A DNA stretch of 64,000 nucleotides from a virus (lineage: Duplodnaviria; Caudoviricetes), in IMG/VR virus record IMGVR_UViG_3300028797_000013, positions 2,912 to 66,911 of that record. One strand, written 5' to 3'. Positions 1 to 64,000 of the stretch are shown here, piece by piece. The notes under the pieces were generated by a model. It saw only the letters and a list, made by a program, of their open reading frames with translations. It was not told the origin of the DNA and did no database searches. Positions within the stretch are counted from its first letter, which is position 1. The number at the start of each line of letters is the position of its first letter. Position numbers and translations under genes: made by a program.

Positions 1-192
1 ATTACTTAAGGAACGGAACATGTCAGCGTGGTTAGCCGGCCTTATGCTGTTAGTAGCTTTCTTGACGCCGCGATGAAAACCGCGTAGATAGGCTTTACGG
101 ATCGCAGCGTCGGTCTGCGTCAGCAAGTCCAGGCAGTCATACTGCACATAGTTACTTGCTACAATGTCAACCTTCTGGTTGGTTTCAGGCAT
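1..192 (-). CDS. Hypothetical protein, partial (runs off the left edge)
   Basis: Manual translation MPETNQKVDIVASNYVQYDCL... is open to position 1; its ATG overlaps the end of the upstream gene; not on the ORF track. Confidence 0.6.
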   Translation of the reverse strand, partial: MPETNQKVDIVASNYVQYDCLDLLTQTDAAIRKAYLRGFHRGVKKATNSIRPANHADMFRSLSN

Positions 193-535
193 GGGCTTCC
201 TCCTTGGCAATATGCTTTGCTCGTGCCAGTAAATCGTTGTTGAGAAACAGCTCCATCTCATTGAAGGCATCGTCAACGAAATACTGGCACATGTTGTTAG
301 ATACAACCGCATCGAGCAGCCGGGTGTAGCTGATCATCTTCTTGATCTGGGTAATACTGGTACTGTGGATATGCATGCCCTTGATGCTCAGGACGAGCAT
401 ATCACCATCATGCGCATCATTTGGCTTCTCGATGTAAACCTCAAAGCAGACTGCAAACGATGGGTTAGCAAAGGCAGCTTTACGGCTGGTTGCAAAGCCG
501 TAGACCACATTGACGAAATGTTCACTTGCAAGCAT
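185..535 (-). CDS. Hypothetical protein (116 aa)
   Basis: AAGGAGGA SD before the ATG; fits the co-oriented operon. Confidence 0.75.
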   Translation of the reverse strand: MLASEHFVNVVYGFATSRKAAFANPSFAVCFEVYIEKPNDAHDGDMLVLSIKGMHIHSTSITQIKKMISYTRLLDAVVSNNMCQYFVDDAFNEMELFLNNDLLARAKHIAKEEAHA

Positions 536-557
536 TAGTATCCTCCTTTTTTGTCTT

Positions 558-770
558 TCAGAACGCTGTGTCTCTCAGATCAGCGAGTGCATCTTCCATT
601 TTGTCCAGCGTCTCGGCTCCCACGCAGTCCATCGTGCATGTCTCTCCGACCTGGCAGCGCCTTTTCGCATGTCTGCAGCTGCACATTCCTCCGATAACTT
701 TTTTCTGCCCAGCTGTGCAATATTTCTTATCCCTGTAGATTTCGCAGTATTCCCGCGCACACCAGCTCAT
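558..770 (-). CDS. Small Cys-rich hypothetical protein
   Basis: ATGA overlap with the upstream stop; SD present; 7 Cys. Confidence 0.65.
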   Translation of the reverse strand: MSWCAREYCEIYRDKKYCTAGQKKVIGGMCSCRHAKRRCQVGETCTMDCVGAETLDKMEDALADLRDTAF

Positions 771-1066
771 GCTCCATCTCCCTCCTTATCTGCTGGGATG
801 ACTATAGGGGTCGGAAGGATTTTGTCGAAGAAGTGACGTAGAAACTCCATATGGAATTCCGTTTCTTCCGGATCATTTTCTTCTGACAGCTTCTTGCACC
901 CATCAAGGAATGCATCAAGGTCAATCAGCCGTCCATGCAGTGGAATGGGACTCGCTGTTCCAAGGTGAGGCACACCAAACTGAGAGGTTACCTCCCCATC
1001 AGGGAAAATCACCACACAGATTGCATTTTCCTTTGGCATCTCCAGGCCAGTTATTAAGATACTCAT
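767..1066 (-). CDS. Hypothetical phage protein
   Basis: GGAGG SD; HGRLIDLDAF motif typical of small Bacillota phage ORFs. Confidence 0.75.
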   Translation of the reverse strand: MSILITGLEMPKENAICVVIFPDGEVTSQFGVPHLGTASPIPLHGRLIDLDAFLDGCKKLSEENDPEETEFHMEFLRHFFDKILPTPIVIPADKEGDGA

Positions 1067-1076
1067 TTGTCACTCT

Positions 1077-1502
1077 TTACCTCCTCCGCAATATATTCTG
1101 CCGCCTTCCCTTCAGCGCGGCCTTTGCCTCCTCCCAGGTGAGAAATATATCCTGGCCAAATTGAGATGCAGAAACAAATGTATCGAGTTTTAAGTCGTGA
1201 CTTATTCCGTCCGATAGTTCGTATGCTCGGATTTGAAGCCCACTTTTATCGAAATTTACATAAGAGAATCCGATACAGACGTATTCGTTAATTCGATCAG
1301 GTCTACCATAGGTTTCTTTGATTGCTCTATAAAATTTATCCCCGACCTTACACGGCGGAATCACAAGCCGACCCTGCTCCTCCATTTCTTCAAACGCAAT
1401 GAGCTTCCCATGTGACACACGCATGATTTCCATCTCATCAGGCGTAAAGTATCTTCTTTTACGTTCGATGATTTCGCCAAGTGCCTTGCTGCATTTAATC
1501 AT
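1077..1502 (-). CDS. Hypothetical phage protein (start moved to MIKCSK)
   Basis: AGGAG SD before ATG 1502; GRLVIPPCKVGD and FLTWEEAKAAL motifs common in Bacillota phage accessory genes. Confidence 0.75.
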   Translation of the reverse strand: MIKCSKALGEIIERKRRYFTPDEMEIMRVSHGKLIAFEEMEEQGRLVIPPCKVGDKFYRAIKETYGRPDRINEYVCIGFSYVNFDKSGLQIRAYELSDGISHDLKLDTFVSASQFGQDIFLTWEEAKAALKGRRQNILRRR

Positions 1503-1761
1503 TCTCCTGCCCTCCATCCTTGCGCTCACCCCATTTGCAGAAGAAATCCGAATCATTAGGGCAATTCCTTCTCCACTTGTGGCAGTAGTGATATTGGCTT
1601 TCACCGTCATGGTGTATGCACTCACAGCATCTGACCACCTCCGCCACATCGGCGGCTGGTACGCTGTCGATCATCGCCGCAAACGTCCGGTTTATCGCCG
1701 GGGCGTACTTAGGCTGGAACACCTTATGAACATCAGAGCGTCTCACGAAATCGTCAGCCAT
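1495..1761 (-). CDS. Hypothetical Zn-binding protein (ADVAEVVRCxEC type), paralog of 2171..2437
   Basis: GGAGG SD before MADDF; CxxC plus FCxxGERK motif. Confidence 0.75.
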   Translation of the reverse strand: MADDFVRRSDVHKVFQPKYAPAINRTFAAMIDSVPAADVAEVVRCCECIHHDGESQYHYCHKWRRNCPNDSDFFCKWGERKDGGQEND

Positions 1762-1765
1762 AGTC

Positions 1766-1948
1766 CTACCCTCCATATCCACGCATACTTAGCGCCATCA
1801 TCAGAGATGCTTCTTTCGGGTACTTTTGCACAAAGGCACTCATTATTGCGCCTCTCAGTTCGGATTGAGACATCTTTTTCGGCTTGGGCGGCAGTTTTCC
1901 TTCCTTTGCGGCAATGGCGGTTGGATTATGCTTGTGCTGTCCCATCAT
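1766..1948 (-). CDS. Hypothetical protein (60 aa)
   Basis: Fills the gap in the operon; start overlaps the upstream stop. Confidence 0.55.
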   Translation of the reverse strand: MMGQHKHNPTAIAAKEGKLPPKPKKMSQSELRGAIMSAFVQKYPKEASLMMALSMRGYGG

Positions 1949-2178
1949 TGCCCTCTGTCCTTACGCACACGATACCGATTGCAGTACTGTGGCGGTTCAT
2001 CGAAGGGGCCTCTACAGTGGCAAAGATATTTGTACGAGCTTCTTTTCTTTGTTATCAAATTGCTACAGGTGTCGCATGGTATCTCTGGGCGGTTTTTTCG
2101 CACCATTACTACCGTTGCCGTGATAAAACACCAGACACAAGCCACAGCCTCTACAACCAAACAGATTGTTTTAACCAT
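1945..2178 (-). CDS. Small membrane protein with Cys-rich C-terminus
   Basis: GGAGG SD before MVKTICLVV; hydrophobic N-terminal segment; CxxC. Confidence 0.7.
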   Translation of the reverse strand: MVKTICLVVEAVACVWCFITATVVMVRKNRPEIPCDTCSNLITKKRSSYKYLCHCRGPFDEPPQYCNRYRVRKDRGQ

Positions 2179-2437
2179 CCTGTCCTCCGTCCTTACGCTT
2201 GCCCTTTGAGCAATAACCATCTGCATCGAAGTCAATACATATCCCTTTACAAAGGTCATTTTCTCCGCGCCAGTAAATGCACTCCCGGCATCTGACCACC
2301 TCCACCACATCAGAGGTGGGAACTGTGTCAAGTACATCTATTGCCTGCTGACAAGCTTGAGAGCGAAAATAAGGATTACTGAAGGAATCATGACGAAGAT
2401 ATTCTTTAGCTACTTTAACGCTGATATATTTATCCAT
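2171..2437 (-). CDS. Hypothetical Zn-binding protein (SDVVEVVRCREC), paralog of 1495..1761
   Basis: Same length (88 aa) and same C-terminal motif as 1495..1761. Confidence 0.75.
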   Translation of the reverse strand: MDKYISVKVAKEYLRHDSFSNPYFRSQACQQAIDVLDTVPTSDVVEVVRCRECIYWRGENDLCKGICIDFDADGYCSKGKRKDGGQDG

Positions 2438-2490
2438 TTTATAACCCTCTATATTTGCTTCTGGCATCACAGCCCACATTTACTAATTGC

Positions 2491-2682
2491 TCACCTGCAG
2501 GTGTTAGTATCCTCCTTTTGCTGTTTCTGGTATGCAGCCCTGGCTTCTTTGCAGGGCCAGCAGTACCGCATCTCATACGCTACGTGACATTCGATTGGGC
2601 CGAATGGGCACAGCGGCTCTGGCTCATGCTTTTGCAGCTGCAGTCTGAGCCATTCACTGTAGCCACTAGGTATTGTCTTCAT
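2491..2682 (-). CDS. Hypothetical protein
   Basis: GAGG SD before MKTIPSG; overlaps the upstream gene end. Confidence 0.5.
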   Translation of the reverse strand: MKTIPSGYSEWLRLQLQKHEPEPLCPFGPIECHVAYEMRYCWPCKEARAAYQKQQKEDTNTCR

Positions 2683-3409
2683 CGTCTTCGCCTTCCTCAT
2701 CCAGCTCCTGAGATGCCCACTGATCTTCATAATCGTCGAACGCCTTCAGAATGCGATTGAGTACATTCTTATAGGTGTCATCATAGATAGGCAGGAACGT
2801 TGTGGGGTCGGTGCCTACCTGCGGCCGATACTTTGCTTTGAGGCTTTCGTATACAGTCTCCTGTAGATAGTCAGGCGTGAGGCCGGCCAGCCTAAGTGCA
2901 TGAATATCCATTTCGAGCCAGCGCTGCAGGTCCTTTGGCAAATCCATCTCTTCAGGCTGGAGCGCCGGGGCCATGGGCTTTGTGGACACTTTGGTGTCTG
3001 TGGGCTTGCCCAGCTCTCCGGGCGTCGTACCATAGAAGCTACTGAGGGATTCCACATAGGTATCGACCGTACTTGGCACGATACTCTGGGGCCCCTGCTT
3101 ATTGGACAATGGCGTGCTGTAGCCATGTGCCTCAAGCAGCTTATACAACGATTCGATCTTCTCGATCTCGCTGACCAGACTATCCCAGTAGTTCATCTGG
3201 AACGCCGGGACGCCGTAGCGATTCTCCTCAGGGTTCCAATACTTCTGACGCTCGGCGCACAGACGGCGATAGGTCGAGTTAATGTTCTCGCACTGCCTAC
3301 AGATACGAAAACGGCCCTCGGTACCTTTCTGCCTGCTGTAGGTGTAGCGCCTAAAAGCGTCAGCACTTTTCAGGACGCCACACTGCTTGCAGCGTTTCAT
3401 TTCACTCAT
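2666..3409 (-). CDS. Hypothetical protein with N-terminal C4 zinc finger
   Basis: KRCKQCGVLKSADAF...CRQCE motif; acidic tail; coupled start. Confidence 0.8.
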   Translation of the reverse strand: MSEMKRCKQCGVLKSADAFRRYTYSRQKGTEGRFRICRQCENINSTYRRLCAERQKYWNPEENRYGVPAFQMNYWDSLVSEIEKIESLYKLLEAHGYSTPLSNKQGPQSIVPSTVDTYVESLSSFYGTTPGELGKPTDTKVSTKPMAPALQPEEMDLPKDLQRWLEMDIHALRLAGLTPDYLQETVYESLKAKYRPQVGTDPTTFLPIYDDTYKNVLNRILKAFDDYEDQWASQELDEEGEDDEDNT

Positions 3410-3672
3410 TTTGCTTCCTCCATCAGAATCTTGCGCAGCAGCGACCGCAAAGTGTTGAAGTCACTAGATGCCTCACAGTAGCCCGCCTGGTAGCCCCTCT
3501 GGTAGCCGCTATCATATGTTGCTTGCTTGTTCCGCTCCAGAGTCCTGTTCGCATGGTAGATACCATTGTTAAATGACACTTTTACGAGCTCAAGCACTCG
3601 GCTGCCAGTATACGTCTTGCTGGGATCTATGGTTTCCCCATCCACACGGAGCTTCTCATGTGTCATCTTCAT
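3406..3672 (-). CDS. Hypothetical protein
   Basis: GGGAGG SD; GYQRGYQAGY repeat; start could be 3666. Confidence 0.7.
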   Translation of the reverse strand: MKMTHEKLRVDGETIDPSKTYTGSRVLELVKVSFNNGIYHANRTLERNKQATYDSGYQRGYQAGYCEASSDFNTLRSLLRKILMEEAK

Positions 3673-3877
3673 CCTCCCACAAAGCGTTCCAGCAGTCAGG
3701 GCAGAGCCCAGAGATCAGGAACTCACGATCCTCGGCGCTCAGCTCAGGGAACGCATCCTGGATAAGCATTCCACTACGCCATGCGAGGACCCGCTCGGGC
3801 TGCAAGTGGTAAACCTTCTTTGTGCCGCAGCAGGCACACTTGACTTCTTTCTCCATCAGGATCACTTCATCAGGCAT
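3656..3877 (-). CDS. Small Zn-binding hypothetical protein
   Basis: AAGGAG SD before MPDEV; CxxC...DREFLISGLCPDCW motif recurrent in phages. Confidence 0.75.
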   Translation of the reverse strand: MPDEVILMEKEVKCACCGTKKVYHLQPERVLAWRSGMLIQDAFPELSAEDREFLISGLCPDCWNALWEDEDDT

Positions 3878-4046
3878 GCTTGTCACACTCCTTTCGCATT
3901 TGGTTGCCACAGTACCTGCAGTAGTTGTCATAGCGGTTCACACTACGACCACAGTGCGGGCAGCGGCGGACCGTTTCGCCTACTCCGTCACGCTTGCTAA
4001 CGTACGGGCGACCACAGGTCGGGCAGAACTTTTCGCTGGATTCCAT
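3870..4046 (-). CDS. Zinc-ribbon protein (58 aa, below ORF-track cutoff)
   Basis: Manual translation MESSEKFCPTCGRP...RCPHCG...YCRYCGNQM; GGAGGAG SD. Confidence 0.75.
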   Translation of the reverse strand: MESSEKFCPTCGRPYVSKRDGVGETVRRCPHCGRSVNRYDNYCRYCGNQMRKECDKHA

Positions 4047-4065
4047 GGTACTCCTCCTCTGTATG

Positions 4066-4380
4066 TTATTTGTTATACCTCAGTCTACGGGACATGAGAT
4101 TGCAGACCTTACATTCGTTCCGATACCGCTCAGTCCCATTATGGTCCGTATACTTGTAGAACTCGGACAGTGGCTTCTCGACACCACAAAGGCTGCACCG
4201 CTTCTTGGGGGACATGTCGATGTTGGACAGCCGAGTCATAAATCGCTCATCCTGCACACCAACCTTTTGACGGTGCTCTTCGCACAGATATGCCCAGGGG
4301 CCAAAGACGGTCTTGCCATCGTAGATGGCCTGCCGGTCGCAGAAGTCACACTTGGCAGTTATGTTTTTCGGTGTTACCAT
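4066..4380 (-). CDS. Two-zinc-finger protein
   Basis: CDFC...C..H and KRCSLCGVEKPLSEFYK...CKVC; GGAGG SD; first gene after promoter 4424-4455. Confidence 0.8.
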   Translation of the reverse strand: MVTPKNITAKCDFCDRQAIYDGKTVFGPWAYLCEEHRQKVGVQDERFMTRLSNIDMSPKKRCSLCGVEKPLSEFYKYTDHNGTERYRNECKVCNLMSRRLRYNK

Positions 4381-4423
4381 TCAGACCTCCTAAGAGTGGT
4401 AGACTCCCCACACTTCTACTACC

Positions 4424-4455
4424 ATTATACCACAGATAACGCGGTAGCTACACCG
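4424..4455 (-). promoter_or_regulatory. Phage-motif promoter (copy 1 of 5)
   Basis: CGGTGTAGCTACCGCG-N10-TATAAT. Confidence 0.75.
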
Positions 4456-4475
4456 TGAGAAGTCTACCGTCGTTA

Positions 4476-5456
4476 TTACTCGCTCGACCCGGGCAGCACG
4501 TTTCTCTGGAGCGTCATGGGATGGTTCCCCAGCTGCCAGTTCTTATCCGTGATGTCTTTGCCCTCTTTCTCAGCTTTGCGGTTGAGCTGCAGTACATTAT
4601 TCAGCGACGCCGAGATGCCATCAGCATAGCTAACAATCAAGGCCTCCATGAAGTTCGGATAGACAGGACTCCCCTTCTCAGGCTCACCGTGGTGGCTGGC
4701 GATGATGTGGCACAGCGCCTGGATATACGGCTGCTGGGCAGGTACGCAGTTCTCTTCACTCCACTTGGTAAGCTGCTGGATGCCATAGATGATATGATCA
4801 AAGTATCTACCGTTCTGGTTATAGTCGATAGCCGGTGTACTCTGATCGTAGGTCCAGGCTTTGCCGATGTCGTGCATCAGGGCCCCTGCGATGCAGAGAT
4901 CCCAGTTTATATTGTACTGCTCGTACATGAGCTCATTGTTGAGTGCTTTGCAGATGCCATCAGCATACAAGGCCACCTCGTAGCTGTGCTGCAGGTTGCC
5001 GCCGAAACCTACGTGGTGGTTCCCTTTAGCGCTAGTGGCATTGATAAGCTGTGCCTTGTTATGCACATAAAAGCCCAGCACAATCTCACGAAGCAGGCGA
5101 TCCTCGATTGCGCCAATGAGCCGCATCACTTGTGCCCACAGATGGTCGCGGTCAGCCATGTATATGACAGAGAATCTACTCATGTCCTGGTTCTGCGATT
5201 TGGTCATGCTACTGATGGTGATCTGCTTACGTCCGGCGTATTCGCCGATAGAACCAGACAGAGTATACACGAGTTTGGCCTCGGGCACACCCAGAGAAGC
5301 CCTGTAGTCCCAGATTTTTCCGTCCATGGTGTCCGTGCCATCACTGAGAGTGCACTGCAGATAGTCCTTGTTTGTCTTAGTCTTGCGAATGCTGCACTCG
5401 CCAAGGATTAGGTCCACAGTTACACTCTGTCCTACGGTCAGCTCAGAAATCTTCAT
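4476..5456 (-). CDS. yhaM: YhaM-like 3'-5' exoribonuclease (OB fold + HD domain)
   Basis: N-terminal KTKTNKDYL..TLSDGT..MDGKIWD OB fold; HH..GG.LQHS.EV; ALMHDIGK HD motif; SHHG. Confidence 0.88.
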   Translation of the reverse strand: MKISELTVGQSVTVDLILGECSIRKTKTNKDYLQCTLSDGTDTMDGKIWDYRASLGVPEAKLVYTLSGSIGEYAGRKQITISSMTKSQNQDMSRFSVIYMADRDHLWAQVMRLIGAIEDRLLREIVLGFYVHNKAQLINATSAKGNHHVGFGGNLQHSYEVALYADGICKALNNELMYEQYNINWDLCIAGALMHDIGKAWTYDQSTPAIDYNQNGRYFDHIIYGIQQLTKWSEENCVPAQQPYIQALCHIIASHHGEPEKGSPVYPNFMEALIVSYADGISASLNNVLQLNRKAEKEGKDITDKNWQLGNHPMTLQRNVLPGSSE

Positions 5457-5832
5457 TGAATTCTCCTTTCAAAATATGCGGGGAGCCACACAGGCGGCAC
5501 TCTGTAAGCTCCGGGTTGTCTGCAAAGAACCAACCACGGCACTCCTTGCACAGATATGCTGTGTGGCTGTCTTCCTTGGGTTCCAGGGACACTTCGAGGC
5601 TGATGCGCAGCTCTTCTTCCTCGAGGGCCAGCTGCTTCTTGAGGGTCGTACGAGAGTAGGCACCATCCTTCTTGATAGCATCCGGGTCAAAGCACTCAGA
5701 AGCGAAGCGCTTATAGATGGCCATTACTTGACGGTCAGGCATAGCATTGACCTTAGCTACCCACCCAGGCTTGAAGTCATAGACCTGCATAACCTGTGCT
5801 CTGATATTTGCCATTGCGTTAGTCATTTTCAT
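5443..5832 (-). CDS. Hypothetical protein with C-terminal zinc ribbon
   Basis: CKEC...CRLCGS; coupled to neighbours. Confidence 0.7.
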   Translation of the reverse strand: MKMTNAMANIRAQVMQVYDFKPGWVAKVNAMPDRQVMAIYKRFASECFDPDAIKKDGAYSRTTLKKQLALEEEELRISLEVSLEPKEDSHTAYLCKECRGWFFADNPELTECRLCGSPHILKGEFNEDF

Positions 5833-6544
5833 CCCACCCTGTTCTAAATTCGTGATCCTTGATAGTGTCTACATACTTTTGTGCTTGCATGAACTTGATG
5901 CCCTCTTCAGTAGAGCCTGCCGGGTTGTAGAAATAGGTGACTATTTCGTCAAAGACCAGGTCGCCATGAATGAACACAGCATCGATTGCCTCAGACACTG
6001 TTGGCTCAAAGTCATCAAGAGCCCAGGGATATGGACTAGCAAACTGGTTCCGCATGGTGAGTACACCATAGAGTCCTTCATCTTGGTTCCAGTCATGCTT
6101 GCTGCGATATGCGCGATCGTAGATAACCTGAGCTACAGCGCACATACCTTGCATACCCTGGTTGCCTGCCTCAGACACAATCACACGTTTGAGCAAATCG
6201 TAGTTTGCCTGCAGATCCTCGACATTAGTGAGTGTAAATACTGTGGGCTCTTCAATGGTGTCATCTTCATGTGGTTCTACTGCCTCATCGACAATGTATG
6301 CCGTGGTGGTTGGCCAAGTGGCTTCTGGGATCTCAAACTGCATTTCTTTCCAGTTACTCTTACGTATTTGGTGCTGGATGGCTGGGGTATCGTCTACCTG
6401 TACATTGATCTCGGCAACTGAAGGCTGTGGTGGTACATTATCGCTCTCCGCAGGACCTGTACAGGATATAACATGAAGTGCAAGGACTACTGCAGCCCCT
6501 GTTACAGCCAGCACACGGGTAGGGCTTCGTTGCTGGTAGCTCAT
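5819..6544 (-). CDS. SleB-like cell wall hydrolase (Hydrolase_2) with N-terminal signal/membrane segment
   Basis: LLKRVIVSEAGNQ..QGMCAVAQVIYDR, NQF and YFYNP...HEF motifs; hydrophobic residues ~11-27. Confidence 0.8.
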   Translation of the reverse strand: MSYQQRSPTRVLAVTGAAVVLALHVISCTGPAESDNVPPQPSVAEINVQVDDTPAIQHQIRKSNWKEMQFEIPEATWPTTTAYIVDEAVEPHEDDTIEEPTVFTLTNVEDLQANYDLLKRVIVSEAGNQGMQGMCAVAQVIYDRAYRSKHDWNQDEGLYGVLTMRNQFASPYPWALDDFEPTVSEAIDAVFIHGDLVFDEIVTYFYNPAGSTEEGIKFMQAQKYVDTIKDHEFRTGWDEND

Positions 6545-6999
6545 CCTTGTTCCATCCTCCTCATGTACATAAGCTGCAGACCTTCTGGTGAGACTTTTGA
6601 CAGGTCAGTATCCTCAAGGCCAAACTCATGCTCCAAGAGGAATGGGCGCACAGCCTCAGGGCTGAACTGGATGTAAGGGTGCCGGCCGCACTTCATTGCT
6701 GGATACCCTTCGCAAAGACCAGTTGTCTTATCAATGCCGGAGCCCAAATACGGACACTGGAAGCATTCAGGGTTGTAGACCTGATCAGGAACCTGCTTCA
6801 TGATTCTACTGGCATGATGTAGACACCAGGACTTAACAGCAGGGGCAATCTCCTCATAATCCAACAGATAGAATGGATACAGATCACTGACATCCTGGTC
6901 AGGGCAATCGATTGAAGCTTTTGCCAGTTCCTCCCAAGCACTGCTGAAAACTAACAGTGCTTGGGCGAAGCGATATTCTTTACTTCCCAGTAAACCCAT
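6541..6999 (-). CDS. Hypothetical protein
   Basis: GAAAGGAG SD before MGLLGS; Cys cluster. Confidence 0.7.
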   Translation of the reverse strand: MGLLGSKEYRFAQALLVFSSAWEELAKASIDCPDQDVSDLYPFYLLDYEEIAPAVKSWCLHHASRIMKQVPDQVYNPECFQCPYLGSGIDKTTGLCEGYPAMKCGRHPYIQFSPEAVRPFLLEHEFGLEDTDLSKVSPEGLQLMYMRRMEQG

Positions 7000-7198
7000 T
7001 ACTGCGCCGCTCCTTTCTGTTCCTGCCAAAGACAGCATTCACATCTTCCTGTGTCATCGGCATCACCAGCTGCACATGGTCAGGGTCGTCAGTAAACTCT
7101 TTGTTCTTAGTCTTGCTGCAGGGTCCACCGTTGATGAAGCAGTTGGCCTTTGCACACAGGTAGTTTTTCTCAGGGTTGCAGTTATAAAAGACTTCCAT
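6980..7198 (-). CDS. Small Cys-rich hypothetical protein
   Basis: GGAGGTG SD; in operon. Confidence 0.65.
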   Translation of the reverse strand: MEVFYNCNPEKNYLCAKANCFINGGPCSKTKNKEFTDDPDHVQLVMPMTQEDVNAVFGRNRKERRSNGFTGK

Positions 7199-7215
7199 TA
7201 GCTACTCACCTCCTC

Positions 7216-9258
7216 TCACATGTGCAGAATGCCTTCGTTCCAGATGTCATAGGCCTCCATGGCCAACAGCTGGTCCTCAGGCGGCTGCACAGTTTCTACG
7301 TCGATGTCTTCTTTATCCCGCCACGTAGGTGTGCACTTGGCAACATCCACTGTCACAGGTACCCTAAAGAGCTCCCGCTCTGTCTGGAGCCATCTGAGAT
7401 AACCCAGTAGCTCTTGCTCATCGTTAGCAACTACGTTAAGTAGTGAATCATGGACCTGGATGCTGATGTAGGTTTTGTACTTGTTAGCACGCAGGAACTT
7501 ATGAATGTCAATCATGCGCCCCTTGGTACTATCAGCAGCGGACCCCTGAATCACATAGTTCACGCAGGCATACTCACGGCCTCTCTCCAGACATACGACC
7601 CGGTGCCTTATCGTCCGAACCTTACCCCGCTCTTTACCGACCTTATTGGCTGTCCTGATAAACATATCAACCTCGGGTGCATTCTTCAGGAACTGCCTCA
7701 TTGCAAGACCAGCCTCTTCAAGGCTTAATCCTGTCATCTGGGCGACCTTCGAAGCACCGGCGCCATAAACAATTGCAAATTCCACTGACTTACTGATGTT
7801 GCGCAGCTCCTTGGACACCTGATCATATGGGATGCTATAGATGATGCTGGCCACAGCCTTGTGGATATCACCGCCGCTGTTAAGCACATCCATCAGATAC
7901 TGTGAACGGCTATAATGAACCAGGATAATGGACTCTTGACTCTTGAAATCAAAGTCGTAGAGGGTGAAGCCTTCAGGAGCTACAAAGGCATTGCGCACAC
8001 GAGAATCTTTGCGGCGAGGCATATTCTGCATCGAGGGAACACTGATAGAGAATCTACCTGTCTTTGCCTCCATGGTGTTGATGTTGCAGTGGACCACATT
8101 GTTTGCATCAGCCAGCTCATACAATTTGATGGCAAATGTATTGAGTAGCTTCTCGCTTGCTTTGTACTGCTGAATGTCTGCAATCAGTGGCACACCTTCT
8201 TGTTCAAGACGTTCCATCTCAAATTTATCAAAGCTCGGGTTACCTTCGGTGATACCCTTTGCAAGCATCGCTTCAGTGGGTGGCTTTCTCTTGACTTTGT
8301 TTGCATAGCCGAGACGCTGAAGCACACTGTAGAGCTGTGCACTACTGTTGATGTTGAATCTACACCCGGCATCCTCGTAGATCTTCCGCTCAGCTTCATC
8401 GACTTCCTGCTGGAGCTCAGGGATAAGCTTGTTTGCATAGGCAGGGTCAAGCAACACGCCGTTACGCTCCATCCAATAAGCTACGATAATCATCTGAGAC
8501 TCGATCTCGTAGAGATCCTGCTGGTCATCAATAGTCAGCAGAGGGTACAGCCAACCGAATGCCTTCATAGTGTTCCAGGTGTCAGCTCCGGTGTACTGAA
8601 TCATCAGCTCTTTGGGGAACTCGCGGTAGTCGGTGATCCGATGCAGCGCTTTGTAAGCATCAAGCATGTGCTCAAACTCAGGGATTGCCTCGATTCCCTG
8701 CTCTACCATTGCCTCGGCAAGACTCAACAAGCTGTGCTGGAAAGCATCAGGTCTGAGCAGCTTACTCAGATGCATTGTGTCATGCAGACGACCCTTAATG
8801 TCTACACCAGTGTTTGCAAACATATGCAGGTCGAAGTCGATGTTGTGACCAACCTTACTGATGCTCCTGTCACTGAGCAGTGGCTGCAGCTTCTTGAACT
8901 CTCCCCACTTGTTCTGCAGTGTGTCATAGACCACAAAGCTCTTGTGCCCATCACAGATACTGTAGCAGAACGGGAAGTCATTCGGGATGTACTTGGAACC
9001 CCGTTTAATCCATCGGCGCTGCACTGTTGTAGGCATGCGATTATTGTCTATCTGCGGATACGCAAAGGTTTCTGTGTCGATCGCAATAAACCGTTCGCCA
9101 GGCATAAGACGAAACTCCATCGGTTGGATCTCATCGAGCACTTGTTCAGCAGTAGCTTCAACTAGGAATGGCTTCTTCAGCTGACTAAAGGTTCGTGGAT
9201 CATATTGAGCTACAGACCGTGGGACAATTGTTGCACTATGCTTTGATACGATTGCCAA
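7216..9258 (-). CDS. polA: DNA polymerase, family A, with 3'-5' exonuclease
   Basis: Exo motifs IDTET, HNIDFD, YTGAD; TGRFS..PSMQNMP; motif A DFKSQE; motif B KSVEFAIVYG; NYVIQGSAAD; motif C VHDS. TTG start 8 nt after AAAGGAG (track start 9267 abuts the SD). Confidence 0.95.
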   Translation of the reverse strand: MAIVSKHSATIVPRSVAQYDPRTFSQLKKPFLVEATAEQVLDEIQPMEFRLMPGERFIAIDTETFAYPQIDNNRMPTTVQRRWIKRGSKYIPNDFPFCYSICDGHKSFVVYDTLQNKWGEFKKLQPLLSDRSISKVGHNIDFDLHMFANTGVDIKGRLHDTMHLSKLLRPDAFQHSLLSLAEAMVEQGIEAIPEFEHMLDAYKALHRITDYREFPKELMIQYTGADTWNTMKAFGWLYPLLTIDDQQDLYEIESQMIIVAYWMERNGVLLDPAYANKLIPELQQEVDEAERKIYEDAGCRFNINSSAQLYSVLQRLGYANKVKRKPPTEAMLAKGITEGNPSFDKFEMERLEQEGVPLIADIQQYKASEKLLNTFAIKLYELADANNVVHCNINTMEAKTGRFSISVPSMQNMPRRKDSRVRNAFVAPEGFTLYDFDFKSQESIILVHYSRSQYLMDVLNSGGDIHKAVASIIYSIPYDQVSKELRNISKSVEFAIVYGAGASKVAQMTGLSLEEAGLAMRQFLKNAPEVDMFIRTANKVGKERGKVRTIRHRVVCLERGREYACVNYVIQGSAADSTKGRMIDIHKFLRANKYKTYISIQVHDSLLNVVANDEQELLGYLRWLQTERELFRVPVTVDVAKCTPTWRDKEDIDVETVQPPEDQLLAMEAYDIWNEGILHM

Positions 9259-9350
9259 GCTCTTCACTCCTTTCTTTATTCAGGCGCGACGTGCCTTTGT
9301 ACGACTCGCAGCCTATAATAAGAGCGCCTGCACGCGCTCCTATTATAGTT

Positions 9351-9382
9351 ATTATACTGCATTATGCGCGGTATCTACACCG
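9351..9382 (-). promoter_or_regulatory. Phage-motif promoter (copy 2 of 5), upstream of polA
   Basis: CGGTGTAGATACCGCG-N10-TATAAT. Confidence 0.75.
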
Positions 9383-9662
9383 TGACTTCGCCCTTGCTTT
9401 CTGCTTGTGCAAGGAAGATCAAGGCGGCGTCGGTGAGTACGTAGTAGTACCGGGGCCTGATCTGCTTATCAGACACATTGTACTTTTTGAGTAAGCGGTT
9501 AGCTACCAGGTCATCTACCACCAACCGCACTTTGGTGACTTTAAGCTGCGTAGCGTCTGCCAGCATCTGAAGGGACATGTAGCTAATGTGCTCGGCGCGG
9601 TTCAGATCGGTGACTGCCTCCAGAACCTTTCTACGCTCCTCGTCAGTTACAACTATCTCCAT
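9375..9662 (-). CDS. Winged helix-turn-helix DNA-binding protein
   Basis: SLQMLADATQLKVTKVRLVVDDLVANRLL...PRYYYVLT pattern. Confidence 0.7.
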   Translation of the reverse strand: MEIVVTDEERRKVLEAVTDLNRAEHISYMSLQMLADATQLKVTKVRLVVDDLVANRLLKKYNVSDKQIRPRYYYVLTDAALIFLAQAESKGEVTV

Positions 9663-10158
9663 TGTTGCTCTGTGCCTCCTTTCTGATCTCCTCTACGAGC
9701 TGCTGCTCATATTCCCTTCCGAGAAAAGGAGCAGCAGACTGCTTGAGGTCTAAGTGAAGCGTCGGGATGCCGGCTTCCTGTAGCAGTCGCAAACCCTCAG
9801 GATCTTTCCAGGGCTCAAGGTAGAACAGTCTGCGGATTCCACTGTTAATCATGAGTGCTGCGCAGGTCGGGCAGGGTGCAAGCGACGTGAACATAACTTT
9901 ATCCTCATCATCGCTACGGTCCTTGGCAATGGCATTAGCTTCGGCATGTACGCAGTGGTACTTACCACCAAGCCCGCAGAGGCACTGTGGCCCACCCTTG
10001 GGTCCACCATTAACACCGATAGCATACACCTGGCTGCCCATCCGGTCGGTAATTACTGCAGCTACACCCCGCTGCTCACATTTTGAGAGCGTTGCAAGGT
10101 CTTTTACAAATCGACCGAATACAAGCGTCCTGGGATTATCTGCAGATAGAAACTTCAT
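9643..10158 (-). CDS. dCMP deaminase (ComEB-like)
   Basis: HAEANAI and PCPTCA zinc motifs; lies in the dTTP operon. Confidence 0.9.
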   Translation of the reverse strand: MKFLSADNPRTLVFGRFVKDLATLSKCEQRGVAAVITDRMGSQVYAIGVNGGPKGGPQCLCGLGGKYHCVHAEANAIAKDRSDDEDKVMFTSLAPCPTCAALMINSGIRRLFYLEPWKDPEGLRLLQEAGIPTLHLDLKQSAAPFLGREYEQQLVEEIRKEAQSNNGDSCN

Positions 10159-10988
10159 ATAAATCGCTCCTCGAAGTGCTTGGTCTCCAGGAACCGCTGC
10201 CTAAAAGGTGCCAGTGGTTCTCTGTAGATGTCATACTTGTCCATGACGTTGAGTAAATAAACACGAATCTCTTTTGACTTTTGGAAGTGCTCAAGAGTGG
10301 AGAACACCTTATACCGTTTGACCAGTCTATCCTTGGTAATGCGGTTGCTATAGTGTTTATGTTGACAGTCACTACACAGTGGGATGACATTCCACGGTGA
10401 ATAGCTACCATTAAGATAGCGCGGGAAGTACATCGTCCTGACTTCGATCCTGCCGCCGCACATAGCACACCCATTGAAGAAGTTGCAGCGCTTCTGCCAT
10501 TCATCCTCTGTCAGAAGATAAGCAGGTGCTGCTGCTAGGACTGCACGCCAGGCACGCTCATAGGCTTCCGCATAGTCATAGAACTGTCGCTGTAAGTCTA
10601 TGAATGCATCAGGCTCGCCAGTATCCATGAAATACTTATCATAGTACAGTGATGCATTTATGCAGTCCTTGCAAAGTCCTGACTCCAGGTAGATTCTGCC
10701 ACATGTTTCAGTATCTACACAGCGCGTCTTACGCCAGCTGGGAGGAACCCAGTTTTTGCCGCAGCGATCGCAGACCTCTCTGACAATCACTGGGTTCCCT
10801 TCTCTGAAAGTTATCTTGTATAGAGACCAGTCAGGTTTGGACTCATGCTGCTTGATAACTGAATCACCAAGCTGCATAACTACAGCAGGTACGGCCATAG
10901 CAACGTCAAACAGCTCAGGCGGATCATCCCGCGGCTGAATCGACCGTGGATCAAGGTACTTGCTTTGGTCACTCCGCCGCTTTGCCAT
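10155..10988 (-). CDS. Zn-finger protein with degenerate HNH-like domain
   Basis: LTEDEW..CAMCG..P..NG...NVIPLCSDCQ; catalytic (D/E)H absent; start moved to MAKRR. Confidence 0.7.
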   Translation of the reverse strand: MAKRRSDQSKYLDPRSIQPRDDPPELFDVAMAVPAVVMQLGDSVIKQHESKPDWSLYKITFREGNPVIVREVCDRCGKNWVPPSWRKTRCVDTETCGRIYLESGLCKDCINASLYYDKYFMDTGEPDAFIDLQRQFYDYAEAYERAWRAVLAAAPAYLLTEDEWQKRCNFFNGCAMCGGRIEVRTMYFPRYLNGSYSPWNVIPLCSDCQHKHYSNRITKDRLVKRYKVFSTLEHFQKSKEIRVYLLNVMDKYDIYREPLAPFRQRFLETKHFEERFI

Positions 10989-10992
10989 AGGA

Positions 10993-11472
10993 TCACCAGG
11001 CAGCTGTGGTGTTGTAAACCACCAGCGGAAGACGCTTGATATTACGCATAACCTCATCATACTTCTGGCAGATAGCTTTATGCTGGTCGCCATTCTTGAT
11101 ATAGGTCTCGCCGCGCTGCAGACACCTGGACCACAGCTTACGCTGAACACCAGTGCAATAGATGACCAGGCCACCACCAGAACTACGTACTGCATGCTCC
11201 AGGCAGTCTTTGTGCTGCTCGGTCATTTCCTGCTTACCGCGCATCACGGGCCCATACACCAGATCAGAGTACCAGCTACGATCGAAGATAATCGTGCGAC
11301 CATCAGTAGCCTTTTCAATAGCAGCCAGGTATACCTGCCAGTAGTTTGCTGCCTCCTCAGGGGTCGCCGGGGTGCCGAAGTGCATGATTTCAGACCCAGG
11401 AGATGCCGCTTTAATCTGCTGCGCCAAGGTAGTTTTGCCGGCACCATCGGGACCATCAATGATATAGATCAT
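10993..11472 (-). CDS. Thymidylate/dNMP kinase
   Basis: IIDGPDGAGKTT P-loop; FDRSWYSDLVY. Confidence 0.8.
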   Translation of the reverse strand: MIYIIDGPDGAGKTTLAQQIKAASPGSEIMHFGTPATPEEAANYWQVYLAAIEKATDGRTIIFDRSWYSDLVYGPVMRGKQEMTEQHKDCLEHAVRSSGGGLVIYCTGVQRKLWSRCLQRGETYIKNGDQHKAICQKYDEVMRNIKRLPLVVYNTTAAW

Positions 11473-12254
11473 CAGAAATCCCTCCTGTAGATGAGCGGGA
11501 ACTCCCTCTTCAGGATGCTCGTCGGGGTCATTGCGCCGAGAGGATTCCCACAGGTGAACTTACCTTCCTGGCAGCCACGGCTCTGGCAGTCAGGCCCACA
11601 GTTCTTCCACATGCCACTGTAGTCCGGGTGCCAGTAAAGCTGCTCCCAGATCTTCAGCAACACATACTGCGTTTCCAGGGTGTTGCGATTGCACGTGCGC
11701 TGGTTGATGATGTGCATAAGCTCAAACGGCTGAACACTCATCAGCAACACGTTGCGCATACCCTGGGGCATCTTGTAGCCAGCAGCATCGTTGCCAACTA
11801 CTTCAGCCAATTTCCTGTACTCCTCGAGGTCACGATGGCAGCCTTCCAGGTAGTAGTCTACTGCATCCATATCCTCGATCGTCGTACGCTGCGCACTGGC
11901 TTTGAGGATCTCATACGGCACACAGAACTGTGCATCATCTGAGTAATCGCTGTACTGCAGGCTACCGGACATGAACTTTACTTCATTCTGATGCCGGGTG
12001 ATTTGCGCCAGGAAGCGCCGCGACGCACCAACGATTGCAATGTTGATAAGTGCAAACTTCTGAATGGTGGGATGCGGCAGCCGTGCCATTGTCTCCACAG
12101 TAGTCCTGTTGTAGGGCTTGTTCAGCAGATCGATGAAGTCCTCCATGCTGGAGATCTTGTGGCTGCGCTGCGTCAGACGGGCCATGGCTACCATCATCTC
12201 TTCAGCCTGCCCGAGCTGACCAGGGTTAAGTATCTTAACTTCAATACGATTCAT
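11472..12254 (-). CDS. thyX: FAD-dependent thymidylate synthase
   Basis: SRRFLAQITRHQ...SGSLQYSD ThyX motif; P.GM...L; QRTC..N..E. Confidence 0.88.
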   Translation of the reverse strand: MNRIEVKILNPGQLGQAEEMMVAMARLTQRSHKISSMEDFIDLLNKPYNRTTVETMARLPHPTIQKFALINIAIVGASRRFLAQITRHQNEVKFMSGSLQYSDYSDDAQFCVPYEILKASAQRTTIEDMDAVDYYLEGCHRDLEEYRKLAEVVGNDAAGYKMPQGMRNVLLMSVQPFELMHIINQRTCNRNTLETQYVLLKIWEQLYWHPDYSGMWKNCGPDCQSRGCQEGKFTCGNPLGAMTPTSILKREFPLIYRRDF

Positions 12255-12504
12255 TCTTATCCTCCTGATTCAATGCTTCATTTATTGCAGCATCGACTCG
12301 CTCTTTGAGATCAGGATGCTGCCTAAAGAAGATGTCATACTGCTCTTGGAGCAGCTTTGCTGTCAGGCCGATCGTCACAATATCGGCATCAACGAGGATA
12401 GTAGTTGCTTTGGTACTCTCTGAATAAGTAGCTACTATCCTCTCGTTGCTACTGAAGCCGCTACGACCAGCCGACCGTACGTTGTAGGTGCAGGTTAGTC
12501 GCAT
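12241..12504 (-). CDS. Hypothetical protein
   Basis: GGAGG SD; coupled to thyX. Confidence 0.7.
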   Translation of the reverse strand: MRLTCTYNVRSAGRSGFSSNERIVATYSESTKATTILVDADIVTIGLTAKLLQEQYDIFFRQHPDLKERVDAAINEALNQEDKNESY

Positions 12505-12512
12505 GATGCCTC

Positions 12513-12920
12513 CTACTCGGTGTCTTTCTTGTACTCATCAGTCTTGGTCTGTCGTCTGTAGTTCTCTTGGAGCTTGCTCTCATACATCATAAAAAGCTCC
12601 TCTGCAGTCAGACCAAGTCCGAGGCAGATCGTGAGGAAGAAGTGCAGAGCATCTACAAGCTCCATCCTTGCCTTCTGCCACTTGAGGGCGTTATCAGGCT
12701 CGAAGTCAGAGTACCTCTTCCAGGGCTTAAAGAACGGGATCTCGTGGAGCATTTCGTGCAGCTCATCTGTTACCATGAGCACATGAAGCCTGATGTACTC
12801 GCCCCGCTCCTTCTCACTCATGCCAGAGATGTCATAGCCCATGTAGCTCTCGAACTTTGCCTGATCAGCAAAGAGCTCACAGAGCATATCAATCTTGGGC
12901 TGATGGCTACTATTGTCCAT
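12513..12920 (-). CDS. All-alpha (dimeric/MazG-like) dUTPase
   Basis: DELHEMLHEIPFFKPWK and ELVDALHFFL motifs; K..EN..RQ. Confidence 0.8.
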   Translation of the reverse strand: MDNSSHQPKIDMLCELFADQAKFESYMGYDISGMSEKERGEYIRLHVLMVTDELHEMLHEIPFFKPWKRYSDFEPDNALKWQKARMELVDALHFFLTICLGLGLTAEELFMMYESKLQENYRRQTKTDEYKKDTE

Positions 12921-12930
12921 TATGAACCTC

Positions 12931-13986
12931 CTACTTGATCGTCAGGGACGTAGTCTGATACGGTGTGACACAGGCCTTATAGGCTTCTGGGAACTCCTTG
13001 GCCAGCTTATCCATATCAGCCTTTCTACGGTTAGTCACAGTCACAGCCATGGTGTGATCACCGATAACTGCATTACAGGACTTACCGATGTAAGCAAAGA
13101 GCTGTGCGTAGAGGGCTTTCTTAACCTTCTCGAGCTGGCTGATCTTCTCTCGAATGTCGATGTAGCCCTGGATGACATTGGAGCTTTCGTCATCATTAAG
13201 CAACACGGGCGGCTCAGCAGGGTCATGCTCGGCTGCCTGCAGTTCTTCCAGGTCACCATCGGATGCTTTGGGCTCGATCCCCTTGAGAACATTGTTCTGC
13301 CAGAAGTCAGCAGCTGCGATGGTTTCCTTCTTAAAAAGCTCCTCATCAGCTGGCATGTCATTGTAGGCATAGAGCTTCTGGCCACCTACCAGGCAAGTGA
13401 TGCAGTACTGATCAAGGTGACAGATACCGCAATACCAGTTTGTCTGGCACAGATAGTAGAAGGGGAGGGGCCCTTCGCTCCAGGGCTCTTCGTTGTAGGC
13501 ACTGGTGGTCTTGATCTCCAGAATACCCGTGATCGTCCGCCGATCATCCGACAGTGTGAAGCCATCCACATTGGCGAGCATCCACGGGAACTCTTCGCTC
13601 TGGATGGTCACCGGGATGTGGATCCATTGGCGCTCATAGCGCTTGCCCCACTCTGTAGCTACGATGGTCTCCAGCAGATTGCCCCACCGCGCTGCTTCGT
13701 TCTGTGTGGGTTGCTTGTCGCTGTCGAACATGTCAAGCTTCGACATCCAGATCTTCCTGGGGCTGCTCCACGGGTTCTCGTCGAGGATCGTCGCGATGTC
13801 GGAACCACCGATGCCATGCGTCCTGGCCCGCAACCAGCCATCAGGATTCTCTTCTTGAGCTGCTGCTGAGAACAGCTTGCAACCCTTCAGCTGGCTCAGA
13901 TAGTAGACCCACTCACGGGCCTGGGACTCCGGGACGCTAGGACGCGTCCTGCAAATGATATCAAACAGTTCCTCAGGTCCCTGCAT
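12931..13986 (-). CDS. YqaJ/lambda-exonuclease family recombination nuclease
   Basis: WL..R..GIGGSD, WGNLLE, LANVDG, ILEIKT, Y..Q..WY motifs. Confidence 0.9.
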   Translation of the reverse strand: MQGPEELFDIICRTRPSVPESQAREWVYYLSQLKGCKLFSAAAQEENPDGWLRARTHGIGGSDIATILDENPWSSPRKIWMSKLDMFDSDKQPTQNEAARWGNLLETIVATEWGKRYERQWIHIPVTIQSEEFPWMLANVDGFTLSDDRRTITGILEIKTTSAYNEEPWSEGPLPFYYLCQTNWYCGICHLDQYCITCLVGGQKLYAYNDMPADEELFKKETIAAADFWQNNVLKGIEPKASDGDLEELQAAEHDPAEPPVLLNDDESSNVIQGYIDIREKISQLEKVKKALYAQLFAYIGKSCNAVIGDHTMAVTVTNRRKADMDKLAKEFPEAYKACVTPYQTTSLTIK

Positions 13987-14275
13987 TTGCAACTTCCTCC
14001 AGTTTCCGCAGGTACGCCTCAGCCATGCCGAGAGGAGCCACTGCACACCTTATCTCGAAGTCAATCTGCTGCTGTGCGGGGTTGATCGGGATGACTTCCC
14101 CAGGCTGCAGAATCGTTCTTTTCCTGCAGATATAAGCGCGCTGCAGAACATGATACTGTTCGCCATCAGGCAGTACAAGCACATCGCCAACTACAGGTGT
14201 AGGAAAGATGTTCTCAGCCGACCCAAAAGAGCACAGACCTTCCTGGCTCAGGGCGTCAACTACCGTGATAATCAT
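13973..14275 (-). CDS. Hypothetical protein
   Basis: GGAGG SD; between primase-helicase and YqaJ. Confidence 0.7.
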   Translation of the reverse strand: MIITVVDALSQEGLCSFGSAENIFPTPVVGDVLVLPDGEQYHVLQRAYICRKRTILQPGEVIPINPAQQQIDFEIRCAVAPLGMAEAYLRKLEEVANAGT

Positions 14276-14283
14276 AGTTCCTC

Positions 14284-17208
14284 CTAGATTTCAGATTTAT
14301 TTGCACTAAACCGCTTCTGCCTAGCTTCACGAATTTCGCTATCCGTGGGCGGTTCCATGAGCATCCCCTCAATGAAAGTCAATCCCATGGGTGTCCGTTT
14401 GTAGTCCTGGCCTGCACGTTCAATAACTGAGCTACTAATAAGGAACTGCATCAATAGTTTCAGCTCATCACGATCCAGACCAGTAGCATCTTCAAGCTGG
14501 TTCCTATTGAAGTAGGGCAGCTGATAAAGTGCCTTTGTGATTCCTGTGATAGTCTGACTTGCGATCGGAATGCTTATGTACTCCTCACGTAGCCGTGCCA
14601 TTGCACCATCTGTTGTGTCGCTACTCTCAAACTCATCCTGTGAAAATCTATCGTAACCCATTGCACGTTGATCGTATACAGCAATCAGGTATTCATATAC
14701 AAAGTCTACATGCTCAGGTTTCACTACCACCTTTTGCCAGGACTCATCAGTCGAGCAAACACAGGCAGCAGCTGCGACAGAAAGCCGCGCAAGTTTGAGG
14801 CGTTGGTCTGCTGGTTCTACAAGAGGTATTCGAGGGCTATACTTCTTGCCCATCTTTTCAGCATAATCTAAAATCCGCTGAGTAGCTTCAGTTGTAAACT
14901 GAACATCCTCAGGGCGCCTAGACCATGCCCACATTACTCGTAGGTTACAGGCTCTGCTAGTATACCTGTGCGGAACTGCAGGCATTTCACCTACTGCTCT
15001 GTTAACTGTCTTTGTGTCGACTTCACCGGAAGCCACTGCAACGGCAAAGTCAAGTCTACGGACATCCTCTGCTTTACCCCAGAGCTTAAGTATTGCAGCA
15101 ACACCGTAGGTCTCTGCTCTGAGCTGCCGCCCATTGCGTGGATTGCTGATGAAAATCATCCTGGTACGTGCTGTTGTCTCAGCCACAATAACACCAGTAG
15201 CTTTTGCGATGCCAGACGAACGAACATCAGACATCTTTGCAAGATCATCCTCTGCCATACCAGAGAGCTCATCTACTGTCACCAGACCTCCATCATTCAG
15301 AGGCATTGCGCCCCAGATAAGTGTCCAGTTACCTTTATTGCCATTCTGCTGAATGCTGTAGACAAGACCGGTTCTACGAGAAGATTCACCTGATAAAAGC
15401 TCACCAGCTCTATAGTGAGACATCAACCGTTCTACCAGTGTGGTCTTCGCTTGCCCAGAGTCACCAATGACGAGACACTCGACCCAGCCACGCTTTACTG
15501 GTTGCTCTTGGAACATAAAAGAAATTGCTGAATGATACACCAGATCTACTGCGAAAGCTACTCGCCGTCTGTCCCAGATATAAGTGACGTTGCGCTCGAG
15601 GTCTTGGTGGATCTCGTGGAACTTTTGTGTCACTGTCTGACCTTCAGTGCACTGGAACAGCTTAAGCTGCTCTTCAACTTCAGGAGTGAGTGTGAACTCT
15701 TCGGCCAGATCTTTCTCCGGAAGTGCTGTGTCGAATACATAAGTAGCTCGCTGATTATTAGGGTCAGCATGCATATATCCGACCAGCATGTACTTCTTGT
15801 TCGTTGGCAGGTTGTTGCCGATCATGTAGCCACTTCTACTTACATACTCCTGACGCAAAGCAAAGCCAAAGTTTACATCAGCTTTTGGGATCATCTGAAT
15901 ACATTCCAGATTACCATATGCTTTAATGTTCACATCTGACTTCATGCACCGTGCACTGGCACCAGCAACACGCTTCAGTGTCTCGAGCTGCTTGTCGTCT
16001 GGACAGTCGATCAGCTTAAGAATCAGTGCATCTTTACTAGTCAAAGAGAGGTCTTGCCGCTTCTTATAACACAGCAGACATGCAGCACATTTCTTGTCAT
16101 CAGGATCAGCAGCATCGCAGCTAACTGTTACATCTTTCGGGTAGATAAAAGGGGCATTTTCTTTACCAGCTACCAGTACAGGGACTTTAATGCGCTTGCC
16201 AGCATAATGAGCATCTGAGCTCTTTGAGAGGGCAACTACTGGAATCTCATCAGCAGCATTGTCCAAAGGCTTAAACAAGGCTCTAAATGATGCGCGGTCA
16301 TGGCCCTCTGTAACAAACCAGTCGGTTACGTCACCTTTCTTAGTAAAGTCCTCAGGCCAGTTAACCACGAAGATCTCAGTGCTGCCACGAAGTTGCTCTA
16401 TAAGCTGATCAGTTGCTTTGCTACCCGCTAGATCATTATCATAGCAGATATAAACTCTACGCTTAGTCTTGAGTAGCTTAAGCCACTCTATACGCAGATT
16501 GTTTGCACCAGCAGTACCTGTACATGCCGGAATGTTGTTCTGCTCGCAAACAAGACGATCCCATTCACCTTCGCACCATACTACAGCAGTACACTTCTCA
16601 TCTGTGAGGTTCTCTATGCCATAAATGCGATTCTCGCCATAGGTGTTACCCATGACGTCAGTATAGTTGATCATCTTCAGCCCATCTTCAGGGCTGTTCC
16701 ACATGTATCTACGGATGTTTGCAAGCTCACCATTTTCATCGTAGATTGGGATAGTTACACGGTCTCCATCCCAGCCAATCTGAAATCGTACGAGCGTTTC
16801 ATCAGTAAGGCCCCGCTTCTCACGAAGCACATCACGAATCACGCTTGTAGACTCCATCAAGGCTCTGTGCCATTTACCAGGTAGCCCTGGGTCAATGAGC
16901 GGCCGAGTATCTACATCAGTAGGTCTTTCAAAGCCAAGTCCATCGCCCAGTACATACCAGCCCTCAACATTGTCGAGGTGTCTGGTCTCACAGAGAAATG
17001 TATGTATGTTTCCTTTCGAACCACATGCATTGCAGAAATAGACACCTGACTGTACATTTACTGTAAAGCTTGGGTCAGAGTCTTGCCCAGACAAATGGCG
17101 CTCTGGAAACGGGCATCTACACTTGAGCTCAGAGCCGTGTTGCCGATAGTCTAACCCACGGCTCTTGAGCTCGTCTGTGTAAAACGCCGCTGGATCGACC
17201 GTTTGCAA
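14284..17208 (-). CDS. DnaG-type primase (Zn finger + TOPRIM) fused to MCM-family AAA+ helicase
   Basis: CPF..H...DPSF...C..CG; VWCEGEWD and YDNDLAG TOPRIM motifs; GDSGQAKT Walker A, S..GL, NDGGLVTVDE Walker B, SNP sensor, RRLD finger; TTG start. Confidence 0.9.
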   Translation of the reverse strand: MQTVDPAAFYTDELKSRGLDYRQHGSELKCRCPFPERHLSGQDSDPSFTVNVQSGVYFCNACGSKGNIHTFLCETRHLDNVEGWYVLGDGLGFERPTDVDTRPLIDPGLPGKWHRALMESTSVIRDVLREKRGLTDETLVRFQIGWDGDRVTIPIYDENGELANIRRYMWNSPEDGLKMINYTDVMGNTYGENRIYGIENLTDEKCTAVVWCEGEWDRLVCEQNNIPACTGTAGANNLRIEWLKLLKTKRRVYICYDNDLAGSKATDQLIEQLRGSTEIFVVNWPEDFTKKGDVTDWFVTEGHDRASFRALFKPLDNAADEIPVVALSKSSDAHYAGKRIKVPVLVAGKENAPFIYPKDVTVSCDAADPDDKKCAACLLCYKKRQDLSLTSKDALILKLIDCPDDKQLETLKRVAGASARCMKSDVNIKAYGNLECIQMIPKADVNFGFALRQEYVSRSGYMIGNNLPTNKKYMLVGYMHADPNNQRATYVFDTALPEKDLAEEFTLTPEVEEQLKLFQCTEGQTVTQKFHEIHQDLERNVTYIWDRRRVAFAVDLVYHSAISFMFQEQPVKRGWVECLVIGDSGQAKTTLVERLMSHYRAGELLSGESSRRTGLVYSIQQNGNKGNWTLIWGAMPLNDGGLVTVDELSGMAEDDLAKMSDVRSSGIAKATGVIVAETTARTRMIFISNPRNGRQLRAETYGVAAILKLWGKAEDVRRLDFAVAVASGEVDTKTVNRAVGEMPAVPHRYTSRACNLRVMWAWSRRPEDVQFTTEATQRILDYAEKMGKKYSPRIPLVEPADQRLKLARLSVAAAACVCSTDESWQKVVVKPEHVDFVYEYLIAVYDQRAMGYDRFSQDEFESSDTTDGAMARLREEYISIPIASQTITGITKALYQLPYFNRNQLEDATGLDRDELKLLMQFLISSSVIERAGQDYKRTPMGLTFIEGMLMEPPTDSEIREARQKRFSANKSEI

Positions 17209-17272
17209 TATTCTATTGCGATAGTCCTTCCAGTTTATGGCGAATCACCCTTTCCGCTACGCTGCTTTATGT

Positions 17273-18052
17273 TCAGATCTCAGAAGCCACCTGATCGTCA
17301 GTCGTAGGGTTGGAGTATCCGCCAGCATCCTCGTAGTTGACCTGGATATTGCTAACCTGGATGGTGTTAAACAGCTCAAAGGCGAGCTGCTGCATCTCAG
17401 GGCTGGTCCTGCTCGACATGGTGGGCACCAGGATGTACCACTTGTTGCGGTCCTTGGACACCATGCGCGAATCGATCTTGTAGCTATATGCCCAGATCGC
17501 AGCCCGCATGGACTTGCTGATGGAGAGCATCTTGCGGCCCTCGTTATAGTTGGTACGGGCGAAGCTCAGCACCACAGGCATGGGATTCTCTTCGAAGAAG
17601 CCCAGGAAGTTGAGATACCGCGTGCACTGCGGCTGGGCAGCCTTGCCGGTCTTGGTGTTGTCGAACTGGTCGAGGCCGCACTGCTTGCAGAGAGCCGTCG
17701 TGCCTTCCGCATCGGTACCTACCCGGCCATCATAGGACCTGCAGAGCATCCGCGGATCAGCATCACGATCAGGGTTCCACCGGATGCAGCTGTAATACTG
17801 CTTGATGGGGATGAAGTGGTAGCCACGGATATCTTCCTTCGTCAGGCTGTTGATGACGTCGCCTTCATCAGCCTCACCATCCTGCCGCTCCGGGCTCAGT
17901 GCGTTGATCACCTTGATACGGGGGATCACGATGTCGCTGCTGTCGGTCTCCTCGAAACCGTACGCAACGTTCGGGTCGTAGGCGGTCATGGACTGCTGCT
18001 CGGCAGCGGCCAGGGCCTCAGGGTTACCATAGTTCTTGCTTTCTTCGGACAT
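17273..18052 (-). CDS. Putative ssDNA-binding/annealing protein (function tentative)
   Basis: Clearly coding with GC-rich third positions; Cys cluster; acidic tail; lies among replication genes. Confidence 0.55.
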   Translation of the reverse strand: MSEESKNYGNPEALAAAEQQSMTAYDPNVAYGFEETDSSDIVIPRIKVINALSPERQDGEADEGDVINSLTKEDIRGYHFIPIKQYYSCIRWNPDRDADPRMLCRSYDGRVGTDAEGTTALCKQCGLDQFDNTKTGKAAQPQCTRYLNFLGFFEENPMPVVLSFARTNYNEGRKMLSISKSMRAAIWAYSYKIDSRMVSKDRNKWYILVPTMSSRTSPEMQQLAFELFNTIQVSNIQVNYEDAGGYSNPTTDDQVASEI

Positions 18053-18077
18053 AGTTATACTCCTTTCTATTTAGACC

Positions 18078-18734
18078 TCATACGAGAAGGTCATCAAAAA
18101 CTGATACTAAGTAGCTCGCAAGGCAATCAGCCATTGTATTAGCGACTGCCCAGTCCAAGGCTACATATTCCGGCACAGCAGTGAAGCCGTGCTGCACGCG
18201 ATTGTAGTTGAAATCACGAATGATCCTTGGCATATCAGCAGGACGCCTGGCTACAGAGAAGAGCCTGTCATAGAGCTCAATCCCTGTAGAATCAGCGGTC
18301 ATAGCACGCTTTGTATTAGCCGGTGTGTAGCTGATCAAATGCCCCTTGGTCCACTGCATGAACACATTGCCAGACAACTTAGGAGAGTCGAGCAGTTTAA
18401 GCGCTCGCTGCCACATGTCCTGGTTCTTTACAGGACCAGACAGGCCCGTCCAGTTTTGTCGTGCCCATTTGTGTACCCAGTCCTTTTCAATGGTGTTGAA
18501 CATGTACTCTGAGTCAGTAATTATGCTGAGCGACTCATCCTCAGCCATATGCTCGTTGGCATACTCAAGTGCTTCAAGCAAGCCATTAAGCTCACCACGC
18601 TGGCTCGTAGATTCATGCTCAAACATTGCTTTGAACAGCACCTCGCCATCCTCTTGTAATATCCAAGCTACACCTACAGATACACAGGTAGGTTCACCAT
18701 TGCGCTTGCATGCCCCATCAGTTGCAATTAACAT
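18078..18734 (-). CDS. rnhA: Ribonuclease HI
   Basis: ATDGAC, STSQRGEL, ITDSEY, VKNQDMW, WTKGH, N..AD motifs. Confidence 0.9.
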   Translation of the reverse strand: MLIATDGACKRNGEPTCVSVGVAWILQEDGEVLFKAMFEHESTSQRGELNGLLEALEYANEHMAEDESLSIITDSEYMFNTIEKDWVHKWARQNWTGLSGPVKNQDMWQRALKLLDSPKLSGNVFMQWTKGHLISYTPANTKRAMTADSTGIELYDRLFSVARRPADMPRIIRDFNYNRVQHGFTAVPEYVALDWAVANTMADCLASYLVSVFDDLLV

Positions 18735-19213
18735 TAGTGCTCTCCTAAACAAATAAATCGAGTACCCATGTAGAAGGTGAGGTCACCTACATAGTATATC
18801 ATATTCTTACCATCTACTGAGTGCTGTGTCAGCCAGTCCTTAGAAACCGTCACGTCCTTAAGAATACACACACTCGTCATTATAAAGCGTCTAGGACTAT
18901 CTGATGTGAGCATGCTCTCAAACTTAGGGGAAACCTTTAATCGGTTGCACTCCTCTAAAAAGCTTGTGTGTTTGCAGAAGTCCGACATACTCATGGTTTC
19001 CACACTGATTAAATCAAACCGGTACCACATTTTTGCGTCTTCTTTTGTCTCTGGCTGTTTAGGTTCCTGAGTAGTGTCTAAGAGCTCAGTAACAGATTGC
19101 AGCAGTGCTGTGACCTCATCAGCAGTAGCAGCAAACTGATTAACTTGCTCTGTCAGCTTTGCTATGAGCTGCTCGATACGTTCCAGCTTTGCTTGTACCT
19201 CAGCTTCGTTCAT
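18734..19213 (-). CDS. Hypothetical protein with N-terminal coiled coil
   Basis: Heptad pattern; coupled to ligase stop. Confidence 0.7.
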   Translation of the reverse strand: MNEAEVQAKLERIEQLIAKLTEQVNQFAATADEVTALLQSVTELLDTTQEPKQPETKEDAKMWYRFDLISVETMSMSDFCKHTSFLEECNRLKVSPKFESMLTSDSPRRFIMTSVCILKDVTVSKDWLTQHSVDGKNMIYYVGDLTFYMGTRFICLGEH

Positions 19214-20598
19214 TCTTCAGCCCCTTTGATCCTCTTGAAGACTGGGCAGTTAAGTGCTCGCCCTCCTTGCTTGTTAAAGCTTTCACCAAAGGACTCAAGC
19301 TCTACTTGCTTACCTATGATCTCCTCAGGATGTGCCCATAGATAACTACGGTCGTAGTCAGTAAATCCGGTGCCGACCCCGAACACTGCTCCGTCCCAGT
19401 TTACAATGATGCCACCCATCATACCAGTGTACTTGTTGTCGCCCTCATAGATGTCTGTGCATGTAGCTACATACTCTTTGAGCATCTTGATCTTCAGCAG
19501 CGTTTTGCGCGGATTGGGATTGACTTCGTAGGCTGCCTGCCACTCATTGAGCATGATACCTTCGCCCTTAACATCCCAGATAGGCTTTGCAAGTGCTACA
19601 CCATGTTTGTATGACGTTGCAAGCCCAAGGATAGGAAGCGGCTTGATGTGCTCAAACTTGTGAGTAAGCGACATATACTTCTGACCAAGTGCATAGACAG
19701 CATTGTGCAGGTTTGTTACTTTACCTTTGTTCTTGTTGTCAATGTCAATGACCAGTGCAATGTCTACAAGCATAACCACACTGTCTCCATCACCCATAAG
19801 TGCTGCGAGCATCGTCTTACGGGCCAAAGCGCCGAGCTTACTCTGCCCCTGGTTGTACTCCTCAATGGGAATCACATCAAAGCAGAGTGCCCGGACGCCG
19901 GTGCGCCGCTGGTTACGACGGTTGAGGACCGAGGCACTGGCTTGCCGCAATACGATATTGTCACCGTAGTCACCTTCGGCAATGCATTCACAATCGAACA
20001 CATAGCCAGTGGGGAGAAAGGCATGAATCTCAGCTTCAATCTCGGATAGCCCAGTGTCGGGCTTACCAGAACGTGTGTAAGTCTTTACTCCGTCCTCGGT
20101 GTTGAAAAAGAGCCTCCGATTGCCGTCGATCTTCTCAGTAGCAATGCCATAGCCAGTCCAGTCCTCAGGGCAGAGCATACCACGCATAATACCAATACGC
20201 GGGATGAAGCCATCCCCATACACAGCATTCAACGTTGTAACACTCACGCCAATCTGCAGGTCTTTCGTGACCAGGCCAGTAGCTGCCCACTGCCAGTTTG
20301 GATCCACACTGTCATAGATAAAAGCGTTTGCATATGCTGCATCAATATCCATGCCAGTATTATTCACTTTGAGATATGCCATGATATCTTCTACTGACAT
20401 GTGTCCCATGTAGCATTCTGCACGGTCCAGCTTCGCTTGCTTAAGGCCTGTCACGAAGTAAGGATCGTAGATATACTTGAGTACATCTTTGAATCCATCT
20501 ACTGTGTCGCCATACTTACGAAGCAGTGTTCGCTTTGCAAGGGTCGAACCAGTCGCCTGGATCATAGCCAATGCATCAGCAACTTCCTGGAAATCCAT
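19210..20598 (-). CDS. ATP-dependent DNA ligase
   Basis: TEKIDGNR (motif I), FDCE, FDVI, EGIML, LLKIK, VGTGF. Confidence 0.92.
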   Translation of the reverse strand: MDFQEVADALAMIQATGSTLAKRTLLRKYGDTVDGFKDVLKYIYDPYFVTGLKQAKLDRAECYMGHMSVEDIMAYLKVNNTGMDIDAAYANAFIYDSVDPNWQWAATGLVTKDLQIGVSVTTLNAVYGDGFIPRIGIMRGMLCPEDWTGYGIATEKIDGNRRLFFNTEDGVKTYTRSGKPDTGLSEIEAEIHAFLPTGYVFDCECIAEGDYGDNIVLRQASASVLNRRNQRRTGVRALCFDVIPIEEYNQGQSKLGALARKTMLAALMGDGDSVVMLVDIALVIDIDNKNKGKVTNLHNAVYALGQKYMSLTHKFEHIKPLPILGLATSYKHGVALAKPIWDVKGEGIMLNEWQAAYEVNPNPRKTLLKIKMLKEYVATCTDIYEGDNKYTGMMGGIIVNWDGAVFGVGTGFTDYDRSYLWAHPEEIIGKQVELESFGESFNKQGGRALNCPVFKRIKGAEE

Positions 20599-20624
20599 AT
20601 TTACCTCCTTCTACAAGAATTGCG

Positions 20625-20642
20625 AAATACGTCGGCGTATTT
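20625..20642. promoter_or_regulatory. Near-perfect 18-bp palindrome, possible operator
   Basis: AAATACGTCGGCGTATTT; one mismatch to the palindrome at 62445-62462. Confidence 0.45.
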
Positions 20643-20661
20643 CATATTTAGACAAAAGAGC

Positions 20662-21210
20662 CTAACGGCCCTTGAGCCTACCAGATAAGCGTGCCTTAAA
20701 TCCCTGGATTACTCGTGAGACATAAGACACTGATGTATTGCATGCTCTGGCAATCGTAGTCTTGTTTTCCTCAAAATCTACAGATCGCCAAAACAGCAAG
20801 ATGTCTCTTGCGAGGCCCCGCGACGCTGCGAGGTGTTCATCAAAGACTTCTTGAACAATTTTCTTTAGCTGCTCGTAGTTAGAATCTTCATCCATACTCT
20901 TTGTTACTGCAGGAATGTTTTCATCAAGTTCACAGTAGCCAAACTGCTCAAACTCATGTAGTTGCTTCCGCAACACACCATTTATTGCGTTCGTGATACA
21001 TGTACACGCATATGTCGAGAAAGCAGTTTTCTCATAGACTGAGTATGTACCTATTGCATCCCACAAAGCTTCCCAAGCCGCAGACTCAGCATCTTGGTTA
21101 TGAAGCTGTCCCATCTGTGTTAACCGGTAGTAGATGAGATTCTTGTGCTCAGCAAGCAGTTCTTCAATATCACGCCTTGTTTTGTCTGGCTTATACAGAA
21201 GGTCAGACAC
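20662..21210 (-). CDS. Phage-encoded sigma70-family sigma factor
   Basis: Region 2-like DAESAAWEALWDAI..Y.....AFSTYA..CI.NAI; region 4 HTH IARACNTSVSYVSR. Confidence 0.8.
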   Translation of the reverse strand: MSDLLYKPDKTRRDIEELLAEHKNLIYYRLTQMGQLHNQDAESAAWEALWDAIGTYSVYEKTAFSTYACTCITNAINGVLRKQLHEFEQFGYCELDENIPAVTKSMDEDSNYEQLKKIVQEVFDEHLAASRGLARDILLFWRSVDFEENKTTIARACNTSVSYVSRVIQGFKARLSGRLKGR

Positions 21211-21236
21211 TGCTTTTCACCTCGCACTATAAGAAT

Positions 21237-21268
21237 ATTATACCGCATTCCACACGGTATTTACACCG
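21237..21268 (-). promoter_or_regulatory. Phage-motif promoter (copy 3 of 5), upstream of the sigma gene
   Basis: CGGTGTAAATACCGTG-N10-TATAAT. Confidence 0.75.
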
Positions 21269-21631
21269 TTAGCCTTCCATCTGCTTCTTGCGATCGACAA
21301 GCTTTTCAAGCTCAAGAATAATATCACGCATGCAGCGTGCTACAAAAGCGACACCACCAGCCGCCTGCACATCTTCGATAAACTGTTTTTGCTGCTCAGA
21401 AGGGGCCCCCGTAGCACTCTTACACTCGACAGCAACAAAGAAGCCCTCAAAGCATGCCAGAATGTCAGCATTGCCAGAGCGTGTTCCAAATGCTTCACGG
21501 ATAACTACTGCGCCAGCAAGCTTCAATGTTTCTTCAGCTTGTGCTAAGCAAGGGGCTTCAGTACGGTAGGTCTTATTGAGTAAGTTATGCTTAGCCAGGT
21601 AGAGCGTAGTCGCATATAGCCTGTTCGCCAT
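21269..21631 (-). CDS. VRR-NUC domain nuclease (Holliday-junction resolvase-like)
   Basis: G.ADI....G.FVAVECKS..G.PSEQQ..F PD-(D/E)xK motif. Confidence 0.82.
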   Translation of the reverse strand: MANRLYATTLYLAKHNLLNKTYRTEAPCLAQAEETLKLAGAVVIREAFGTRSGNADILACFEGFFVAVECKSATGAPSEQQKQFIEDVQAAGGVAFVARCMRDIILELEKLVDRKKQMEG

Positions 21632-23318
21632 ATTCACCACTCCTTAAGTAGTTCAGGAAACCAGTTGAGGCATCCCGCTTGCTTGTTACATTGTCATATA
21701 CCAGGGAGTCCACCAGCCGCTTACCGCCTTGTGCAGTAGCAATCAGTACATAGTAGTCGCACTGAAAGGGTTGAATGTTCTTGTGGGCTCTGATCCTTTC
21801 GGAACTTTGTTTCAGTGACTCCCAGCTATCTGTCACACGATAATAGATGCAGCTATGTGCTACTGTCAGATTCACACCCATGCCAAGTGACAGCGGATGA
21901 GCTACGAGATACTGGAACTTCTTTTCTTTGAACTCAGCAACATACTGGTTCTTCAGCATTGAGGGTGTCTTTCCATTGATTACCCTGCAGTTGACTGTAA
22001 GTGCACTCGCAATGTCCCTGAACTCTTGTGCATAGTGTGCCCAGATAACCACTGGCTGATTACCAAGTTTATCTAGTAGCTGCAACAAGGCTTCAATGCG
22101 CTTGCAGTCACCAGGCAGGATATATGTCTCTTGTGCATTGGCTGCAAGTCCAAGCTTTCTAGCCAGAGCATTGTCTGCTCGCGCCTTTGTATCCATCACA
22201 AAGCCAGAGCATATCTGCTGAAGCTTTGTGCGTGCAATGACAGCCGCATCAGCAATAATGGTAGCCTCAGAGACTTCAACTACCATCTCTTTCCGCATTG
22301 TCTCATAGGCAGTGAAGTCACTAGCTGAGAGTTCAAACGGAACTATTTCCCAGGAAGATTCAGCCATTGGCATCACTGATTGATCTACATAGATGCTGCA
22401 TGACTCTACAAGCTGCATGAACTCAGTACGCCGGTCATCCTTGAGTTGTAGCTTCTCATACTTATCGGAAAAGCTTATGTCGTCAAAGTACCTGTTCTTA
22501 AAGTGTGTCCACACAGGATTGAACAAATATTTATCTACAAACTGCATCTGGCAGAAATACTCGTCTTCACCATTAGGTGCTGGCGTCGCTGAGAGATTGT
22601 ACCAATATTTCACAGTATCGGAGTAGTCCAAGAGTGTCTTAGCAATCTGTGTGGTCCTGGACTTACACTTGGAACTCTCATCAAGGATCACCATATCAAA
22701 CTTGCAGGCCTTAATCAGATTGATCTCACTAACTACCATGCCAGTAGACCAGAGCATTATATGACAGGGTGTTTTCAGTGCCTTGGCCTTTATCTTATAG
22801 TCCCCGTAGTATGCTGCAACTTTCATTGGAAAGTGCTTCGCATCATCAAGCCATGAAGGAATGATAGTAGATGGAACTATGACTAGTGCTCTCTTAATCT
22901 TGCCAGCCTCTAATGCATTCTGAATGATTTGGAAAGTCATCCGTGTTTTGCCGGTACGTGTGTCATAAAAGAAGTTATAGCGATCATTGTACCGTGCGAG
23001 TTCTACACCAAGATTCTGATGTTCCCACAGCCCTGGATATTCTACTGTAGTACCTTGCATTTTCAGTTCTGCAGTCATCCTCCGGCGCTCGAGCTCTGCT
23101 CTTAAAAGCTTTGCTGCTGGTCCGTCAGGAATGTTCTCTTCTGTTTGCCCACGCAAAATGTACAGAATCTCCGGTATATGTTTTAGGCTGCAACGATACA
23201 CACCCGGCCTACGCGCTACAGCGTGGACGTGTCTACTCGTTGCAGCCAAACTTGCAAACTCTTCAGGATTCAGTTGTAGCTCAAGGTACCTAGTACCTAC
23301 AATGCTTATCTTTGACAT
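21591..23318 (-). CDS. SNF2-family helicase
   Basis: DTRTGKT, ILDESS, LSATP, QICSGF, SLGMGVNL, QSSERI; start moved to MSKISI. Confidence 0.9.
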   Translation of the reverse strand: MSKISIVGTRYLELQLNPEEFASLAATSRHVHAVARRPGVYRCSLKHIPEILYILRGQTEENIPDGPAAKLLRAELERRRMTAELKMQGTTVEYPGLWEHQNLGVELARYNDRYNFFYDTRTGKTRMTFQIIQNALEAGKIKRALVIVPSTIIPSWLDDAKHFPMKVAAYYGDYKIKAKALKTPCHIMLWSTGMVVSEINLIKACKFDMVILDESSKCKSRTTQIAKTLLDYSDTVKYWYNLSATPAPNGEDEYFCQMQFVDKYLFNPVWTHFKNRYFDDISFSDKYEKLQLKDDRRTEFMQLVESCSIYVDQSVMPMAESSWEIVPFELSASDFTAYETMRKEMVVEVSEATIIADAAVIARTKLQQICSGFVMDTKARADNALARKLGLAANAQETYILPGDCKRIEALLQLLDKLGNQPVVIWAHYAQEFRDIASALTVNCRVINGKTPSMLKNQYVAEFKEKKFQYLVAHPLSLGMGVNLTVAHSCIYYRVTDSWESLKQSSERIRAHKNIQPFQCDYYVLIATAQGGKRLVDSLVYDNVTSKRDASTGFLNYLRSGEYGEQAICDYALPG

Positions 23319-23540
23319 ATATGCCACCTTAAGAATCAGGGCGGGCAACGGCACCCGCCCTAATCTGTAACGGACCAACCCTCAGATCCGTATTACGTCG
23401 GGCCACTAATCAGTACGCCGTACTCACATTTGCGCTTTCCAGCCAACAAGACACATACTCCCGACTTCCAAAAGCCCTTCTATTCAGTATTCTGGGCGGA
23501 CGTCACGCCCATGGACGTATGAAGGACGAACAGTAGCCCA

Positions 23541-23616
23541 TGGTGGATCTGAGCGGGATCGAACCGCTGACCTCCTGCGTGCAAAGCAGGTGCTCTCCCA
23601 ACTGAGCTACAAACCC
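23541..23616 (-). tRNA. tRNA-Ala (UGC), CCA encoded
   Basis: 76-nt cloverleaf; G3.U70 pair; TTCGATC T loop; TGC anticodon. Confidence 0.93.
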
Positions 23617-23628
23617 ATATTATTCAGA

Positions 23629-23728
23629 TGGCCCATTAAAGTACCTACACGAATCCTGAGGTATATCGGCAGCCATCAATTGGGCGGTGCTTACACCCGG
23701 TGCATTCGTGGAGCTGGTAGATGGGCCA
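23629..23728 (-). ncRNA. Candidate structured ncRNA (rod-like, ~100 nt)
   Basis: Nested complementary segments TGGCCCAT/ATGGGCCA, TACC/GGTA, CACGAAT/ATTCGTG; between two tRNAs. Confidence 0.4.
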
Positions 23729-23888
23729 CTCTCCAACTATAACCACAGGCATGACTAGGAGCACCATTAAGTTCCACATAATCCTAGCCACCTTTCGATC
23801 GCAGGCTTCCCAGCTTTATCCCTGCTTAGAGTCCACAATAACCGCATTCAAGTATCAGGTTCTTTTATGTTTCGTCTGCCATGGACTT

Positions 23889-23963
23889 TGGTTGCGGGGG
23901 CAGGATTCGAACCTGCGACCTCTTGGGTATGAACCAAGCGAGCTACCGCTGCTCCACCCCGCC
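23889..23963 (-). tRNA. tRNA-Met (CAU), initiator-like, CCA encoded
   Basis: 75-nt cloverleaf; G1/A72 mismatch and A11-U24 as in initiator tRNA; only two G-C pairs at the base of the anticodon stem. Confidence 0.9.
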
Positions 23964-24023
23964 AGGTGCAGCCGCTCTACCATAAGCGGCTGCAGTGTGC
24001 ACGCAGTACAGAAAGGAGTACCA

Positions 24024-24088
24024 TGTTTGAGAGCTGCTGGAGTTGAACCAGCCAGCGATTAGCCACATCGCTGCGACCCCGACTCTCA
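24024..24088 (-). ncRNA. D-armless tRNA-like element
   Basis: 7-bp acceptor-like stem, 7-bp stem with 7-nt loop, perfect T-arm GCTGG-TTCAACT-CCAGC; ends AACA. Confidence 0.55.
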
Positions 24089-24137
24089 TAGGTTGCGCGG
24101 GCAACCGTAGCTACCCGCGCAATGTAGAAGGAGGGGC

Positions 24138-24638
24138 TTACTCGGCAGCATCCAGCAGAGCCTGGATGTCGGCCGCACTGACCTTGCCAGCCTTGATGGC
24201 ATCGGCGATGACCTGGGCATCCAGCTTGGTGCCACCACGAGCAGTGGGAGCGATGCCCCGCTGGTCCATGAGAGCCTTGACAGCATCCAGGCGGGCCTTG
24301 GCTTTGGTGGCATCACGGCCGGCCTTGGAGGTCTTGTAGTACACGCTGTTGGCGTTGCGGTACTCGATCTTCAGCTGGTCATCGGTCATATCCTCCAGGG
24401 CGATGCCGACCAGCTGGCCGCGGCTCTGAGCCTTGGGCAGCTCATACTCGAACTCGATGGTCTCGCCGGCCTTGATGTCGCGATCGGCGGTGTAGCTGAC
24501 CTTGATCACGCGAGGCTTGGCAGGCTTGCGCTCTTTGGTGCCGGTGGCAGGAGCCACAGTGGTCTCGGCGGCAGCCAGCTCAGCTTCGATGCTCGCAGCA
24601 TCATTGAAATCGACGGGGGTCTTGTTCTCTTCGGACAT
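24138..24638 (-). CDS. Hypothetical helical protein, paralog family member P1
   Basis: AAAGGAG SD; strong codon bias; own promoter; 34-aa ungapped match to 61209..61973. Confidence 0.85.
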   Translation of the reverse strand: MSEENKTPVDFNDAASIEAELAAAETTVAPATGTKERKPAKPRVIKVSYTADRDIKAGETIEFEYELPKAQSRGQLVGIALEDMTDDQLKIEYRNANSVYYKTSKAGRDATKAKARLDAVKALMDQRGIAPTARGGTKLDAQVIADAIKAGKVSAADIQALLDAAE

Positions 24639-24741
24639 GGTTCATTCTCCTTTTCATTTTGCTCGCGCGCATCCGAACGCGCGGCTTGTTTTATGCGGCA
24701 GTCAGGGGGCTCCCTGTTCGCTGCTCACATATTCTAATAAT

Positions 24742-24773
24742 ATAATACCATGGGGTACGCGGTAACTACACCG
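24742..24773 (-). promoter_or_regulatory. Phage-motif promoter (copy 4 of 5)
   Basis: CGGTGTAGTTACCGCG-N10-TATTAT. Confidence 0.7.
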
Positions 24774-24881
24774 TGAACTAAAATCTGGAGAGGTACCGCA
24801 TGATGTATTTTGCCTGCAGCGCCGGGACCCCGGAGCGAAAAGGCCCACGGCCCCTGCATCTACTGACAACAGGAAAATCTT

Positions 24882-25147
24882 GCTGTAAGATTGTAAAAAT
24901 GTAAAACTGTAAAAGATGTAAAATCTGTAAGCAAAGAAATCTATATGAGATTAAAACTCTGCGTCCCAGCGACGCTGGGATCTTTATTCTATTTATCTCT
25001 ATTGCTTCTTTACTTTACAAATAATAAAAGAAGAGAAGCAAGCAAATCAAAATAAAGAAAAGAATGAGAGTAGAAAAGTTTCTCCAACGCAGAGCCTCTT
25101 ACAAATCTTACATTTTCTACAGTTTTACATTTTTACAATCTTACAGC
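24882..25147. repeat. Element A: 50-bp inverted repeats made of six TGTA(A) units around an AT-rich core; origin-like
   Basis: Arms 24882-24931 and 25098-25147 are 46/50 complementary; unit spacing 8-9 bp. Confidence 0.85.
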
Positions 25148-25226
25148 GGAAAACGCCCGCGGCGTCCGAATACCGCAGGCGTTCCCCGGAAGGAGTAGAA
25201 CCATGTCTAACAAGTAGGACCCCAAT

Positions 25227-25463
25227 CTACTCGTTAGCTTGTTCGCGTGCTCGTTTGCGTGCTTGTTCTTTCTTGTACTGCACAGTAGAAATGCCCCACA
25301 GAGCACCCAGGAATGTATCAATGACTGCTAGGGTACCGACGATCTCTTTGCCATAGGGGAAGCCCCAGATCTGTGCAAGACCGAAGTACATGGTACCGAG
25401 TGCAGGCAGGACCACCTGGGCGATCCATTTCAGTACGTCGAAAGCTTTGTCAGAGAGAATCAC
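25227..25463 (-). CDS. Holin (Dp-1 family-like)
   Basis: LSDKAFDVLKWIAQVVLPALGTMYF...IWG.PY...VGT...DTFLG; two TM segments; GTG start after GGAGG. Confidence 0.85.
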   Translation of the reverse strand: MILSDKAFDVLKWIAQVVLPALGTMYFGLAQIWGFPYGKEIVGTLAVIDTFLGALWGISTVQYKKEQARKRAREQANE

Positions 25464-25468
25464 ATGTG

Positions 25469-25741
25469 TCACCTCCTGTCATCTTCTAAGATATTGTCAG
25501 TGTCCGGGATTCTGCGATTCTCGAACTTCTTATAGGCGTCGAGGTACCATTCGTACTGGTTGCCATTGTAGGTCAACTCATAGTACATACCATCGAACAG
25601 CGAGGAGGACAGGCAGTACTTCCAGTTCTGGAGCACTTTCGCCTTCCACACAATGTAGACATCAAAGTTAGGCGCGGGGTCACTGGGATCCAGGTGTGCT
25701 TTGATGTAGCCGCGGACCAGAGCAATCGCTTTCTCGTCCAT
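25469..25741 (-). CDS. DUF6275-like protein
   Basis: VW..K.LQNWK...S...DGMYYELTYNG...E.YLDAYKKFEN motif recognised from memory. Confidence 0.75.
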   Translation of the reverse strand: MDEKAIALVRGYIKAHLDPSDPAPNFDVYIVWKAKVLQNWKYCLSSSLFDGMYYELTYNGNQYEWYLDAYKKFENRRIPDTDNILEDDRR

Positions 25742-25750
25742 CTACACACC

Positions 25751-26620
25751 TCAATCATCAGTGAGCAGGCCGCTCAGTGTCTTCTCATCATCGTCCTCCT
25801 GGCATGCAGGGCCGAAGTGCGGCGTGTTGAGCTTCTGGTCGATATACTGCTTCATCAGGACACAGGCCTTGATGGTGTCCTGGGTCAGATTGACATCAGT
25901 AGCATTGATTTCCCGGGGCGTACCACCATTGAGGATGTCGCGATCCAGGAGCTCTTTGATCATGGGCTGCCAGTAGATCGGTACATCTGCATAGTCCGCA
26001 AACATAGGATTGCGATGCTGCAGCGCCGCAGCAATCTCTTCCTGGCAGATAGCTCTGATTTGTTCCTTCAGCTCTTCAGTCATTTTGGCTTCTCCTTTCA
26101 AGCGTATTGTTACTTTCTTGGCAATATCGCCGAAGCGATTATAGAGGTAGCTACCAGGGCAGGCCTTAGGAGCAAACCATCTATGCGCAGTCATGTTCTG
26201 CAGATCGACTCTGCCGATCAAGGTATTATCTGCGAGCCAGAGCAGCTGCTTAATATTGTTGCGCTTACAGATATCAGTGCACAAGTCAATCACAGCAGCC
26301 ATAGCTTCACTACTCACAGGCCAATCCGGTGCGCCAGCAGTATTGGAAACTTCAATCGTGATTGCACGGTTGTCATTTGCAGAACTACTGGAGCACCACG
26401 AGCGGTTTGCCTCATCGACAAAAAGCCCGATTCTGCCCTTCGAATCGACACCATAGTTGCTACTGGCCTGCACACTGCTTTGTGCAAACCAGTTGCCGAG
26501 GCTCTCAATCGAAGCATTGCCAGCTACACAGTGGATCGTGATTGTATCGATTATGTGTTTGCGAGGGCCGCTGTGGTTAGGAGATAGCTTGGTATAAACT
26601 ACCAGTGGGCTGTTACTCAT
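25751..26620 (-). CDS. Endolysin, N-acetylmuramoyl-L-alanine amidase (Amidase_2) with C-terminal domain
   Basis: ITIHC, ASSNY, RSWCSSS..ND.RAITIE, HRWF..KACPG; start moved to MSNSPL. Confidence 0.9.
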   Translation of the reverse strand: MSNSPLVVYTKLSPNHSGPRKHIIDTITIHCVAGNASIESLGNWFAQSSVQASSNYGVDSKGRIGLFVDEANRSWCSSSSANDNRAITIEVSNTAGAPDWPVSSEAMAAVIDLCTDICKRNNIKQLLWLADNTLIGRVDLQNMTAHRWFAPKACPGSYLYNRFGDIAKKVTIRLKGEAKMTEELKEQIRAICQEEIAAALQHRNPMFADYADVPIYWQPMIKELLDRDILNGGTPREINATDVNLTQDTIKACVLMKQYIDQKLNTPHFGPACQEDDDEKTLSGLLTDD

Positions 26621-26714
26621 CGTCCTCACCAGGTTCCTTTCCATTGGTGAGCTCCTCAAGCGCACCTTCGAAAAGTTCGTCGCTTTCATAAACAGGCTTA
26701 TATTCGGGTTCCAT
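26613..26714 (-). CDS. 33-aa acidic peptide upstream of the endolysin
   Basis: GAAAGGAG SD; MEPEYKPVYESDELFEGALEELTNGKEPGEDDE; not on the ORF track. Confidence 0.6.
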   Translation of the reverse strand: MEPEYKPVYESDELFEGALEELTNGKEPGEDDE

Positions 26715-26726
26715 ATTGACTCCTTT

Positions 26727-26969
26727 CTACACTTCAGATAAACTCACAAGCATAGGATCCATGGCCATTGAAGGACCTTTGGTGAACAGTTTCGCGGCAG
26801 CATCGAAGACAGTAGCCAAGCCTTCTTTGATCTGCAGTGAGCTACCTAGCCCTTCGTTTGTCTTCATACCCTGGATCACAAGACCAGAGGTATCAACTAC
26901 TTGTGGAGCTTCGACCTCAGAAAAGCTTGCAGGATCCCAGACAGTAATATAAGACTGGGCTTTAGCCAT
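26727..26969 (-). CDS. Hypothetical protein (80 aa)
   Basis: Start moved to MAKAQS, overlapping the upstream gene end. Confidence 0.55.
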   Translation of the reverse strand: MAKAQSYITVWDPASFSEVEAPQVVDTSGLVIQGMKTNEGLGSSLQIKEGLATVFDAAAKLFTKGPSMAMDPMLVSLSEV

Positions 26970-27264
26970 GCGAGATCTCACCATCCTTAAGGACATCAGA
27001 GACATCCATCTCATAGATGTCACTAGCATCAGCGTACCCATCGCTGGTAACATAACGGATCTGTACCTTGACTGGCTTGCCAGCTACAAAGCTCAGGGTG
27101 TCTTCCTGGGTGAGCTGCACCTCAATGTTGTAGGGAGAAACTACCAGGGCATCCCCAGTCTTCTCCACCACCACTGTCTTCTGAGTGAAGGTCACAAAGA
27201 CAGTAGCTTCAGTGAGGTCTACATTGATTGCAAAGTTATAAATCGGGGTCGTACCTCTGCGCAT
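26962..27264 (-). CDS. Small structural protein, BppU N-terminal-like
   Basis: RGTTP..F, LTQEDTLSF, VKVQIR...G.A.AS motif common in Clostridial phage tail/lysis regions. Confidence 0.6.
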   Translation of the reverse strand: MRRGTTPIYNFAINVDLTEATVFVTFTQKTVVVEKTGDALVVSPYNIEVQLTQEDTLSFVAGKPVKVQIRYVTSDGYADASDIYEMDVSDVLKDGEISHG

Positions 27265-27280
27265 AGTATCTACACTCCTT

Positions 27281-27613
27281 TCATAAATTTATCTTAGCGA
27301 GGACAAAGCCGATGAGCGCTGCAACTACTAGCTTGATAATGTCAGTGACCAGATTGTCCCAGCGCTTAGCAGGCTTAGACTCAAGCCGTTCAAGCCTGAT
27401 GCCTTGGTTCTTGATCTCTGTTGCCATTGTGCCTATATTGATTGCCATCTTCTCAATAGCAACCGTTAAGTCACCGATACGCTGCGCTGCAGCTTCGACG
27501 GCCTTAATCCTTTCATTTTGCCGCTTGTTTTCATCGTCGCGGCGCTGGTTCTCCGTTTCCATTCTGCGGGCGAACTCTTCATGCTCACGCCGCGTAATGA
27601 AATCACCTTCCAT
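27281..27613 (-). CDS. Lysis-region coiled-coil protein with C-terminal TM segment (XhlA-like)
   Basis: ITRREHEEF...KRWD...VAALIGFVL. Confidence 0.7.
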   Translation of the reverse strand: MEGDFITRREHEEFARRMETENQRRDDENKRQNERIKAVEAAAQRIGDLTVAIEKMAINIGTMATEIKNQGIRLERLESKPAKRWDNLVTDIIKLVVAALIGFVLAKINL

Positions 27614-27622
27614 AGCTGCCTC

Positions 27623-28324
27623 CTAGTACCCTGCGCCCCACACTGGGGTGCCGTTGATCTTGATGTAGGTGTGCTCAATATCCAGCATGGCAAAGCCCGA
27701 GGACTCTGATGACGTTCTTCCATTATTCCCAAAAATGAATTGGCGGCCTGAGCGCTGAACATGGGGGTTTGTCACTTCTATCTCTCGTCTAGCCGTTGTA
27801 ATTCCGTTGGAAACTGAAAATGACCAGATTGAACCGTCCCAGCGGTAGTTCATGTCATAAATTGTTCCAGCATTAATTGGTAAATTATCTTCCGGGTATT
27901 GAGACCCACCCAAGTATATTGTATAATCCCACGTTCCTGTAGATCTATCTGAGAATCCCGCAAAAAAATGAAGATCGCATCTAACCTCAAAACTCGGATT
28001 ATAATAGAAATTGTTTGAATAATTGGTGCCGCAAATAAAAGCTCGATTTGGAAATGTAGGGAGTTCGCTTAGTTTTACTCGTGTATGGATTTCAAATGGT
28101 TGCGTAAAATCTGGTTGGAAGACCTGATTGCTTGAATCCGCCGGAGCTAGTCCAGTATTAGCTGTTGTTAAGTTAATAAACGGCCCAACCCATTTTCCAT
28201 CGGAAAAACAATTTACATACCGGGCGTTCATCTTGCTTCTGTCTAAAACCGGGGTTTTCCTCATTGGCGGTGTAGTCAAGGCCATCACCGTCGCCCACTT
28301 GATTTCTTCCTTCGTCAGTGCCAT
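27623..28324 (-). CDS. Putative receptor-binding/lectin-like tail protein
   Basis: Aromatic, beta-rich sequence; AT-richer DNA; N-terminal shared helix; GGAAAAA precedes MALTK (weak SD). Confidence 0.6.
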   Translation of the reverse strand: MALTKEEIKWATVMALTTPPMRKTPVLDRSKMNARYVNCFSDGKWVGPFINLTTANTGLAPADSSNQVFQPDFTQPFEIHTRVKLSELPTFPNRAFICGTNYSNNFYYNPSFEVRCDLHFFAGFSDRSTGTWDYTIYLGGSQYPEDNLPINAGTIYDMNYRWDGSIWSFSVSNGITTARREIEVTNPHVQRSGRQFIFGNNGRTSSESSGFAMLDIEHTYIKINGTPVWGAGY

Positions 28325-28338
28325 GTTTTTTCCCCTAT

Positions 28339-28803
28339 TCATAGTTTTATCAGGAAAAGTCTGTCGTTTGGAAACGTCTCCGAGCCTATATGCACAGAAC
28401 TAATGAAAATACTATTTGTGCCGCCTCCAGAAGAAACAGTAAAAACAGTAGGTATGCTTACATTATAGTAACTAATCCGATTTGCTCCGGTGCCAACAAC
28501 ATCTGGCAGTACGCCATTGGCATTGCAGGCCCCATACTGCACGCTGCCGCGCCATCCTGCAAATACGCTGACAGACGTAACCCAAGGCTGGAGAATGATA
28601 CCTTCCGCGCCAGTATCCGTTGCGGTCCATCTGACGCACAGGGTGCTCTCGTCGAACATAAATATATCTGGCGGCCCGGATTCAAAATACTGCTGTTTTA
28701 TGACATCAGGGACAGGGATGATCGGACCTACGCCTCCACCCCCGGTCACGTTTTGAAGGGTCATCGCCATACTCAGTCCCTGCATGATCTGTGCCCTGGT
28801 CAT
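28339..28803 (-). CDS. Putative tail-tip accessory protein
   Basis: N-terminal helix + GGGG linker + beta-rich domain. Confidence 0.6.
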   Translation of the reverse strand: MTRAQIMQGLSMAMTLQNVTGGGGVGPIIPVPDVIKQQYFESGPPDIFMFDESTLCVRWTATDTGAEGIILQPWVTSVSVFAGWRGSVQYGACNANGVLPDVVGTGANRISYYNVSIPTVFTVSSGGGTNSIFISSVHIGSETFPNDRLFLIKL

Positions 28804-29426
28804 ATCACAGTCACCTCACAAGTGTGCCCGTCCGGCCAGGTATAGGTCACTGTGTCTCCGTTCACAGTGAAGGTCAGGCCGTACTCCTCTTCGCTACCCT
28901 CCACAGTGTAAGTCACTTCCCCGTTCACCGTGTCTATCTCGCAGGAGGCGAGCCTACGGTGCTTCGCATCTACGAAGTCCGAGAGGGTGATGTCCGTATC
29001 CTCACCACCGGAGGTGACGTAGCGAATTAGCAATTCATCATTGCTGCCTAAATGCATTACTGCTTTGTTTTCTTCATCGTAAACATAAGCAATAACAGGC
29101 CAATCAGTCACTTCTAAAGTTATTGTGGTGTGCTCTGCTGTAGTCCAGTAGTAAAGATCACCATCCCATGAAAGTTGCTCAGTAGTTACCGGCGTTGCGA
29201 CAGTTGCAACAATGAAATCAATTGTGTCATCTTTTATGCGTATATAGGAGATGGCACTTTGATCACCATTCAAATAATTAAAAGCGCGTGCATAGTCTGT
29301 ACGCAGTTTCCAGATAACAGCAGCTGGCGCCGAATCGCCACCTCCTCCAGAGCCACCCACAGACCAACCTTTTAATTGGCGGCCTACAGCCATGCCAGCA
29401 AGAAGACTTTTCTTATCGTAGGTCAT
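28800..29426 (-). CDS. Putative tail-tip protein
   Basis: YDKKSLLAGMAVGRQLKGW + Gly linker; C-terminal PDGHTC. Confidence 0.7.
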   Translation of the reverse strand: MTYDKKSLLAGMAVGRQLKGWSVGGSGGGGDSAPAAVIWKLRTDYARAFNYLNGDQSAISYIRIKDDTIDFIVATVATPVTTEQLSWDGDLYYWTTAEHTTITLEVTDWPVIAYVYDEENKAVMHLGSNDELLIRYVTSGGEDTDITLSDFVDAKHRRLASCEIDTVNGEVTYTVEGSEEEYGLTFTVNGDTVTYTWPDGHTCEVTVI

Positions 29427-29429
29427 TGC

Positions 29430-30725
29430 TTAACACCTACCTTTCTTCCGAAAGATAAGAAGCAAAGCAACAACCACAAGGATATAGCTACTAAGCCCCC
29501 CCCAGTCACGCTGTCTAAACTTTATATTTTCGATAATAAAACTAAAGGGTGTTTCATCATGAATATAACCCATATCAATACAAAGATAGACATTTTGTGT
29601 GTCCTGTGCCATAAAGCCTAGCTCAAAATGATGCTTTTGTCTGTCCATACAAGCATAGGCATATCCAGTATAAGCTATAACGTAGCCCTTTTCACGATAC
29701 CAATTGAACTCATATATTGTATCACTAGGTGCACGTGACATTATTGCAATATAATCATCAGTATCTCCATAGGTAATTTCTGGAACTCCATCAGGCATTG
29801 TAATATCAAAAGAAAGGATGTAAAAAGCATTCATCGCTTGCAAACGGTGCTCTACATAGAAACGATCAAAATATGTGCCTAGGTACATTCGGGCCGTGCA
29901 GCGCTGCTCATCCAAATTAAAAGTAATATCCGCTGTAGCACCAGTACCACCAAGCCAGGTCCAACGAGACAAATCACCAAAGTAGCAAGCAGCTTTATGT
30001 GCATTTGCTCTTTTTTCATACGAGAGTCCCCCGAATAAAATGTTCCGACTCGGATTGGTGCTCATACCGTGCACAACAAAAAACCCATCATGATCTACTG
30101 ATACAGCTACAGGCGTATTAGAATTATCCCTGGAAACAAAACCATTGACTGGAACAAGTGGCTCAGGTAAACGGAATAATGGTTTATCAAAAAAAGTTAT
30201 GTCTTTCGGACGCATCCAGAATTGAATAAGTACAGCAGTATCGGTCTCATAATAGTTACACCAATACTCATTGGAGTCTAGCGTTTGTAGCTCACCACCA
30301 TAACGTGTTGGATATATTCCACTACCTACTATATAAGGTTTATTGGCAGAACCATTACGCGCAGCTAACTGCAGACCTGTATTGTCTAAGTAAAAACTAC
30401 CAGGATAAGTTGCATTACGTGGTACCCAGGAAAAAGCAGCACCAACGCCCTCCTGAAAAATAGACGTTTCTGCAGTAAGGAGTACCCCCGTATATGCTGA
30501 TACAGACAGGTTTAGCTTCATGTCTACATAAAAATAATAATCTTCTCCGCGTGTAAAATACATTGCTTTATTTGGATAAGAAGGATCACAGTTAATGGGC
30601 GTTAGCATATAAGGGCCTGACCAGTCAGCCGCGGGCACTGGCTGCCCACCAGTTCCACCTGTTGCCCAGCCTTTAAGCTGTCGACCAATGGCAACACCAG
30701 CAAGAAAGTCTTTCTTATTATACAC
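29430..30725 (-). CDS. Putative receptor-binding tail protein
   Basis: YNKKDFLAGVAIGRQLKGW + Gly linker; aromatic beta-rich; AT-richer DNA. Confidence 0.7.
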   Translation of the reverse strand: MYNKKDFLAGVAIGRQLKGWATGGTGGQPVPAADWSGPYMLTPINCDPSYPNKAMYFTRGEDYYFYVDMKLNLSVSAYTGVLLTAETSIFQEGVGAAFSWVPRNATYPGSFYLDNTGLQLAARNGSANKPYIVGSGIYPTRYGGELQTLDSNEYWCNYYETDTAVLIQFWMRPKDITFFDKPLFRLPEPLVPVNGFVSRDNSNTPVAVSVDHDGFFVVHGMSTNPSRNILFGGLSYEKRANAHKAACYFGDLSRWTWLGGTGATADITFNLDEQRCTARMYLGTYFDRFYVEHRLQAMNAFYILSFDITMPDGVPEITYGDTDDYIAIMSRAPSDTIYEFNWYREKGYVIAYTGYAYACMDRQKHHFELGFMAQDTQNVYLCIDMGYIHDETPFSFIIENIKFRQRDWGGLSSYILVVVALLLIFRKKGRC

Positions 30726-30740
30726 AGTATTGCCTCCTTT

Positions 30741-32045
30741 CTACCAGGTTATTGTGCACTCATGACCATCAGGATGCGTAATCTTAATTGGATTACCACT
30801 TCCATCAAAAGTCACAGCGTATGTAATGCTTCCACTCGATCCTTCAATTACTTCACTAAAATAGCCAGAATCCCAGCCACTAAAATCCATACTTACTGTA
30901 CGACGAAGGCCAATGAGATCAAGATACCCATCAAAGCCTGCATACATACCGATCTCTTTTCCACCTGTAGCAAGGAAGGTAATCTGTAACTTTGTGGCAT
31001 CTTTGATAATAAATGCTTTAGAGTTACCATCATTATCACCTTGTCCAAGTGTTATGAATGGCATATAATAGCCTTCAGGAGTTGTATCAAACTCGAACTT
31101 AGCCTTAGTTTCATCATTGTAAGTGTAGATATAGACGGGATAGCTAGTAGGCGTTGTTGTAGTAAAGATTCGAACACCATTATAGTATGGGTAGCCATCA
31201 GTACCAAGCGTAACGCCAGTAGCAAGCGTCTGCCCTTCTACTGCCCATACTTGCTCTTCCCAGTAAAGATTAGCCCCATATGGGTTCTTTGCTTGTTCAC
31301 TACCATTATCATAGATGCCAGCCATAAAATGGATATGCTCTTCAGCAATATCTAAGAAGTTGTCATCTGAAGTATCTTGTGCAAGGTACTTAACGATCCG
31401 GCGCGCTGTGCTTAAATGGTCTACTGTCAAATCAGCCATATCACCAAGAGCAGCATAGAGCTCATCAGCAGAGAGCTGACCGCTCACTTGAATATTGCCC
31501 TCAATAACAGCCGTACCTGTAAAGACCTCATCACCCACGAATAAGGTGATGTTAATATAGGAGTGACCTTGCCCATCACTATACTGCCCAACACTAAGGC
31601 TAATGCTCGCTTTCAGTTCATCTACCATGTCCTGTGCAGCATTCAGAAGATTCGTCATATCTTCTTCACGGGACTCAGGACAAAATTGAACATTAGAAAC
31701 TACCAGCTGACTATCAGTGTCATTGATAATCGAAAACTTGAAGACAGTATATTCGCCGGAGCGTAGCCTTATATCTTGCCGGAAGCCCATCCCATCCATA
31801 TCTATGGGATAAAGCATATAGTCATACGCATCGCCAGAGTCACACATTGCTTCGACACGGATCTTAATGTCCGGTGTGTATGAGGGCTCTGCACCGATGG
31901 CATCATTGTACTGGTCTGCTATAAAGATAATTCTAAAATACTCAGAGAGCTGCGCAATCCTTGTAGTATTGAATGTGTGAACATCTACACTGCCTGCATT
32001 CAATGTGATATGGTCATGGAGTAAGATACTGGAGCCAAATGTCAT
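30741..32045 (-). CDS. Minor tail/baseplate protein
   Basis: Position after the TMP; C-terminal PDGHEC. Confidence 0.65.
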   Translation of the reverse strand: MTFGSSILLHDHITLNAGSVDVHTFNTTRIAQLSEYFRIIFIADQYNDAIGAEPSYTPDIKIRVEAMCDSGDAYDYMLYPIDMDGMGFRQDIRLRSGEYTVFKFSIINDTDSQLVVSNVQFCPESREEDMTNLLNAAQDMVDELKASISLSVGQYSDGQGHSYINITLFVGDEVFTGTAVIEGNIQVSGQLSADELYAALGDMADLTVDHLSTARRIVKYLAQDTSDDNFLDIAEEHIHFMAGIYDNGSEQAKNPYGANLYWEEQVWAVEGQTLATGVTLGTDGYPYYNGVRIFTTTTPTSYPVYIYTYNDETKAKFEFDTTPEGYYMPFITLGQGDNDGNSKAFIIKDATKLQITFLATGGKEIGMYAGFDGYLDLIGLRRTVSMDFSGWDSGYFSEVIEGSSGSITYAVTFDGSGNPIKITHPDGHECTITW

Positions 32046-33367
32046 TCTTCATTCACCTCCAGAATCTCTGCATTAAGCAGTGTAAGAGTACCAGACAAGC
32101 CACCATCATAGCGAAGAGACTGACGGATAAGAATCCCAGTGAAATCGAGATTATATCGGCTACTATATACCCTGATCTTTTCGCCGAGTTGGAAGCGAGG
32201 ATTACCTTTAACAGAGACTTCAAGTACAGGCAGAATGCTTTGCACATAAGCATCCATAAAAGACTTAAAGGTTGTCAGATAAGCCTGTGACTGAATGTAG
32301 ATATTACTAAACTTCAGAGCATTATCACAGCCAGCATCCTCAGCATAAACTTCAGTAGTCTGAATATACTGGCCACAGAATTCAATACGACCTCGAAACG
32401 AATTCGTGAGCGTAAATATCAGGATCTCAGTAGCATTATATGTCAAAAAGTCAATATAGGGTGTCTCATCACCACTGGATGTAACATAGACTACATTAGC
32501 TACTGGCGTATTGCTAAAATTCCGATCCCGATACTGTGTAGCTACTGTGTTCACAATATCAGACTCGGTATACAGTGTAGTTACATTACTCAGCTGCGGA
32601 ATCAGTGCGCAGACTGAAGCACCATCATACTGCAGCATAATGCTCTGCTTTGTTGTAGGCTCAATGATCTGGTCATCGTCTGTGATAGTATGAGCAAGAG
32701 CTACTGTTCTATGCATGTACCTGGTAATGAGATCACCATCATGATCACAGAAAATAAATACCTGAAGGCCTCCAGCAATATTGTTCAAAAAGTCAGCGTT
32801 TTGCTGAATATGGTAGCCATAGCGTAGAGTACCGATAAGAGCACCATCCAATGTAATGGGCATACCAAGTTTTGTAAAGAACTTCTGGATGAAAGTGTTG
32901 TATGCAATGTTCTTATAAACAGGCAGCTTGACTCTAGTGGCGTTGATTATCTTACTGACCTTATCAGTGGCTGTGACAGACACTGTCTGTCCCGCAAAAC
33001 CTACTTGCCAGTCAGTCAGATAAAAGACACCAAGAGGATCCCAGTCAAAGGCCGGGGTTGCTACTGGACGCATATAGAGCTTAACCTGAACACCAACCTC
33101 AATCTTCTGATAATAAGGGCTCAGGGCATTAGTCGGGTTAAAGACGTCATTTCTGTTGGAAAGCTCAAAAGAAAGCTCATTAGCAGAAACTGAGGAGAAA
33201 GGAGCACAGTTATCTGCGCTGACTTCTTCCATTAAATCCCAGGTAATGAGATAGTTGTCCTTAGTAATGGACAGAGGTGTATTCTCAATACCATCAAAGT
33301 AGATGTCGAGCTTACACTCGATCATCCTACTCTTAGCATTATAAGCAGCATCTGTAGTTGCAGCCAT
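32042..33367 (-). CDS. Minor tail (hub-like) protein
   Basis: Second gene after the TMP; GNP..QLGE.I C-terminal motif typical of tail hub proteins. Confidence 0.65.
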   Translation of the reverse strand: MAATTDAAYNAKSRMIECKLDIYFDGIENTPLSITKDNYLITWDLMEEVSADNCAPFSSVSANELSFELSNRNDVFNPTNALSPYYQKIEVGVQVKLYMRPVATPAFDWDPLGVFYLTDWQVGFAGQTVSVTATDKVSKIINATRVKLPVYKNIAYNTFIQKFFTKLGMPITLDGALIGTLRYGYHIQQNADFLNNIAGGLQVFIFCDHDGDLITRYMHRTVALAHTITDDDQIIEPTTKQSIMLQYDGASVCALIPQLSNVTTLYTESDIVNTVATQYRDRNFSNTPVANVVYVTSSGDETPYIDFLTYNATEILIFTLTNSFRGRIEFCGQYIQTTEVYAEDAGCDNALKFSNIYIQSQAYLTTFKSFMDAYVQSILPVLEVSVKGNPRFQLGEKIRVYSSRYNLDFTGILIRQSLRYDGGLSGTLTLLNAEILEVNEE

Positions 33368-33378
33368 TGCTCTACCTC

Positions 33379-33762
33379 CTACTGCTCAATTAAGCTAAGC
33401 GTTACGTCTTTCCAGACCCACTGCTGCTTAAAGCGTGAACCATCACCTCTATGCAGTTTATGCGGGATTGCTCCCGCATAAACCGTTGCTGACTGCGGAC
33501 CCCGATCATCCGTATATGTCAGCGTATGAAAGCACTGATGAGTTGAAGGAAGGTTTGTCCACAGCAGGTCGATAATGACATCCAGCTGTGCAGAGGTAAT
33601 GGCATTCCATTTGAAGTTATACTTGCGCTTGTTAGCGACAAAGTCCATCGTCATATCACCATTGGCGATACGAGTAGACTGGGTGAGGGTGTAGTACTCT
33701 ACATTGAATTCGTTAGGATCTTTGATTTTAACGTTGTCAATATAGAAACCTGTAAATGCCAT
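33379..33762 (-). CDS. Distal tail protein-like
   Basis: First gene after the TMP; IKDP..F...R.ANGDM..D.VA.KRK..F.W motif. Confidence 0.65.
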   Translation of the reverse strand: MAFTGFYIDNVKIKDPNEFNVEYYTLTQSTRIANGDMTMDFVANKRKYNFKWNAITSAQLDVIIDLLWTNLPSTHQCFHTLTYTDDRGPQSATVYAGAIPHKLHRGDGSRFKQQWVWKDVTLSLIEQ

Positions 33763-33815
33763 ACCCTACACCTCCTTTATTATATTATATGCACTCACGC
33801 TACTGGATGGACCTG

Positions 33816-36800
33816 TTAACCTCTACGCATTGATTCAGCCTGCCGAATTGAATAGAGCTTGCGCTCAAGCGTCCGAAGGCCTGCATCATCAGCAATCAAT
33901 GTACCCACATAGATCGGGGTTCTACCGTCAGTTCCATCAGCACTTGCCTGCGCAGTAGCTACTGCAGGAAGTACTCTCTCAAGGACACCTCGCGTCACTG
34001 CATCTATAAGGCCAGTCATATCAGTGCCACTACCACGAGTACCGCTAGGAGTAACTATGCCTCCATTTACCAGACCAAGAGCAGCACGAAGACCCTGTGC
34101 ACTATCAGGCATGAAGCTATCCAGTACAGGACTCATCGACAACGATACGGTGCCCCCAGCAAAAGCCTTAACCGTAGGACGATTGCCTACATACTTTTGC
34201 ACTGTTTTTGTATCATCAGCATTAAGAATCTGTGTACCGGCCGGTAGATCATAGAGACCAGCTTCGAGCAGCTTCGTATCACCATTTGGCATAATGGCCA
34301 TTTCCTTGCCAAGTTCACCAGCAAGGATCGGGAGACTCGATGCCATAGGATCTACTGTGCCACCAGCTGCAAACTGAGGCAAATTACTGACAGTGGACTG
34401 CTTGCCGGTAACGCCATCAATCTTTATATACTTAATAAGCTTACCATCAGATGAATATTCACCATAATAAGTATTACCTTGTTTATCAGTGCCTTTGTAA
34501 ACAACGTTATTTTTCGTAGAGCCAATACCAAGGAATCCACCTGAACGGCCAGCGCTAGCCTGCAAGCTCTCTAGCTGCTGCATACTAGTCATAGCCCTAG
34601 TGACAGCATTAGCAATACTCGTTGCCATCTCATCAGCAGTACCAGAGACTCCTCCAGCAATCTCACCAAGCACAGAACTAAGATTGGTGAAGCCAGTTGA
34701 TGCAGTATTCTTGATGTCATACATCTTGGTCTCACAGTTTTTATCTACCTGCGAGAGTGCTGTCTGAAGCTCATCAGGTAATGCACTGAAGGGGACCAAC
34801 GCCTCGCGGTCAATAGTTTCAGGAATGTCTGCTCCATCCACATAACCAGCAATAGCAAGCATGCCTTCATTTACATCAAGACCCAGTGTAGCTAGCGCAT
34901 CTTTGGTAGGCTGATCAATAGACTCCCAGGAAGCGATCCAGCCATCGGTAGTCTCTACAAGCCATTTGCCGATCTTACGATTGATCTCAAGGAGCTGTTC
35001 ATCAGCTACAATGCCTGCTTCTTCAAGGTACTGCTTAACAGTATCAGGCAACTGATCCCAGAGCTCAGGCTTATTTACAAAGACTGCTACAATATCACCG
35101 GCTCCCTCTTCCATAACCTGAGAGAGATCCACAATTACCTGATTACCAGCCTCTGTGGTTTTTACACCAAGTGCTTCGAGAGCAGTCACAGTTTCAGTAG
35201 TGAGGGACTCCCATTTCTCTTTACTGATGAGGGTAAAGCCGTTTGTAATTGCCTCACCGGTATTGCTAATAATCATCTGGAATTCTTCACCTGCACCAGT
35301 GAATGCAATACCAATGGATCTAAAAGCCGTAAGTATTTCTTCTGTCAGATCTTCTTCTTTGATAGGAGAGGGGACTACTACAGCATTAGCCCAATCAATA
35401 AGGTTATCCTGGATTGTTCCACCCTCTTTATCTACCAAAGCTGCGATACTATAGAACTGGTTCTTAACAATGTCAGAGACACCAGTCCAATCTAGCGCAT
35501 CAAGTGCAGACTTAAGTGTAGCATCACCACTAAGCACAGCTTCATTTGTGATCTTAAGGAAGCCATCCTCAGTAACAGTACCAATGTCTGCAATGATCTT
35601 TTCCATGTTCTCGCTCATCTGAACGCCGATGCTATCAGACAGCTTAAACATAGCTGCAGTCATGCTCTCTTTGACTTTATCAAAATTACCAAACTCAATC
35701 TCGCTGGTGTCAAAGTTCAAACTGATGCTGTATTCGCCAAGTTGATCGATGATTGCCTGACTAAAGTGCTCAGCACTGAGTGCAATATCACGTTCATTAC
35801 CAGTACGCGCTTCATTATGGTTATACATGAACGAAACAGTACCATTGCTGTTTACCTGGATGCCAGCCTCTGCAAGGATCGAAGCCTCATCAGTGGTTAC
35901 GCTAAGGGCCCCTACATCAAAGGACTGCCCGTCAAGGTCAATAATGACACCGTGTGCATCTACTGTAATACCACGCAGTGCATCAATCAACGCATCCTGA
36001 TCGGTACCCACTGTAATATAGTCAATAGCCGTAGGTCCTTGAAGCGCTGTTTCATACATGCTGCTGCCGGAGCCAAGGGTGATGCCAGCAGCTGCCAACT
36101 GGGCAAGCATTGTAGGCATGAGGCCTTCAAGAACTGCACCAGTAAGGTACTGTGCAGTGTTACCCGCAAGTACATCAATGTTGCCACCTACTGCACCATA
36201 AGTAGCTGTACTAATCCCAAGTTCAGTAAGCTTAGCTTGCTCGTAGGCATCCCAGATATCAAGCTGCTGCTTCATAAGAGCTACCGCCATGCCAGGATTC
36301 TCATCAAGAGTATAGCCCGTAATTTCACGATAGCTACTATCGCTTTCAGCAAGCAAAGCAAGATAACTTTGAATATTATCGTAAGCAGTGATTGCACGAG
36401 CATCATAGCCCATGACATCTACAAGGGCCTGCTTAAGATAATCGTTTCCATCAATGATGCCCCGCAGGGTCTCAGTAAAGTCGCCCTCTTGAGCGCCGCC
36501 GACATACATTGCCTGGATCATTGCTCGCAGTGCTTCAGTATCATCACCAAAGTAGCGAACAGCGCTGCCTGTAGCATCAAGCACACGGACATACTCTTTG
36601 CCATTTACAGCAATCTGCTCACCGAGCTGCAGACCTGCGTAGTCTTCACCGAGAATCTTTTTGATTGTTTCGAGGTCGGCTGCAGCACTTTCAAGCGGCA
36701 AAACCATCTCAGAAGAGACCCAGCTACCAATGCCATTTTGTCCCTGGTGAGCTTGTGCAATAGATGTTGCATCAATAGCACCCATTGCAGCTGCTATACG

Positions 36801-39800
36801 AACAGCTACCATTGCTTCATCACCTTGGGCCATGCCAAGAGAATTCAAGCTACGCTTAATATCTGTATCGAACCATTCAGCAAAGCCATACCCTTTACCA
36901 GTGCTACCAATATACATATCCTTAGTATAGCCACTGCCATAAAGGATGTTCTCATAGGCATTGTTACCTCGAATATTATCAGTAGGAGTGGATGTAGCAA
37001 AGCGGAATGCCTGGTATAGACTGTTTGTGCTTGCAAGCTCTACGACCTTTGCAAGGTCCTCAGCAGAAACAATACCTCCATTATCTGCTTTGATTGCATC
37101 AAGCAATGTTGCAGTGTCAGTGATGCGTGCTGCTACGACGAGGTCTGCAATCTCCTGCTCTGCGTATGTACCACTTTCACGAAGCAGCTTCTCAAACTCA
37201 GTGGTATCATATGGCGAAGCAACACCGAGACCAAATATGCCTCCGTGCTCTCTACCGGCGAGCATACTACTCCAGGTATTAACGGCTTTAGAATACTCAT
37301 CATTACCAAAGAGAGTATTCATACCAAGCGAAGTAGCTACTGCAGAAAGCCCACCAATAATGAGCCCAGGAATGCCCCCCACTACTCCGCTAATTGCCAT
37401 CATCAGAACATTGATGATACCATTGACAAACACAGACTGCCCAACGGCCTGTGCAGCACCTTCATAGATGTTATCTGCAACAAGTTCACCAGTATTGAGG
37501 CCTGCTGCTTTAATAAGTTCAGTAACCTCATCAGAAAGGAGACTTTCTACGAACAGGCCTGCAAGGTCCTCATTCTTGATGTCTTGCGTGCTCTGCCTGA
37601 TACCAGATATAACAATATCAGCAATATCAAAGATGCTATATGATGCAATATTGAACTTCAGCAACTTCCTACCGAAAGATTCGAAGGATTCATCGATTGC
37701 AGCTGCCGCTCTGTTTACTTGTTTTGCAGCATACTCACCTGCATAATATACGTCATCAGCGACGTCATAGATGACGGCCCCCTTCTGGAAATCAGCGAAG
37801 GAATCACCAAGAACATCCTTCAGATGCTTTAAGGCATCATGCACACCGTCTCCTGTCTGTCGTGCAAGCCTAAAAGTATCAATTGCATCTGCAATCTGCT
37901 CCGCAACGTCTGTCTTAAAGGCACCTTCTCTTGCTAAACGTGCATATCCATCAAGAAGCCCTTGCCAATCAGTCGTGATTGTTTCACCAATGAGCTTCCA
38001 CTCACCAGTCGCCTGATCAATATAATAAGCTACTTTATTCGAGCCACTTGAAAGAACCTTGCCAAAGGACTCAAAGTCAAGAGTCTGTGCACTACGTAAG
38101 CCTTCACGTGTCTTGATAATGAGTGAATTAAAGAAGCGTGTACGGAACGTATCTAAGTCAGCGCTTGCAATCTTAAACTCATTACTTGCTGCGCCATATG
38201 CTTGCTTAAAGCTCTTTGCAAGATCACTACTTTGATCAGGTACAGATTTCCAAAGCCTGAGTGCCTCATCAGCCTTAGCCCCAGCAACCTGCAACTTACC
38301 AAAGGCTTCAGCATAATCATTGATAGCATCCATGAGCTCAGGCACAGCCTTAAGGTCAAGGCGTCTGGTATTCGAGAAGCCGAAACCAAAGTACTGGAAA
38401 AACTTTTCATAAGCAGCCTCACCAAAAGAGCGTGCTCTGCCCATGAATCTACTAATGATGCTCGGATTAAAAGCCGCATCCTCAACACCGTCAAAGAGCT
38501 CGATGACTTCATCAGCCGTACCTGCCGCAATACGCCGGAAAGTATCTACAACATCATCGCTGACTCCATAGATGGACTTAATAAATGAATCAGGGAAATA
38601 ATCAAGTAAATCATTAGCACCAGCACCAGTGAAGAGAAGTTTTGCAGCATCATCAAAGATGTCTTCGCCAAGTGTACTTCCGCCAAGCCATTTTACATAA
38701 CGGTTAAGCCACTCCCATTGGTCAGCCACTCCAGAAGCCGTATAAGTAGCGTCGCCAATGACGTCAGCCGCTGCAGCAGCAACGCGGGCTGCTTCACTAA
38801 AGCCTTCCGCAGCATCATCAGCCAAACCAGTGATATTCCTAAAGTAACTCTCTGCATAGTCAAGGGCTTCGTCAAGCGTAGCTGCCTGATATTTGAACGT
38901 ACCTTGTGTAACTTCAAAGCCACCTTCTATACCAGTAAGTCGCACACTTTCACCAAAAAGATCTACTTTACCATTCTTAGCAAGCTCTTCTACTGCACTA
39001 TCTACAATCTGAGCACGTGTAGTAATATTTAGCTCAGCAATAGTGGCAATACGGTGTTGCTGCTGCAGCTCATCAATCGCTTGAGCTAATGTATGGCGCA
39101 TATCGCTTAGCTGTTGAATTGTGCGCTGAAAGCTTTTAACTTTAACAGGATCTGCGAGCCCTTCAAGTGCTTTTTCGAGTTCTGCTAGTTCATTGCCAGT
39201 CTGAATATAGCTTGTTTTGAGTGCTTCAATACGCGGAACAAGCGTATTCCTGAGTACTTTAGCTGTTGCAGGTTCAAGGTCATTAAGTGCATACAGAAGT
39301 TTCTTTGCTGTATCAGTAGTATTGGTTGTTACCTTTAGTAACTCTTCTGCTGCCTCAGCAAGATGGTTACCCCTAAGTGTTTTTGCAGCAGCTTGCAGCT
39401 TGTTAAGGGTACCCGAAACTTCAGTAAGGCCTGCTGCTGTTTCTGCAATTTTAGCTACTGTTCCATCTTTAATACGCTTCCAGACTTCATAAGTCATCGC
39501 AATGTCATTATCAGCAAGGTGTGCAAGATCATCAAGGGTACCGACAGAGATCTCATAGGCCTCTACCAGTTTGATATCCTTACCGAACTGAATGAACTTA
39601 TTGACTTCTTCATTAAAGAGGCGCATGACATCAGCCCCAGGCAGGAAATTCTTCCCGTCAGGCATCCATGCATTCAGTATATCAAGGTCATAACCACCAA
39701 TGTTTGATGCATTGTAACCAGAAATAAGCGTCCTATCTGCTTGCGTAAACTGATAGACTTCACGCATGACGGTATCAATGTCATTCGCTGCATCCATCAT

Positions 39801-42800
39801 ATCTACTGTGACATTTGAGAAAGCCTTCTCAAAGTCTGCGTTGATGCCACGCATATAGTCAAGCAGTGCTCTGTTTTCACTTCCCCAGCTTACCAGCCAA
39901 GAACGCTGTTCACCAGCAGTGTTGATAGCACTAATCTGAACAGGACGTGGCTGGATGGCACCAGTAGCTGTCTGAATCGGGAAGCCACTAGCCTCAATGT
40001 CAACAAAGGACATAATCTGAGGAAGTGACTGCTTTGCAGCGCGCAGGGTGGCATCAAGTGGGGCATAATTGATTTCCTGCAATAAACCTGTAAAGAGTCC
40101 TCTGATTTCTTTTTCTACACTATCCGTAACCTGAATGATACCATCGTCAATATCCTTAAGAAGCTTGTTGCCCCAAATGCTCAGATGCTCTTGAATATTA
40201 GCAATATGGACAGGAAGCTCAATCTTAAAAGCTTCTGCACTTGACAGGATACGTGTCTCTTCACCAGTGGCTTTCATAAGCTTATTAAGCTTATCAATCT
40301 GCTGGCCCATCTGGTATGCAGCAGAATCTGCCTGAAGATGTAAAAGCTCAATGAGGCGCTTATAGCTCCGAGACAGAGTAGCTACATCGTAAGCAGTAAC
40401 TGCTAAGCCATTTTCGATCTGGAAATTCAGTCTTGTTGCAGCATCTATGGTAGTCCGAATCGTCCTAGGCAGTTCGCTGGTAAGCATCGGAACTTCTGCA
40501 AGAAGCTCTGTTGCTTCAGCAAGCTTACCAAGAGCTTCACCGAACTCTGTGATATCCTGACCGGCTTTAAGGAACTGCCCATCAAGCTCTACAGGGACCT
40601 CTGTGCTACTTGCAAGCATCCTTGCAGTTGCACTGATCTTCTGCATCCCTTCTCTAAAAGTAGCTGCTGCGGCAGTTGCATCTTCACCTGCCTTGACTGC
40701 TTGGTTATAGTTTCTTACAAGCTTATCAATCTGGCTACGAACAGGAGCATGGGTAAAGAGCCCGCGTGTCTCGATTCCTTTAAGAGAATCAGGCCCAAAC
40801 AAGCTGTCAAACCAGCCTGTGATATTACGTGAGAAATCATTGTAGCTGCGCAGGACAGGCACAAAGTCCATCTCAGAAAAGACTTCCTGACCATCGCGTA
40901 CTACACTGAAATATGCCTTAGACAAATCACCAGGTACTTGCTTATTTGCAACGAGCAGTGCGATTGCCTCATTCATTGCATAGAAGTAATCAGCAAGTCC
41001 AGTGACTGCTTTAATATCTACACCAGAATAGTCAACGATGAACTCAGACATCATCTTCCTAAAGTTCTTCGTATCAAAGGCGCCCTGCAGATCTGTAAAA
41101 GCTGGCCTAATCACTTCTTCAAAGTAAAGCTTTGTAAGTGTTTCCTCATCAAGCCCCTTAAGGATATCACCTCTAAGGCTTCGATAAAGCTCAACAGCAT
41201 CAGTAGACAGATAGCGCCCTTCAAGTTTGCTTACTAGATCTGTGCGCGTATTACCACGCATAAGAGCTGCTTCAACATTCTGAGAAATAACATTATTAAG
41301 CCGACGGAAATCAAAGTCACGATTGAGAATAGAGATTAACTCACGACGATTATTAGCACCAAAAGCTTCAAGATGCGGAATAAACTCATAGTACCAAGAA
41401 GGTTTGTTTGCCGCAAGCAAAGCATTCGAGGTAATAACTTTGATACCATTAACCTCATCTACAACAAACTGAGAAAGGGTATCCACCACACTACCAGTAG
41501 TGACTTTGAAGTCAACACCAATCTCAGAGAGAAGCTGTACATTATCATTAAGTGTTTCATTGAGTGCCTTAAAGAATGCCACAGAGGCATCATTCTGAAC
41601 AATGATCGGTTGATTAGGCAAGGCTGCATGACCCGTACCATGCACGATACCAACTGCTTTGTCCATAGCATCCAAGGCAAGTGCATAGCGCATAACAGGC
41701 TCAAGGGTAACACCGAGTGCAGCAGTCATTCTGGTGAAGGCACTTTCTACACCGCTGATTCGCCCAGTGATCTTAAGCAGATCACCAAAGATCCTGTCAG
41801 TGAGCATAGGAATGCTACCACTGAACGCATCCAAGCCATTAGTAAGAACTTGGAACTTTGTACCAGTAGCTACCAGCTGATCAGCAGACACTCCAATAGC
41901 ATCAAGTGCCTTAGAAAGCTCAGGAGAAAGGCGACTCTTAAGCAATCCTCGCAATTCTTCTACTGCATCGTCAAGACCAGAAAGGTGCGGTGTGGCTGCT
42001 TCCAGTGCAGCAGTAAACTTATTATAGCTCTCAAGCGTGCCGCGTGCAACTTCAGGAAGCGTTTTCAGCTGAGCAATGCTTGAACTACCCAGAATATCTG
42101 CAAGCTCTTTCTGATATACTGCGAGAGTATACTCAAGTTCACGGATATGCCTTGTTGATTCGTCAATATCATCAAAAAGCTTTTGTGCATATTTAGTACC
42201 ACCAACAGTACTGGTATCGACTAGCTTGAAGGCTTCCTGTAACTCTACAAGCTCCTGTTTTGCAGCTTTAATAAGACTGTTCTGTGTACGGATATCAGCC
42301 TGAATGTCTGCAAGTGCGCGTGTCTCACGTATCTCAAGCTCAGCCTGCGCACGTGCAACGCGTGATTGCATCTCAGTTGCCTGCAAGGCTGCTTGCCTAC
42401 GTGCTTGATCAATCGTGGCCTGCACTTGGCTAACATTCTTAACCACTTCTTCATTTGTTTTCTCAATATACTGCATGCTAGCTTCAAGCTTACGCCCAAT
42501 AGAGTTGCTAATAGCTACTGCATTTGCTTCAGCAATGGCCTCTGGGTTGAGCTTACGCATATCCGCAGCAATATCACGAAGAAGCTGATCTGCATGATCT
42601 ACGCTGGCAATAATCTTATTCTGTGCATCAAGCTCCTGCGGAGAAATGCCCACGCGGCGTGCTGTCTCAATGGTAGTTCCTGCAACATTCCTAGAAACAC
42701 CATAGCTACTGACAGTATCAAGTGCTTTACGAATTTCTTTGGAGTTAGCATCAAAGAGGCGCAAGAACTTTACACCAAGTGCATCAATGTCAGCGGTAAG

Positions 42801-45470
42801 TTCTTTAGCCCGAAGCTTATATGCTGCAGACAGCTCCTCAAGAAGTTTGTATTCTGCATCAGCCTGTGCAATAGCTGCCAGGTTATAGCCCCTAGTCCCA
42901 TCCGCAAGGCGCTTAAGCGGACCAGAGAAAGCAGTATTAAAAGCCTCAGTTACTCGCTCAGCTTGATCAGTAAGTGCTTTTGCAAGGTCCTCAGGAGTGA
43001 GGCTAGAAAGATCCATGGCTACGCTGCCTGCCTGCAGTTGCTTCAGGTGCTTATCAACGGCAGTCAAGCGCTCAGTAATATTCTTATACTCACCCTGTGT
43101 AAGATCGAACTGCCTAGTAGCTGCAAGCAGCTGCTGTCGCTCAAGCTGCAGGGAGTTTGCGAGCAGCTCCTGTGCACGGTGCCAATCTACTGCACCATCT
43201 GCAAGCAGCGGAACAGCCTTATTTGCATAAGAAGCTATTTCACCAAGCTGCCCAAAGTTCTTTGAAAAGAGTTCAAGTTGTGCATCCAGTGTAGTGCTAA
43301 GACGCTTCAGCTCGTCAAGCGACTCAGGCGTATTTGCTTTGCTGCGTTTCTGAATAGCCACCTCAAGGCGATCCATTGTACCATTGAGTGCTTTAAGCTC
43401 AGTGGAAACAACATCTTGAAGCTCATCTAGCTTCTTAAGAAGAGCAGCTTCGTCAGAGAAAGCATCTACCTTACCGGTCTTTGTAGACGGAGTCGCATCA
43501 CCATACCTAGGCTGGTCTGCTTGCTGCTTTGCGAATGCTTTGCCAAGACCAAGTACCAGACCCATGATGGCACCAGGGAGCATATGGCGCCAGAAGTCAG
43601 CATCAGCTGCCCAGGTATCATCCCAAATGCTATCCCCATAGACATCACCAAAGTTGAAGGTAGGCTTCTCAGGAAGGTCGATGCTAGAAGGGAACGGGAA
43701 GTTTGCTTCTAGCAGGTCAATGAGGTCTGTAAAATCATCGAGGATGTCATCAAGCTGACCACTTGTCGGCTCGTCCTCATTCGGGACGTCGTAAACCTCA
43801 TCAAAAGCGGCAACCCACTCTTTGGTAGTAGTATCTTTACTTCCACCGGACTTTTTCTTATCATCATCGTCCTTCTGCTTCAGAGACACTTCAGAAGGAT
43901 CTCCGAGGTTCTTATAAGACTCCTCATACTTTGCACGATAGGCCTCTACTGCAGCATTATAATCCTCCATCTGCGCAAGGTACTCTTCATACGCAGTCTG
44001 CCAGTTATTATTGAGCCCAGAAGAACCGTTTTCAGTGCTCAGCCCAGCAAAGCTGTTGTTGATCATTCCAAAGAGACTTGCAGCAGCTACGAGGTAAGCA
44101 ATGAGTGTTGCAACAGATGCAGTAAGTGCCACAACACCAGCATTAGCACTCATGCTTGCAGGCAGAATTGCAAGAAGCCCAGAAGCCGCCTGATAGCCAG
44201 CAACACCAGCACTTGCAAGTGCTTGGCCAAGGAGGGACACAAACTGTGTTGCTTTGTAAGCAATGTAGAGAGAGGCAATGCCTTTGCCTACTACTCCAGT
44301 ACTAATTCCCATCTTATCCAGTGCGTCAATAACACCATTGATGGTTTTTGCCAAAGCAGTCAATGCGACAAGGCCAACATTGATAGAAGCACTGAATGAT
44401 TTTCCAATGACAGACAAGACAGGAGATGCTGCATGATACAGCTCTATAAAAGCATCCTTGAGCTGCAGGAGGTTACCAACTGTAGCAAGGATGTCATTGC
44501 CAAGTTTACCAGTCGGATCTATACGTAGGATGACATCATTAAAGAGGCCAGGGGTCCCCTTTTCAGTGACAATATTTCGCCAGTCATCGAGAGTATCCCT
44601 GATCGTGCGGGTTGCATCAGTAAGCCTATCATAAAGCGGATCAAAGGCCTCTCTTGCAATGATCTTGGCATCATCAATGATGGTGTCCTTCATACCTGCA
44701 AAGGTCTCTGCGATACGGTCAGCGGCACCCTGATATCGCTTCTCCAAGCCATTAAGGATTGCGACTACTGCCTTATCAGCATCGACCCAGTATTTACCTA
44801 TGTTACTAATCTGGGCGCCAGTAAGACCAAGCTCATCCTGCAAAATATCATAGATAGGAATATTTGCATTGGCCAACTGACGAATTTCTTCATTAGCAAT
44901 ACGACCCTTAGTCAGCATCTGACCAAGAGCAAAGACAATGCGTTCAAGGTTTTCAGAGGTGGCACCTGTGGCAGCAGCCGCATCAGTAAGCACTGTGAGT
45001 ACCGACTGCGTCTGACCCATTGCAACGCCTACGGACTGCATGTACTTAGACAAGCTAAGCACCTGGTCAGTATTAAACGGTGTACGCGCTGCAAACTCAT
45101 TCACTTCACGGAGGTAGGCAGTAACCTTAGCTGCTGCCTCCTCCGTGCCGACTGCAGAGTCTACGAAGTACTCGAGTGAGATACTGGCCTGCTCCATAGC
45201 AGAGGAGAACTGCAGAGCAGCTGAAGCAGCTCCAGTCAAAGCATTCATAATGGCATAGAAGCCCTGAGAGATAAGAATACCCGAGACCACTCGCTTTGTA
45301 TCTTTTAAGCTACCGGTAAGATCTTTCCAGCGCTTATCAAAAGCTGTAGCCTGGGACTGCATATCTTCGAGTGCCTTGACAGTGAGTCGCTGTGTACTCG
45401 AAATATCCTTTGAAAATTGTTTAGTATCGACATTTAAGCCAAGTGTTGCGGTTGAAAACACAGTAGCCAT
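33816..45470 (-). CDS. Giant tape measure protein (3884 aa) with internal DEDDh exonuclease domain
   Basis: Tape-measure N domain (AARTPF...LGQM..KGRI..EEIRQLA); follows the chaperone frameshift pair; C-terminal FAAGG...AGE.G.E; exonuclease motifs at aa 1824-1989. Confidence 0.92.
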   Translation of the reverse strand: MATVFSTATLGLNVDTKQFSKDISSTQRLTVKALEDMQSQATAFDKRWKDLTGSLKDTKRVVSGILISQGFYAIMNALTGAASAALQFSSAMEQASISLEYFVDSAVGTEEAAAKVTAYLREVNEFAARTPFNTDQVLSLSKYMQSVGVAMGQTQSVLTVLTDAAAATGATSENLERIVFALGQMLTKGRIANEEIRQLANANIPIYDILQDELGLTGAQISNIGKYWVDADKAVVAILNGLEKRYQGAADRIAETFAGMKDTIIDDAKIIAREAFDPLYDRLTDATRTIRDTLDDWRNIVTEKGTPGLFNDVILRIDPTGKLGNDILATVGNLLQLKDAFIELYHAASPVLSVIGKSFSASINVGLVALTALAKTINGVIDALDKMGISTGVVGKGIASLYIAYKATQFVSLLGQALASAGVAGYQAASGLLAILPASMSANAGVVALTASVATLIAYLVAAASLFGMINNSFAGLSTENGSSGLNNNWQTAYEEYLAQMEDYNAAVEAYRAKYEESYKNLGDPSEVSLKQKDDDDKKKSGGSKDTTTKEWVAAFDEVYDVPNEDEPTSGQLDDILDDFTDLIDLLEANFPFPSSIDLPEKPTFNFGDVYGDSIWDDTWAADADFWRHMLPGAIMGLVLGLGKAFAKQQADQPRYGDATPSTKTGKVDAFSDEAALLKKLDELQDVVSTELKALNGTMDRLEVAIQKRSKANTPESLDELKRLSTTLDAQLELFSKNFGQLGEIASYANKAVPLLADGAVDWHRAQELLANSLQLERQQLLAATRQFDLTQGEYKNITERLTAVDKHLKQLQAGSVAMDLSSLTPEDLAKALTDQAERVTEAFNTAFSGPLKRLADGTRGYNLAAIAQADAEYKLLEELSAAYKLRAKELTADIDALGVKFLRLFDANSKEIRKALDTVSSYGVSRNVAGTTIETARRVGISPQELDAQNKIIASVDHADQLLRDIAADMRKLNPEAIAEANAVAISNSIGRKLEASMQYIEKTNEEVVKNVSQVQATIDQARRQAALQATEMQSRVARAQAELEIRETRALADIQADIRTQNSLIKAAKQELVELQEAFKLVDTSTVGGTKYAQKLFDDIDESTRHIRELEYTLAVYQKELADILGSSSIAQLKTLPEVARGTLESYNKFTAALEAATPHLSGLDDAVEELRGLLKSRLSPELSKALDAIGVSADQLVATGTKFQVLTNGLDAFSGSIPMLTDRIFGDLLKITGRISGVESAFTRMTAALGVTLEPVMRYALALDAMDKAVGIVHGTGHAALPNQPIIVQNDASVAFFKALNETLNDNVQLLSEIGVDFKVTTGSVVDTLSQFVVDEVNGIKVITSNALLAANKPSWYYEFIPHLEAFGANNRRELISILNRDFDFRRLNNVISQNVEAALMRGNTRTDLVSKLEGRYLSTDAVELYRSLRGDILKGLDEETLTKLYFEEVIRPAFTDLQGAFDTKNFRKMMSEFIVDYSGVDIKAVTGLADYFYAMNEAIALLVANKQVPGDLSKAYFSVVRDGQEVFSEMDFVPVLRSYNDFSRNITGWFDSLFGPDSLKGIETRGLFTHAPVRSQIDKLVRNYNQAVKAGEDATAAAATFREGMQKISATARMLASSTEVPVELDGQFLKAGQDITEFGEALGKLAEATELLAEVPMLTSELPRTIRTTIDAATRLNFQIENGLAVTAYDVATLSRSYKRLIELLHLQADSAAYQMGQQIDKLNKLMKATGEETRILSSAEAFKIELPVHIANIQEHLSIWGNKLLKDIDDGIIQVTDSVEKEIRGLFTGLLQEINYAPLDATLRAAKQSLPQIMSFVDIEASGFPIQTATGAIQPRPVQISAINTAGEQRSWLVSWGSENRALLDYMRGINADFEKAFSNVTVDMMDAANDIDTVMREVYQFTQADRTLISGYNASNIGGYDLDILNAWMPDGKNFLPGADVMRLFNEEVNKFIQFGKDIKLVEAYEISVGTLDDLAHLADNDIAMTYEVWKRIKDGTVAKIAETAAGLTEVSGTLNKLQAAAKTLRGNHLAEAAEELLKVTTNTTDTAKKLLYALNDLEPATAKVLRNTLVPRIEALKTSYIQTGNELAELEKALEGLADPVKVKSFQRTIQQLSDMRHTLAQAIDELQQQHRIATIAELNITTRAQIVDSAVEELAKNGKVDLFGESVRLTGIEGGFEVTQGTFKYQAATLDEALDYAESYFRNITGLADDAAEGFSEAARVAAAAADVIGDATYTASGVADQWEWLNRYVKWLGGSTLGEDIFDDAAKLLFTGAGANDLLDYFPDSFIKSIYGVSDDVVDTFRRIAAGTADEVIELFDGVEDAAFNPSIISRFMGRARSFGEAAYEKFFQYFGFGFSNTRRLDLKAVPELMDAINDYAEAFGKLQVAGAKADEALRLWKSVPDQSSDLAKSFKQAYGAASNEFKIASADLDTFRTRFFNSLIIKTREGLRSAQTLDFESFGKVLSSGSNKVAYYIDQATGEWKLIGETITTDWQGLLDGYARLAREGAFKTDVAEQIADAIDTFRLARQTGDGVHDALKHLKDVLGDSFADFQKGAVIYDVADDVYYAGEYAAKQVNRAAAAIDESFESFGRKLLKFNIASYSIFDIADIVISGIRQSTQDIKNEDLAGLFVESLLSDEVTELIKAAGLNTGELVADNIYEGAAQAVGQSVFVNGIINVLMMAISGVVGGIPGLIIGGLSAVATSLGMNTLFGNDEYSKAVNTWSSMLAGREHGGIFGLGVASPYDTTEFEKLLRESGTYAEQEIADLVVAARITDTATLLDAIKADNGGIVSAEDLAKVVELASTNSLYQAFRFATSTPTDNIRGNNAYENILYGSGYTKDMYIGSTGKGYGFAEWFDTDIKRSLNSLGMAQGDEAMVAVRIAAAMGAIDATSIAQAHQGQNGIGSWVSSEMVLPLESAAADLETIKKILGEDYAGLQLGEQIAVNGKEYVRVLDATGSAVRYFGDDTEALRAMIQAMYVGGAQEGDFTETLRGIIDGNDYLKQALVDVMGYDARAITAYDNIQSYLALLAESDSSYREITGYTLDENPGMAVALMKQQLDIWDAYEQAKLTELGISTATYGAVGGNIDVLAGNTAQYLTGAVLEGLMPTMLAQLAAAGITLGSGSSMYETALQGPTAIDYITVGTDQDALIDALRGITVDAHGVIIDLDGQSFDVGALSVTTDEASILAEAGIQVNSNGTVSFMYNHNEARTGNERDIALSAEHFSQAIIDQLGEYSISLNFDTSEIEFGNFDKVKESMTAAMFKLSDSIGVQMSENMEKIIADIGTVTEDGFLKITNEAVLSGDATLKSALDALDWTGVSDIVKNQFYSIAALVDKEGGTIQDNLIDWANAVVVPSPIKEEDLTEEILTAFRSIGIAFTGAGEEFQMIISNTGEAITNGFTLISKEKWESLTTETVTALEALGVKTTEAGNQVIVDLSQVMEEGAGDIVAVFVNKPELWDQLPDTVKQYLEEAGIVADEQLLEINRKIGKWLVETTDGWIASWESIDQPTKDALATLGLDVNEGMLAIAGYVDGADIPETIDREALVPFSALPDELQTALSQVDKNCETKMYDIKNTASTGFTNLSSVLGEIAGGVSGTADEMATSIANAVTRAMTSMQQLESLQASAGRSGGFLGIGSTKNNVVYKGTDKQGNTYYGEYSSDGKLIKYIKIDGVTGKQSTVSNLPQFAAGGTVDPMASSLPILAGELGKEMAIMPNGDTKLLEAGLYDLPAGTQILNADDTKTVQKYVGNRPTVKAFAGGTVSLSMSPVLDSFMPDSAQGLRAALGLVNGGIVTPSGTRGSGTDMTGLIDAVTRGVLERVLPAVATAQASADGTDGRTPIYVGTLIADDAGLRTLERKLYSIRQAESMRRG

Positions 45471-45481
45471 AAAAGCCCTCC

Positions 45482-46233
45482 TTATATCTCGAAGCCCACC
45501 TCTTCAACAGTATCAACTACCCTGTGAGTACTCGGACTATTTACCTTTGCATGGGCCTGACTTAACATATTAAGCTTAACGGGCGTGCTGCGCCAGAATG
45601 ACTTTTCAGACATCCGCAGCACAGTCACGCCCGTATAGAACAACATCGGCCAGTCCCAACCCTTTGTGGTTACTGCGCCGAGGGATTGAACTGCAGTACC
45701 GTTTTCTTCTCCTCCGCCGGCGGCTCCTCCTCCACCGGCTCCTCTGCGTTTTTTGGCGGGATAAGGTCACGCAGCAGTGCAACGATGATCTTTGCGTTGA
45801 TCTCGCGCAGGTTTCTGAAGGTAACGTAGCTACCCAGCTTACTCTTGGAGATGTTGTAGCCAGTGATCTCGTCATGCTGATCATACTGGGCTGCATCATG
45901 CAGGCATCCTGCCCAAAGAAGATTCAGAGTGTCTTCATGCTTGGCCTGCTTGGTATGAACCTTCTTAAGATAGTCAAGCAGGGGAGTGCCCGCGATGGTG
46001 ATCGTCTTGCCATCCACAGGCATATCACCGATACGAACCTGCGTCAGAAGCTTCTCAGGATCAACATTTTCCTGGGTCCCAAGAACCATCTGAATGACAG
46101 AATCTACACTGTCATATATCTTCTCGAGCTCACAAAAGGCATTCAGGTCATATACGAGGCGGACCTTATAGTCCTCAGCAAGCTCGATCACCACATCATC
46201 AGGCTTGAAAATAGCTGCATTTTCGTTTGCCAT
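45482..46233 (-). CDS. Tail assembly chaperone, -1 frameshift (gpGT-like) product, ~250 aa
   Basis: A AAA AAC at 45748-45754; -1 frame open to TAA 45482 and encodes DWPMLFYTG...MSEKSFWRSTP.KL. Confidence 0.8.
45670..46233 (-). CDS. Tail assembly chaperone (gpG-like)
   Basis: Between major tail protein and TMP; GGAGG SD. Confidence 0.85.
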   Translation of the reverse strand: MANENAAIFKPDDVVIELAEDYKVRLVYDLNAFCELEKIYDSVDSVIQMVLGTQENVDPEKLLTQVRIGDMPVDGKTITIAGTPLLDYLKKVHTKQAKHEDTLNLLWAGCLHDAAQYDQHDEITGYNISKSKLGSYVTFRNLREINAKIIVALLRDLIPPKNAEEPVEEEPPAEEKKTVLQFNPSAQ

Positions 46234-46261
46234 GGTCGATCAATTCCTCCTATTGTTTTTA

Positions 46262-46296
46262 GAAAAGAGGAGCGGGCGGTCATTCCCGCTCCTCTT
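46262..46296 (-). terminator. Intrinsic terminator after the major tail protein gene
   Basis: GAGGAGCGGG/CCCGCTCCTC stem followed by TTTTCT. Confidence 0.7.
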
Positions 46297-46318
46297 TGAA
46301 GAGCCCAGTGTCTTTTGC

Positions 46319-47182
46319 TTAGGACACAGTCACGCTGCAGAGCACGCGGACGCCGCCCACAGAGGCACTGACCAGAGCAGTGCCGGGAGCCACAGGCGTC
46401 AGCACTGCGGCGCTCACGCCGCTGGCATTGGTAGCCCCGCCGGTCACGGTCACGACGCTCTCATCACTGGATGCCCAGACAGGCTGAATGCCCTCGGTCA
46501 CAGGCGTGACGGTAGCACTCAGGGCACCGTCGGTACCGACAGTCAGAGACTTGGTATTCGCATCCAGCTCGATGTCGGTGATCAGCGTGCCATTGCCGCC
46601 GGTCAGCGCCAGAGACTGACTGGTGAACCAGTTGGCGATAACAGCCGCAGAGACAGACGGATCGTCAGTATCCACAGCGATACGCCACAGGTTGTCAGCG
46701 TCGCGCTTCAGGAAGTTGCCGGTGATAGTCGGCGTGTTCCAGTTGATGCTGTCAGATTTGGTCTGGTTGTTCTCGTCGGGCGGGCTGAACTTGCCCTTCA
46801 GATACCAGATCAGCCGGTCAGCACCATTGGACTTCTTCACGCTCATGCCGATCGCCACATAAGGCGGGATGGCCTCAGCGGAAGAACTCACGACGCCATT
46901 GGCATAGGTCTCGCCCAGCAGGAAGGCCCGATGCTGGGGCTTCAGGTCGGCGACATTCAGCTCCAGGGTCATGGCACCCAGCGTGTACGCAGAATCGTAC
47001 GGGCCGTCGTCAGCGAACAGGGTGTCATTGGCAGCATTGGGGCTGAAATTTGCCGTGATCGCACCGGCAATGCGAACCGGGGCGTTGTAGGAGAAGGTCC
47101 CGGCCTCAGCATCATCGGTGAGCATTTCGGCGTAGTGCAGGTTGGTAAGACCGATGGCCACGCCTTTGCCTTTCATTGCCAT
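46319..47182 (-). CDS. Major tail protein (phi13-like) with C-terminal Ig-like domain
   Basis: GLTNLHYA, LFADDG, W.LKGKF; LTVG...LSATVTP...VWASSDESVVTV Big_2-like domain. Confidence 0.88.
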   Translation of the reverse strand: MAMKGKGVAIGLTNLHYAEMLTDDAEAGTFSYNAPVRIAGAITANFSPNAANDTLFADDGPYDSAYTLGAMTLELNVADLKPQHRAFLLGETYANGVVSSSAEAIPPYVAIGMSVKKSNGADRLIWYLKGKFSPPDENNQTKSDSINWNTPTITGNFLKRDADNLWRIAVDTDDPSVSAAVIANWFTSQSLALTGGNGTLITDIELDANTKSLTVGTDGALSATVTPVTEGIQPVWASSDESVVTVTGGATNASGVSAAVLTPVAPGTALVSASVGGVRVLCSVTVS

Positions 47183-47199
47183 GATAGAAGTTCCTCCTT

Positions 47200-47607
47200 T
47201 TATCGTTTTGTTGTCAAAAGGGCATAAAACTCAAAGGTTTTTCTACCCTGTTGATCCTGTTCGTGAAACTGAGGCGCATCATACAAAGTAATCTGCGCTC
47301 TCGTTTCAGCAAGCTCAAGGAAGCCAGGCTGGTCACCGATGAACTCATCCTCAGTGTTATCCAGTGCCTCATAAAGCTCTTGGGCAATCTCAAACGCTGT
47401 AGTGCTGTTTGCCGCACGGGTAGCTACCCTGATTGCATGAATCCCAGCATCGATCACCGCCGGAACATCCCGACCGGTACGAACACGCTGAACTACAGAG
47501 CACTCGTTAACCTCAGCGGGCAGCTGATAGTAAAACATATCAACCCCCATCTCACGGCTGGTCTTTTCAGCAAGATACTCAGCAACCTGTACCACAACAT
47601 CCGTCAT
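47200..47607 (-). CDS. Tail terminator/neck protein
   Basis: Position just before the major tail protein gene; fold pattern consistent. Confidence 0.6.
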   Translation of the reverse strand: MTDVVVQVAEYLAEKTSREMGVDMFYYQLPAEVNECSVVQRVRTGRDVPAVIDAGIHAIRVATRAANSTTAFEIAQELYEALDNTEDEFIGDQPGFLELAETRAQITLYDAPQFHEQDQQGRKTFEFYALLTTKR

Positions 47608-47969
47608 AGCCCCATCTCCTTTATTTGTTCAATGAATGCCTCCTGCATCTTTTCTACTGCCTGTTGAGCAAGCAGCTGCATTTCAGCTTCCATCTCAACG
47701 GGATTGTCTCCCAGTCCCGACATAGTGACTGTCCCGGAGCCAGGAACATTCGTCGGAATTCCGGTGACCTCATCGAAGGACATCTTATAGCTGCCCTTGT
47801 CGCTAAGGACCTCTTTTGCTGTTACCCCAGCGGCTGACTGGACCACTGAGGCAAGCTGCTTAAAACCTGACTTGGTGACTCTGGCATTAAAGCGCCCACC
47901 AGTTGTTCTCCCTTTGGTACCTTTTGCATTGACTGTTCCTCTACGGAAACTGCCTCTGTTGTAGCCCAT
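47604..47969 (-). CDS. Neck-region hypothetical protein
   Basis: Coupled to both neighbours; HK97 gp10 position. Confidence 0.55.
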   Translation of the reverse strand: MGYNRGSFRRGTVNAKGTKGRTTGGRFNARVTKSGFKQLASVVQSAAGVTAKEVLSDKGSYKMSFDEVTGIPTNVPGSGTVTMSGLGDNPVEMEAEMQLLAQQAVEKMQEAFIEQIKEMGL

Positions 47970-48289
47970 TAGAGATACACCACCTGAACGCTAAGCTGAC
48001 CATCGTTTCCATCATAGTAACCGCCAAGCCGACGAATCTCAAACTCAGCCTTTTCACCAGGAATAATGATCCTGTCCGACTCCTCAATCTTACGCGTAGG
48101 AATCACGTACACATAAGATCTACAGGTTATCAGCTGACCATTTTTATCCTGGATAAGCTTTGAGTCATCTACAAGCAGCCCCTTAACAGTGAACCGCTCT
48201 GACTCGCCATGCTCACCTGATGGTAGCAGACGCCCCTGCCGTACGACAGTGATATCCTGCTTACACCAAGGAATCAGGGACTTATACAT
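47969..48289 (-). CDS. Head closure/stopper-like protein
   Basis: Position; beta-rich pattern, IEESDRI. Confidence 0.6.
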   Translation of the reverse strand: MYKSLIPWCKQDITVVRQGRLLPSGEHGESERFTVKGLLVDDSKLIQDKNGQLITCRSYVYVIPTRKIEESDRIIIPGEKAEFEIRRLGGYYDGNDGQLSVQVVYL

Positions 48290-48657
48290 CAGGTCTCATT
48301 TGCCATCATGCCTTTGTAGAAGATCTTTTCATAGTCATAGTCAGGCACAGGCGGTGTAGCCGTGAACACAGACAGATCCTCATACTTATCAGCCATGGCA
48401 TTAAAGTATGCCGCTCGCTCACGCGGATCCTCAGACTGAGGGCCGAGCTGCCTCTTAACATTCTTCGCTGCGAAATGGGTGGCTGCCGCGCGAAATGCTG
48501 CGGCAATCAGCTTATTCTGGTTGTCAGGATACAAAGAGATGAGATACTCATACTCGGCATCCTGCATGATAGGTTCAGCTGCATCCGTATCGCCTAACGT
48601 GAACCGAAGCAAATCTACCGCACTCTCAGTCGGATCTCCACTGTAGGTGAATGCCAT
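48289..48657 (-). CDS. Head-tail connector/adaptor
   Basis: FTYSGDP....D.LRF.LGDTD...MQD.E..YL motif. Confidence 0.7.
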   Translation of the reverse strand: MAFTYSGDPTESAVDLLRFTLGDTDAAEPIMQDAEYEYLISLYPDNQNKLIAAAFRAAATHFAAKNVKRQLGPQSEDPRERAAYFNAMADKYEDLSVFTATPPVPDYDYEKIFYKGMMANET

Positions 48658-48668
48658 AATGACACCTC

Positions 48669-48968
48669 CTAGCTACCGAACGACAACCTGACGGGTGCTA
48701 CATCCTCCTTAGAAGGCTTAGGCTGCTCTTCAGGCGCTTTCTCACCCTCACTGGGCGGGGCATCCTGCACAACAGGAGCAGCTACCACCTGCTGCACAGG
48801 CGCCCCAGAGGAAATGACCGCGGATTCAGTAGGCTCCTCAACTGCCAGAACGACCTTACGCTCAGACATGCGAAGCCTAAGAGAGCGGATCGCGGACTCA
48901 TCCACAACCTCGCCCTTCCGCAGGGTTCGGCCAAAGGACCGAAATGTGTGCAAGACGAGGTACTTCAC
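48669..48968 (-). CDS. Hypothetical head-associated protein
   Basis: AAGGAGG SD with GTG start; follows the capsid gene. Confidence 0.65.
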   Translation of the reverse strand: MKYLVLHTFRSFGRTLRKGEVVDESAIRSLRLRMSERKVVLAVEEPTESAVISSGAPVQQVVAAPVVQDAPPSEGEKAPEEQPKPSKEDVAPVRLSFGS

Positions 48969-48980
48969 GGGACGCCCTCC

Positions 48981-49964
48981 TTACACCAGGTTGTAGAAGA
49001 ACGTGCCGCAGTCCCTGGAAATGACCTTCATGTCGTAGGCCATCTCCATCTCGAACCGCTCGGTGCCCAGACCCAGCTGGTCCATCTTAATACGCACGAG
49101 ACGGTTGCCGAAGGCAGAAGCGCCCTCGAGGCCGGTCCAGGCAAAGATGTAGCCAGAGGTGGGGGCCTTCAGGGAAGGCCGGCCGGCGCAGTGGCCGAGC
49201 AGCATGGCACCCTTATAGATGAAGTTCATGTCGATCAGCGTCTCGCTGTCGGCAGGCTCCGTCATACTGGGCACCTGGGCCTCACCATTGTAGACCGCCC
49301 AAGGAACGAGGATGCGGTCGAGCTCGAACAGGCTGGCGATCAGGTCCAGCGTGACGATGCCCTTCTGCGTGTACTTGATGCGGTCGATGATGGCCTCGTG
49401 GTTCTTCAGTGCATAGAAGACATCAGGGCTGATGATCGCATAGTTGGGCTTGACAGCCGTCTCCTCAGCCATCTCCAGCATAGCGTCATTGATGTCCTTG
49501 ACAGGATCGCTGGACTGACTGGACCACTTGGCCGCTGCTTTGTCCTTGTCCCTGCCCCAGACGCCGGTCTTGAAGAACTTGCCGGCGAAGTCCAGCTCGC
49601 GTTTGAGCAGCATCTTGTGGCCAAGCCACTCGACGGTATCACGCTCGACGTCGAGGGGCTTATCGTAGTTGACCCGCTCCTCTTCGGTGATGTCGTAGTG
49701 GTAGGCATACTTGCGGCAGTAGTAAGGATCCGCAATCCGTGCGTTCCAGTTACCACCGGCGGACTCGGCACCGCGGCCACGCTCCTGAACCTCATTGCGG
49801 AAGTTGTCCGCCTTGCTGTACTCGAAGTACACATCCGACTGCTTCTGCACGCGGATGATGGGGAACGCTTTGTCGGCGATGAAGGCGTCCGCACTCTGCA
49901 TGTAGGCAACAGAGATATTGGTCAACGCACGGTCAATGTGTCCCAGGTTTCTCATTTCAGGCAT
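48981..49964 (-). CDS. Major capsid protein
   Basis: LTNISVAY, F.D.AFP...V.KQ motifs; size, position and codon bias. Confidence 0.85.
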   Translation of the reverse strand: MPEMRNLGHIDRALTNISVAYMQSADAFIADKAFPIIRVQKQSDVYFEYSKADNFRNEVQERGRGAESAGGNWNARIADPYYCRKYAYHYDITEEERVNYDKPLDVERDTVEWLGHKMLLKRELDFAGKFFKTGVWGRDKDKAAAKWSSQSSDPVKDINDAMLEMAEETAVKPNYAIISPDVFYALKNHEAIIDRIKYTQKGIVTLDLIASLFELDRILVPWAVYNGEAQVPSMTEPADSETLIDMNFIYKGAMLLGHCAGRPSLKAPTSGYIFAWTGLEGASAFGNRLVRIKMDQLGLGTERFEMEMAYDMKVISRDCGTFFYNLV

Positions 49965-49988
49965 TACCTTTTCCTCCTTCCTACCAGA

Positions 49989-50720
49989 TTAAGAAATGGT
50001 AATGGTCACTGTGATCTTGCCGGCGGCGGTCTCAGCCACGGGCGTGCCATTGGCGATGACGCCGGCACCGAAGGTCGCAGCGATCTCATTACTGTTTGCA
50101 TCAGCCAGCGTGACGCTCGTCGCACCGTCAGACTGGTTGTCAGCCGTGAAGACGACCTCGCCAACCGTGATGGTGGCGACAGACTTGCCGGTGTGCTCAG
50201 TATCATCAGCCGTAGAGACCTTGACAGCGTAGTCACTAGCCTCGAGACCGAGTGCCTGAGCCACAGTGCCCTGCATGGTCAGAGCAGTGATCTTACCATT
50301 GGCAGGAGAGCTGTCAGACCAGACAGCAGAGTAGCTGGCCGTCTTCGCCGAAGCGATGCCGGCCTCCAGGATATTAAGGCTGGTGAGTTCACCAGCAGCG
50401 GCGTCGTTCAGAGCAACGCCGATGACACCAGAAGTACCCTTGGCAGCCTTGCCGGGGTTGCCAGTGTCGATGATCAGGGTATCACCGGCCTTCACGTCCT
50501 CAGAGACGCAGACAGGGTAAGTACCCTTGACGATGGTGACCATACGGTCGGCAGCTTCGCAGCCATACTCGCAGACGCCTGCGAAGTAACCGGTGCCGGC
50601 GGCCTTCTGGTACTTACCAGAGATCCCCATCTCGACGAGATCATACTTCGCGATCTCTTCAGAAGCGTACCACGACTGACGAGTGGTGATCGCTTCGAAA
50701 GCAGTCTTCGGATTCGCCAT
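49989..50720 (-). CDS. Capsid decoration/cement protein (DUF2190-like) with extra domain
   Basis: VTIVKGT..V.....VKAGD....G.A....G..IGVAL..AAAGE motif. Confidence 0.7.
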   Translation of the reverse strand: MANPKTAFEAITTRQSWYASEEIAKYDLVEMGISGKYQKAAGTGYFAGVCEYGCEAADRMVTIVKGTYPVCVSEDVKAGDTLIIDTGNPGKAAKGTSGVIGVALNDAAAGELTSLNILEAGIASAKTASYSAVWSDSSPANGKITALTMQGTVAQALGLEASDYAVKVSTADDTEHTGKSVATITVGEVVFTADNQSDGATSVTLADANSNEIAATFGAGVIANGTPVAETAAGKITVTITIS

Positions 50721-50723
50721 CGT

Positions 50724-51470
50724 TTACACTCCTTCCGTATACTTTCTGTAGGTCTCGGGGTCCGCGCTGCACGCCTGGGTGAAGGCCTGCTCGAAGGACA
50801 GCCCGGTGTTCTGCTTCATGATCTCATGGGCGCTCTTCTCGAGCTTGCCATAGAGGTCATCAGCAGAGGTGCCCACGAACTCGGGATTGGCACTGGAGCC
50901 CTCCGGAGTATGGGTCTTGTCGAGGATCGCAGCCGCAGCCTTCTCGAGGATAGCGACCATCGCCGGGCTGGCGGTCTTCAGCACATTCTTGAGCTCGTCC
51001 TCAGCGACAGGAATCGCCTTGCACTTCTCAAAGCGCTGAGCTGCCAGCGTGTCCGCCTTATCAGCCAGCAGCTGATCGATGGTGGCCTGCTGCCGCTTAA
51101 ACAGCTCAGCCACCTCAGGGGACATACCCTTGGTCACATCCTCGGCAGGAGCCGGGGCAGCCTTTTCCAGATTCTCAACCTTGCCGTTAAGCTCAGTGAT
51201 AGTCTGGTTGAGCTTCGCAACCGCCTGCTCATGGTCCGCGGTAATCCCGGCAATGTGCTTAGTCAGAATTTCCGCCTGATCAGGCTGCAGGGCCTGCAAG
51301 AGCTCTTCGTACGTCTTGGGCATCGTAGCATTCTCCTTTCTTTTCGTCATGATTATATCAGCACGTGAATTCGCTCCTTCATTGCACAAAGCAACTGCCC
51401 TGAGCCTGAGATCCACAAGCGCTGTCGAAGGATTGGAAGGGGTAATGCGACTTGTTTTCTCAACAGACAT
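50724..51470 (-). CDS. Scaffold protein (second in-frame start at 51323)
   Basis: Coiled coil, acidic; two strong SD/ATG pairs. Confidence 0.7.
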   Translation of the reverse strand: MSVEKTSRITPSNPSTALVDLRLRAVALCNEGANSRADIIMTKRKENATMPKTYEELLQALQPDQAEILTKHIAGITADHEQAVAKLNQTITELNGKVENLEKAAPAPAEDVTKGMSPEVAELFKRQQATIDQLLADKADTLAAQRFEKCKAIPVAEDELKNVLKTASPAMVAILEKAAAAILDKTHTPEGSSANPEFVGTSADDLYGKLEKSAHEIMKQNTGLSFEQAFTQACSADPETYRKYTEGV

Positions 51471-51530
51471 ATCACACTGACCTCCTTTACATTATTATAT
51501 GGTCATGTCTGCAGATTTGTACTGGTATTC

Positions 51531-52172
51531 TTATTCAAAGGCGTATTCGCCACTCAGCATTGCGGCGCCCTCAAGAGGGATGCGAGAGGCAGAGCCTTCA
51601 ATTGAGAACATGTTGTAGGTCCCATCTACAACCTTCTTATAAACGTCAGGATCAGGGATGTAGAAGCCAACGAACCAGCCCTCAGGAATGGTACCCTCAG
51701 GGATGCCCATTGCCAGCATCTTTTCCTTGGTGAACATCATGCTTTCTACAAGCCATCCACAGTCAGAGCCCCACTCATGCTCCTGGTTAACGCCACCCTC
51801 ATGGTTGAGCACGAAGTTATAAGCTGCAGCTTCGAGCACATCCGTCTCAATGACATCACCCTGCCAATCAAACGGCGTAGTGCCATCCTCCTGAACTGTG
51901 ACGTTGGCCCAGCCGAACACCAGCTGATGAACTACCGGCTCACCAGGGTCTCCATTGAGGCCAAAGTTTCGCATGACACGATCGTACTCAGGGTCCTCAC
52001 CCCACTTACGCTCCCGTCGTACGGGAACACGCTTGGTGACTCCATCGACCTCAACCTCTTCAGTCTGAACGAGGAGCCTGAAACCAGCGAGGTCCTGCTG
52101 GAGGTCCTTATAGAGCCCTTTTCGCAGCGGCACGATATCCACTGCCTTGGTAAACAACACTTTTTCAGCCAT
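51531..52172 (-). CDS. XkdF-like putative prohead serine protease
   Basis: LVFGWANV, D.QGD, LE.AAY.F, HE, VES, GW..GF, V..G.Y.MFSIEG. Confidence 0.82.
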   Translation of the reverse strand: MAEKVLFTKAVDIVPLRKGLYKDLQQDLAGFRLLVQTEEVEVDGVTKRVPVRRERKWGEDPEYDRVMRNFGLNGDPGEPVVHQLVFGWANVTVQEDGTTPFDWQGDVIETDVLEAAAYNFVLNHEGGVNQEHEWGSDCGWLVESMMFTKEKMLAMGIPEGTIPEGWFVGFYIPDPDVYKKVVDGTYNMFSIEGSASRIPLEGAAMLSGEYAFE

Positions 52173-52177
52173 TTCAA

Positions 52178-53575
52178 TCACCTCGTCAGCTGGTCTGACT
52201 GCTTTGCATTGTTGTTGGCAGCATCCTGGAAGTCATCATTGGTTCCAAGAGCTTCACCATCCTTGGGCTGAGCAGCCATGTATTCGTTGTATTCATCCTC
52301 AGTAAGCTGCGGCGCCTGGATAAGCCCCAGCAAATAGTTGAAGAGCTTCTGGTTACGCGTAGGATCAGTCTTGAAGGACCGCAGGATGAGTGCCACATCA
52401 GAGGCAGACGGCTGTTTGAGATCATCTACCACAATGCTGGGGAACTGCTCGAGCGTCCAATTGTTCAGGGCAAAGAGCGTAGGTACTGCCTGGTCATTGA
52501 GAATACTTGCAATCGAGTTACAGATCGTCTGCAGGCTACCAATGAGGGTTCCCTGCTTTGTCTCAGCAAGAGAGAAGCTACCGGTGGAGTCAGCACCGAT
52601 CAGGATAAGATCACTAAGCATAGAGCTTGCAATGCGATACTCATGACGCCGAATGATCTTATCGGTGTCAATCCCAGTTCCACGCCCCTCAATGCCCATG
52701 AGCGTCAGCTTCCAATCAGTGTTCGGAAGCACAACACCATGGTTCATATCTTGCCGCAAGTCCTGAACAAGCTCCTGGGACCATGCGAGCATAGCTACCA
52801 TCTGCTCATTGTCCTGATCGAACAGGTTGATGGTGGGAGGCGGCGAGAGTACAGGAATACCAGCAAGACCACGCTCTACACCGATGCCTTCAAGCTCTTC
52901 GATATAGCGCTTGAAATACCAGGAGCGGTATGCTCTACGCAGAATGCTCCAGCCCTCAGGATTGCCACGGTTCGCGCGCGTCACAAACAACAGGTTCCCA
53001 TCGATAGGAATATCCTTAGTCTGTGCGTTGAGACCTACGAGGCCAGGATCCTGCCGGAAAGCCTGGATCACACCAGTGTCCTCATCAGCTACCCATTCAT
53101 CAAGCGATGCCTGCGACCTAATCGGAAGTCCCTGCCAACCGATCCGACCGTCCGTATACTTTGACCAGAACTTGCTGTCACGCTCCTGAGGTCCTCTACG
53201 TGTCTTATAGACAATCTCATGAAAGCTGAAGCCATAGATCAACATCGACAGGGCATCGCAGATAAAGGAATCCCAGGGCTGGCCCCGCATATCATGCATA
53301 CAGGATTCCAGGAACTCCGCTGCCTCAATGTCGCCAGCTTCCTGCGATGCCGGTCTAACATGCCAGTTAGCTCTGCGGGCCATCGTCTCAATGAGATAAA
53401 GGCAGCCCCCTACTACAGCATCATTTGACGACATTTCCTGGTACACCTTACCAGCATCAGGCCACTGAAGCTCATCCAGGAACTCTTCTTCGACCTGTCC
53501 AGAGCTAAGCTTCAGGCCACCGACGCCCATAGGTGCCATCTGTGCCTTCAAACGCGCTGCTTTTCTAATAGGCAT
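52178..53575 (-). CDS. Portal protein (DUF935/Mu gp29-like)
   Basis: L.YGFSFHEIVYK, NPEG.SILR.AYR.W..K, GSFSLAE motifs; follows TerL. Confidence 0.85.
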   Translation of the reverse strand: MPIRKAARLKAQMAPMGVGGLKLSSGQVEEEFLDELQWPDAGKVYQEMSSNDAVVGGCLYLIETMARRANWHVRPASQEAGDIEAAEFLESCMHDMRGQPWDSFICDALSMLIYGFSFHEIVYKTRRGPQERDSKFWSKYTDGRIGWQGLPIRSQASLDEWVADEDTGVIQAFRQDPGLVGLNAQTKDIPIDGNLLFVTRANRGNPEGWSILRRAYRSWYFKRYIEELEGIGVERGLAGIPVLSPPPTINLFDQDNEQMVAMLAWSQELVQDLRQDMNHGVVLPNTDWKLTLMGIEGRGTGIDTDKIIRRHEYRIASSMLSDLILIGADSTGSFSLAETKQGTLIGSLQTICNSIASILNDQAVPTLFALNNWTLEQFPSIVVDDLKQPSASDVALILRSFKTDPTRNQKLFNYLLGLIQAPQLTEDEYNEYMAAQPKDGEALGTNDDFQDAANNNAKQSDQLTR

Positions 53576-53593
53576 TGCTTTTCCTCCTTTCTT

Positions 53594-55495
53594 TTACCGG
53601 TATCTACCGGACATGTTTTTATGCCAGTACGAGCCAGTAGAGCCCGTGCGTACAGCCACAGCTGGTTCTCCGCGATCTACACGCACCTTATACTCTCTGG
53701 CGCGAGGCGGAGGTGAATAGTTGGTATTAGACGGCTTGAAATAGGAAAATGCACCAGAGAAACCATCTACAAGGTCATCCTTGATGCCATTCGGGAAGGC
53801 ACTAAGCTGTGCAAAGAAATCCGTAACGTTTCTACATGTGCTAACAAGGAATACGCAGCCAGTTTGGCAGGCCGCTGCAGCCGGTCGTGCTCTTTCTGCT
53901 TTACTACCTGATGGCTTAACACCCGCAAAGTCAAAGCCTTGGAGGATATAGCGCGCATACCGCTCTGTATTTGCCATACCAGCACTACCCGGCTCTTCCT
54001 CCATGCGTATTGCACAACTATGACCATCAGCTACTGCAGTCTGATAAACAATCTTTTCAGTATCACCGGGTGCCTTCTGGAACTGCAGAATGTCTGCAAT
54101 ATAGTAGTTTCCTTGATAGAACCCCAGCTTAAAACCCACCGTGTAGTCAGGATTGCGCGTATTATTCTTATTTTTGCGATGTTTCGGGTCTACAGCAGCA
54201 AGATCCCAAAACCTAACCCACCGCACTCCTGACGGCACCTCAAGCACATTGATGGAAATGATCCACGAAGTGTCAAAAAGGTCTCCGGTAGGCCTGATTT
54301 CCCAGTTTCCGTTCTCAAGCTGCTCCCTAGTGATAGGATCAAGCTCTGCAAGAGCCTCCAGATACGATTCACGGTCCAAATGTGGGTTATCTTTGAGCCC
54401 AGAAGGCAAGAAAAATCGTTTCTTATTGCCCTCTTCATCAAGATTATCTACAAAGAACCGATCGTAATAATAGTCACCATAGGTGCCACCAGGGTTAGCT
54501 GTTGCCCTAAATCGGAGCGGAAAATCAAGGTCTTTTGTCTTACGAAGACGAGAAAAGAGGTATCTATAGCTCTCAGGACTGATATGAGTGCACTCGTCCA
54601 TCCCGATGAAGCTAAATTCAGCACCTTGATACCTCAAATGATCGTCTTTGTTATCCAGATAACCGAAAGTAAGTGTTGCACCAGACTCTTTGAAGGTGTA
54701 ACGCTTGTCTTTGTCGGCCCAATGGACTTCTCCAGAGTCCAAATAAGGTCCCAACCACTCCTTGGACATAGGAATCAGCGCCCCAGGAAGCATTAGGTCA
54801 GAGAATGTCTTACGAAACAGGATCGCGGCGTAGCCTTTACGATCTACATACTGCAACGCGGCAGCAAGCAGAAACACAGAGTTATGTGTAGGGATCATAT
54901 CCTTGGTCACAGAATACATATGGGACATGGAATCTACTGATATGCACTGGACAGGGACCGGATCAACCTTCTCCACAGCCTTTATATGATGCTTGGTTAC
55001 GACCCCGTCTTTAACACTCTGGATAAATGTCACCCTGTGGAGCTTCTCATAGACCTCCCACATCTTCTCAGTTGTGATGTGGAGCTCCTCATAGCGATCC
55101 GGGCGTGTCGAGATGACCCACTCGTGGTCTGCGTCAGCCACAACCGAAGCCTCATTCAAGAAGTCTACCCTGTAGCACTCGTGGTCAGTGTACACAGGCC
55201 CCTTTGCAGTCACCTCACAAGGCCTTCCAAAGTCATCATAGACCAGATCACCTACCTGGATAGTCTCCATGGTCTGCATGCCGCGCTCTACTGTAGGTAT
55301 CGGAGTATCTAAAGCCAGGGCTTTACCACCGCCTGCAGCTCCACCATAGAGAAGCTCCTTTACATTGTCCATAAGAAGAGCCGCTGTCTGCTTCGGAGTA
55401 GGCTGAATCGGGATATACTTCGTCCATTTGGGCGTCAGGGCCATCTGAAGCCTAGACAGGTCTTGATCGCTGAGCTTATCAAAACCTACAGCCAT
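53594..55495 (-). CDS. terL: Terminase large subunit, intein-containing
   Basis: YGGAAGGGK Walker A; FIGMDE Walker B; ATANPGG; RFWDLAA; DD.VD nuclease; start moved to MAVGF. Confidence 0.93.
   Translation of the reverse strand: MAVGFDKLSDQDLSRLQMALTPKWTKYIPIQPTPKQTAALLMDNVKELLYGGAAGGGKALALDTPIPTVERGMQTMETIQVGDLVYDDFGRPCEVTAKGPVYTDHECYRVDFLNEASVVADADHEWVISTRPDRYEELHITTEKMWEVYEKLHRVTFIQSVKDGVVTKHHIKAVEKVDPVPVQCISVDSMSHMYSVTKDMIPTHNSVFLLAAALQYVDRKGYAAILFRKTFSDLMLPGALIPMSKEWLGPYLDSGEVHWADKDKRYTFKESGATLTFGYLDNKDDHLRYQGAEFSFIGMDECTHISPESYRYLFSRLRKTKDLDFPLRFRATANPGGTYGDYYYDRFFVDNLDEEGNKKRFFLPSGLKDNPHLDRESYLEALAELDPITREQLENGNWEIRPTGDLFDTSWIISINVLEVPSGVRWVRFWDLAAVDPKHRKNKNNTRNPDYTVGFKLGFYQGNYYIADILQFQKAPGDTEKIVYQTAVADGHSCAIRMEEEPGSAGMANTERYARYILQGFDFAGVKPSGSKAERARPAAAACQTGCVFLVSTCRNVTDFFAQLSAFPNGIKDDLVDGFSGAFSYFKPSNTNYSPPPRAREYKVRVDRGEPAVAVRTGSTGSYWHKNMSGRYR
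54881..55321 (-). mobile_element. Class-3-type mini-intein (147 aa, no homing endonuclease) in TerL
   Basis: Starts ALALDTPIPT right after the Walker A Lys; block B ADADHEW; block F VQCISVD; ends IPTHN/S. Confidence 0.9.
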
Positions 55496-56031
55496 CAGAA
55501 TCCCTCCTCCAATGAAGCGTCTACACCTATCCACTGGATGATTCGTTGTGCACGCTCTTTATCATAGAACGGCTGCACCAAGAACCACTTAAAGATAGGC
55601 TTATTCCCGCGCCCACGGTTACACTTCCTGCAGGCAGGCCCAATGTTATGTCGCGTGGTTTTGCCTCCTCGTGATAACGGTACGAAGTGCTCTCTATCGA
55701 ACCGGGCGTCTTTGGCACGCCCCTCGGATCTACCACAGTAGCAGCAGACACCTCTGAAATGCAACAAAGCAGCCTGCCAGTCCTCGTTCGTATAGTCTAC
55801 TGCCTCCATGCCGCGCAGCTTCTCTTTGCTCACAAACTTACCTGTTTTAGGTGCCTGCCGCTTAGCCCTACGCTTAATCAATGTACACTCCTTACACTGT
55901 CCAGTCGGCTGGTTCGTATAGGCCGCCCTATAGAACTCACTGATCGGGAGCTCACGACCACAGCAGCTACACACCTGGGTAGGGATCTCGAAGTGCAGCC
56001 TCACATTAGATGTCAATGCTGTCTGGCTCAC
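55495..56031 (-). CDS. HNH endonuclease with N-terminal zinc finger
   Basis: CCYCG...DREHFVPLSRGG....N.GPACRKCN; between terS and terL. Confidence 0.88.
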   Translation of the reverse strand: MSQTALTSNVRLHFEIPTQVCSCCGRELPISEFYRAAYTNQPTGQCKECTLIKRRAKRQAPKTGKFVSKEKLRGMEAVDYTNEDWQAALLHFRGVCCYCGRSEGRAKDARFDREHFVPLSRGGKTTRHNIGPACRKCNRGRGNKPIFKWFLVQPFYDKERAQRIIQWIGVDASLEEGF

Positions 56032-56968
56032 TGTTGTCGCCTCCCTTCACAACTACTGTCGTTTTCCTCTCTACGCCTATGACAGCACCAGGCTGAACTA
56101 CTCCGGTCTGCTGGAGTATGTCCATGACCTCCTGTAGGTCCTCAGCCTTAGTACGCTGCCGCGTCTGTTCCTGTGCAGCTACCTGAGCACTCTCCACCTT
56201 CTCCTCACGATAAGTAGTGATGTTCCGCTCAAGCTCAGACCCAAACTTCGCAAGAGCTACGATCTCATTAGGCCTCAGCAGCGAAGGGTCGATCTCATCT
56301 ATAGCCATAGAGACCTTCTCCTGGAGCCTCTGAGCCATAGAGAGCTGCTTCTCATTCATCTCACGAATCGCTTTGATTCGCTTCTCTTGCCCCTCACTAT
56401 CTACTGCCTTGGCCCATTGGACCATTCTGGCTTTGAAGTTCCACCGCTGTGCTGTGCGCGTGACGAAACCTACTGACAGGTTAACCTCTTTTGCAAGCTG
56501 TGACCACCTGGGCAAAGCAAGGGGATAGTAACTACGATACTTTTCCCAGACGATCCACTCATTATCAGTCTCTTCGGGTTGCCGCTCATACAGTGCGAGG
56601 CCAAGCTGACCCGCCTGTTCCATCCAACCTTCATTAGTTCTACGCATCAGCGTAGTCTGCTCTTCCAGCTTTGCATAGCATGTTGCACACAGCTGCGGGT
56701 TTCTGATGCTACGCTGGGTGGTGCTACCACACTCACTACAACGCCACTGGCCATCTACTCCAACAGCTTCCCATGCAGCATCTACAATCTCTGTATTGCC
56801 TGTGGGCTTGGTATGTGTGGGCACTCCGCCTTTTGGCCAAAATGGATCCGGCATCGTAGGAACTACTGTACCGCCTCCGCCAGCTCGCGGCGCTGACTTT
56901 TTATGCTCTACGGTAGCTGCGTGGAGCACATCAGCGTCGAGATGCTTGCCCGACGTGTTCATGGTCAT
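56006..56968 (-). CDS. Putative terminase small subunit
   Basis: ERQPEETD.EW..W..YR...LAKEV......AQRWNF..R...W pattern; first gene of the packaging operon. Confidence 0.7.
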   Translation of the reverse strand: MTMNTSGKHLDADVLHAATVEHKKSAPRAGGGGTVVPTMPDPFWPKGGVPTHTKPTGNTEIVDAAWEAVGVDGQWRCSECGSTTQRSIRNPQLCATCYAKLEEQTTLMRRTNEGWMEQAGQLGLALYERQPEETDNEWIVWEKYRSYYPLALPRWSQLAKEVNLSVGFVTRTAQRWNFKARMVQWAKAVDSEGQEKRIKAIREMNEKQLSMAQRLQEKVSMAIDEIDPSLLRPNEIVALAKFGSELERNITTYREEKVESAQVAAQEQTRQRTKAEDLQEVMDILQQTGVVQPGAVIGVERKTTVVVKGGDNSEPDSIDI

Positions 56969-57075
56969 TTCCTCCTTCCCATTTCTCATATTATATTATA
57001 CGCACACGATGGCGAATAGCTACTAGTCGCTAGTACGCTATTACTTGTGTCCGTTGACTATACCCTCCAACTATG

Positions 57076-57186
57076 CTGTAATATTTGACTGTAATATTTG
57101 ACTGTAATATTTGACTGTAATATTTGACTGTAATATTTGACTGTAATATTTGACTGTAATATTTGACTGTAATATTTGACTGTAAT
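57076..57186. repeat. Tandem repeat, 8 exact copies of CTGTAATATTTGA plus a partial copy
   Basis: Counted directly; lies in the divergent gap between terS and the plus-strand genes. Confidence 0.95.
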
Positions 57187-57303
57187 TATGCAGCAAGACA
57201 GCGACGCAGCGCCCAGTGTAAGGGATATGCACGCACACGCGGCTATAATCCTTGACTTTAGAAAGGCCTATGTCGGGCCTAATAAAGCCGGAAAGCACCT
57301 TGA

Positions 57304-57557
57304 CAACTTGATACAGCACGCAGGGCCGAGATAAAGATGAGAGAATTTGTGGAGTATTTTCCTGTGCTTTGCATCTACCTGATGTATATCCTCGTGCCCC
57401 TGACTTTCTGTGGACTCCTTGAGGAGCTCATTGTTCGGACCAAGACTGGCCGTCGATTTGAGGCCTGGCTATTTAAGAAGCTGGGCATCAACACTGACGA
57501 AGATAAATAAATAACTAACTAAAGGAGGTCAGAGGTCCTGCGTGCTGTATCAAGTTG
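57304..57557. repeat. 21-bp perfect inverted repeat flanking a small gene
   Basis: CAACTTGATACAGCACGCAGG at 57304-57324 and its complement at 57537-57557. Confidence 0.85.
57337..57510 (+). CDS. 57-aa membrane protein (not on the ORF track)
   Basis: MREFVEYFPVLCIYLMYILVPLTFCGLL...; one TM segment and basic tail; SD weak. Confidence 0.55.
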   Translation: MREFVEYFPVLCIYLMYILVPLTFCGLLEELIVRTKTGRRFEAWLFKKLGINTDEDK

Positions 57558-57809
57558 CCAGGGGGCATTGCACCTTGACAACTAAATATTGGTGAGTGAG
57601 AGATTGGTAGATAACCAAGTTCCTTTCTCACAACACTGAAAGGAGGTGGTGCCGCCAAAGCAGGCACCGTTCCCCGCGGGTATCTACACGCCAACTGAAG
57701 GTGTAGCCCGAGCAGTGAGGGTGAGAGCTGCTAGGCCACTGAGTGGCTGACTGCCGACAAAGTCGAGCATCGTGTGCACTAAAGAATAAAGTGCAGAAAG
57801 GAAATTACC

Positions 57810-58499
57810 ATGGCTAACTCTAAACTGTCTGCCAACCTCACGCTCGCGGCGATCGCGATCAAGTATGACGTCAACGCCCACGGCGTCGACAACCTGAAGG
57901 CTGCCATCGAGAACGGGGAGATCCTGGGCATGCTGAAGGCCTGTGCTGATGAGCTGTATGGCGGGGACATGAAGCCCGTTATGGCTCAGTTCAATAGGAA
58001 CCTGAGCAGCCAGCGCTGCACCCGGAAGATCACCGACACGGCCAGCAAGAACAGGGCTGACATGGTTGAGCTTCTCTGGGCTATGACCCACGGCACCAAG
58101 GTTGGTGCTCCTAAGGCCCCTCGTGCTGGCTTCCAGTACACGATCGAAGAGGTTGATGTGCTGGCTGCTGAGGGCAACGTTGCTGAGCTCCAGCGGCTCT
58201 ACAACAACGTCCACAGCAACGTGAACAAGAGGCTGGCTGGGGAGCATCCCAGCAACTGGGCTGCCCGCTTCGCGGAGGACCCCACGCTGGCCCGCTGGGT
58301 CAAGGTGAAGGAGCACGTCAGTGAGGTGCTTCCCAAGGTCAAGGCTCGGGCTAAGGCCAGCAAGCCTGTCGAAGAGACCCCCACCAAGCCTGAGGTCAGC
58401 AACGACTTGGCCAAGAAGCTGGCTAACTACAAGGCTGGCAAGAAGGCCACGTTCACCCCTGAGCAGATGGCTGAGATCCTGAAGCTCCTCCAGGGCTGA
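57810..58499 (+). CDS. Hypothetical helical protein, paralog family member P3
   Basis: GAAAGGA SD; strong codon bias; AELQRLYNNVHSNVNK motif. Confidence 0.85.
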   Translation: MANSKLSANLTLAAIAIKYDVNAHGVDNLKAAIENGEILGMLKACADELYGGDMKPVMAQFNRNLSSQRCTRKITDTASKNRADMVELLWAMTHGTKVGAPKAPRAGFQYTIEEVDVLAAEGNVAELQRLYNNVHSNVNKRLAGEHPSNWAARFAEDPTLARWVKVKEHVSEVLPKVKARAKASKPVEETPTKPEVSNDLAKKLANYKAGKKATFTPEQMAEILKLLQG

Positions 58500-58588
58500 T
58501 CGCGCGAGTGTGAGTTAACAGAGAAAATGTGGGAGTGAGATTACCACAGCTAAAGAAAGTACCCCCTGCACAATTTAATCTACTACAC

Positions 58589-59140
58589 GTTGGGTGATGA
58601 ATAACGTTAAGCACAGAAAGGAATCTACCAATGACTAGTCTCAGCCCTATCGTTCAGTGTGAAGCCAAGACCGTTTGGGACCTGGTGGTCGCTGACACGT
58701 GTAGCTGCATGGAGCTCCATAAGCCCTGCAACAAGCTCATCGAGGATGGTGAGTATAAGCATGTGAGACTGCCCTGTGGCTATGCTTGTGAGAACCTGGG
58801 CACTAAGATGCTGTATCATTACCTGTTGAAGGATAATGACCTGCTGAAAGAAACCTATCCCATCTATTGGAAGAAGGTTACCTTCAAGGGTGAAATGAAC
58901 GCGGTGCTTGGCTGGCTCAACCATTGGGATCCCAATGGAGACTGGGATGCGCAGGATGTGCTACTGACCCCTATCCAGACGATTAGGACCCTAGAAAATC
59001 TTAAGGCAGAGCTGGAGGACGACTACCAAGAAGTTCCTGGCTGGATCGACTCCTGCATCGACTACCTCCTGCTGTTTACAGTCTAAGTAATGAAGAATGT
59101 TGGGTGATGAATAACGTTAAGCACAGAAAGGAATCTACCA
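58589..59140 (+). repeat. R1: 42-bp perfect direct repeat (58589-58630, 59099-59140) containing the SD
   Basis: GTTGGGTGATGAATAACGTTAAGCACAGAAAGGAATCTACCA occurs twice. Confidence 0.95.
58631..59086 (+). CDS. Hypothetical early protein
   Basis: Directly after R1. Confidence 0.8.
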   Translation: MTSLSPIVQCEAKTVWDLVVADTCSCMELHKPCNKLIEDGEYKHVRLPCGYACENLGTKMLYHYLLKDNDLLKETYPIYWKKVTFKGEMNAVLGWLNHWDPNGDWDAQDVLLTPIQTIRTLENLKAELEDDYQEVPGWIDSCIDYLLLFTV

Positions 59141-59637
59141 TGGCTAAGTTCTACTACAATCCCGCAACCCGCACTTGTGGTACTAAACAGACCATTAGGT
59201 GCACCCTCACCACTGACCAGTACTATGAGTCTGAGAAGCGCTGGTTCTGGCATGCCGTGAAAGCCGGTGATGTGTACCAGGATCCGTTTAAGTGCCTCAC
59301 TCCGAAGGTGGTTAATACCATCGAAGAGCTGAGTGAAATGGTGAAGCAGGCCGGCTTCTCTGGCGGTGTACACTTCATCGACGCTGAAGACAACCTGTAC
59401 AACATCAATCAGACGGCTGCCTTTGAGTTTGCGCCTCTGAAGCACGATGGTCAGCATTCTAATGCAGGGATCAACTGGGCCACGTGCTTCTTCTTTACCG
59501 AAGAGGCAGCACAGGCATTTGGTGAGAGCCTCAATGCGGGACGCAAGCATGAAGATGGGTATTTCAGATGGGATAAACCTGAGTACCATGAAGACCTGGA
59601 CACCTGGAGCGTCCGCTATCGCTGCTACGCCGACTAA
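59140..59637 (+). CDS. Hypothetical early protein
   Basis: Directly after the second R1; start moved to MAKFYY. Confidence 0.8.
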   Translation: MAKFYYNPATRTCGTKQTIRCTLTTDQYYESEKRWFWHAVKAGDVYQDPFKCLTPKVVNTIEELSEMVKQAGFSGGVHFIDAEDNLYNINQTAAFEFAPLKHDGQHSNAGINWATCFFFTEEAAQAFGESLNAGRKHEDGYFRWDKPEYHEDLDTWSVRYRCYAD

Positions 59638-60141
59638 TGTAAAGTATGGGGGCTGCGCATCCTACACGCAGAGAAAGGAAACTAAATGAAACCAATCATT
59701 AGCTTCTATTTGGATAGTGCTGTCATAGAGCTGCACTTCTCAGGCGGGCCTTACGCATTTATTAACTGCACAATAAAGGAGCATTGGCCAGAAATGCTCA
59801 CTATTTCGCACATCCCGTATGAAGCATTTGAGCTACTCGATATTGAGCAGCAAATGAAAGTTACTGATTTCGTAGATCTCATGGACTTTTGGTCCATTCC
59901 CGATTTACTCAGTGATGACGAGCTGCAAGATAGGATTAATATGCTATTCTCTGACTATCCTACGGTGTGCAGTATGTTATACAAGCTACTGTACAACTGG
60001 CTTCAGGATATAACTGAGAAGAATCCTGAAGAAGTACAGCAGCTAACTGATTCGTTCCTAACAGAACTTGGAGAGCTTCTTGAGGACCTTGACCAAGAAG
60101 ACTAACGTAAAATACGGGGGCTGCGCATCCTACACGCAGAG
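59632..60141 (+). repeat. R2: 42-bp direct repeat (59632-59673, 60100-60141; 39/42 identical) with CTGCG/CGCAG hairpin
   Basis: GACTAAYGTAAARTAYGGGGGCTGCGCATCCTACACGCAGAG; includes the stop codon of the upstream gene. Confidence 0.92.
59686..60105 (+). CDS. Acidic hypothetical early protein
   Basis: GAAAGGA SD; markedly acidic; AT-richer than neighbours. Confidence 0.8.
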   Translation: MKPIISFYLDSAVIELHFSGGPYAFINCTIKEHWPEMLTISHIPYEAFELLDIEQQMKVTDFVDLMDFWSIPDLLSDDELQDRINMLFSDYPTVCSMLYKLLYNWLQDITEKNPEEVQQLTDSFLTELGELLEDLDQED

Positions 60142-60186
60142 CATATTACGTCAGGTTCAAGACGTTAAAACCAGAAAGGATCTACC

Positions 60187-60780
60187 ATGAATAACACCAA
60201 TCTCAACATCAACATCACTCTGAGCGCTGTCGAAATGGCTACCATTCGTGAAGCCCTGCGCTATGCTGCTCAGCAGGTCCATGACTCGGGTATCCCTGTG
60301 TTCGAGAACTATGAGACCATGAACTCTGCTGGCAAGTACGTGTTCGACGAAGACCTTCACACGGACAATCAGGCGAAGGCTGATCTGGCCCTCGAGCTGG
60401 CTGACACCCTGGATCTCATCGAGGCTGACGGTTATGACTGGATGGTCTTCCGTGAGGACTACTGCATCGGTGAGCGTTTCATGGCTGTCTGGTGCCGGCA
60501 CTGGAAAACCGAGGACTTTGCTACCCCGCTGATCACTGAGTTCGTCTGGAGGACTCCCGCTGGTGCAATCTACACCAGTATTCACAAGGACTACGTGATG
60601 CCCCTCAACACCACTGTCGCAGTTCACTACGTGCCTTATGACAAGCTGACTGACAAGAATGTTGTGCACTACTACGACCTGGATGATATCAAGAACAAGG
60701 TGCCTAACATCTCTGAGGATCGTGAAGTCAATGATACTATTCTCGAGGCTCTCAGGACTTGGTTCAACTACCACATCTGA
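60187..60780 (+). CDS. Hypothetical early protein
   Basis: GAAAGGA SD; strong codon bias. Confidence 0.8.
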   Translation: MNNTNLNINITLSAVEMATIREALRYAAQQVHDSGIPVFENYETMNSAGKYVFDEDLHTDNQAKADLALELADTLDLIEADGYDWMVFREDYCIGERFMAVWCRHWKTEDFATPLITEFVWRTPAGAIYTSIHKDYVMPLNTTVAVHYVPYDKLTDKNVVHYYDLDDIKNKVPNISEDREVNDTILEALRTWFNYHI

Positions 60781-61047
60781 TCTCACTCACCAATAGTTAG
60801 AGAGTGCTGGTGCATGGAAGGAGGTGATTACCTTGCACCAGTTCATCCTTGATCACTTTATAGATCCGGTTGGGCTGCATCCGCCGCGCGGTGCGGTCCA
60901 ACTGATTGCGGCAAGGCCGGAGTGGGCACCGCGACGACGCGGCCCAGCTAAATCGTCCGCCGCGCAACGCACCATAAAAGCATCGCCGCCTTCCAGCAGG
61001 CCAGCGCCGCAGCGACCTTGGGATGGTAGAAACCAGAACAAAAGTCC

Positions 61048-61079
61048 CGGTGTAGAAGCCGTGGCGAGCAGTGTATAAT
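61048..61079 (+). promoter_or_regulatory. Phage-motif promoter (copy 5 of 5)
   Basis: CGGTGTAGAAGCCGTG-N10-TATAAT. Confidence 0.65.
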
Positions 61080-61208
61080 GGCTATAGTGAGGGCGAGAAA
61101 GCGGTCTTTGCCAGCCGCGGTACGAGCTCCACGGTGCACTTTGACAAGCCCGCAACGCGGGCACAACACAGCGGGTAACACCCGCACATCTTGAAAGGAG
61201 AGCATACC

Positions 61209-61973
61209 ATGAAGAAGCAGAACACCAACCTGAACACCACCGAGGCCACCGTCATCAACCCGTTCGAGAGCCTGAACGCCGTGAGCGTTGTGCAGGCCGG
61301 GACGAGGAAGCTGGCCTACACCGGAGTCCTGCAGGAAAAGGCTCGGAGCATGACCACGGAGCTCATCCGCAAGGCCGGTGGGGACGCCAAGTTGGCTCCC
61401 TTGGCCAACACCATGCTAGCGGACAAGACGCCTGAGAGCCTGCTGGCCTTCATCACCGAGGGCATCCCGTCTGAGCAGATGACGGAAGCGTCGAAGGTCC
61501 TCGACGGGTGCCCGGACGACGACCTGCCCAAGATGCTGGAGTCGCAGCGCTCCAACCGTTCCAAGGCCAAGAGAACCGGTTTGGTCGCCATGCCGAAGGT
61601 CATCGACTACGTGGCCAGCATGGTGGGTGAGCTCCTCATCCGGGAGCGCACGGGCAAGGCCTATGCAAGCACGGGCAAGCTGGCTACCGACCATGAGGTT
61701 CTCGCGGCCGACCAGGACCAGCTGGTCAAGCGCATCAACTCATTGGCTTCCAAGAAGTCCCGCCTGAGCAAGCTGGCCACCTACGATGCCAATGCCAAGT
61801 CTGAGCTGGATGCCGTCGAGGCCGAGCTGCAGGAGCTCCGGGCCCTGCGTCCCAACAAGACCAAGACCACGGTCAAGTCGGTCAAGCTCGAGGACATCAA
61901 GTCCGCGCTCGCGGCCATGTCCGATGAGGAGCGTGAGAGCCTGATCGCCCTGATGCAGCAGAGCGTCGGATAA
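61209..61973 (+). CDS. Hypothetical helical protein, paralog family member P2
   Basis: GAAAGGAG SD before MKKQN; strong codon bias; matches 24138..24638. Confidence 0.85.
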   Translation: MKKQNTNLNTTEATVINPFESLNAVSVVQAGTRKLAYTGVLQEKARSMTTELIRKAGGDAKLAPLANTMLADKTPESLLAFITEGIPSEQMTEASKVLDGCPDDDLPKMLESQRSNRSKAKRTGLVAMPKVIDYVASMVGELLIRERTGKAYASTGKLATDHEVLAADQDQLVKRINSLASKKSRLSKLATYDANAKSELDAVEAELQELRALRPNKTKTTVKSVKLEDIKSALAAMSDEERESLIALMQQSVG

Positions 61974-61992
61974 GCTACCAGCCACCACAGTG

Positions 61993-62074
61993 AGTCCCCG
62001 GTCGAAAGACCGGGGACTTCCCTTTTTGCCCATCGCCGCAGCGCCCCGGTCTTTCGACCGGGGCTTTCTTTTTA
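61993..62074 (+). terminator. Tandem intrinsic terminators
   Basis: 11-bp stem with GAAA loop (61993-62018) and 9-bp stem with TTTC loop (62043-62064), each followed by a T-rich run. Confidence 0.8.
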
Positions 62075-62444
62075 GCTTGAACACCGCGACGGTGCGGTGC
62101 CGAAACCAGTGACCCGGCTTTGCCGGCCGCACCGTGTCGGCATGGTGCAATCCCGGCAGGCCAGCGCCGCGGCAGCCCGAAAAGCTCAGCATGTCAAGCT
62201 ACTGGAGTTCTAACCGACAGGCCTGCACGCGGCGCCGGGACGCTGGATCTAAAATGCATGTCGGGTTTTTGCAACCCGGGGGATGCATCGACGCAGCGAC
62301 GCGGGGATGATAGTGGCAGCGAACAAGCGCTGCAGCGTTCCGGGCGCGACAGGCCGGGGCGCCGAGTGCCAGCCTTTTAGCTCTTCCGAAAAATCGGAAA
62401 AATTTTTAGCTGCTCCGCGCGCGCGGAATGAAAGATTCCGGTGA

Positions 62445-62911
62445 AAATACGTCGACGTATTTGATTTGTAAAAAATCTGTAAGATTTGTAAAAACTGTAA
62501 GATTTGTAAAATCTGTAAGGCCCCCGGGCCCTATGTGTAAAAAATAAAAGTCGTACAAAACTTCCCGTCAGAACTCTGCTCTGCCCGCTCGTCCGCTCCA
62601 ACTACTGACTGGTATCCTCTTTCTTTTCTACTCTATTGCTTCTTTATTATTCATATTTATTAGTATTATTATTATCTTAAATATATATGAAAAACAAAGA
62701 AGCGAGAGAATGAAAAAGAAAGAGTATTCCAGTCATAGATAGGAATGGAATGAGTGAGCGAATCAGATTTCTGACTGGTAGTTTTGTACGACTTTTTTAT
62801 TTTTTCCAACACGCGCAGGGCCTTACAAATCTTACAGTTTTTACAATCTTACAGTTTTTTACAGTTTTCTTACAAACAAAATACGTCGGCAGGTAATCTC
62901 TGCCGACGTAT
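62445..62911. repeat. Element B: six TGTAA units, AT-rich core, six inverted units; homologous to element A
   Basis: TGTAA at 62467/78/87/96/505/514; TTACA at 62823/32/41/49/59/70; inner IR AAAAGTCGTACAAAA; flanking palindromes. Confidence 0.85.
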
Positions 62912-63045
62912 ATCCAGTAGATTCCAGGGTCGCCGCGGCGCCGCAATGCAGACTCGACATCAAGATGGGTCACAGCAGCGCAGACTTGATACTAATAAGG
63001 GACGCTGCAACTCAGATTCGACACCCAAAAGAGTTGCAATGCAGC

Positions 63046-63336
63046 TCAACCCATACCAAATGCTGACAGTAGAAGGATCAGGCCAGTCTTAACAACAGTC
63101 ATGCGCCGCATAAACTTCGGACCAGGTGCGTTCTGTAGATACGCACGGGCCTGTGGATCATGCGCTGCAGCCTTACTGAGTTTGTGATAAACAGGGTAGT
63201 ACTGCGTGTGTAGAACGAACGGGTCCTTAGGCCACTGGGAGCGAGAGGATGGAGCAGAGGGTAGCTCCCCAGTAAACTTGTAACCACGAGAAAGTTCAGC
63301 AATGACTGCTTTACGTCTCTCTTCAGGTGACATCAT
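63046..63336 (-). CDS. Hypothetical protein
   Basis: AGGAGG SD; hydrophobic C-terminus. Confidence 0.7.
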   Translation of the reverse strand: MMSPEERRKAVIAELSRGYKFTGELPSAPSSRSQWPKDPFVLHTQYYPVYHKLSKAAAHDPQARAYLQNAPGPKFMRRMTVVKTGLILLLSAFGMG

Positions 63337-63356
63337 AGATACATCCTCCTTTTAAC

Positions 63357-64000
63357 TCAGCAGTAATGGGGCCGACTGACAGTAGCTGCCATGCCTGGCG
63401 CCCACTCAAACACCAGATAAACCGAAACATCACGGCCGTGAGAGGTATCATCCAGTAGAAGGGAGTGCGTCTCATGCGCACGGGAAGCCCACTCTTCATG
63501 AAGCCCATGAGGGAACCCACCTTTGGCTTCAGCTTCACGGGCTTCGTGCTGATCAATACAGTAGCTACCCTCACCAGACACAAAATCTTCATACTGCTTG
63601 AGGAGCTCATCAGTAGTCAGTGCATTGCCCATATAGGGATACTCCTCACGGATCGCAGTGAAGGCTTGGGCCAGGGCTTCTTGGGTATCATAGGAGTCAG
63701 AGCCGAGATGGGTCCAGTGGTCGTACCACCAGCCGCCCTCCTCAGGGCCACCATAGCGACGATCGACCTCGTAGATGGAGATGAACGCTTGCGACAAGTG
63801 GTCATGAGACACCTGACGAATCGCGCTGTGGATATAATCGAACATGGACGTGGGACAGTCCTCGCACTGGTAGTCATCACTGGTGAGCGGTAGAATAAGG
63901 CGGGACAAGAGGCAGAGCTGATCATAGGTGAGGGGCAGCTGGTAGACCTCAGCAACAGGGTTGAGGTCAGTGGACCACCACTCCTTGAGACCCAGGGTAT
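63357..64000 (-). CDS. Hypothetical phage protein, partial (frame open to the right edge)
   Basis: YGGPEEGGWWYD motif recurrent in phages; no stop upstream of the track TTG at 63908. Confidence 0.75.
   Translation of the reverse strand, partial: TLGLKEWWSTDLNPVAEVYQLPLTYDQLCLLSRLILPLTSDDYQCEDCPTSMFDYIHSAIRQVSHDHLSQAFISIYEVDRRYGGPEEGGWWYDHWTHLGSDSYDTQEALAQAFTAIREEYPYMGNALTTDELLKQYEDFVSGEGSYCIDQHEAREAEAKGGFPHGLHEEWASRAHETHSLLLDDTSHGRDVSVYLVFEWAPGMAATVSRPHYC

Follow-up and report, generated by a model that had tools for sequence, protein, structure and literature searches.

Three loci with clustered TGTAA are found in the window, the whole stretch of 64,000 nt analysed here, together with three proteins, P1, P2 and P3, encoded next to them. 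The first-pass annotation had joined these into one system of paralogous repeat-binding proteins with cognate arrays. On balance we favour a reading of the material as three separate things: twin origin-like elements, A and B, that would be read by one factor, most likely the helicase; an unrelated 13-bp array that would have expanded in a promoter region; and three abundant proteins that would not be sequence-specific readers.

Elements A and B and the transcription units

Element A is 263 bp long and consists of a left arm (24883–24930) with six plus-strand TGTAA(A/G) iterons at a pitch of 8–9 bp, a core (24931–25098) containing a hairpin at 24963–24981 followed by a pyrimidine-rich/purine-rich AT tract, and a right arm (25099–25145) with six inverted iterons (TTACA) on the minus strand. 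Element B, of 412 bp, is a look-alike palindrome: six plus-strand TGTAA(A/G) iterons with a pitch of 9–11 bp in the left arm (62463–62519), a core (62520–62821) with the inner inverted repeat AAAAGTCGTACAAAAC (62546–62561 and 62781–62796), and six inverted minus-strand iterons in the right arm (62822–62874). At both A and B an AT-rich region is thus enclosed by opposed iterons, and when 100-bp segments of the whole genome are ranked by AT content, the first place falls to the core of B (80% AT, from 62621) and the third to that of A (76% AT). Clusters of six TGTAA within at most 55 bp are confined to A, B and the 13-bp array; none of 50 shuffles gave a cluster of more than three.

The late operon runs from terS (small terminase subunit; 56006–56989, minus strand), its first gene, to the holin, and ends at A. 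The replication unit, from P1 to PolA, begins at A and continues round the circle as far as B, and the early operon extends from the 13-bp array to B. A and B bracket the replication gene module, and the three arrays are located at the junctions of three transcription units. The plus-strand early operon ends before element B at two intrinsic terminators (61992–62064), and the minus-strand replication operon stops at another (62881–62911, minus strand), immediately next to B's right arm; B has in this way terminators on both sides, and A has terminator-like hairpins on its flanks. The GC skew mirrors the transcription direction and gives no information on the start of replication.

In five relatives A and B both carry one common, genome-specific iteron. 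The types recorded are TGTAA in G000, G001 and G006, CCTTAGG in G004, CCTAAC in G007 and TCTCAA in G008. Among 29 IMG/VR loci, 23 have an A-type element upstream of the P1 homologue, at a distance of 90–385 bp and with at least seven kinds of iteron, and in relatives P1 remains beside A and P2 beside B across wide divergence. Since A and B always share one iteron within a genome, a single factor should read both, rather than two paralogues. This layout supports A and B as putative arrays of protein-binding repeats such as serve to initiate replication, so that one of the roles first proposed for all the arrays would hold for these two, but not for the 13-bp array, which is a different motif in a promoter region. 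Judged from sequence, their most likely function is that of origins: one helicase hexamer would load per arm, as with the Rep/PriRep helicases of SaPIs, the AT core would then melt, and replication would begin bidirectionally, while the terminators would shield A and B from transcription coming from outside.

A and B could instead be boundary or organising sites, either operator arrays of a regulator that insulates or times the transcription units, or a centromere-like or looping pair. Their position exactly at transcription-unit junctions with terminators around them fits this, two sites of the same specificity that face each other across a circular genome might pair, and the phage has a sigma-like factor of its own, encoded at 20662–21210. 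We nevertheless consider it unlikely, because none of the ORFs scanned was recognised as encoding ParA/ParB, a repressor or an integrase, no promoters reading outward from the arms of A or B were detected when looked for, and six iterons per arm with a pitch of about 9 bp facing an AT core is a layout specific to origins with self-loading helicases.

The primase-MCM helicase as candidate reader

A protein of 974 aa (14284–17208, minus strand) carries a DnaG-type primase with a zinc ribbon and a Toprim domain, fused to an MCM-type helicase. The MCM P-loop domain is matched by Pfam PF00493 over its cut-off (E = 6e-17) and by the NCBIfam MCM domain (E = 1.7e-14). The C-terminal residues, about 100 in number (about 14287–14700), resemble a winged helix, and the sub-threshold matches of this domain are all to winged-helix proteins (DUF4423, E = 0.0035; MarR-type HpaR, E = 0.12). 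No Orc1/Cdc6 homologue was found in this phage, and the helicase itself is therefore presumed to be the reader, with its C-terminal winged-helix domain as the most likely and best candidate for contacting the iterons.

The comparison with related phages might fit this assignment. The identity of the C-terminal domain relative to that of the helicase core gives a ratio of 0.74–0.79 in genomes of the same iteron class and of 0.43–0.63 in others, and three types of C-terminal domain, with YKRTP, YRRLP or YYKTA in the wing, correspond to three iteron classes, a split that coincides with phylogeny; G006 is closer than G004 likewise in other proteins (those encoded at 2666–3409 and 6541–7038, and terS). 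In a distant clade the winged helix is near-identical (GDYRRLPLG) despite iterons of the types TCTTAAC, CCTAAC, TCTCAAC or TTATCTCA, and the covariation is therefore present at the level of major clades only, where it is confounded with phylogeny.

The 13-bp array and its promoter region

In the divergent control region of terS and the early operon, the unit CTGTAATATTTGA is repeated 8.5 times without mismatch to form the 13-bp array (57076–57186, plus strand). A single-copy form of the motif, cTATAATccTTGACt, is located at 57243–57257 on the plus strand and precedes the first early gene by about 85 bp. Relatives conserve this form, which is likely to be the -10 region of the predicted early promoter. 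The array unit fits the motif T(G/A/C)TAAT-N2-3-TTGAC. Relatives carry 2–3 imperfect copies, including one whose P3 is 95% identical, and their motif reads CTATAAT, CTACAAT or CATAAT, with TATAA, TACAA or CATAA instead of TGTAA. The TGTAA core described earlier as common to all three loci does not survive this comparison at the array. To judge from the relatives, a fast-changing motif of the promoter region has expanded there in tandem in a lineage-specific way; the array is unrelated to A and B, and its TGTAA is coincidental.

The proteins P1, P2 and P3

P1 (166 aa; 24138–24638, minus strand) is the first gene product of the middle/replication unit, and in the early operon P3 (229 aa; 57810–58499, plus strand) is encoded by the first large gene and P2 (254 aa; 61209–61973, plus strand) by the final one. 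All three ORFs are present as real and conserved genes, with 155 database relatives for P1, 50 for P2 and 45 for P3, and as first noted the proteins, all of them basic and helical, match no known family. The spacing between gene and array was also as first described, with 245 bp between P1 and A, 490 bp between P2 and B, and 624 bp between P3 and the 13-bp array. The strong codon bias was borne out, as Nc values of 29.8 (P1), 35.0 (P3) and 37.3 (P2) are the lowest three among the 46 genes first measured, with values of 34–37 in three structural genes measured afterwards, and judged by this bias P1–P3 are apparently very abundant.

In the AlphaFold models P1 has a disordered N-terminus, a helical hairpin at residues 86–127 and a C-terminal helix-loop-helix at 141–165, and P2 a confident helical domain at 38–148, a hairpin at 169–212 and a C-terminal helix-loop-helix at 227–253, the hairpin preceding the helix-loop-helix in both. 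P3 has a predicted C-terminal helix-loop-helix tail as well, and this tail of about 30 residues is apparently a real feature common to the three proteins; it may dock all of them on one partner, either DNA or the replisome. After self, a search of 8339 ORFs with the P3 tail profile ranks P2, P2, P1 and P2 at the top, and the best two non-self matches of the P1 C-terminal profile are P2 proteins.

Similarity beyond the tail is less clear. The ungapped alignment of P1 and P2 with 12 identities over 34 residues was reproduced, and is equalled in 1.7% of shuffles; AELQRLYNNVHSNVNK was located in P3, and VLAA is common to P2 and P3, with the similarity of P1 to P3 and of P2 to P3 no better than chance, being reached by 43% and 95% of shuffles. 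BLASTP gives E = 0.004, 0.63 and 6.8 for the three pairs. The hhalign probabilities are 18%, 2.3% and 8.5% with mutually inconsistent pairwise alignments, and the scores, 22–30 forward against 12–16 for reversed controls, indicate a weak, co-linear similarity. The paralogy of the three proteins that was originally put forward is thus unproven at the sequence level.

P1 and possibly P2 might serve as an abundant architectural or accessory origin protein in a role like that of phi29 p6, coating or bending the AT core beside its own gene and aiding the helicase without reading iterons. The codon usage of P1 is the most biased of the genes measured, it is the first gene after A in most relatives, its basic helical hairpin is followed by a small helix-loop-helix, and distant P1 proteins have an acidic tail (...DEI) that resembles the end of the helicase, ...(E/D)(I/V/Y/M). 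Acidic tails dock T7 gp2.5 and gp4 on the polymerase. That neither an SSB nor a separate initiator was recognised among the genes of the phage, and that these basic, helical proteins persist beside A and B, would also fit, but no homology of P1 to DNA-binding families was found, one P1 homologue (G026, L043) has no neighbouring element, and the codon-bias rank of P1 varies (31st of 69 in G001), so that we regard this role as improbable.

More doubtful still is a broader proposal, in which P1–P3 together with P4, a P2-related protein encoded between long tandem arrays in the distant clade, would make up a new superfamily of phage proteins, all very abundant, with a basic "SxQSKK-type" hairpin and the common tail. 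These would either assemble on origin cores and hypervariable early-region arrays or use the tail to dock on the primase-MCM helicase, and would in this way act as a phage-specific layer, chromatin-like or origin-licensing, for which no counterpart has been described.

The original proposal, that P1–P3 are paralogues each binding its neighbouring TGTAA array, is very unlikely, even though it could draw on the conserved position of P1 beside A and of P2 beside B, the co-linear hhalign scores, the common tail with the P2 proteins at the top of the P1 profile, the basic, helical nature and codon bias of all three proteins, and the position of P4 in the distant clade. One iteron serves both A and B in each genome and two readers are unneeded, and P1 does not covary with it: the G004 P1 is 62% identical to that of the window yet the iteron is CCTTAGG, and the G006 P1 is 47% identical yet the iteron is TGTAAG. 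The best-conserved segments of P1 and P2 stay the same whatever the iteron class. P3 is found in 4 of 14 genomes and absent from the other 10, and of those without it G007 and G008 retain both elements; with a different motif in the 13-bp array, no TGTAA conserved there, and the low hhalign probabilities, the claim of one cognate array per protein falls. From these comparisons P1–P3 are probably not sequence-specific readers of the arrays, and they would adjoin them because synteny is conserved and the arrays mark transcription-unit junctions. It is hardly credible that a small non-autonomous, MITE-like element with sub-repeated terminal inverted repeats gave rise to A and B as its copies, as the inverted ends of about 50 bp, the non-coding cores and the two copies of 263 and 412 bp per genome could suggest, since their syntenic positions are constant across phages down to 33–50% protein identity, the iterons change in concert, and there is no transposase and no further copy.

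Comparison with known origins

In archaeal oriC, inverted ORB elements are placed around the DUE, and Orc1/Cdc6 and MCM act there. A and B resemble it in that inverted recognition repeats flank an AT-rich unwinding element, on which MCM-type helicases would here too be loaded head to head, but oriC uses Orc1/Cdc6, to which this phage has no detected homologue. A and B, taken as origins, also have a parallel in Bacillus phage SPP1, where two origins of the same build tens of kilobases apart, oriL and oriR, are both read by one initiator, G38P, but SPP1 employs a dedicated origin-binding protein together with a DnaB-type helicase and its loader, and the initiator gene contains oriL. Satellite phage P4 likewise has two separate iteron-bearing cis sites, ori and crr, and one primase-helicase, alpha, which binds DNA through its C-terminal domain, has the role of reader that is proposed for the helicase of this phage; here the differences are that the sites are 4.5 kb apart and form no symmetric palindromes around an AT core, and that alpha is SF3-type, not MCM-type.

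The SaPI/PICI origins (Rep/Pri-Rep, including the SF6 MCM-like Rep of SaPI2 and SaPIbov1) differ in that the SaPI ori is directly downstream of the helicase gene, whereas here there are two elements per genome, A at 7.7 kb and B, round the circle, at about 18 kb from it, with a DnaG-type primase, in a 67-kb phage rather than a satellite, and with iteron binding and an origin function that are predicted from sequence. In the SaPI ori, opposed iterons with a pitch of 9 bp are placed around an AT-rich region, and Rep binds it via a winged-helix C-terminal domain, one hexamer per side (bioRxiv 10.64898/2026.10.17.759575). A and B are like these origins in having opposed iterons, about six per side at a pitch of about 9 bp, around an AT-rich middle in an element of 260–410 bp, and in both systems the iterons vary between lineages; the helicase, here fused to a primase, may also share with Rep a C-terminal domain of winged-helix type.

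Transcription units and the repeats at their junctions

The window covers 64 kb of a contig of 66,911 bp with a 26-bp overlap between its ends, indicating a complete, circularly assembling phage genome, and the minus strand holds almost all genes of the window. Strong Shine-Dalgarno sites point to a Firmicute as the probable host. The late unit includes the small terminase gene terS (56006–56989, minus strand), an HNH gene, the large terminase, portal, head and tail genes with one for a 3884-residue protein, and the endolysin (25751–26689) and holin (25227–25472). In the middle, or replication, unit are P1 (24138–24638, minus strand), two tRNAs, which were all that an Rfam search returned, and genes for a SNF2 helicase, a sigma-like factor, DNA ligase, a DnaG-primase/MCM helicase of 974 residues (14284–17208), a RecE-like exonuclease, ThyX, dCMP deaminase and PolA; this unit continues round the circle as far as 63046. 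The early unit (57337–61973, plus strand) is a short operon that includes P3 (57810–58499) and has P2 (61209–61973) as its last gene.

The units meet at three junctions, and a locus with TGTAA repeats lies exactly at each: the late and early operons diverge on either side of the 13-bp array (57076–57186), element A (24883–25145) separates the late from the middle unit, and element B (62463–62874) is at the convergence of the early and middle units. The first-pass annotation had combined them with P1, P2 and P3 into one system of paralogous repeat-binding proteins, each with a cognate array. Its genes, arrays and codon bias are real and its gene-to-array distances are correct (245 bp for P1 to A, 490 bp for P2 to B and 624 bp for P3 to the 13-bp array), but the three-paralogue cognate-array system breaks down, and as far as gene order tells P1–P3 are at the unit boundaries through conserved synteny. 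Apart from the four arms of A and B and the 13-bp array, no place has six TGTAA clustered within 55 bp; shuffled sequences reach three at most.

The comparison covers 13 related IMG/VR genomes in full (G numbers) and 31 loci around P1 homologues (L numbers), reached through the P1 loci.

The early control region

The first early gene has, about 85 bp upstream, a conserved single-copy motif (57243–57257, cTATAATccTTGACt) of the same composite make-up as the 13-bp unit. A relative with a 95% identical P3 has the array CTGTAATACTTGA CTATAATTTTTGA CTAATTATG, and relatives at 65–71% identity have two copies. There are likewise two copies in G001, of CTACAATCTTTAGCT, and in G006, of (C/T)(A/T)TAATATTTGAAC. 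The shared composite and the two to three copies in relatives indicate that the array is a recent expansion of a promoter-region motif, separate from A and B. The TGTAA core thought to be common to all three loci is not conserved in the array; G006 keeps TGTAAG iterons at A and B and lacks TGTAA in its counterpart of the array. A sigma-70 reading of the array was rejected, as the TTGACT–TAATAT spacing is 14 or 27 bp and a promoter scan found no promoter. Hypervariable tandem arrays recur beside a highly expressed early gene in distant relatives (about 9 bp x 31 in G003, about 17 bp x 8 in G007), so the arrays of the early control region are likely to have some function, separate from that of A and B.

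A box, CACCTTGACAACT(T/A)(G/A)ATA, recurs between early genes (57298–57320 and 57565–57590) and is conserved in L089–L092 and G006.

P1, P2 and P3

The sequence relatives of P1, P2 and P3 number 155, 50 and 45, mostly on metagenomic contigs of 65–72 kb, and the three reading frames are, on this conservation, real genes. They match no known family, as had been stated: the most that Pfam, PHROGs, NCBIfam, PDB sequence profiles, Foldseek and VIA-align (both with the models of P1 and P2), ESM Atlas and tblastn (50,697 phage records) turned up was generic helical hairpins (L29, SerRS arm), and a P1 profile against 1.84 billion proteins in a search for fusions returned 86 small relatives and no informative fusion. 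The strong codon bias is borne out, with Nc values of 29.8 (P1), 35.0 (P3) and 37.3 (P2), the lowest three of the 46 genes first measured. Three structural genes on the minus strand (46319–47182, 48981–49964 and 49989–50720), probably those of the putative major tail protein, the major capsid protein and a neighbouring head-module protein by position and bias only, are on a par with Nc 34–37, and beyond these no gene measured falls in the range of P1–P3. Among the non-structural genes of the phage, P1–P3 have the strongest codon bias, and their products are predicted from it to be abundant. The structural-gene stretch is GC-rich (54–56% GC), and the longest plus-strand ORFs there (46205–47227 and 48948–51368) are shadow frames.

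Upstream of P1 homologues in distant phages there is a conserved box, CTGTAGAAA(A/C)CCGT, followed by TGTATAATAAT, an extended -10 (L027:1850–1900, L030:1865–1915, L043:1715–1790), and the window has GGTGTAGTTACCGCG...TGGTATTAT at the corresponding place (about 24740–24790, minus strand). Box and extended -10 together are a putative P1-specific promoter architecture.

The coordinates, the ungapped P1–P2 match of 12 identities in 34 residues and the P3 peptide quoted for the paralogy were all correct on re-check, but the evidence falls short of showing that the three are paralogues. BLASTP gives E = 0.004 for P1–P2 and nothing for the other two pairs; the 12/34 match is equalled in 1.7% of shuffles, and P1–P3 and P2–P3 are at chance. 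Comparing the three family alignments profile to profile gives probabilities of 18%, 2.3% and 8.5%, with forward hhalign scores of 22–30 against 12–16 for reversed-profile controls, and around the N..S...K motif the three pairwise alignments are out of register with one another by roughly one helical turn. On these sequence comparisons P1, P2 and P3 are not proven to be full paralogues.

The C-terminal tail common to the three proteins is real. Of 4907 ORFs, the two ranked highest by a profile of the C-terminal half of P1 are P2 proteins, and with a profile built on the final 40 residues of P3 the next in rank after P3 itself are P2, P2, P1 and P2 (8339 ORFs, 14 genomes). The AlphaFold models of P1 and P2 have a terminal helical hairpin and then a short helix-loop-helix, with pLDDT 84–95. 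The tails give an impression, and an impression only, of being HeH-like; Pfam on the isolated tails found no SAP, HeH or Rho_N match. In a distant clade P3 is replaced by a fourth family, P4, of about 175–195 residues (G003:62098–62655, equal to L071:2098–2655; G007:54878–55459; G008:59770–60303; all minus strand), with two tandem P2-type SxQSKKxRL hairpins and the same tail. The hhalign probability against P2 is 55%, and the hairpin module is probably common to P2 and P4. P4 ranks first in codon bias in G007 and fourth in G003, and the tandem arrays between which it lies are long and hypervariable (in G003 9 bp x 30.8 and, inverted, x 16.7; in G007 17 bp x 8.4). The library protein P0301 (873 aa) repeats IIQAGKASVSDLQALLG about a dozen times, closely like the P1 tail AIKAGKVSAADIQALLD, a likeness that may be due to chance or to a small module common to both.

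All primase-MCM proteins end in (S/T/A)(E/D)(I/V/Y/M/L), encoded at 14284–14300 in the window, and the distant P1 proteins of G003, G007 and G008, which lack the helix-loop-helix tail, finish in ...DEI or ...SEI. These ends may be a common acidic docking tip; T7 gp2.5 and gp4 carry acidic tips of comparable kind. Our best guess is that the tail docks P1–P3 on one common partner, DNA or replisome, and P1 may be an accessory origin protein. Identifying that partner would show what some of the most strongly expressed phage proteins of this group do.

Elements A and B and their candidate reader

A and B each have two arms of about 50 bp with six TGTAA(A/G) units at a pitch of 8–11 bp, in inverted orientation. 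Between the arms are a further, inner inverted repeat and an AT tract with strand asymmetry; by AT content the core of B ranks first, and that of A third, among the 100-bp windows of the genome. B is flanked by two plus-strand terminators and one minus-strand terminator, and A by terminator-like hairpins. Of 29 loci, 23 have an A-type element at 90–385 bp upstream of the P1 homologue. The iterons are of at least seven types (TGTAA, TAGTAA, CCTTAGG, TCTTAAC, TCTCAAC, CCTAAC, TTATCTCA, ACAAAT), and wherever both elements are readable the same genome-specific iteron is found at A and B: TGTAA-type in G000, G001 and G006, CCTTAGG in G004, CCTAAC in G007 and TCTCAA in G008. A and B change in concert, indicating that a single trans-acting factor reads both, and the idea of a separate array for each protein is lost.

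Between the P2 terminators and B there is a GC-rich, ORF-poor spacer of 371 nt (62075–62445), and on either strand its folding is better than that of shuffled sequence (z = -2.6 and -3.1). GC-rich spacers occupy the same place in G004 and G001, and G007, G012 and G016 have GC-rich tandem repeats of 37–48 bp there (GGCTAAAAGC-type). Long (AGT)n microsatellites directly adjoin iteron elements at G007:24065–24119 and G008:56947–56997.

P1 had been taken as the reader of its array, but its identity does not follow the iteron: the P1 of G004 is 62% identical to that of the window, yet the iteron is CCTTAGG, and the P1 of G006 is only 47% identical, yet the iteron is TGTAAG. The best-conserved P1 and P2 segments are unchanged across iteron classes. 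The primase-MCM protein is a better candidate. The roughly 100 residues at its C-terminus have weak matches only, all to winged-helix proteins, and this C-terminal domain is relatively well kept within an iteron class and disproportionately diverged between classes, a covariation that is seen at the level of major clades only and is confounded with phylogeny; near-identical putative winged helices go with several YCTYAAC-type iterons. A gene-by-gene search for iteron-tracking proteins returned the genes at 2666–3409 and 6541–7038, terS, the helicase C-terminal domain and, weakly, P2, candidates inseparable from phylogeny with the eight genomes used.

A and B are most likely twin origins of the SaPI type, with the helicase as reader. 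Packaging, partition and MITE readings of A and B were rejected or down-weighted; as to packaging, the HNH gene that adjoins the terminase points to cos packaging near terS and away from A and B.

In SaPI origins, opposed iterons at 9-bp pitch enclose an AT-rich region, and the winged-helix C-terminal domain of Rep binds the iterons, with one hexamer per side (bioRxiv 10.64898/2026.10.17.759575). The phage elements likewise, as known here from sequence, present opposed iterons of about 9-bp pitch around an AT-rich region, and the helicase C-terminal domain would recognise the iterons at both. By our own calculation this pitch gives a helical rotation of roughly -60 degrees per step, and about six such iterons fit the six C-terminal domains of one hexamer. 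Should A and B be origins, replication in a widespread clade of uncultured phages of 55–71 kb, known largely from metagenomes and encoding the DnaG-primase/MCM helicase, would begin at two symmetric sites bracketing the replication genes, and the concerted iteron drift at both sites would make the clade a natural test series for change of DNA specificity in a self-loading helicase. In contrast to SaPI, A and B are far from the helicase gene; the twin-origin reading is a sound extension of the SaPI paradigm and no surprise.

Follow-up and report, generated by a model that had tools for sequence, protein, structure and literature searches.

Almost nothing is known about host recognition by phages of strictly anaerobic gut Firmicutes. 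In a cattle-gut phage, represented here by a 64,000-nucleotide stretch of its genome that we call the window, four consecutive genes are all present on the minus strand behind the tail-tip genes, and they raise the question of whether such a phage carries exchangeable heads and, if so, how these would be attached to its tail. A sequence-only reading of the locus had proposed that the four products begin with one shared helix, and that this helix docks interchangeable receptor-binding modules on a single baseplate site.

The genes for a Dit-like protein of 127 aa (33379-33762; DUF6711, phrog_1194) and a Tal-like protein of 441 aa (32042-33367; phrog_13879) come directly after a 3884-aa tape-measure gene, and they are followed by the gene for a 434-aa tail-tip protein (30741..32045); all coordinates given here refer to the minus strand. 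The array itself comprises genes for proteins of 431 aa (30725..29430; GTG start, with the Shine-Dalgarno sequence AAAGGAGG located 7 nt 5' of the GTG), 208 aa (29426..28800) and 154 aa (28803..28339), the start of the last sharing 4 nt with the stop of the 208-aa gene. The fourth gene was first described as a 239-aa ORF (28342..27623). Its true start is more likely the ATG at 28324, which would yield a 233-aa protein (27623..28324) beginning with MALTKEEIKW; this ATG has a weak Shine-Dalgarno sequence, and the same start is used in database gene calls. In one sequencing run (X3) the region of the 154-aa gene is nearly without cover and has no bridging contig, which is not evidence of absence. 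The array adjoins a set of lysis genes (XhlA-like, holin and amidase), and the interval between Tal and lysis genes is the usual place of receptor-binding proteins in Gram-positive siphophages.

To judge from their sequences, the N-termini of the four proteins are real, but they form two classes rather than one. Class 1 comprises the 431-aa (30663-30725, followed by a Gly linker) and 208-aa (29361-29426, linker GGSGGGG) proteins and has the core DK-x-SFLAG-x-AVGRQLKGW, which contains a GxxxG motif. Class 2, a separate family with the pattern MT-x-x-EL-x-x-AT-x-MALT-x-QN, comprises the 154-aa (28732-28803, MTRAQIMQGLSMAMTLQNVT, linker GGGG) and 233-aa (28247-28318, MALTKEEIKWATVMALTT, Pro-rich linker) proteins. 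Plug HMMs trained only on sequences from outside the window were scored against the N-termini of 259 window ORFs. The class-1 HMM selected exactly the 431-aa and 208-aa proteins (E 2e-14 and 4e-13; 41-47 and 49 bits), the class-2 HMM exactly the 154-aa and 233-aa proteins (E 8.5e-13 and 8e-10; 41-42 and 33-39 bits), and no cross matches to the other class were found among the 259. Because a profile-profile comparison of the two classes was not significant (hhalign P 0.096, 12 columns), we no longer regard the four helices as a single demonstrable family. What survives of the original ungapped alignment is a likeness of design: both classes have a small-xxx-small register, as GxxxG in class 1 and as G/A-xxx-A in class 2, and they share the same position, length and predicted helix (5-15 and 5-17).

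The class-1 plug is widespread, with matches in 355 cluster representatives at E<=0.001 and 25 at E<=1e-10 among 1.84 billion proteins, and in nearly all of these representatives the match lies at residues 1-30. GxxxG is kept in 149 of 150 members. The two class-1 segments of the window use different codons at nine of their 16 identical residues, and the conservation of this plug, as read from the sequences, reflects constraint at the level of the protein.

Behind the helices the four proteins have little in common. Three have the Gly-rich linkers previously described (GGTGG, GGSGGGG and GGGGVG) and the fourth a Pro-rich stretch. The cargo parts have no mutual relationship by BLASTP (E>1), no Pfam match at E<=0.1 was obtained for any of the four proteins, and cargo is mostly beta in the two models that were made, in agreement with the description of unrelated beta-rich domains, some of them in AT-richer DNA. 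GC is 0.53-0.56 in the first 105 nt of each gene versus 0.40-0.48 in the remainder, and the GC3 of the 431-aa protein's cargo is 0.31. The sequence-only reading was also right to exclude a diversity-generating retroelement: the complete phage record of 66,911 bp has no match to the RVT_1 reverse transcriptase, for which control genomes were positive, and we therefore conclude that the genome has no DGR.

Comparison with relatives supports the view that the helices serve as attachment modules that can be exchanged, the N-termini being constant and the C-termini variable, as had been predicted. The C-terminal parts of 94 class-1 hits of >=120 aa fall into 48 unrelated groups, and those of 85 complete plug proteins from related loci into 50. 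Class-1 cargo includes BspA-LRR, lectin-like, Ig-like and other kinds, and Pfam analysis of 60 of these proteins found LRR_5 in 15, LRR_8 in 3, and Laminin_G_3, CHB_HEX_C_1, Big_3 and Fn3_assoc in one each. Class-2 plugs are exchanged as well. Orthologous cargo of the 233-aa protein carries three class-2 plug variants (the two window variants and one intermediate), the two window plugs stand on swapped cargo in locus L022, and the plug of the 154-aa type fronts other cargo in P0036, P0037 and L022. In many human-gut relatives the plug proteins are just 66-88 aa long, and these therefore cannot be receptor-binding heads themselves. For the claim that the array consists of receptor-binding modules the outcome is thus divided: many relatives have cargo of a binding type (BspA-LRR, Laminin_G_3, Big_3, CHB_HEX_C), but the 208-aa protein appears to combine a plug with a socket.

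What the plugs might dock on is suggested by the genes that precede them, with which they show a strict genomic pairing. In about 85 related loci, class 1 always comes after a gene with a type-B end (...RPVKITD-x-x-GHE-x-x-x-W) and class 2 always after a type-A end (...TYTWPDGH-x-CEV). Among 60 metagenome loci found by the plug-1 pattern alone, a type-B end lies directly upstream in 59 of 59 evaluable cases; plug 2 lies downstream in 6 of 6 loci found by the type-A socket alone, and loci from genomes of the Oscillospiraceae family found by socket show the same pairing. Genomes of this family include prophages that have the pair (L090, L092, L095, L096 and L111). In total there are 78 pairs, 70 B-to-1 (12 clusters at 70% identity) and 8 A-to-2 (5 clusters), with 0 crossed. 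A third, intermediate pair occurs in L091 and L093, where an A-like socket end is followed by a class-1-like plug, so the plug/socket code is not strictly binary. One socket can precede an array of two to four plug genes, and second array genes, which stand away from the socket gene, keep the matching class (the 208- and 233-aa genes of the window, and L010, L013, L016-18, L022 and L085). The junctions between socket gene and plug gene range from -4 to +17 nt in differing frames; since no more than about 20 nt separates plug from socket end, the pairing could partly be linkage of an inherited junction block.

The paired elements are common to siphovirus-like contexts (tape measure, Dit, Tal) and podovirus-like ones (phrog_511 internal virion protein). 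In siphovirus-like relatives the socket is fused to Tal-like proteins, in podovirus-like relatives it is found on proteins of ~300 aa with a conserved N-terminal domain (IQNYLFMLLEELRYLLRHL type), and the window has it on the 434-aa protein, whose gene lies behind that of the Tal-like 441-aa protein. There it takes up the C-terminal half (about 30744-31448), with a type-B tail in the last ~70 residues (30744-30956, ending ...NPIKITHPDGHECTITW; HMM 110 bits, E 3.8e-33). The C-terminus of the 434-aa protein aligns with the C-termini of the Tal-like and ~300-aa fibre proteins of related phages, and the protein has a weak match to phrog_6211, a minor tail protein. In P0189 a type-B socket end runs on in frame into a plug-1 helix with cargo of the 431 type, a natural fusion of the two elements, and the 434-aa socket and 431-aa plug of the window are in frame with each other across the stop codon. 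We nevertheless rejected programmed frameshifting or read-through as a general mechanism that joins socket and plug, because the junctions vary, every plug gene is equipped with a start and a Shine-Dalgarno sequence of its own, and the related loci contain no in-frame fusion.

The second socket of the window is borne by a plug protein. Behind its class-1 plug the 208-aa protein has a type-A socket (about 28803-29315, tail 28803-29000, ending ...VTYTWPDGHTCEVTVI; HMM 133 bits), and its residues ~38-208 are 47-57% identical to the C-terminal two thirds of ~300-aa proteins with a different N-terminal domain. It is also similar to the C-terminus of the 434-aa protein (BLASTP E 3.7e-8), and comparison with a relative from another study shows 10 synonymous and 5 non-synonymous changes. 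The domain is shorter by about 35 residues that are present in all other members, and it therefore may not be a working socket. An AF2 model of the 208-aa protein (mean pLDDT 67.8, a monomer of a domain that is probably oligomeric) gave no PDB fold match with Foldseek at E<=0.001 and none with VIA-align at Z>=5, which says nothing firm on the novelty of the fold; the socket-domain profile found no PDB sequence better than E 0.1. In these comparisons neither sequence nor fold showed a detectable likeness to T4 gp10.

The other three proteins carry cargo of different kinds. That of the 154-aa protein is small (~125 aa). The cargo of the 233-aa protein may resemble a concanavalin-A-type lectin, for which the models provide leads only: its Atlas structure neighbours are Laminin_G_3 domains (TM about 0.6), and the top Foldseek matches of a low-confidence AF2 model (pLDDT 47.6) are all legume lectins or ConA-like proteins (E about 4e-4). 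The beta-rich cargo of the 431-aa protein is almost an orphan, with two relatives found (P0189 and P0132) and no Pfam or PHROG match to the protein. The protein ends in a hydrophobic tail (residues 407-431, 29433..29507, WGGLSSYILVVVALLLIFRKKGRC) and has a basic end; the tail lies in the most AT-rich DNA of the region. This tail, which is odd for a virion protein, is not conserved; similarity to both cargo relatives stops at about residue 404, and hundreds of other proteins have the same class-1 plug with no such tail. An Atlas search with the 431-aa protein returned rows of the PEP-CTERM/IPTL-CTERM type at 0.76-0.79, below the level that counts.

Taken together, these findings lead us to propose, with a probability of roughly 0.65, that the locus encodes a branched receptor-binding assembly for the tail tip, in which plugs and sockets are arranged in two tiers linked by a natural B-to-A adaptor; its docking and its presence in the virion are what we infer from sequence. 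Each socket would be a beta-rich domain of ~200 residues at the C-terminal end of a tail-tip or fibre protein, and each plug an N-terminal helix of ~20 residues with a small-xxx-small core, joined by a flexible Gly- or Pro-rich linker to freely exchangeable cargo. In the window the genes run from socket B (434 aa) to plug 1 with cargo (431 aa), plug 1 with socket A (208 aa), plug 2 with cargo (154 aa) and plug 2 with lectin-like cargo (233 aa). The 434-aa protein would present a type-B socket on which the class-1 plugs of the 431- and 208-aa proteins dock, so that the likely class-1 partner is the C-terminal domain of the 434-aa product. The likely class-2 partner is the C-terminal domain of the 208-aa protein, which is therefore probably an adaptor rather than a receptor-binding module: it would have no binding head, its cargo being the type-A socket that receives the class-2 plugs of the 154- and 233-aa proteins. 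A virion could then bear up to three different distal heads, the stoichiometry and the binding of receptors being, like docking itself, what we infer from this arrangement. The single docking site originally envisaged for all four proteins finds no support, as each helix class is tied to its own class of partner domain, and the expectation that the partner lies among the products of 30741..33367 probably applies to class 1 but not to class 2.

The rival that fares best, which we consider unlikely, regards the plug proteins as chaperones or assembly factors of tail fibres, comparable to Tfa or T4 gp38, that bind the C-terminal domain of the preceding fibre during folding; they need not then stay on the virion, and the variable part would have some other role or none. 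The plug genes come right after the fibre gene, across junctions that are tight or even overlap; this position and the many family members of only 66-88 aa would suit such factors, for which matching of fibre C-terminal and following N-terminal subtypes would be expected too. Chaperones track their client, however, whereas the variable parts behind the plugs fall into 48-50 unrelated groups, in which binding domains of LRR, lectin and Ig type abound. The two to four plug genes that can follow one socket also argue against a chaperone role, in which an adaptor with a second socket would make little sense. It is a good deal less probable that the conserved socket end and plug start serve mainly as a recombination linker, with cassettes swapped by homologous recombination and no role in docking. 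In each of the four genes the composition does step precisely where plug gives way to cargo, relatives have mosaic cargo, and socket end and plug, being adjacent in the DNA, would be co-inherited. The plug is nonetheless conserved as protein despite many synonymous differences, down to its nearly invariant GxxxG; plugs that do not adjoin a socket end still keep their class, and the socket is a folded domain of ~200 residues rather than a short DNA box. Recombination and docking are, moreover, mutually compatible. Least probable, by a small step further, is that some or all of the four proteins are non-virion proteins, the 431-aa protein for instance a tail-anchored membrane protein in exclusion or lysis timing, since its hydrophobic segment and basic end, the neighbouring lysis genes and the sub-threshold Atlas rows are set against two cargo relatives and hundreds of plug proteins that have no such tail, and against a Tal-to-lysis position usual for the receptor-binding proteins of Gram-positive siphophages.

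The plug is easy to spot, one HMM leading to hundreds of protein clusters, and it would flag the host-recognition genes of a large group of uncultured rumen and human-gut phages and also delimit their exchangeable heads. Should the classes prove truly orthogonal and the 208-aa adaptor work, they would form a natural, compact connector set by which phage tails could be fitted with binding domains of choice, a use to which the Klebsiella KP32 peptide is already put.

The closest known counterparts are the receptor-binding systems of Klebsiella and E. coli phages (KP32, K11, KP34, G7C, K1-5/SP6 and CBA120) built from anchors, branching domains and conserved peptides, in which secondary receptor-binding proteins (RBPs) begin with a short conserved peptide of 7, 11 or 29 residues and continue with specificity domains of high variability, the primary RBP having a domain dedicated to docking of this peptide (PMC6872550, PMC13352976). 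In KP32, docking of RBP2 on the branching domain of RBP1 by a 29-residue N-terminal peptide was established by experiment (PMC13352976). Some first proteins of KP34 group A are ~300 aa long and consist of anchor and docking domain only, KpV767 has a truncated secondary RBP of 69 aa with the peptide only, and multi-layer branching through RBPs with docking domains has been modelled for the Menlow and CBA120 groups (PMC6872550, PMC13352976). Our plug proteins likewise have a short conserved N-terminus and a variable remainder, the ~300-aa anchor-socket proteins of L014, L015, L020 and L021 resemble those of KP34 group A, and L010 and L013 have truncated plug-only proteins like that of KpV767. 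Unlike in those systems, the hosts are Gram-positive gut Oscillospiraceae and the phage is siphovirus-like, the socket is at the extreme C-terminus, the plug consists of a helix with GxxxG and a Gly linker, and two classes never seen crossed would be chained through a 208-aa protein that consists of plug and socket alone.

A second parallel is provided by gp37/gp38 at the long-tail-fibre tip of the T2/T6/S16 type, where the fibre gene is followed directly by that of the adhesin, the N-terminal attachment domain of gp38 binds the C-terminal tip of gp37, and a variable C-terminal specificity part sets host range (PMC3157838). Subtypes of the gp37 C-terminus invariably go with one subtype of gp38 N-terminus, and the lock-and-key inference drawn from these matching subtypes is accepted for the T-even phages (PMC3157838). 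The pairing of each socket type with one plug class, including the third pair of L091/L093, is of the same kind. In contrast to gp38, the plug proteins have no sequence relation to it, no Pfam GP38 match and no GRM/HVS organisation, their Gly runs being single short linkers; they attach by an element of about 20 residues where gp38 has a domain, their cargo varies as entire, unrelated domains and not as hypervariable loops borne by a single scaffold, and there are several plug proteins per socket as well as an adaptor tier.

Among Gram-positive siphophages, the lactococcal phages TP901-1 and Tuc2009 (BppU-BppL, BppA) have RBP trimers whose N-terminal part plugs onto the C-terminal domain of a baseplate protein encoded immediately upstream, and their heads are modular and saccharide-binding. 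The proposed assembly would likewise have separate, plugged heads, but we detected no homology to these phages; BppL attaches by a 'shoulder' domain at its N-terminus where the plug proteins have a 20-residue helix and a Gly linker, and we know of no two-class code or adaptor described for lactococcal baseplates. It is possible, and we suggest it tentatively, that phages of gut Oscillospiraceae have an addressing code in the form of plug/socket pairs that exclude one another (B/1 and A/2 at the least, and intermediates), that the 208-aa protein, as a minimal converter, changes one address to another to give a hierarchical, multi-headed tip, and that the socket fold is new and unrelated to the branching domain of the T4 gp10 type. 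The plug-and-socket principle is already established in other phages, and the gain is thus not a new concept but a new family and a new arrangement, in which this plug, socket and adaptor appear to be undescribed.

The IMG/VR virus record from which the window comes, of bovine-gut metagenome DNA, is a complete genome of 66,911 bp with direct terminal repeats, and the window covers most of it. The late genes lie on the minus strand and begin with that of a 3884-aa tape measure (33816-45470), followed by those of a Dit-like protein of 127 aa (DUF6711, phrog_1194), a Tal-like protein of 441 aa (phrog_13879), a 434-aa protein and then the four proteins of interest here, with 431, 208, 154 and 239/233 aa. 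Genes for an XhlA-like protein, a 100-aa protein (phrog_15594), an amidase endolysin and small holin-like proteins come next on the same strand. For the last of the four, the probable start is the ATG at 28324, which gives 233 aa, comes with a weak Shine-Dalgarno sequence and agrees with database gene calls. Neither Pfam nor PHROG gave a family for any of the four. Elsewhere, tRNA-Ala(TGC) and tRNA-Met(CAT) are encoded at 23541-23963 (-), adjoining a stretch of ~60% GC.

The sequence-only reading held that the four proteins share one docking-like N-terminal helix, which we call the plug. The N-termini are as it quoted them, but they fall into two classes rather than one family. Using HMMs built without window sequences and scored against 259 window ORF N-termini, one model picked the 431-aa and 208-aa proteins (class 1; E 2e-14 and 4e-13) and the other the 154-aa and 233-aa proteins (class 2; E 8.5e-13 and 8e-10), with no cross hits among those N-termini. 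Profile-profile comparison of the classes was not significant either, and a single family was thus upheld by neither kind of test. Both classes have the same position and length, are predicted to form a helix and carry a small-xxx-small motif in matching register. Two further observations of that reading were borne out: Gly-rich linkers follow three of the four N-termini in the translated genes, and BLASTP found no relationship among the domains that follow the helices. In all four genes GC is 0.53-0.56 in the first 105 nt and 0.40-0.48 in the remainder.

Profile searches show class 1 to be a large N-terminal module without annotation. Its 32-column profile matched 355 cluster representatives among 1.84 billion proteins at E<=0.001, nearly always at residues 1-30, with the core D-K-N-S-F-L-A-G-[IVL]-A-V-G-R-[QT]-L-K-G-W and GxxxG in 149/150. 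By their C-terminal parts, the 94 hits with 120 aa or more split into 48 unrelated groups; among 60 class-1 proteins searched with Pfam, 15 carry BspA-type LRR and 3 LRR_8, with single cases of Laminin_G_3, CHB_HEX_C_1, Big_3, Fn3_assoc and others. Constraint acts on the protein, because the window's two copies differ in synonymous codons at 9 of 16 identical residues. Plug proteins vary in architecture. Two plug helices stand in tandem around a Gly-rich linker in the database proteins P0042 and P0145 and at locus L095:2214-2852 (-), and at L048 and L087 a class-1 plug follows another domain, ~160-210 residues into a longer protein. L010:7705-8422 and L013:7711-8426, from related phages, share two plug genes but differ in which of them is intact: in each phage one encodes 182 or 187 aa at full length, while its partner is cut to 54-55 aa and retains just the plug. 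Many human-gut siphophages encode a class-1 protein of only 66-88 aa, made up of plug, Gly linker and ~40 residues (L034, L052, L067, L074 and ~30 further metagenome loci from human and animal gut), and downstream of each such gene come a plug-less gene of ~260 aa and then one for a small membrane protein. These short proteins may be connectors for the next protein, or caps, rather than heads.

The 233-aa protein's homologues show class 2 to be an exchangeable module separate from class 1. These homologues keep the cargo from DRSKMNARYVNC onward behind three different N-termini. One is of the MALTKEEIKW type, another matches the 154-aa protein of the window (P0037; truncated in P0036), and a third, MTREELVRATVIALSPQN (P0039), is intermediate. 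At L022, the window's two class-2 plugs are found on exchanged cargo. The 233-aa cargo itself looks like a concanavalin-A-type lectin in structure prediction: Atlas matches to Laminin_G_3 clusters reach TM ~0.6, and the top Foldseek hits of a model with pLDDT 47.6 are all legume lectins or ConA-like folds (E ~4e-4). The 431-aa cargo is almost an orphan. At 29433-29507 (-), in the region's most AT-rich DNA, this protein ends in a hydrophobic stretch with a basic end, WGGLSSYILVVVALLLIFRKKGRC, that resembles a C-terminal membrane anchor. Neither relative of the cargo has this tail, which may be a genuine anchor or a scar left by recombination.

The candidate partner of the plug, here termed the socket, is a C-terminal domain of the preceding gene product. 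In the 208-aa protein, residues ~38-208 are homologous, at 47-57% identity, to the last two thirds of Oscillospiraceae proteins of ~300 aa, which begin with a different N-terminal domain; the C-terminal half of the window's own 434-aa protein is a further relative. The 208-aa copy lacks ~35 residues found in every other member, a caveat for its role as a socket. Type A sockets end in ...GDTVTYTWPDGH-x-CEV-x-V and type B sockets in ...F-D-x-x-x-RPVKITD-x-x-GHE-x-x-x-W. Only two copies occur in the whole window: the 434-aa protein has one of type B (110 bits), and the 208-aa protein one of type A (133 bits). No similarity to gp10 or any PDB entry was detected with a profile of the domain or with a monomer model of the 208-aa protein. 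At L044:2617-4491 (+), the socket is internal, with ~320 more residues after it.

Across loci, socket type and plug class go together. A class-1 plug gene lies immediately downstream in 9/9 viral loci found via the type-B domain, and a type-B end lies upstream in both prokaryote loci found via the plug (a red-deer Oscillibacter MAG and a rumen Clostridiales MAG) and directly upstream in 59 of 60 metagenome loci found by the plug pattern alone, the 60th being cut by a contig end. Class-2 plugs follow in 6/6 viral loci found via the type-A domain. A sample of 301 genomes from the Oscillibacter MAG's family, searched via the socket, gave one further A-to-2 pair (L090) and four B-to-1 pairs (L092, L095, L096, L111). 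The totals are 70 B-to-1 and 8 A-to-2 pairs (12 and 5 clusters at 70% identity) with none crossed. A third, intermediate pair occurs at L091:1495-2705 (-) and L093:1501-2711 (+), where an anchor-socket protein with an A-like ending, ...LTLTWPDGASFTVEVV, precedes a 98-aa protein that starts with the class-1-like plug MSIDKKSLALGLAIGGKW. These intermediate sequences suggest that the classes diverged within a single co-diversifying system and do not form a strict binary code.

The pairing could reflect linkage only, with socket end and plug start inherited as one block, and the two are indeed only -4 to +17 nt apart in 76/78 loci. However, from the second plug gene of an array onward, where no socket end adjoins, the matching class is kept (the window's 208-aa and 233-aa genes, L010, L013, L016-18, L022, L085), and conservation is at the protein level. 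The pair also occurs in two kinds of setting that have socket and plug in common: siphovirus-like loci with tape measure, Dit and a socket fused to Tal, and podovirus-like loci with an anchor-socket protein of ~300 aa next to phrog_511 internal virion proteins. A further argument for function is the 258-aa P0189 from a Logan assembly, in which a type-B socket end (...SVISPDGHEIGIDW), PEG, a class-1 plug (YDEYSFLAGLSMGRSMQG) and 431-aa-type cargo are naturally fused in frame, although this is a single record in which an assembly error is possible. Recoding that joins socket and plug genes as a rule is unlikely because spacing and frame vary among loci and every plug gene is equipped with a start and a ribosome-binding site of its own.

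Read as functional matching, the window order is socket B (434), plug 1 with cargo (431), plug 1 with socket A (208), plug 2 with cargo (154) and plug 2 with cargo (233), for which a branched receptor-binding assembly would be the simplest model. The 431-aa and 208-aa proteins would dock on the 434-aa protein, and the 208-aa protein, with no head of its own, would present the second kind of socket to the 154-aa and 233-aa proteins. The earlier idea of plug-in modules therefore survives, but its common docking site gives way to two helix classes with their own socket types, and the 208-aa protein is a putative adaptor rather than a fourth receptor-binding module. A protein joining plug 1 to socket A was found in this phage only among ~85 loci, and its database cluster holds the window's own sequence only. 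The gene is present in a 90-97% identical relative from a sequencing run of another study, with 15 listed differences (10 synonymous, 5 non-synonymous). The phage genome has no reverse transcriptase and hence, as proposed, no DGR.

The same logic is known from conserved-peptide receptor-binding proteins of the KP32 type and from gp37/gp38, the docking described here being putative. KP32 RBP2 is no longer incorporated once its 29-residue peptide is deleted, and a foreign head can be mounted on that peptide (PMC6872550, PMC13352976); subtype matching of gp37 and gp38 has been taken as lock and key (PMC3157838). The principle is already established in two kinds of system, and what appears to differ here is the plug, the socket and their chaining. 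Unlike in either known kind, the hosts are Gram-positive gut anaerobes, the plug is a GxxxG helix with a Gly linker, the socket is C-terminal, and two classes never seen crossed would be chained through a minimal putative adaptor.

Follow-up and report, generated by a model that had tools for sequence, protein, structure and literature searches.

Tape measure proteins (TMPs) are usually seen as rulers, at times with a cell-wall enzyme. The cell-wall-degrading domains that they carry include lytic transglycosylases and M23 peptidases, an example of such a TMP being pb2 of T5. TMPs can bear nucleic-acid enzymes too, as the TMP-RNA polymerase of Thermus phage P23-45 demonstrates. The 5,002-aa gp96 of this phage is the TMP of a long-tailed siphovirus fused to a virion RNA polymerase, and the polymerase is proposed to work on phage DNA entering through the TMP pore (PMC10770324).

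The TMP described here belongs to an uncultured phage from an IMG/VR record of a bovine gut metagenome. The sequencing runs listed as containing it included none of RNA, and the habitat given here is that of the source sample. The window is the whole stretch of DNA that was analysed, 64,000 nucleotides at positions 2,912 to 66,911 of record IMGVR_UViG_3300028797_000013, and the siphovirus genome containing the TMP gene is complete, at 66.9 kb. On the evidence of its predicted structure, the centre of this TMP holds an intact DEDDh 3'-5' exonuclease with an RNase H-like alpha/beta fold, for which gp96 of P23-45 is, by analogy, the nearest precedent.

The tape measure gene and its surroundings

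The ORF at 33816-45470 is a true tape measure protein, since it matches PF20155 (TMP_3) above the Pfam cut-off (57.7 bits vs 41) and its gene follows the pair that encodes the major tail protein and the chaperone and precedes the tail-tip genes. It is also matched by the PHROG tape measure families 1942, 2335, and 9959, and the gene order around it is identical on contigs L001-L007. At 0.15 nm per residue, all 3,884 aa acting as a ruler would span about 580 nm. The parts of the gene outside its centre, and the genes before it, are as follows.

33816..45470, minus strand: TMP gene, 3,884 aa, a single unbroken 11,655-nt ORF with TMP_3 and PHROG matches
44679..45218, minus strand: TMP_3 N-terminal domain, aa 85-264, the most conserved part of the TMP family
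44058..44180, minus strand: hydrophobic membrane-segment-like cluster 1, aa 431-471 (Kyte-Doolittle scan)
37326..37448, minus strand: hydrophobic membrane-segment-like cluster 2, aa 2675-2715 (Kyte-Doolittle scan)
33819..36173, minus strand: TMP C-terminal region, aa about 3100-3884, common also to family members that lack the exonuclease
45670..46233, minus strand: gene in the tail assembly chaperone position, directly upstream of the TMP (phrog_2115; layout matching L001, L003, and L007)
46319..47182, minus strand: major tail protein (phrog_88, E=1.4e-53)

The replication module of the phage is separate from the TMP. Other nucleases encoded by the phage are a RecE-like exonuclease, an RNase H, and an HNH endonuclease, the gene of which adjoins the large terminase gene (TerL). 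Peptidase_M23 (PF01551) is present in family members P0018, P0085, P0097, P0104, and P0108; the window's TMP has no Pfam match to M23.

Motifs, fold, and conservation of the exonuclease domain

Stops abound on the plus strand of 39470-40020, so the exonuclease feature lies on the minus strand. The original prediction had located ExoI, ExoII, and ExoIII within the TMP, and all three are found at those sites in the minus-strand ORF 33816-45470, with the residue numbers given for D1824, E1826, D1928, H1984, and D1989 correct.

39462..40025, minus strand: DEDDh 3'-5' exonuclease domain, aa about 1816-2003, bounded by structure alignment to 8h18, 9ii8, and 2gui and by the HMM envelope
39984..40010, minus strand: ExoI SFVDIEASG, starting at aa 1821 (D1824, E1826), on predicted strand beta1
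39687..39719, minus strand: ExoII GYNASNIGGYD, starting at aa 1918 (G1918, N1920, D1928)
39504..39524, minus strand: ExoIII AHLADND, starting at aa 1983 (H1984, D1989; H-x4-D)
40026..41888, minus strand: conserved central block, aa 1195-1815, alpha/beta plus helical, preceding the exonuclease

The best sequence-profile match of the domain is PHROG 192, 'DNA polymerase exonuclease subunit', which covers the whole domain (E=2.4e-6). Pfam PF00929 (RNase_T) aligns over positions 3-163 of 164 at 16 bits (E=0.019), under its gathering cut-off of 24 bits, and matches three of eight family members at E<=1 (best 0.015). NCBIfam NF005570, '3'-5' exonuclease', likewise matches three of the eight, with a best E of 1.4e-6. 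When the DinG exonuclease is compared with the TMP-family profile, ExoII and ExoIII are aligned (E=0.003), D1928 to DinG 'AHNV-DFD' and H1984 and D1989 to DinG 'AHRADEDA'. The domain represents a divergent subfamily that the curated PF00929 model does not cover, and its place in the DEDDh superfamily is assigned by fold and motifs, not by the PF00929 score. The motif set together with the profile and structure matches is far beyond chance.

Stand-alone homologues did not appear in a profile search of proteins of 132-452 aa at E<=0.001, and phmmer of the domain against 1.84 billion representatives returned giant proteins only; these searches are limited in sensitivity, and a free homologue may still exist. 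By tblastn the domain had no match in 50,697 phage records, PDB sequences yielded nothing meaningful when the domain alone was searched with phmmer, and IMG/VR held no relative of the domain and one fragment only, L009, for the TMP N-terminus.

The RNase H-like DEDD fold that the original prediction anticipated is returned by AlphaFold2 with a pLDDT of 85.6 and a pTM of 0.80. The exonuclease portion of the model, P0002 positions 26-213, was aligned to 8h18, 9ii8, and 2gui; D1824 and E1826 sit in the predicted first beta strand (model 30-37), and D1928 is at the start of a predicted helix (model 137-145). The best Foldseek matches of the model are all DEDDh, with probability 1.0. Structural Z scores (VIA) are 16.6 for Cas2-DnaQ, 16.1 for the DinG exonuclease, 15.4 for Pol III epsilon, and 14.9 for the PolC exonuclease, the match to 8h18 (Z 16.6) having an rmsd of 2.7 Å over 160 of 172 residues. 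A search of 48,161 chains independent of Foldseek gave a top Z of 15.4, and the best 50 matches in each of two independent structure searches are DEDD(h) exonucleases only.

The exonuclease domain is found at the same position, aa about 1715-2200, in 90 of the 121 related giant TMP clusters examined, which come from independent metagenomes. Identity to the window's domain drops to 21% among these TMPs, and D1824, E1826, G1918, N1920, D1928, D1947, H1984, and D1989 are kept in all 90. Such invariance of catalytic residues at so low an identity favours catalytic activity and disfavours an assembly chimera; judged from these sequences, the domain is most probably active. The claim of an intact DEDDh domain thus finds motifs, fold, and residues conserved in 90 of 90 in agreement. 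The remaining 31 TMPs have only the N- and C-terminal parts in common with the family, which makes the TMP centre an exchangeable module, and the domain's absence from them means that tails of this type can do without it. Pfam scans of three domain-less TMPs found TMP_3 alone.

The block preceding the exonuclease is conserved as well, with Q1292, D1294, D1320, K1322, and D1385 invariant among homologues 22-40% identical. For aa 1195-1815, a PDB profile search gave no significant match and the ESM Atlas no usable one; the block went unmatched in structure searches that the exonuclease domain dominated, and novelty of fold is not implied. A two-barrel RNA polymerase of the P23-45 gp96 type was considered for this TMP and rejected, as D-x-D-x-D is absent from all 3,884 aa. 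In the conserved 'NRDFDF' (aa 1383-1388), the third Asp is absent and the first Asp alone is invariant.

Possible roles of an ejected exonuclease

Being part of the TMP, the exonuclease domain would be a component of the virion. If the TMP is trimeric, as it is in the siphoviruses studied, there would probably be about three copies per particle. The domain of roughly 21 kDa would probably be stored partly unfolded and refold after ejection, given that a folded domain on each of three chains fits poorly in a lumen of ~4 nm. The TMP with its exonuclease would be driven out of the tail tube before the DNA. The exonuclease lies between the two hydrophobic membrane-segment-like clusters, and ejection may leave it fixed where the TMP channel opens into the cytoplasm. 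There it could work on DNA 3' ends; DNA is the presumed substrate because the nearest folds are DNA exonucleases. We infer the exonuclease activity, the DNA substrate, the topology after ejection, and the biological role, along with cytoplasmic delivery of the central part of the TMP.

Because the domain is built into the TMP, the phage probably brings a preformed nuclease to the site of DNA entry. The most likely substrate would be the ends of the phage genome that enter first and last, where resection might bare complementary terminal sequence for circularisation or a 3' tail might be removed. A parallel would be the RNA polymerase fused to the P23-45 TMP, proposed to act on the genome passing the TMP pore. 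The HNH gene beside TerL hints at cos ends, and to cos overhangs a 3'-5' exonuclease could do harm instead of good, which speaks against end processing; the 'DTR' label in the metagenome record may reflect only circular assembly. Taken jointly, the best explanation, that an active TMP exonuclease is ejected and acts on DNA 3' ends at the channel mouth, is given about an even chance.

The ejected exonuclease might instead serve against defence, destroying, ahead of all phage gene expression, immunity nucleic acids whose 3' ends are free. Candidate targets are ssDNA made by retrons or reverse transcriptases, small guide DNAs or RNAs, and linear oligonucleotide signals. The domain is accessory and modular (90 TMPs with it, 31 without, the whole centre swapped), a pattern typical of conflict-related genes, and its structural neighbours include the defence-linked DEDDh proteins Cas2-DEDDh (8h18/8fyc) and CBASS Cap18 (7t2s). 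Just ~three copies per virion, however, in a protein of roughly 430 kDa with membrane-like segments, would reach dispersed targets poorly, and cyclic nucleotide signals lack a free 3' end. The idea of 'polyvalent' proteins that are injected with several enzymes in one chain is established and lends this role some support, but the paper that describes them mentions neither TMPs nor DnaQ (PMC5512222). An anti-defence role is rather unlikely, though it is the strongest of the alternatives.

That the domain is structural, binding the packaged genome by its 3' end in the tail or adding ruler length or bulk with catalysis irrelevant, is improbable. DEDDh folds without catalysis do exist, and Exuperantia, Maelstrom, and ESRP1 are among the structure matches; such folds usually lose their catalytic residues, whereas all five are retained here in 90 of 90 TMPs at identities down to 21%. 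The leading genome end of siphoviruses does lie in the upper tail, but the domain has a central position in the TMP and is not at its head-proximal N-terminus. Slightly more doubtful still is a host-takeover nuclease that breaks down host DNA or RNA, starting at nicks or ends, for early shutdown. Phages commonly carry nucleases against host nucleic acids, and this one would be on hand before transcription; three tethered molecules are nevertheless too few for bulk degradation, and the RecE-like exonuclease, RNase H, and HNH endonuclease are encoded for later use.

An artefact, by assembly chimera or fused gene call, is effectively refuted even though the TMP sequence comes from a metagenome assembly: the identical architecture recurs in 90 protein clusters, drawn from many independent samples and assemblers, so that the ORF is not a chimera, the gene neighbourhood is constant on contigs L001-L007, 11.6 kb of the TMP gene is without stops, and GC around the exonuclease domain equals that in the rest of the gene. 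A start inside the domain, at Met1820, is rejected, as no Shine-Dalgarno sequence precedes it and the Met is not kept in diverse homologues.

Processing of genome ends at the channel mouth is the preferred role, and the original prediction, which had proposed either processing of the incoming ends or destruction of defence nucleic acids, is partly supported overall. A broader proposal is put forward tentatively, as possible but somewhat doubtful in its entirety. A widespread family of animal-gut siphoviruses would thread a competent DNA exonuclease through the tail tube within the TMP, to refold at the cytoplasmic end of the channel. The first enzymatic act of infection would then be the processing of genome ends or the removal of defence nucleic acids, before transcription, and the TMP centre would be an exchangeable enzyme-cargo cassette.

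Comparison with known systems

A central TMP exonuclease, present in 90 of the 121 clusters examined, would extend TMP cargo to DNA-end chemistry at genome entry, about which, to our knowledge, almost nothing is known. It also poses the physical question of how a globular enzyme in mid-chain passes through a tube about 4 nm wide. The five invariant catalytic residues and the natural relatives with a domain-less TMP provide an experimental handle.

The claim that no nuclease cargo had been described in a TMP holds for the DEDDh/DnaQ domain, of which the literature searched contains no description in a TMP, and is qualified by P23-45 gp96, a nucleic-acid enzyme fused to a TMP (PMC10770324). Both are giant siphovirus TMPs bearing a nucleic-acid enzyme, likened here by description, the enzyme being an N-terminal two-barrel RNA polymerase in gp96 and a central exonuclease in the window.

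The DnaQ-like DEDDh exonucleases compared are S. thermophilus Cas2-DnaQ (8h18/8h2f), S. aureus DinG exonuclease (8zef/9ii8), E. coli Pol III epsilon (1j53/2gui), PolC exonuclease (9qpc), RNase T, ExoI, ExoX, and TREX1/2. The TMP domain resembles them in fold (Z 13-16.6, rmsd 2.6-3.3 Å, about 160 residues) and in its D-x-E, D, and H-x4-D, with matching order and secondary-structure elements. It differs in being 15-20% identical, in lying mid-chain in a virion protein of roughly 3,900 aa, and in having one more invariant Asp, D1947, where the last strand ends. The stand-alone DnaQ-like exonucleases of phages are alike in sequence, PHROG 192 being the domain's best profile match; those are free replication proteins, whereas the window's exonuclease is part of a structural gene. 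With the cell-wall-degrading TMPs it shares an enzymatic module borne by the TMP and ejected at infection, but their substrate is peptidoglycan in the envelope and a DEDDh exonuclease needs a nucleic acid.

The tape measure gene and its surroundings

Window positions 39470-40020 fall within one minus-strand open reading frame (ORF; 33816-45470, 3,884 aa), and the plus strand over the same interval is interrupted by stop codons throughout. The N-terminus of the encoded protein matches Pfam TMP_3 (57.7 bits vs a cut-off of 41), and the protein matches three PHROG tape-measure families. Its gene lies among an HNH endonuclease, large terminase, portal, major head protein, connectors, and major tail protein, followed by a chaperone-position gene, the ORF itself, tail-tip genes, and an endolysin. 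The ORF is the tape measure protein (TMP) within a standard siphovirus late module. The IMG/VR virus record, of which the window is part, is 66,911 bp long, rated 100% complete, and has terminal repeats; the only sequencing runs that contain the entire stretch come from a single bovine gut metagenome sample.

The terminase of the same module is placed as follows:

53594-56031, minus strand: large terminase (PHROG matches)

The terminase matches come in two pieces, N-terminal aa 51-202 and C-terminal aa 219-604; the first reading of the sequence suggested an intein. The HNH/endonuclease VII gene is directly upstream, a pairing that hints at cos-type packaging.

Fold of the exonuclease domain

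The original prediction placed three motifs of a DEDDh 3'-5' exonuclease inside the TMP, and all are present as quoted:

40010-39984, minus strand: SFVDIEASG, from aa 1821 (ExoI)
39719-39687, minus strand: GYNASNIGGYD, from aa 1918 (ExoII)
39524-39504, minus strand: AHLADND, from aa 1983 (ExoIII)

Sequence matches by themselves are modest evidence for this identity. Pfam RNase_T aligned full-length with the domain yet reached 16 bits vs a cut-off of 24; PHROG 192 ("DNA polymerase exonuclease subunit") matched with E=2.4e-6; NCBIfam NF005570 ("3'-5' exonuclease") was matched by three of eight family members (best E=1.4e-6); and in a profile of eight diverse members, ExoII and ExoIII align to the Staphylococcus aureus DinG exonuclease (E=0.003).

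The predicted structure settles the assignment. From an 11-sequence alignment, AlphaFold2 modeled aa 1791-2030 with confidence (pLDDT 85.6, pTM 0.80), and the top matches that Foldseek listed from the PDB were all DEDDh exonucleases (probability 1.0). VIA-align gave the highest score for the Cas2-linked DnaQ domain 8h18 (Z 16.6, rmsd 2.7 Å, 160/172 residues), followed by the DinG exonuclease (16.1), Pol III epsilon (15.4), and PolC (14.9), with RNase T, ExoI, ExoX, and TREX1/2 at about 13-14. When 48,161 representative chains were searched without Foldseek, using a larger model of 836 residues, the matches listed were again all DEDD(h) exonucleases (top Z 15.4). In the AlphaFold2 model, D1824 and E1826 lie on the first strand, D1928 opens a helix, and H1984 and D1989 lie where the last long helix begins, the same placement as in canonical DEDDh members.

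Family, conservation, and neighboring regions

Searched with phmmer, 1.84 billion representative proteins yielded ten matches to the domain, all giant (2,708-6,359 aa), and no stand-alone protein. Eight exceed 4,000 aa and carry the domain near residues 1,760-2,190; the 2,708-aa match, encoded by a gene that begins close to the end of its contig, has it at 887-1,096. Six of the seven domain-bearing genes with genomic context follow the major tail protein and chaperone genes, and the seventh (contig L006) starts at a contig end. The TMP N-terminus retrieved giant TMPs in 170 clusters, most of them from contigs of up to 65-71 kb. A domain HMM found the exonuclease in 90 of 121 family TMPs examined, always at about aa 1,715-2,200. 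This breadth refutes an assembly chimera. GC content is even along the gene, and nothing points to translation starting internally at Met1820.

Among the 90 domain-bearing TMPs, identity to the window's domain drops to 21%, and D1824, E1826, G1918, N1920, D1928, D1947, H1984, and D1989 are invariant, the pattern expected of an active site under purifying selection. D1947 (39630-39632), where the last beta strand ends, is an Asp additional to the five canonical residues. In this structural protein of the virion, the DEDDh active site is intact and selected for.

The 31 TMPs without the domain (from P0024, P0065-P0122 of the related giant TMPs) share with the window's TMP only ~650 N-terminal and ~700 C-terminal residues. 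Their central ~1,500-2,500 aa have no detectable homology to its center, so the TMP center behaves as an exchangeable module; a Pfam scan of three of them matched nothing there. Pfam Peptidase_M23 (PF01551) accompanies the exonuclease in P0018, P0085, and P0108, occurs without it in P0097 and P0104, and has no Pfam match in the window's TMP. Structural alignment with the 836-residue central model, over the model's length, also brought up a public protein, BFVD A0A8S5T4I4 (Siphoviridae sp. ctn8e14; E=1.5e-6). UniProt names it just "Tape measure protein N-terminal domain-containing protein"; at least one homologue is thus already public with its exonuclease unannotated.

Conservation along the TMP peaks at the N-terminus (0.5-0.8) and C-terminus (0.4-0.5), is moderate over aa 1200-2000 (0.25-0.38), and reaches its minimum right after the exonuclease, at aa 2000-2400. 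Three further features lie along the protein:

aa 431-471, minus strand: membrane-segment-like hydrophobic cluster (hydropathy)
aa 1195-1815 (40026-41888), minus strand: conserved block upstream of the exonuclease (conservation, model)
aa 2675-2715, minus strand: membrane-segment-like hydrophobic cluster (hydropathy)

The hydrophobic clusters flank the TMP center on either side. The conserved block keeps Q1292, D1294, D1320, K1322, D1385, and S1422 invariant in homologues of 22-40% identity, and its model, of moderate confidence, combines alpha/beta and helical parts. It matched no fold or family in a PDB profile search or in structure searches, which the exonuclease domain dominated. Together with the exonuclease it may work as a second module, enzymatic or DNA-binding; judged by the DxDxD motif, which it lacks, it is not a P23-45-type RNA polymerase.

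Proposed action and known TMP-borne enzymes

Replication is served by a separate set of phage genes (family A DNA polymerase, primase-helicase, RecE-like exonuclease, RNase H, ligase, helicase), so the TMP exonuclease is not a replicative proofreader. Two of these genes bear on whether it duplicates or complements end processing:

12931-14046, minus strand: RecE-like 5'-3' recombination exonuclease
18078-18752, minus strand: RNase H

The original prediction proposed an injected nuclease; its domain and TMP context hold, and its function is what we infer here. A siphovirus TMP fills the tail tube, exits ahead of the DNA, and helps form a channel across the envelope. After ejection the exonuclease would be tethered at the cytoplasmic side of this channel, where it would act on DNA 3' ends; the proteins closest to it in structure (epsilon, PolC, DinG, Cas2-DnaQ) degrade DNA. 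With few tethered copies, the phage genome's own termini would be the most readily available substrate, and resection of the terminal repeats would bare complementary strands for circularization. Since a folded ~21-kDa domain in each of three chains fits the ~4 nm lumen poorly, partly unfolded storage inside the tail seems necessary. The main rival is an anti-defense role, favored by the presence and absence of the domain among TMPs and the swapping of their centers; an enzyme that is tethered and present in few copies speaks against it. An exonuclease acting on the entering genome would be analogous to gp96 of Thermus phage P23-45, a TMP-fused RNA polymerase proposed to transcribe DNA during its passage through the TMP pore (PMC10770324).

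Literature searches found no paper describing a DEDDh/DnaQ domain in a TMP, and a survey of polyvalent proteins (PMC5512222) mentions neither TMPs nor DnaQ.

TMPs bearing peptidoglycan hydrolases are already known, and DEDDh exonucleases are textbook enzymes. The earlier statement that no nuclease cargo had been described in a TMP stands, in these searches, for DEDDh/DnaQ domains, and is qualified by the P23-45 RNA polymerase (PMC10770324), an already known nucleic-acid enzyme fused to a TMP.
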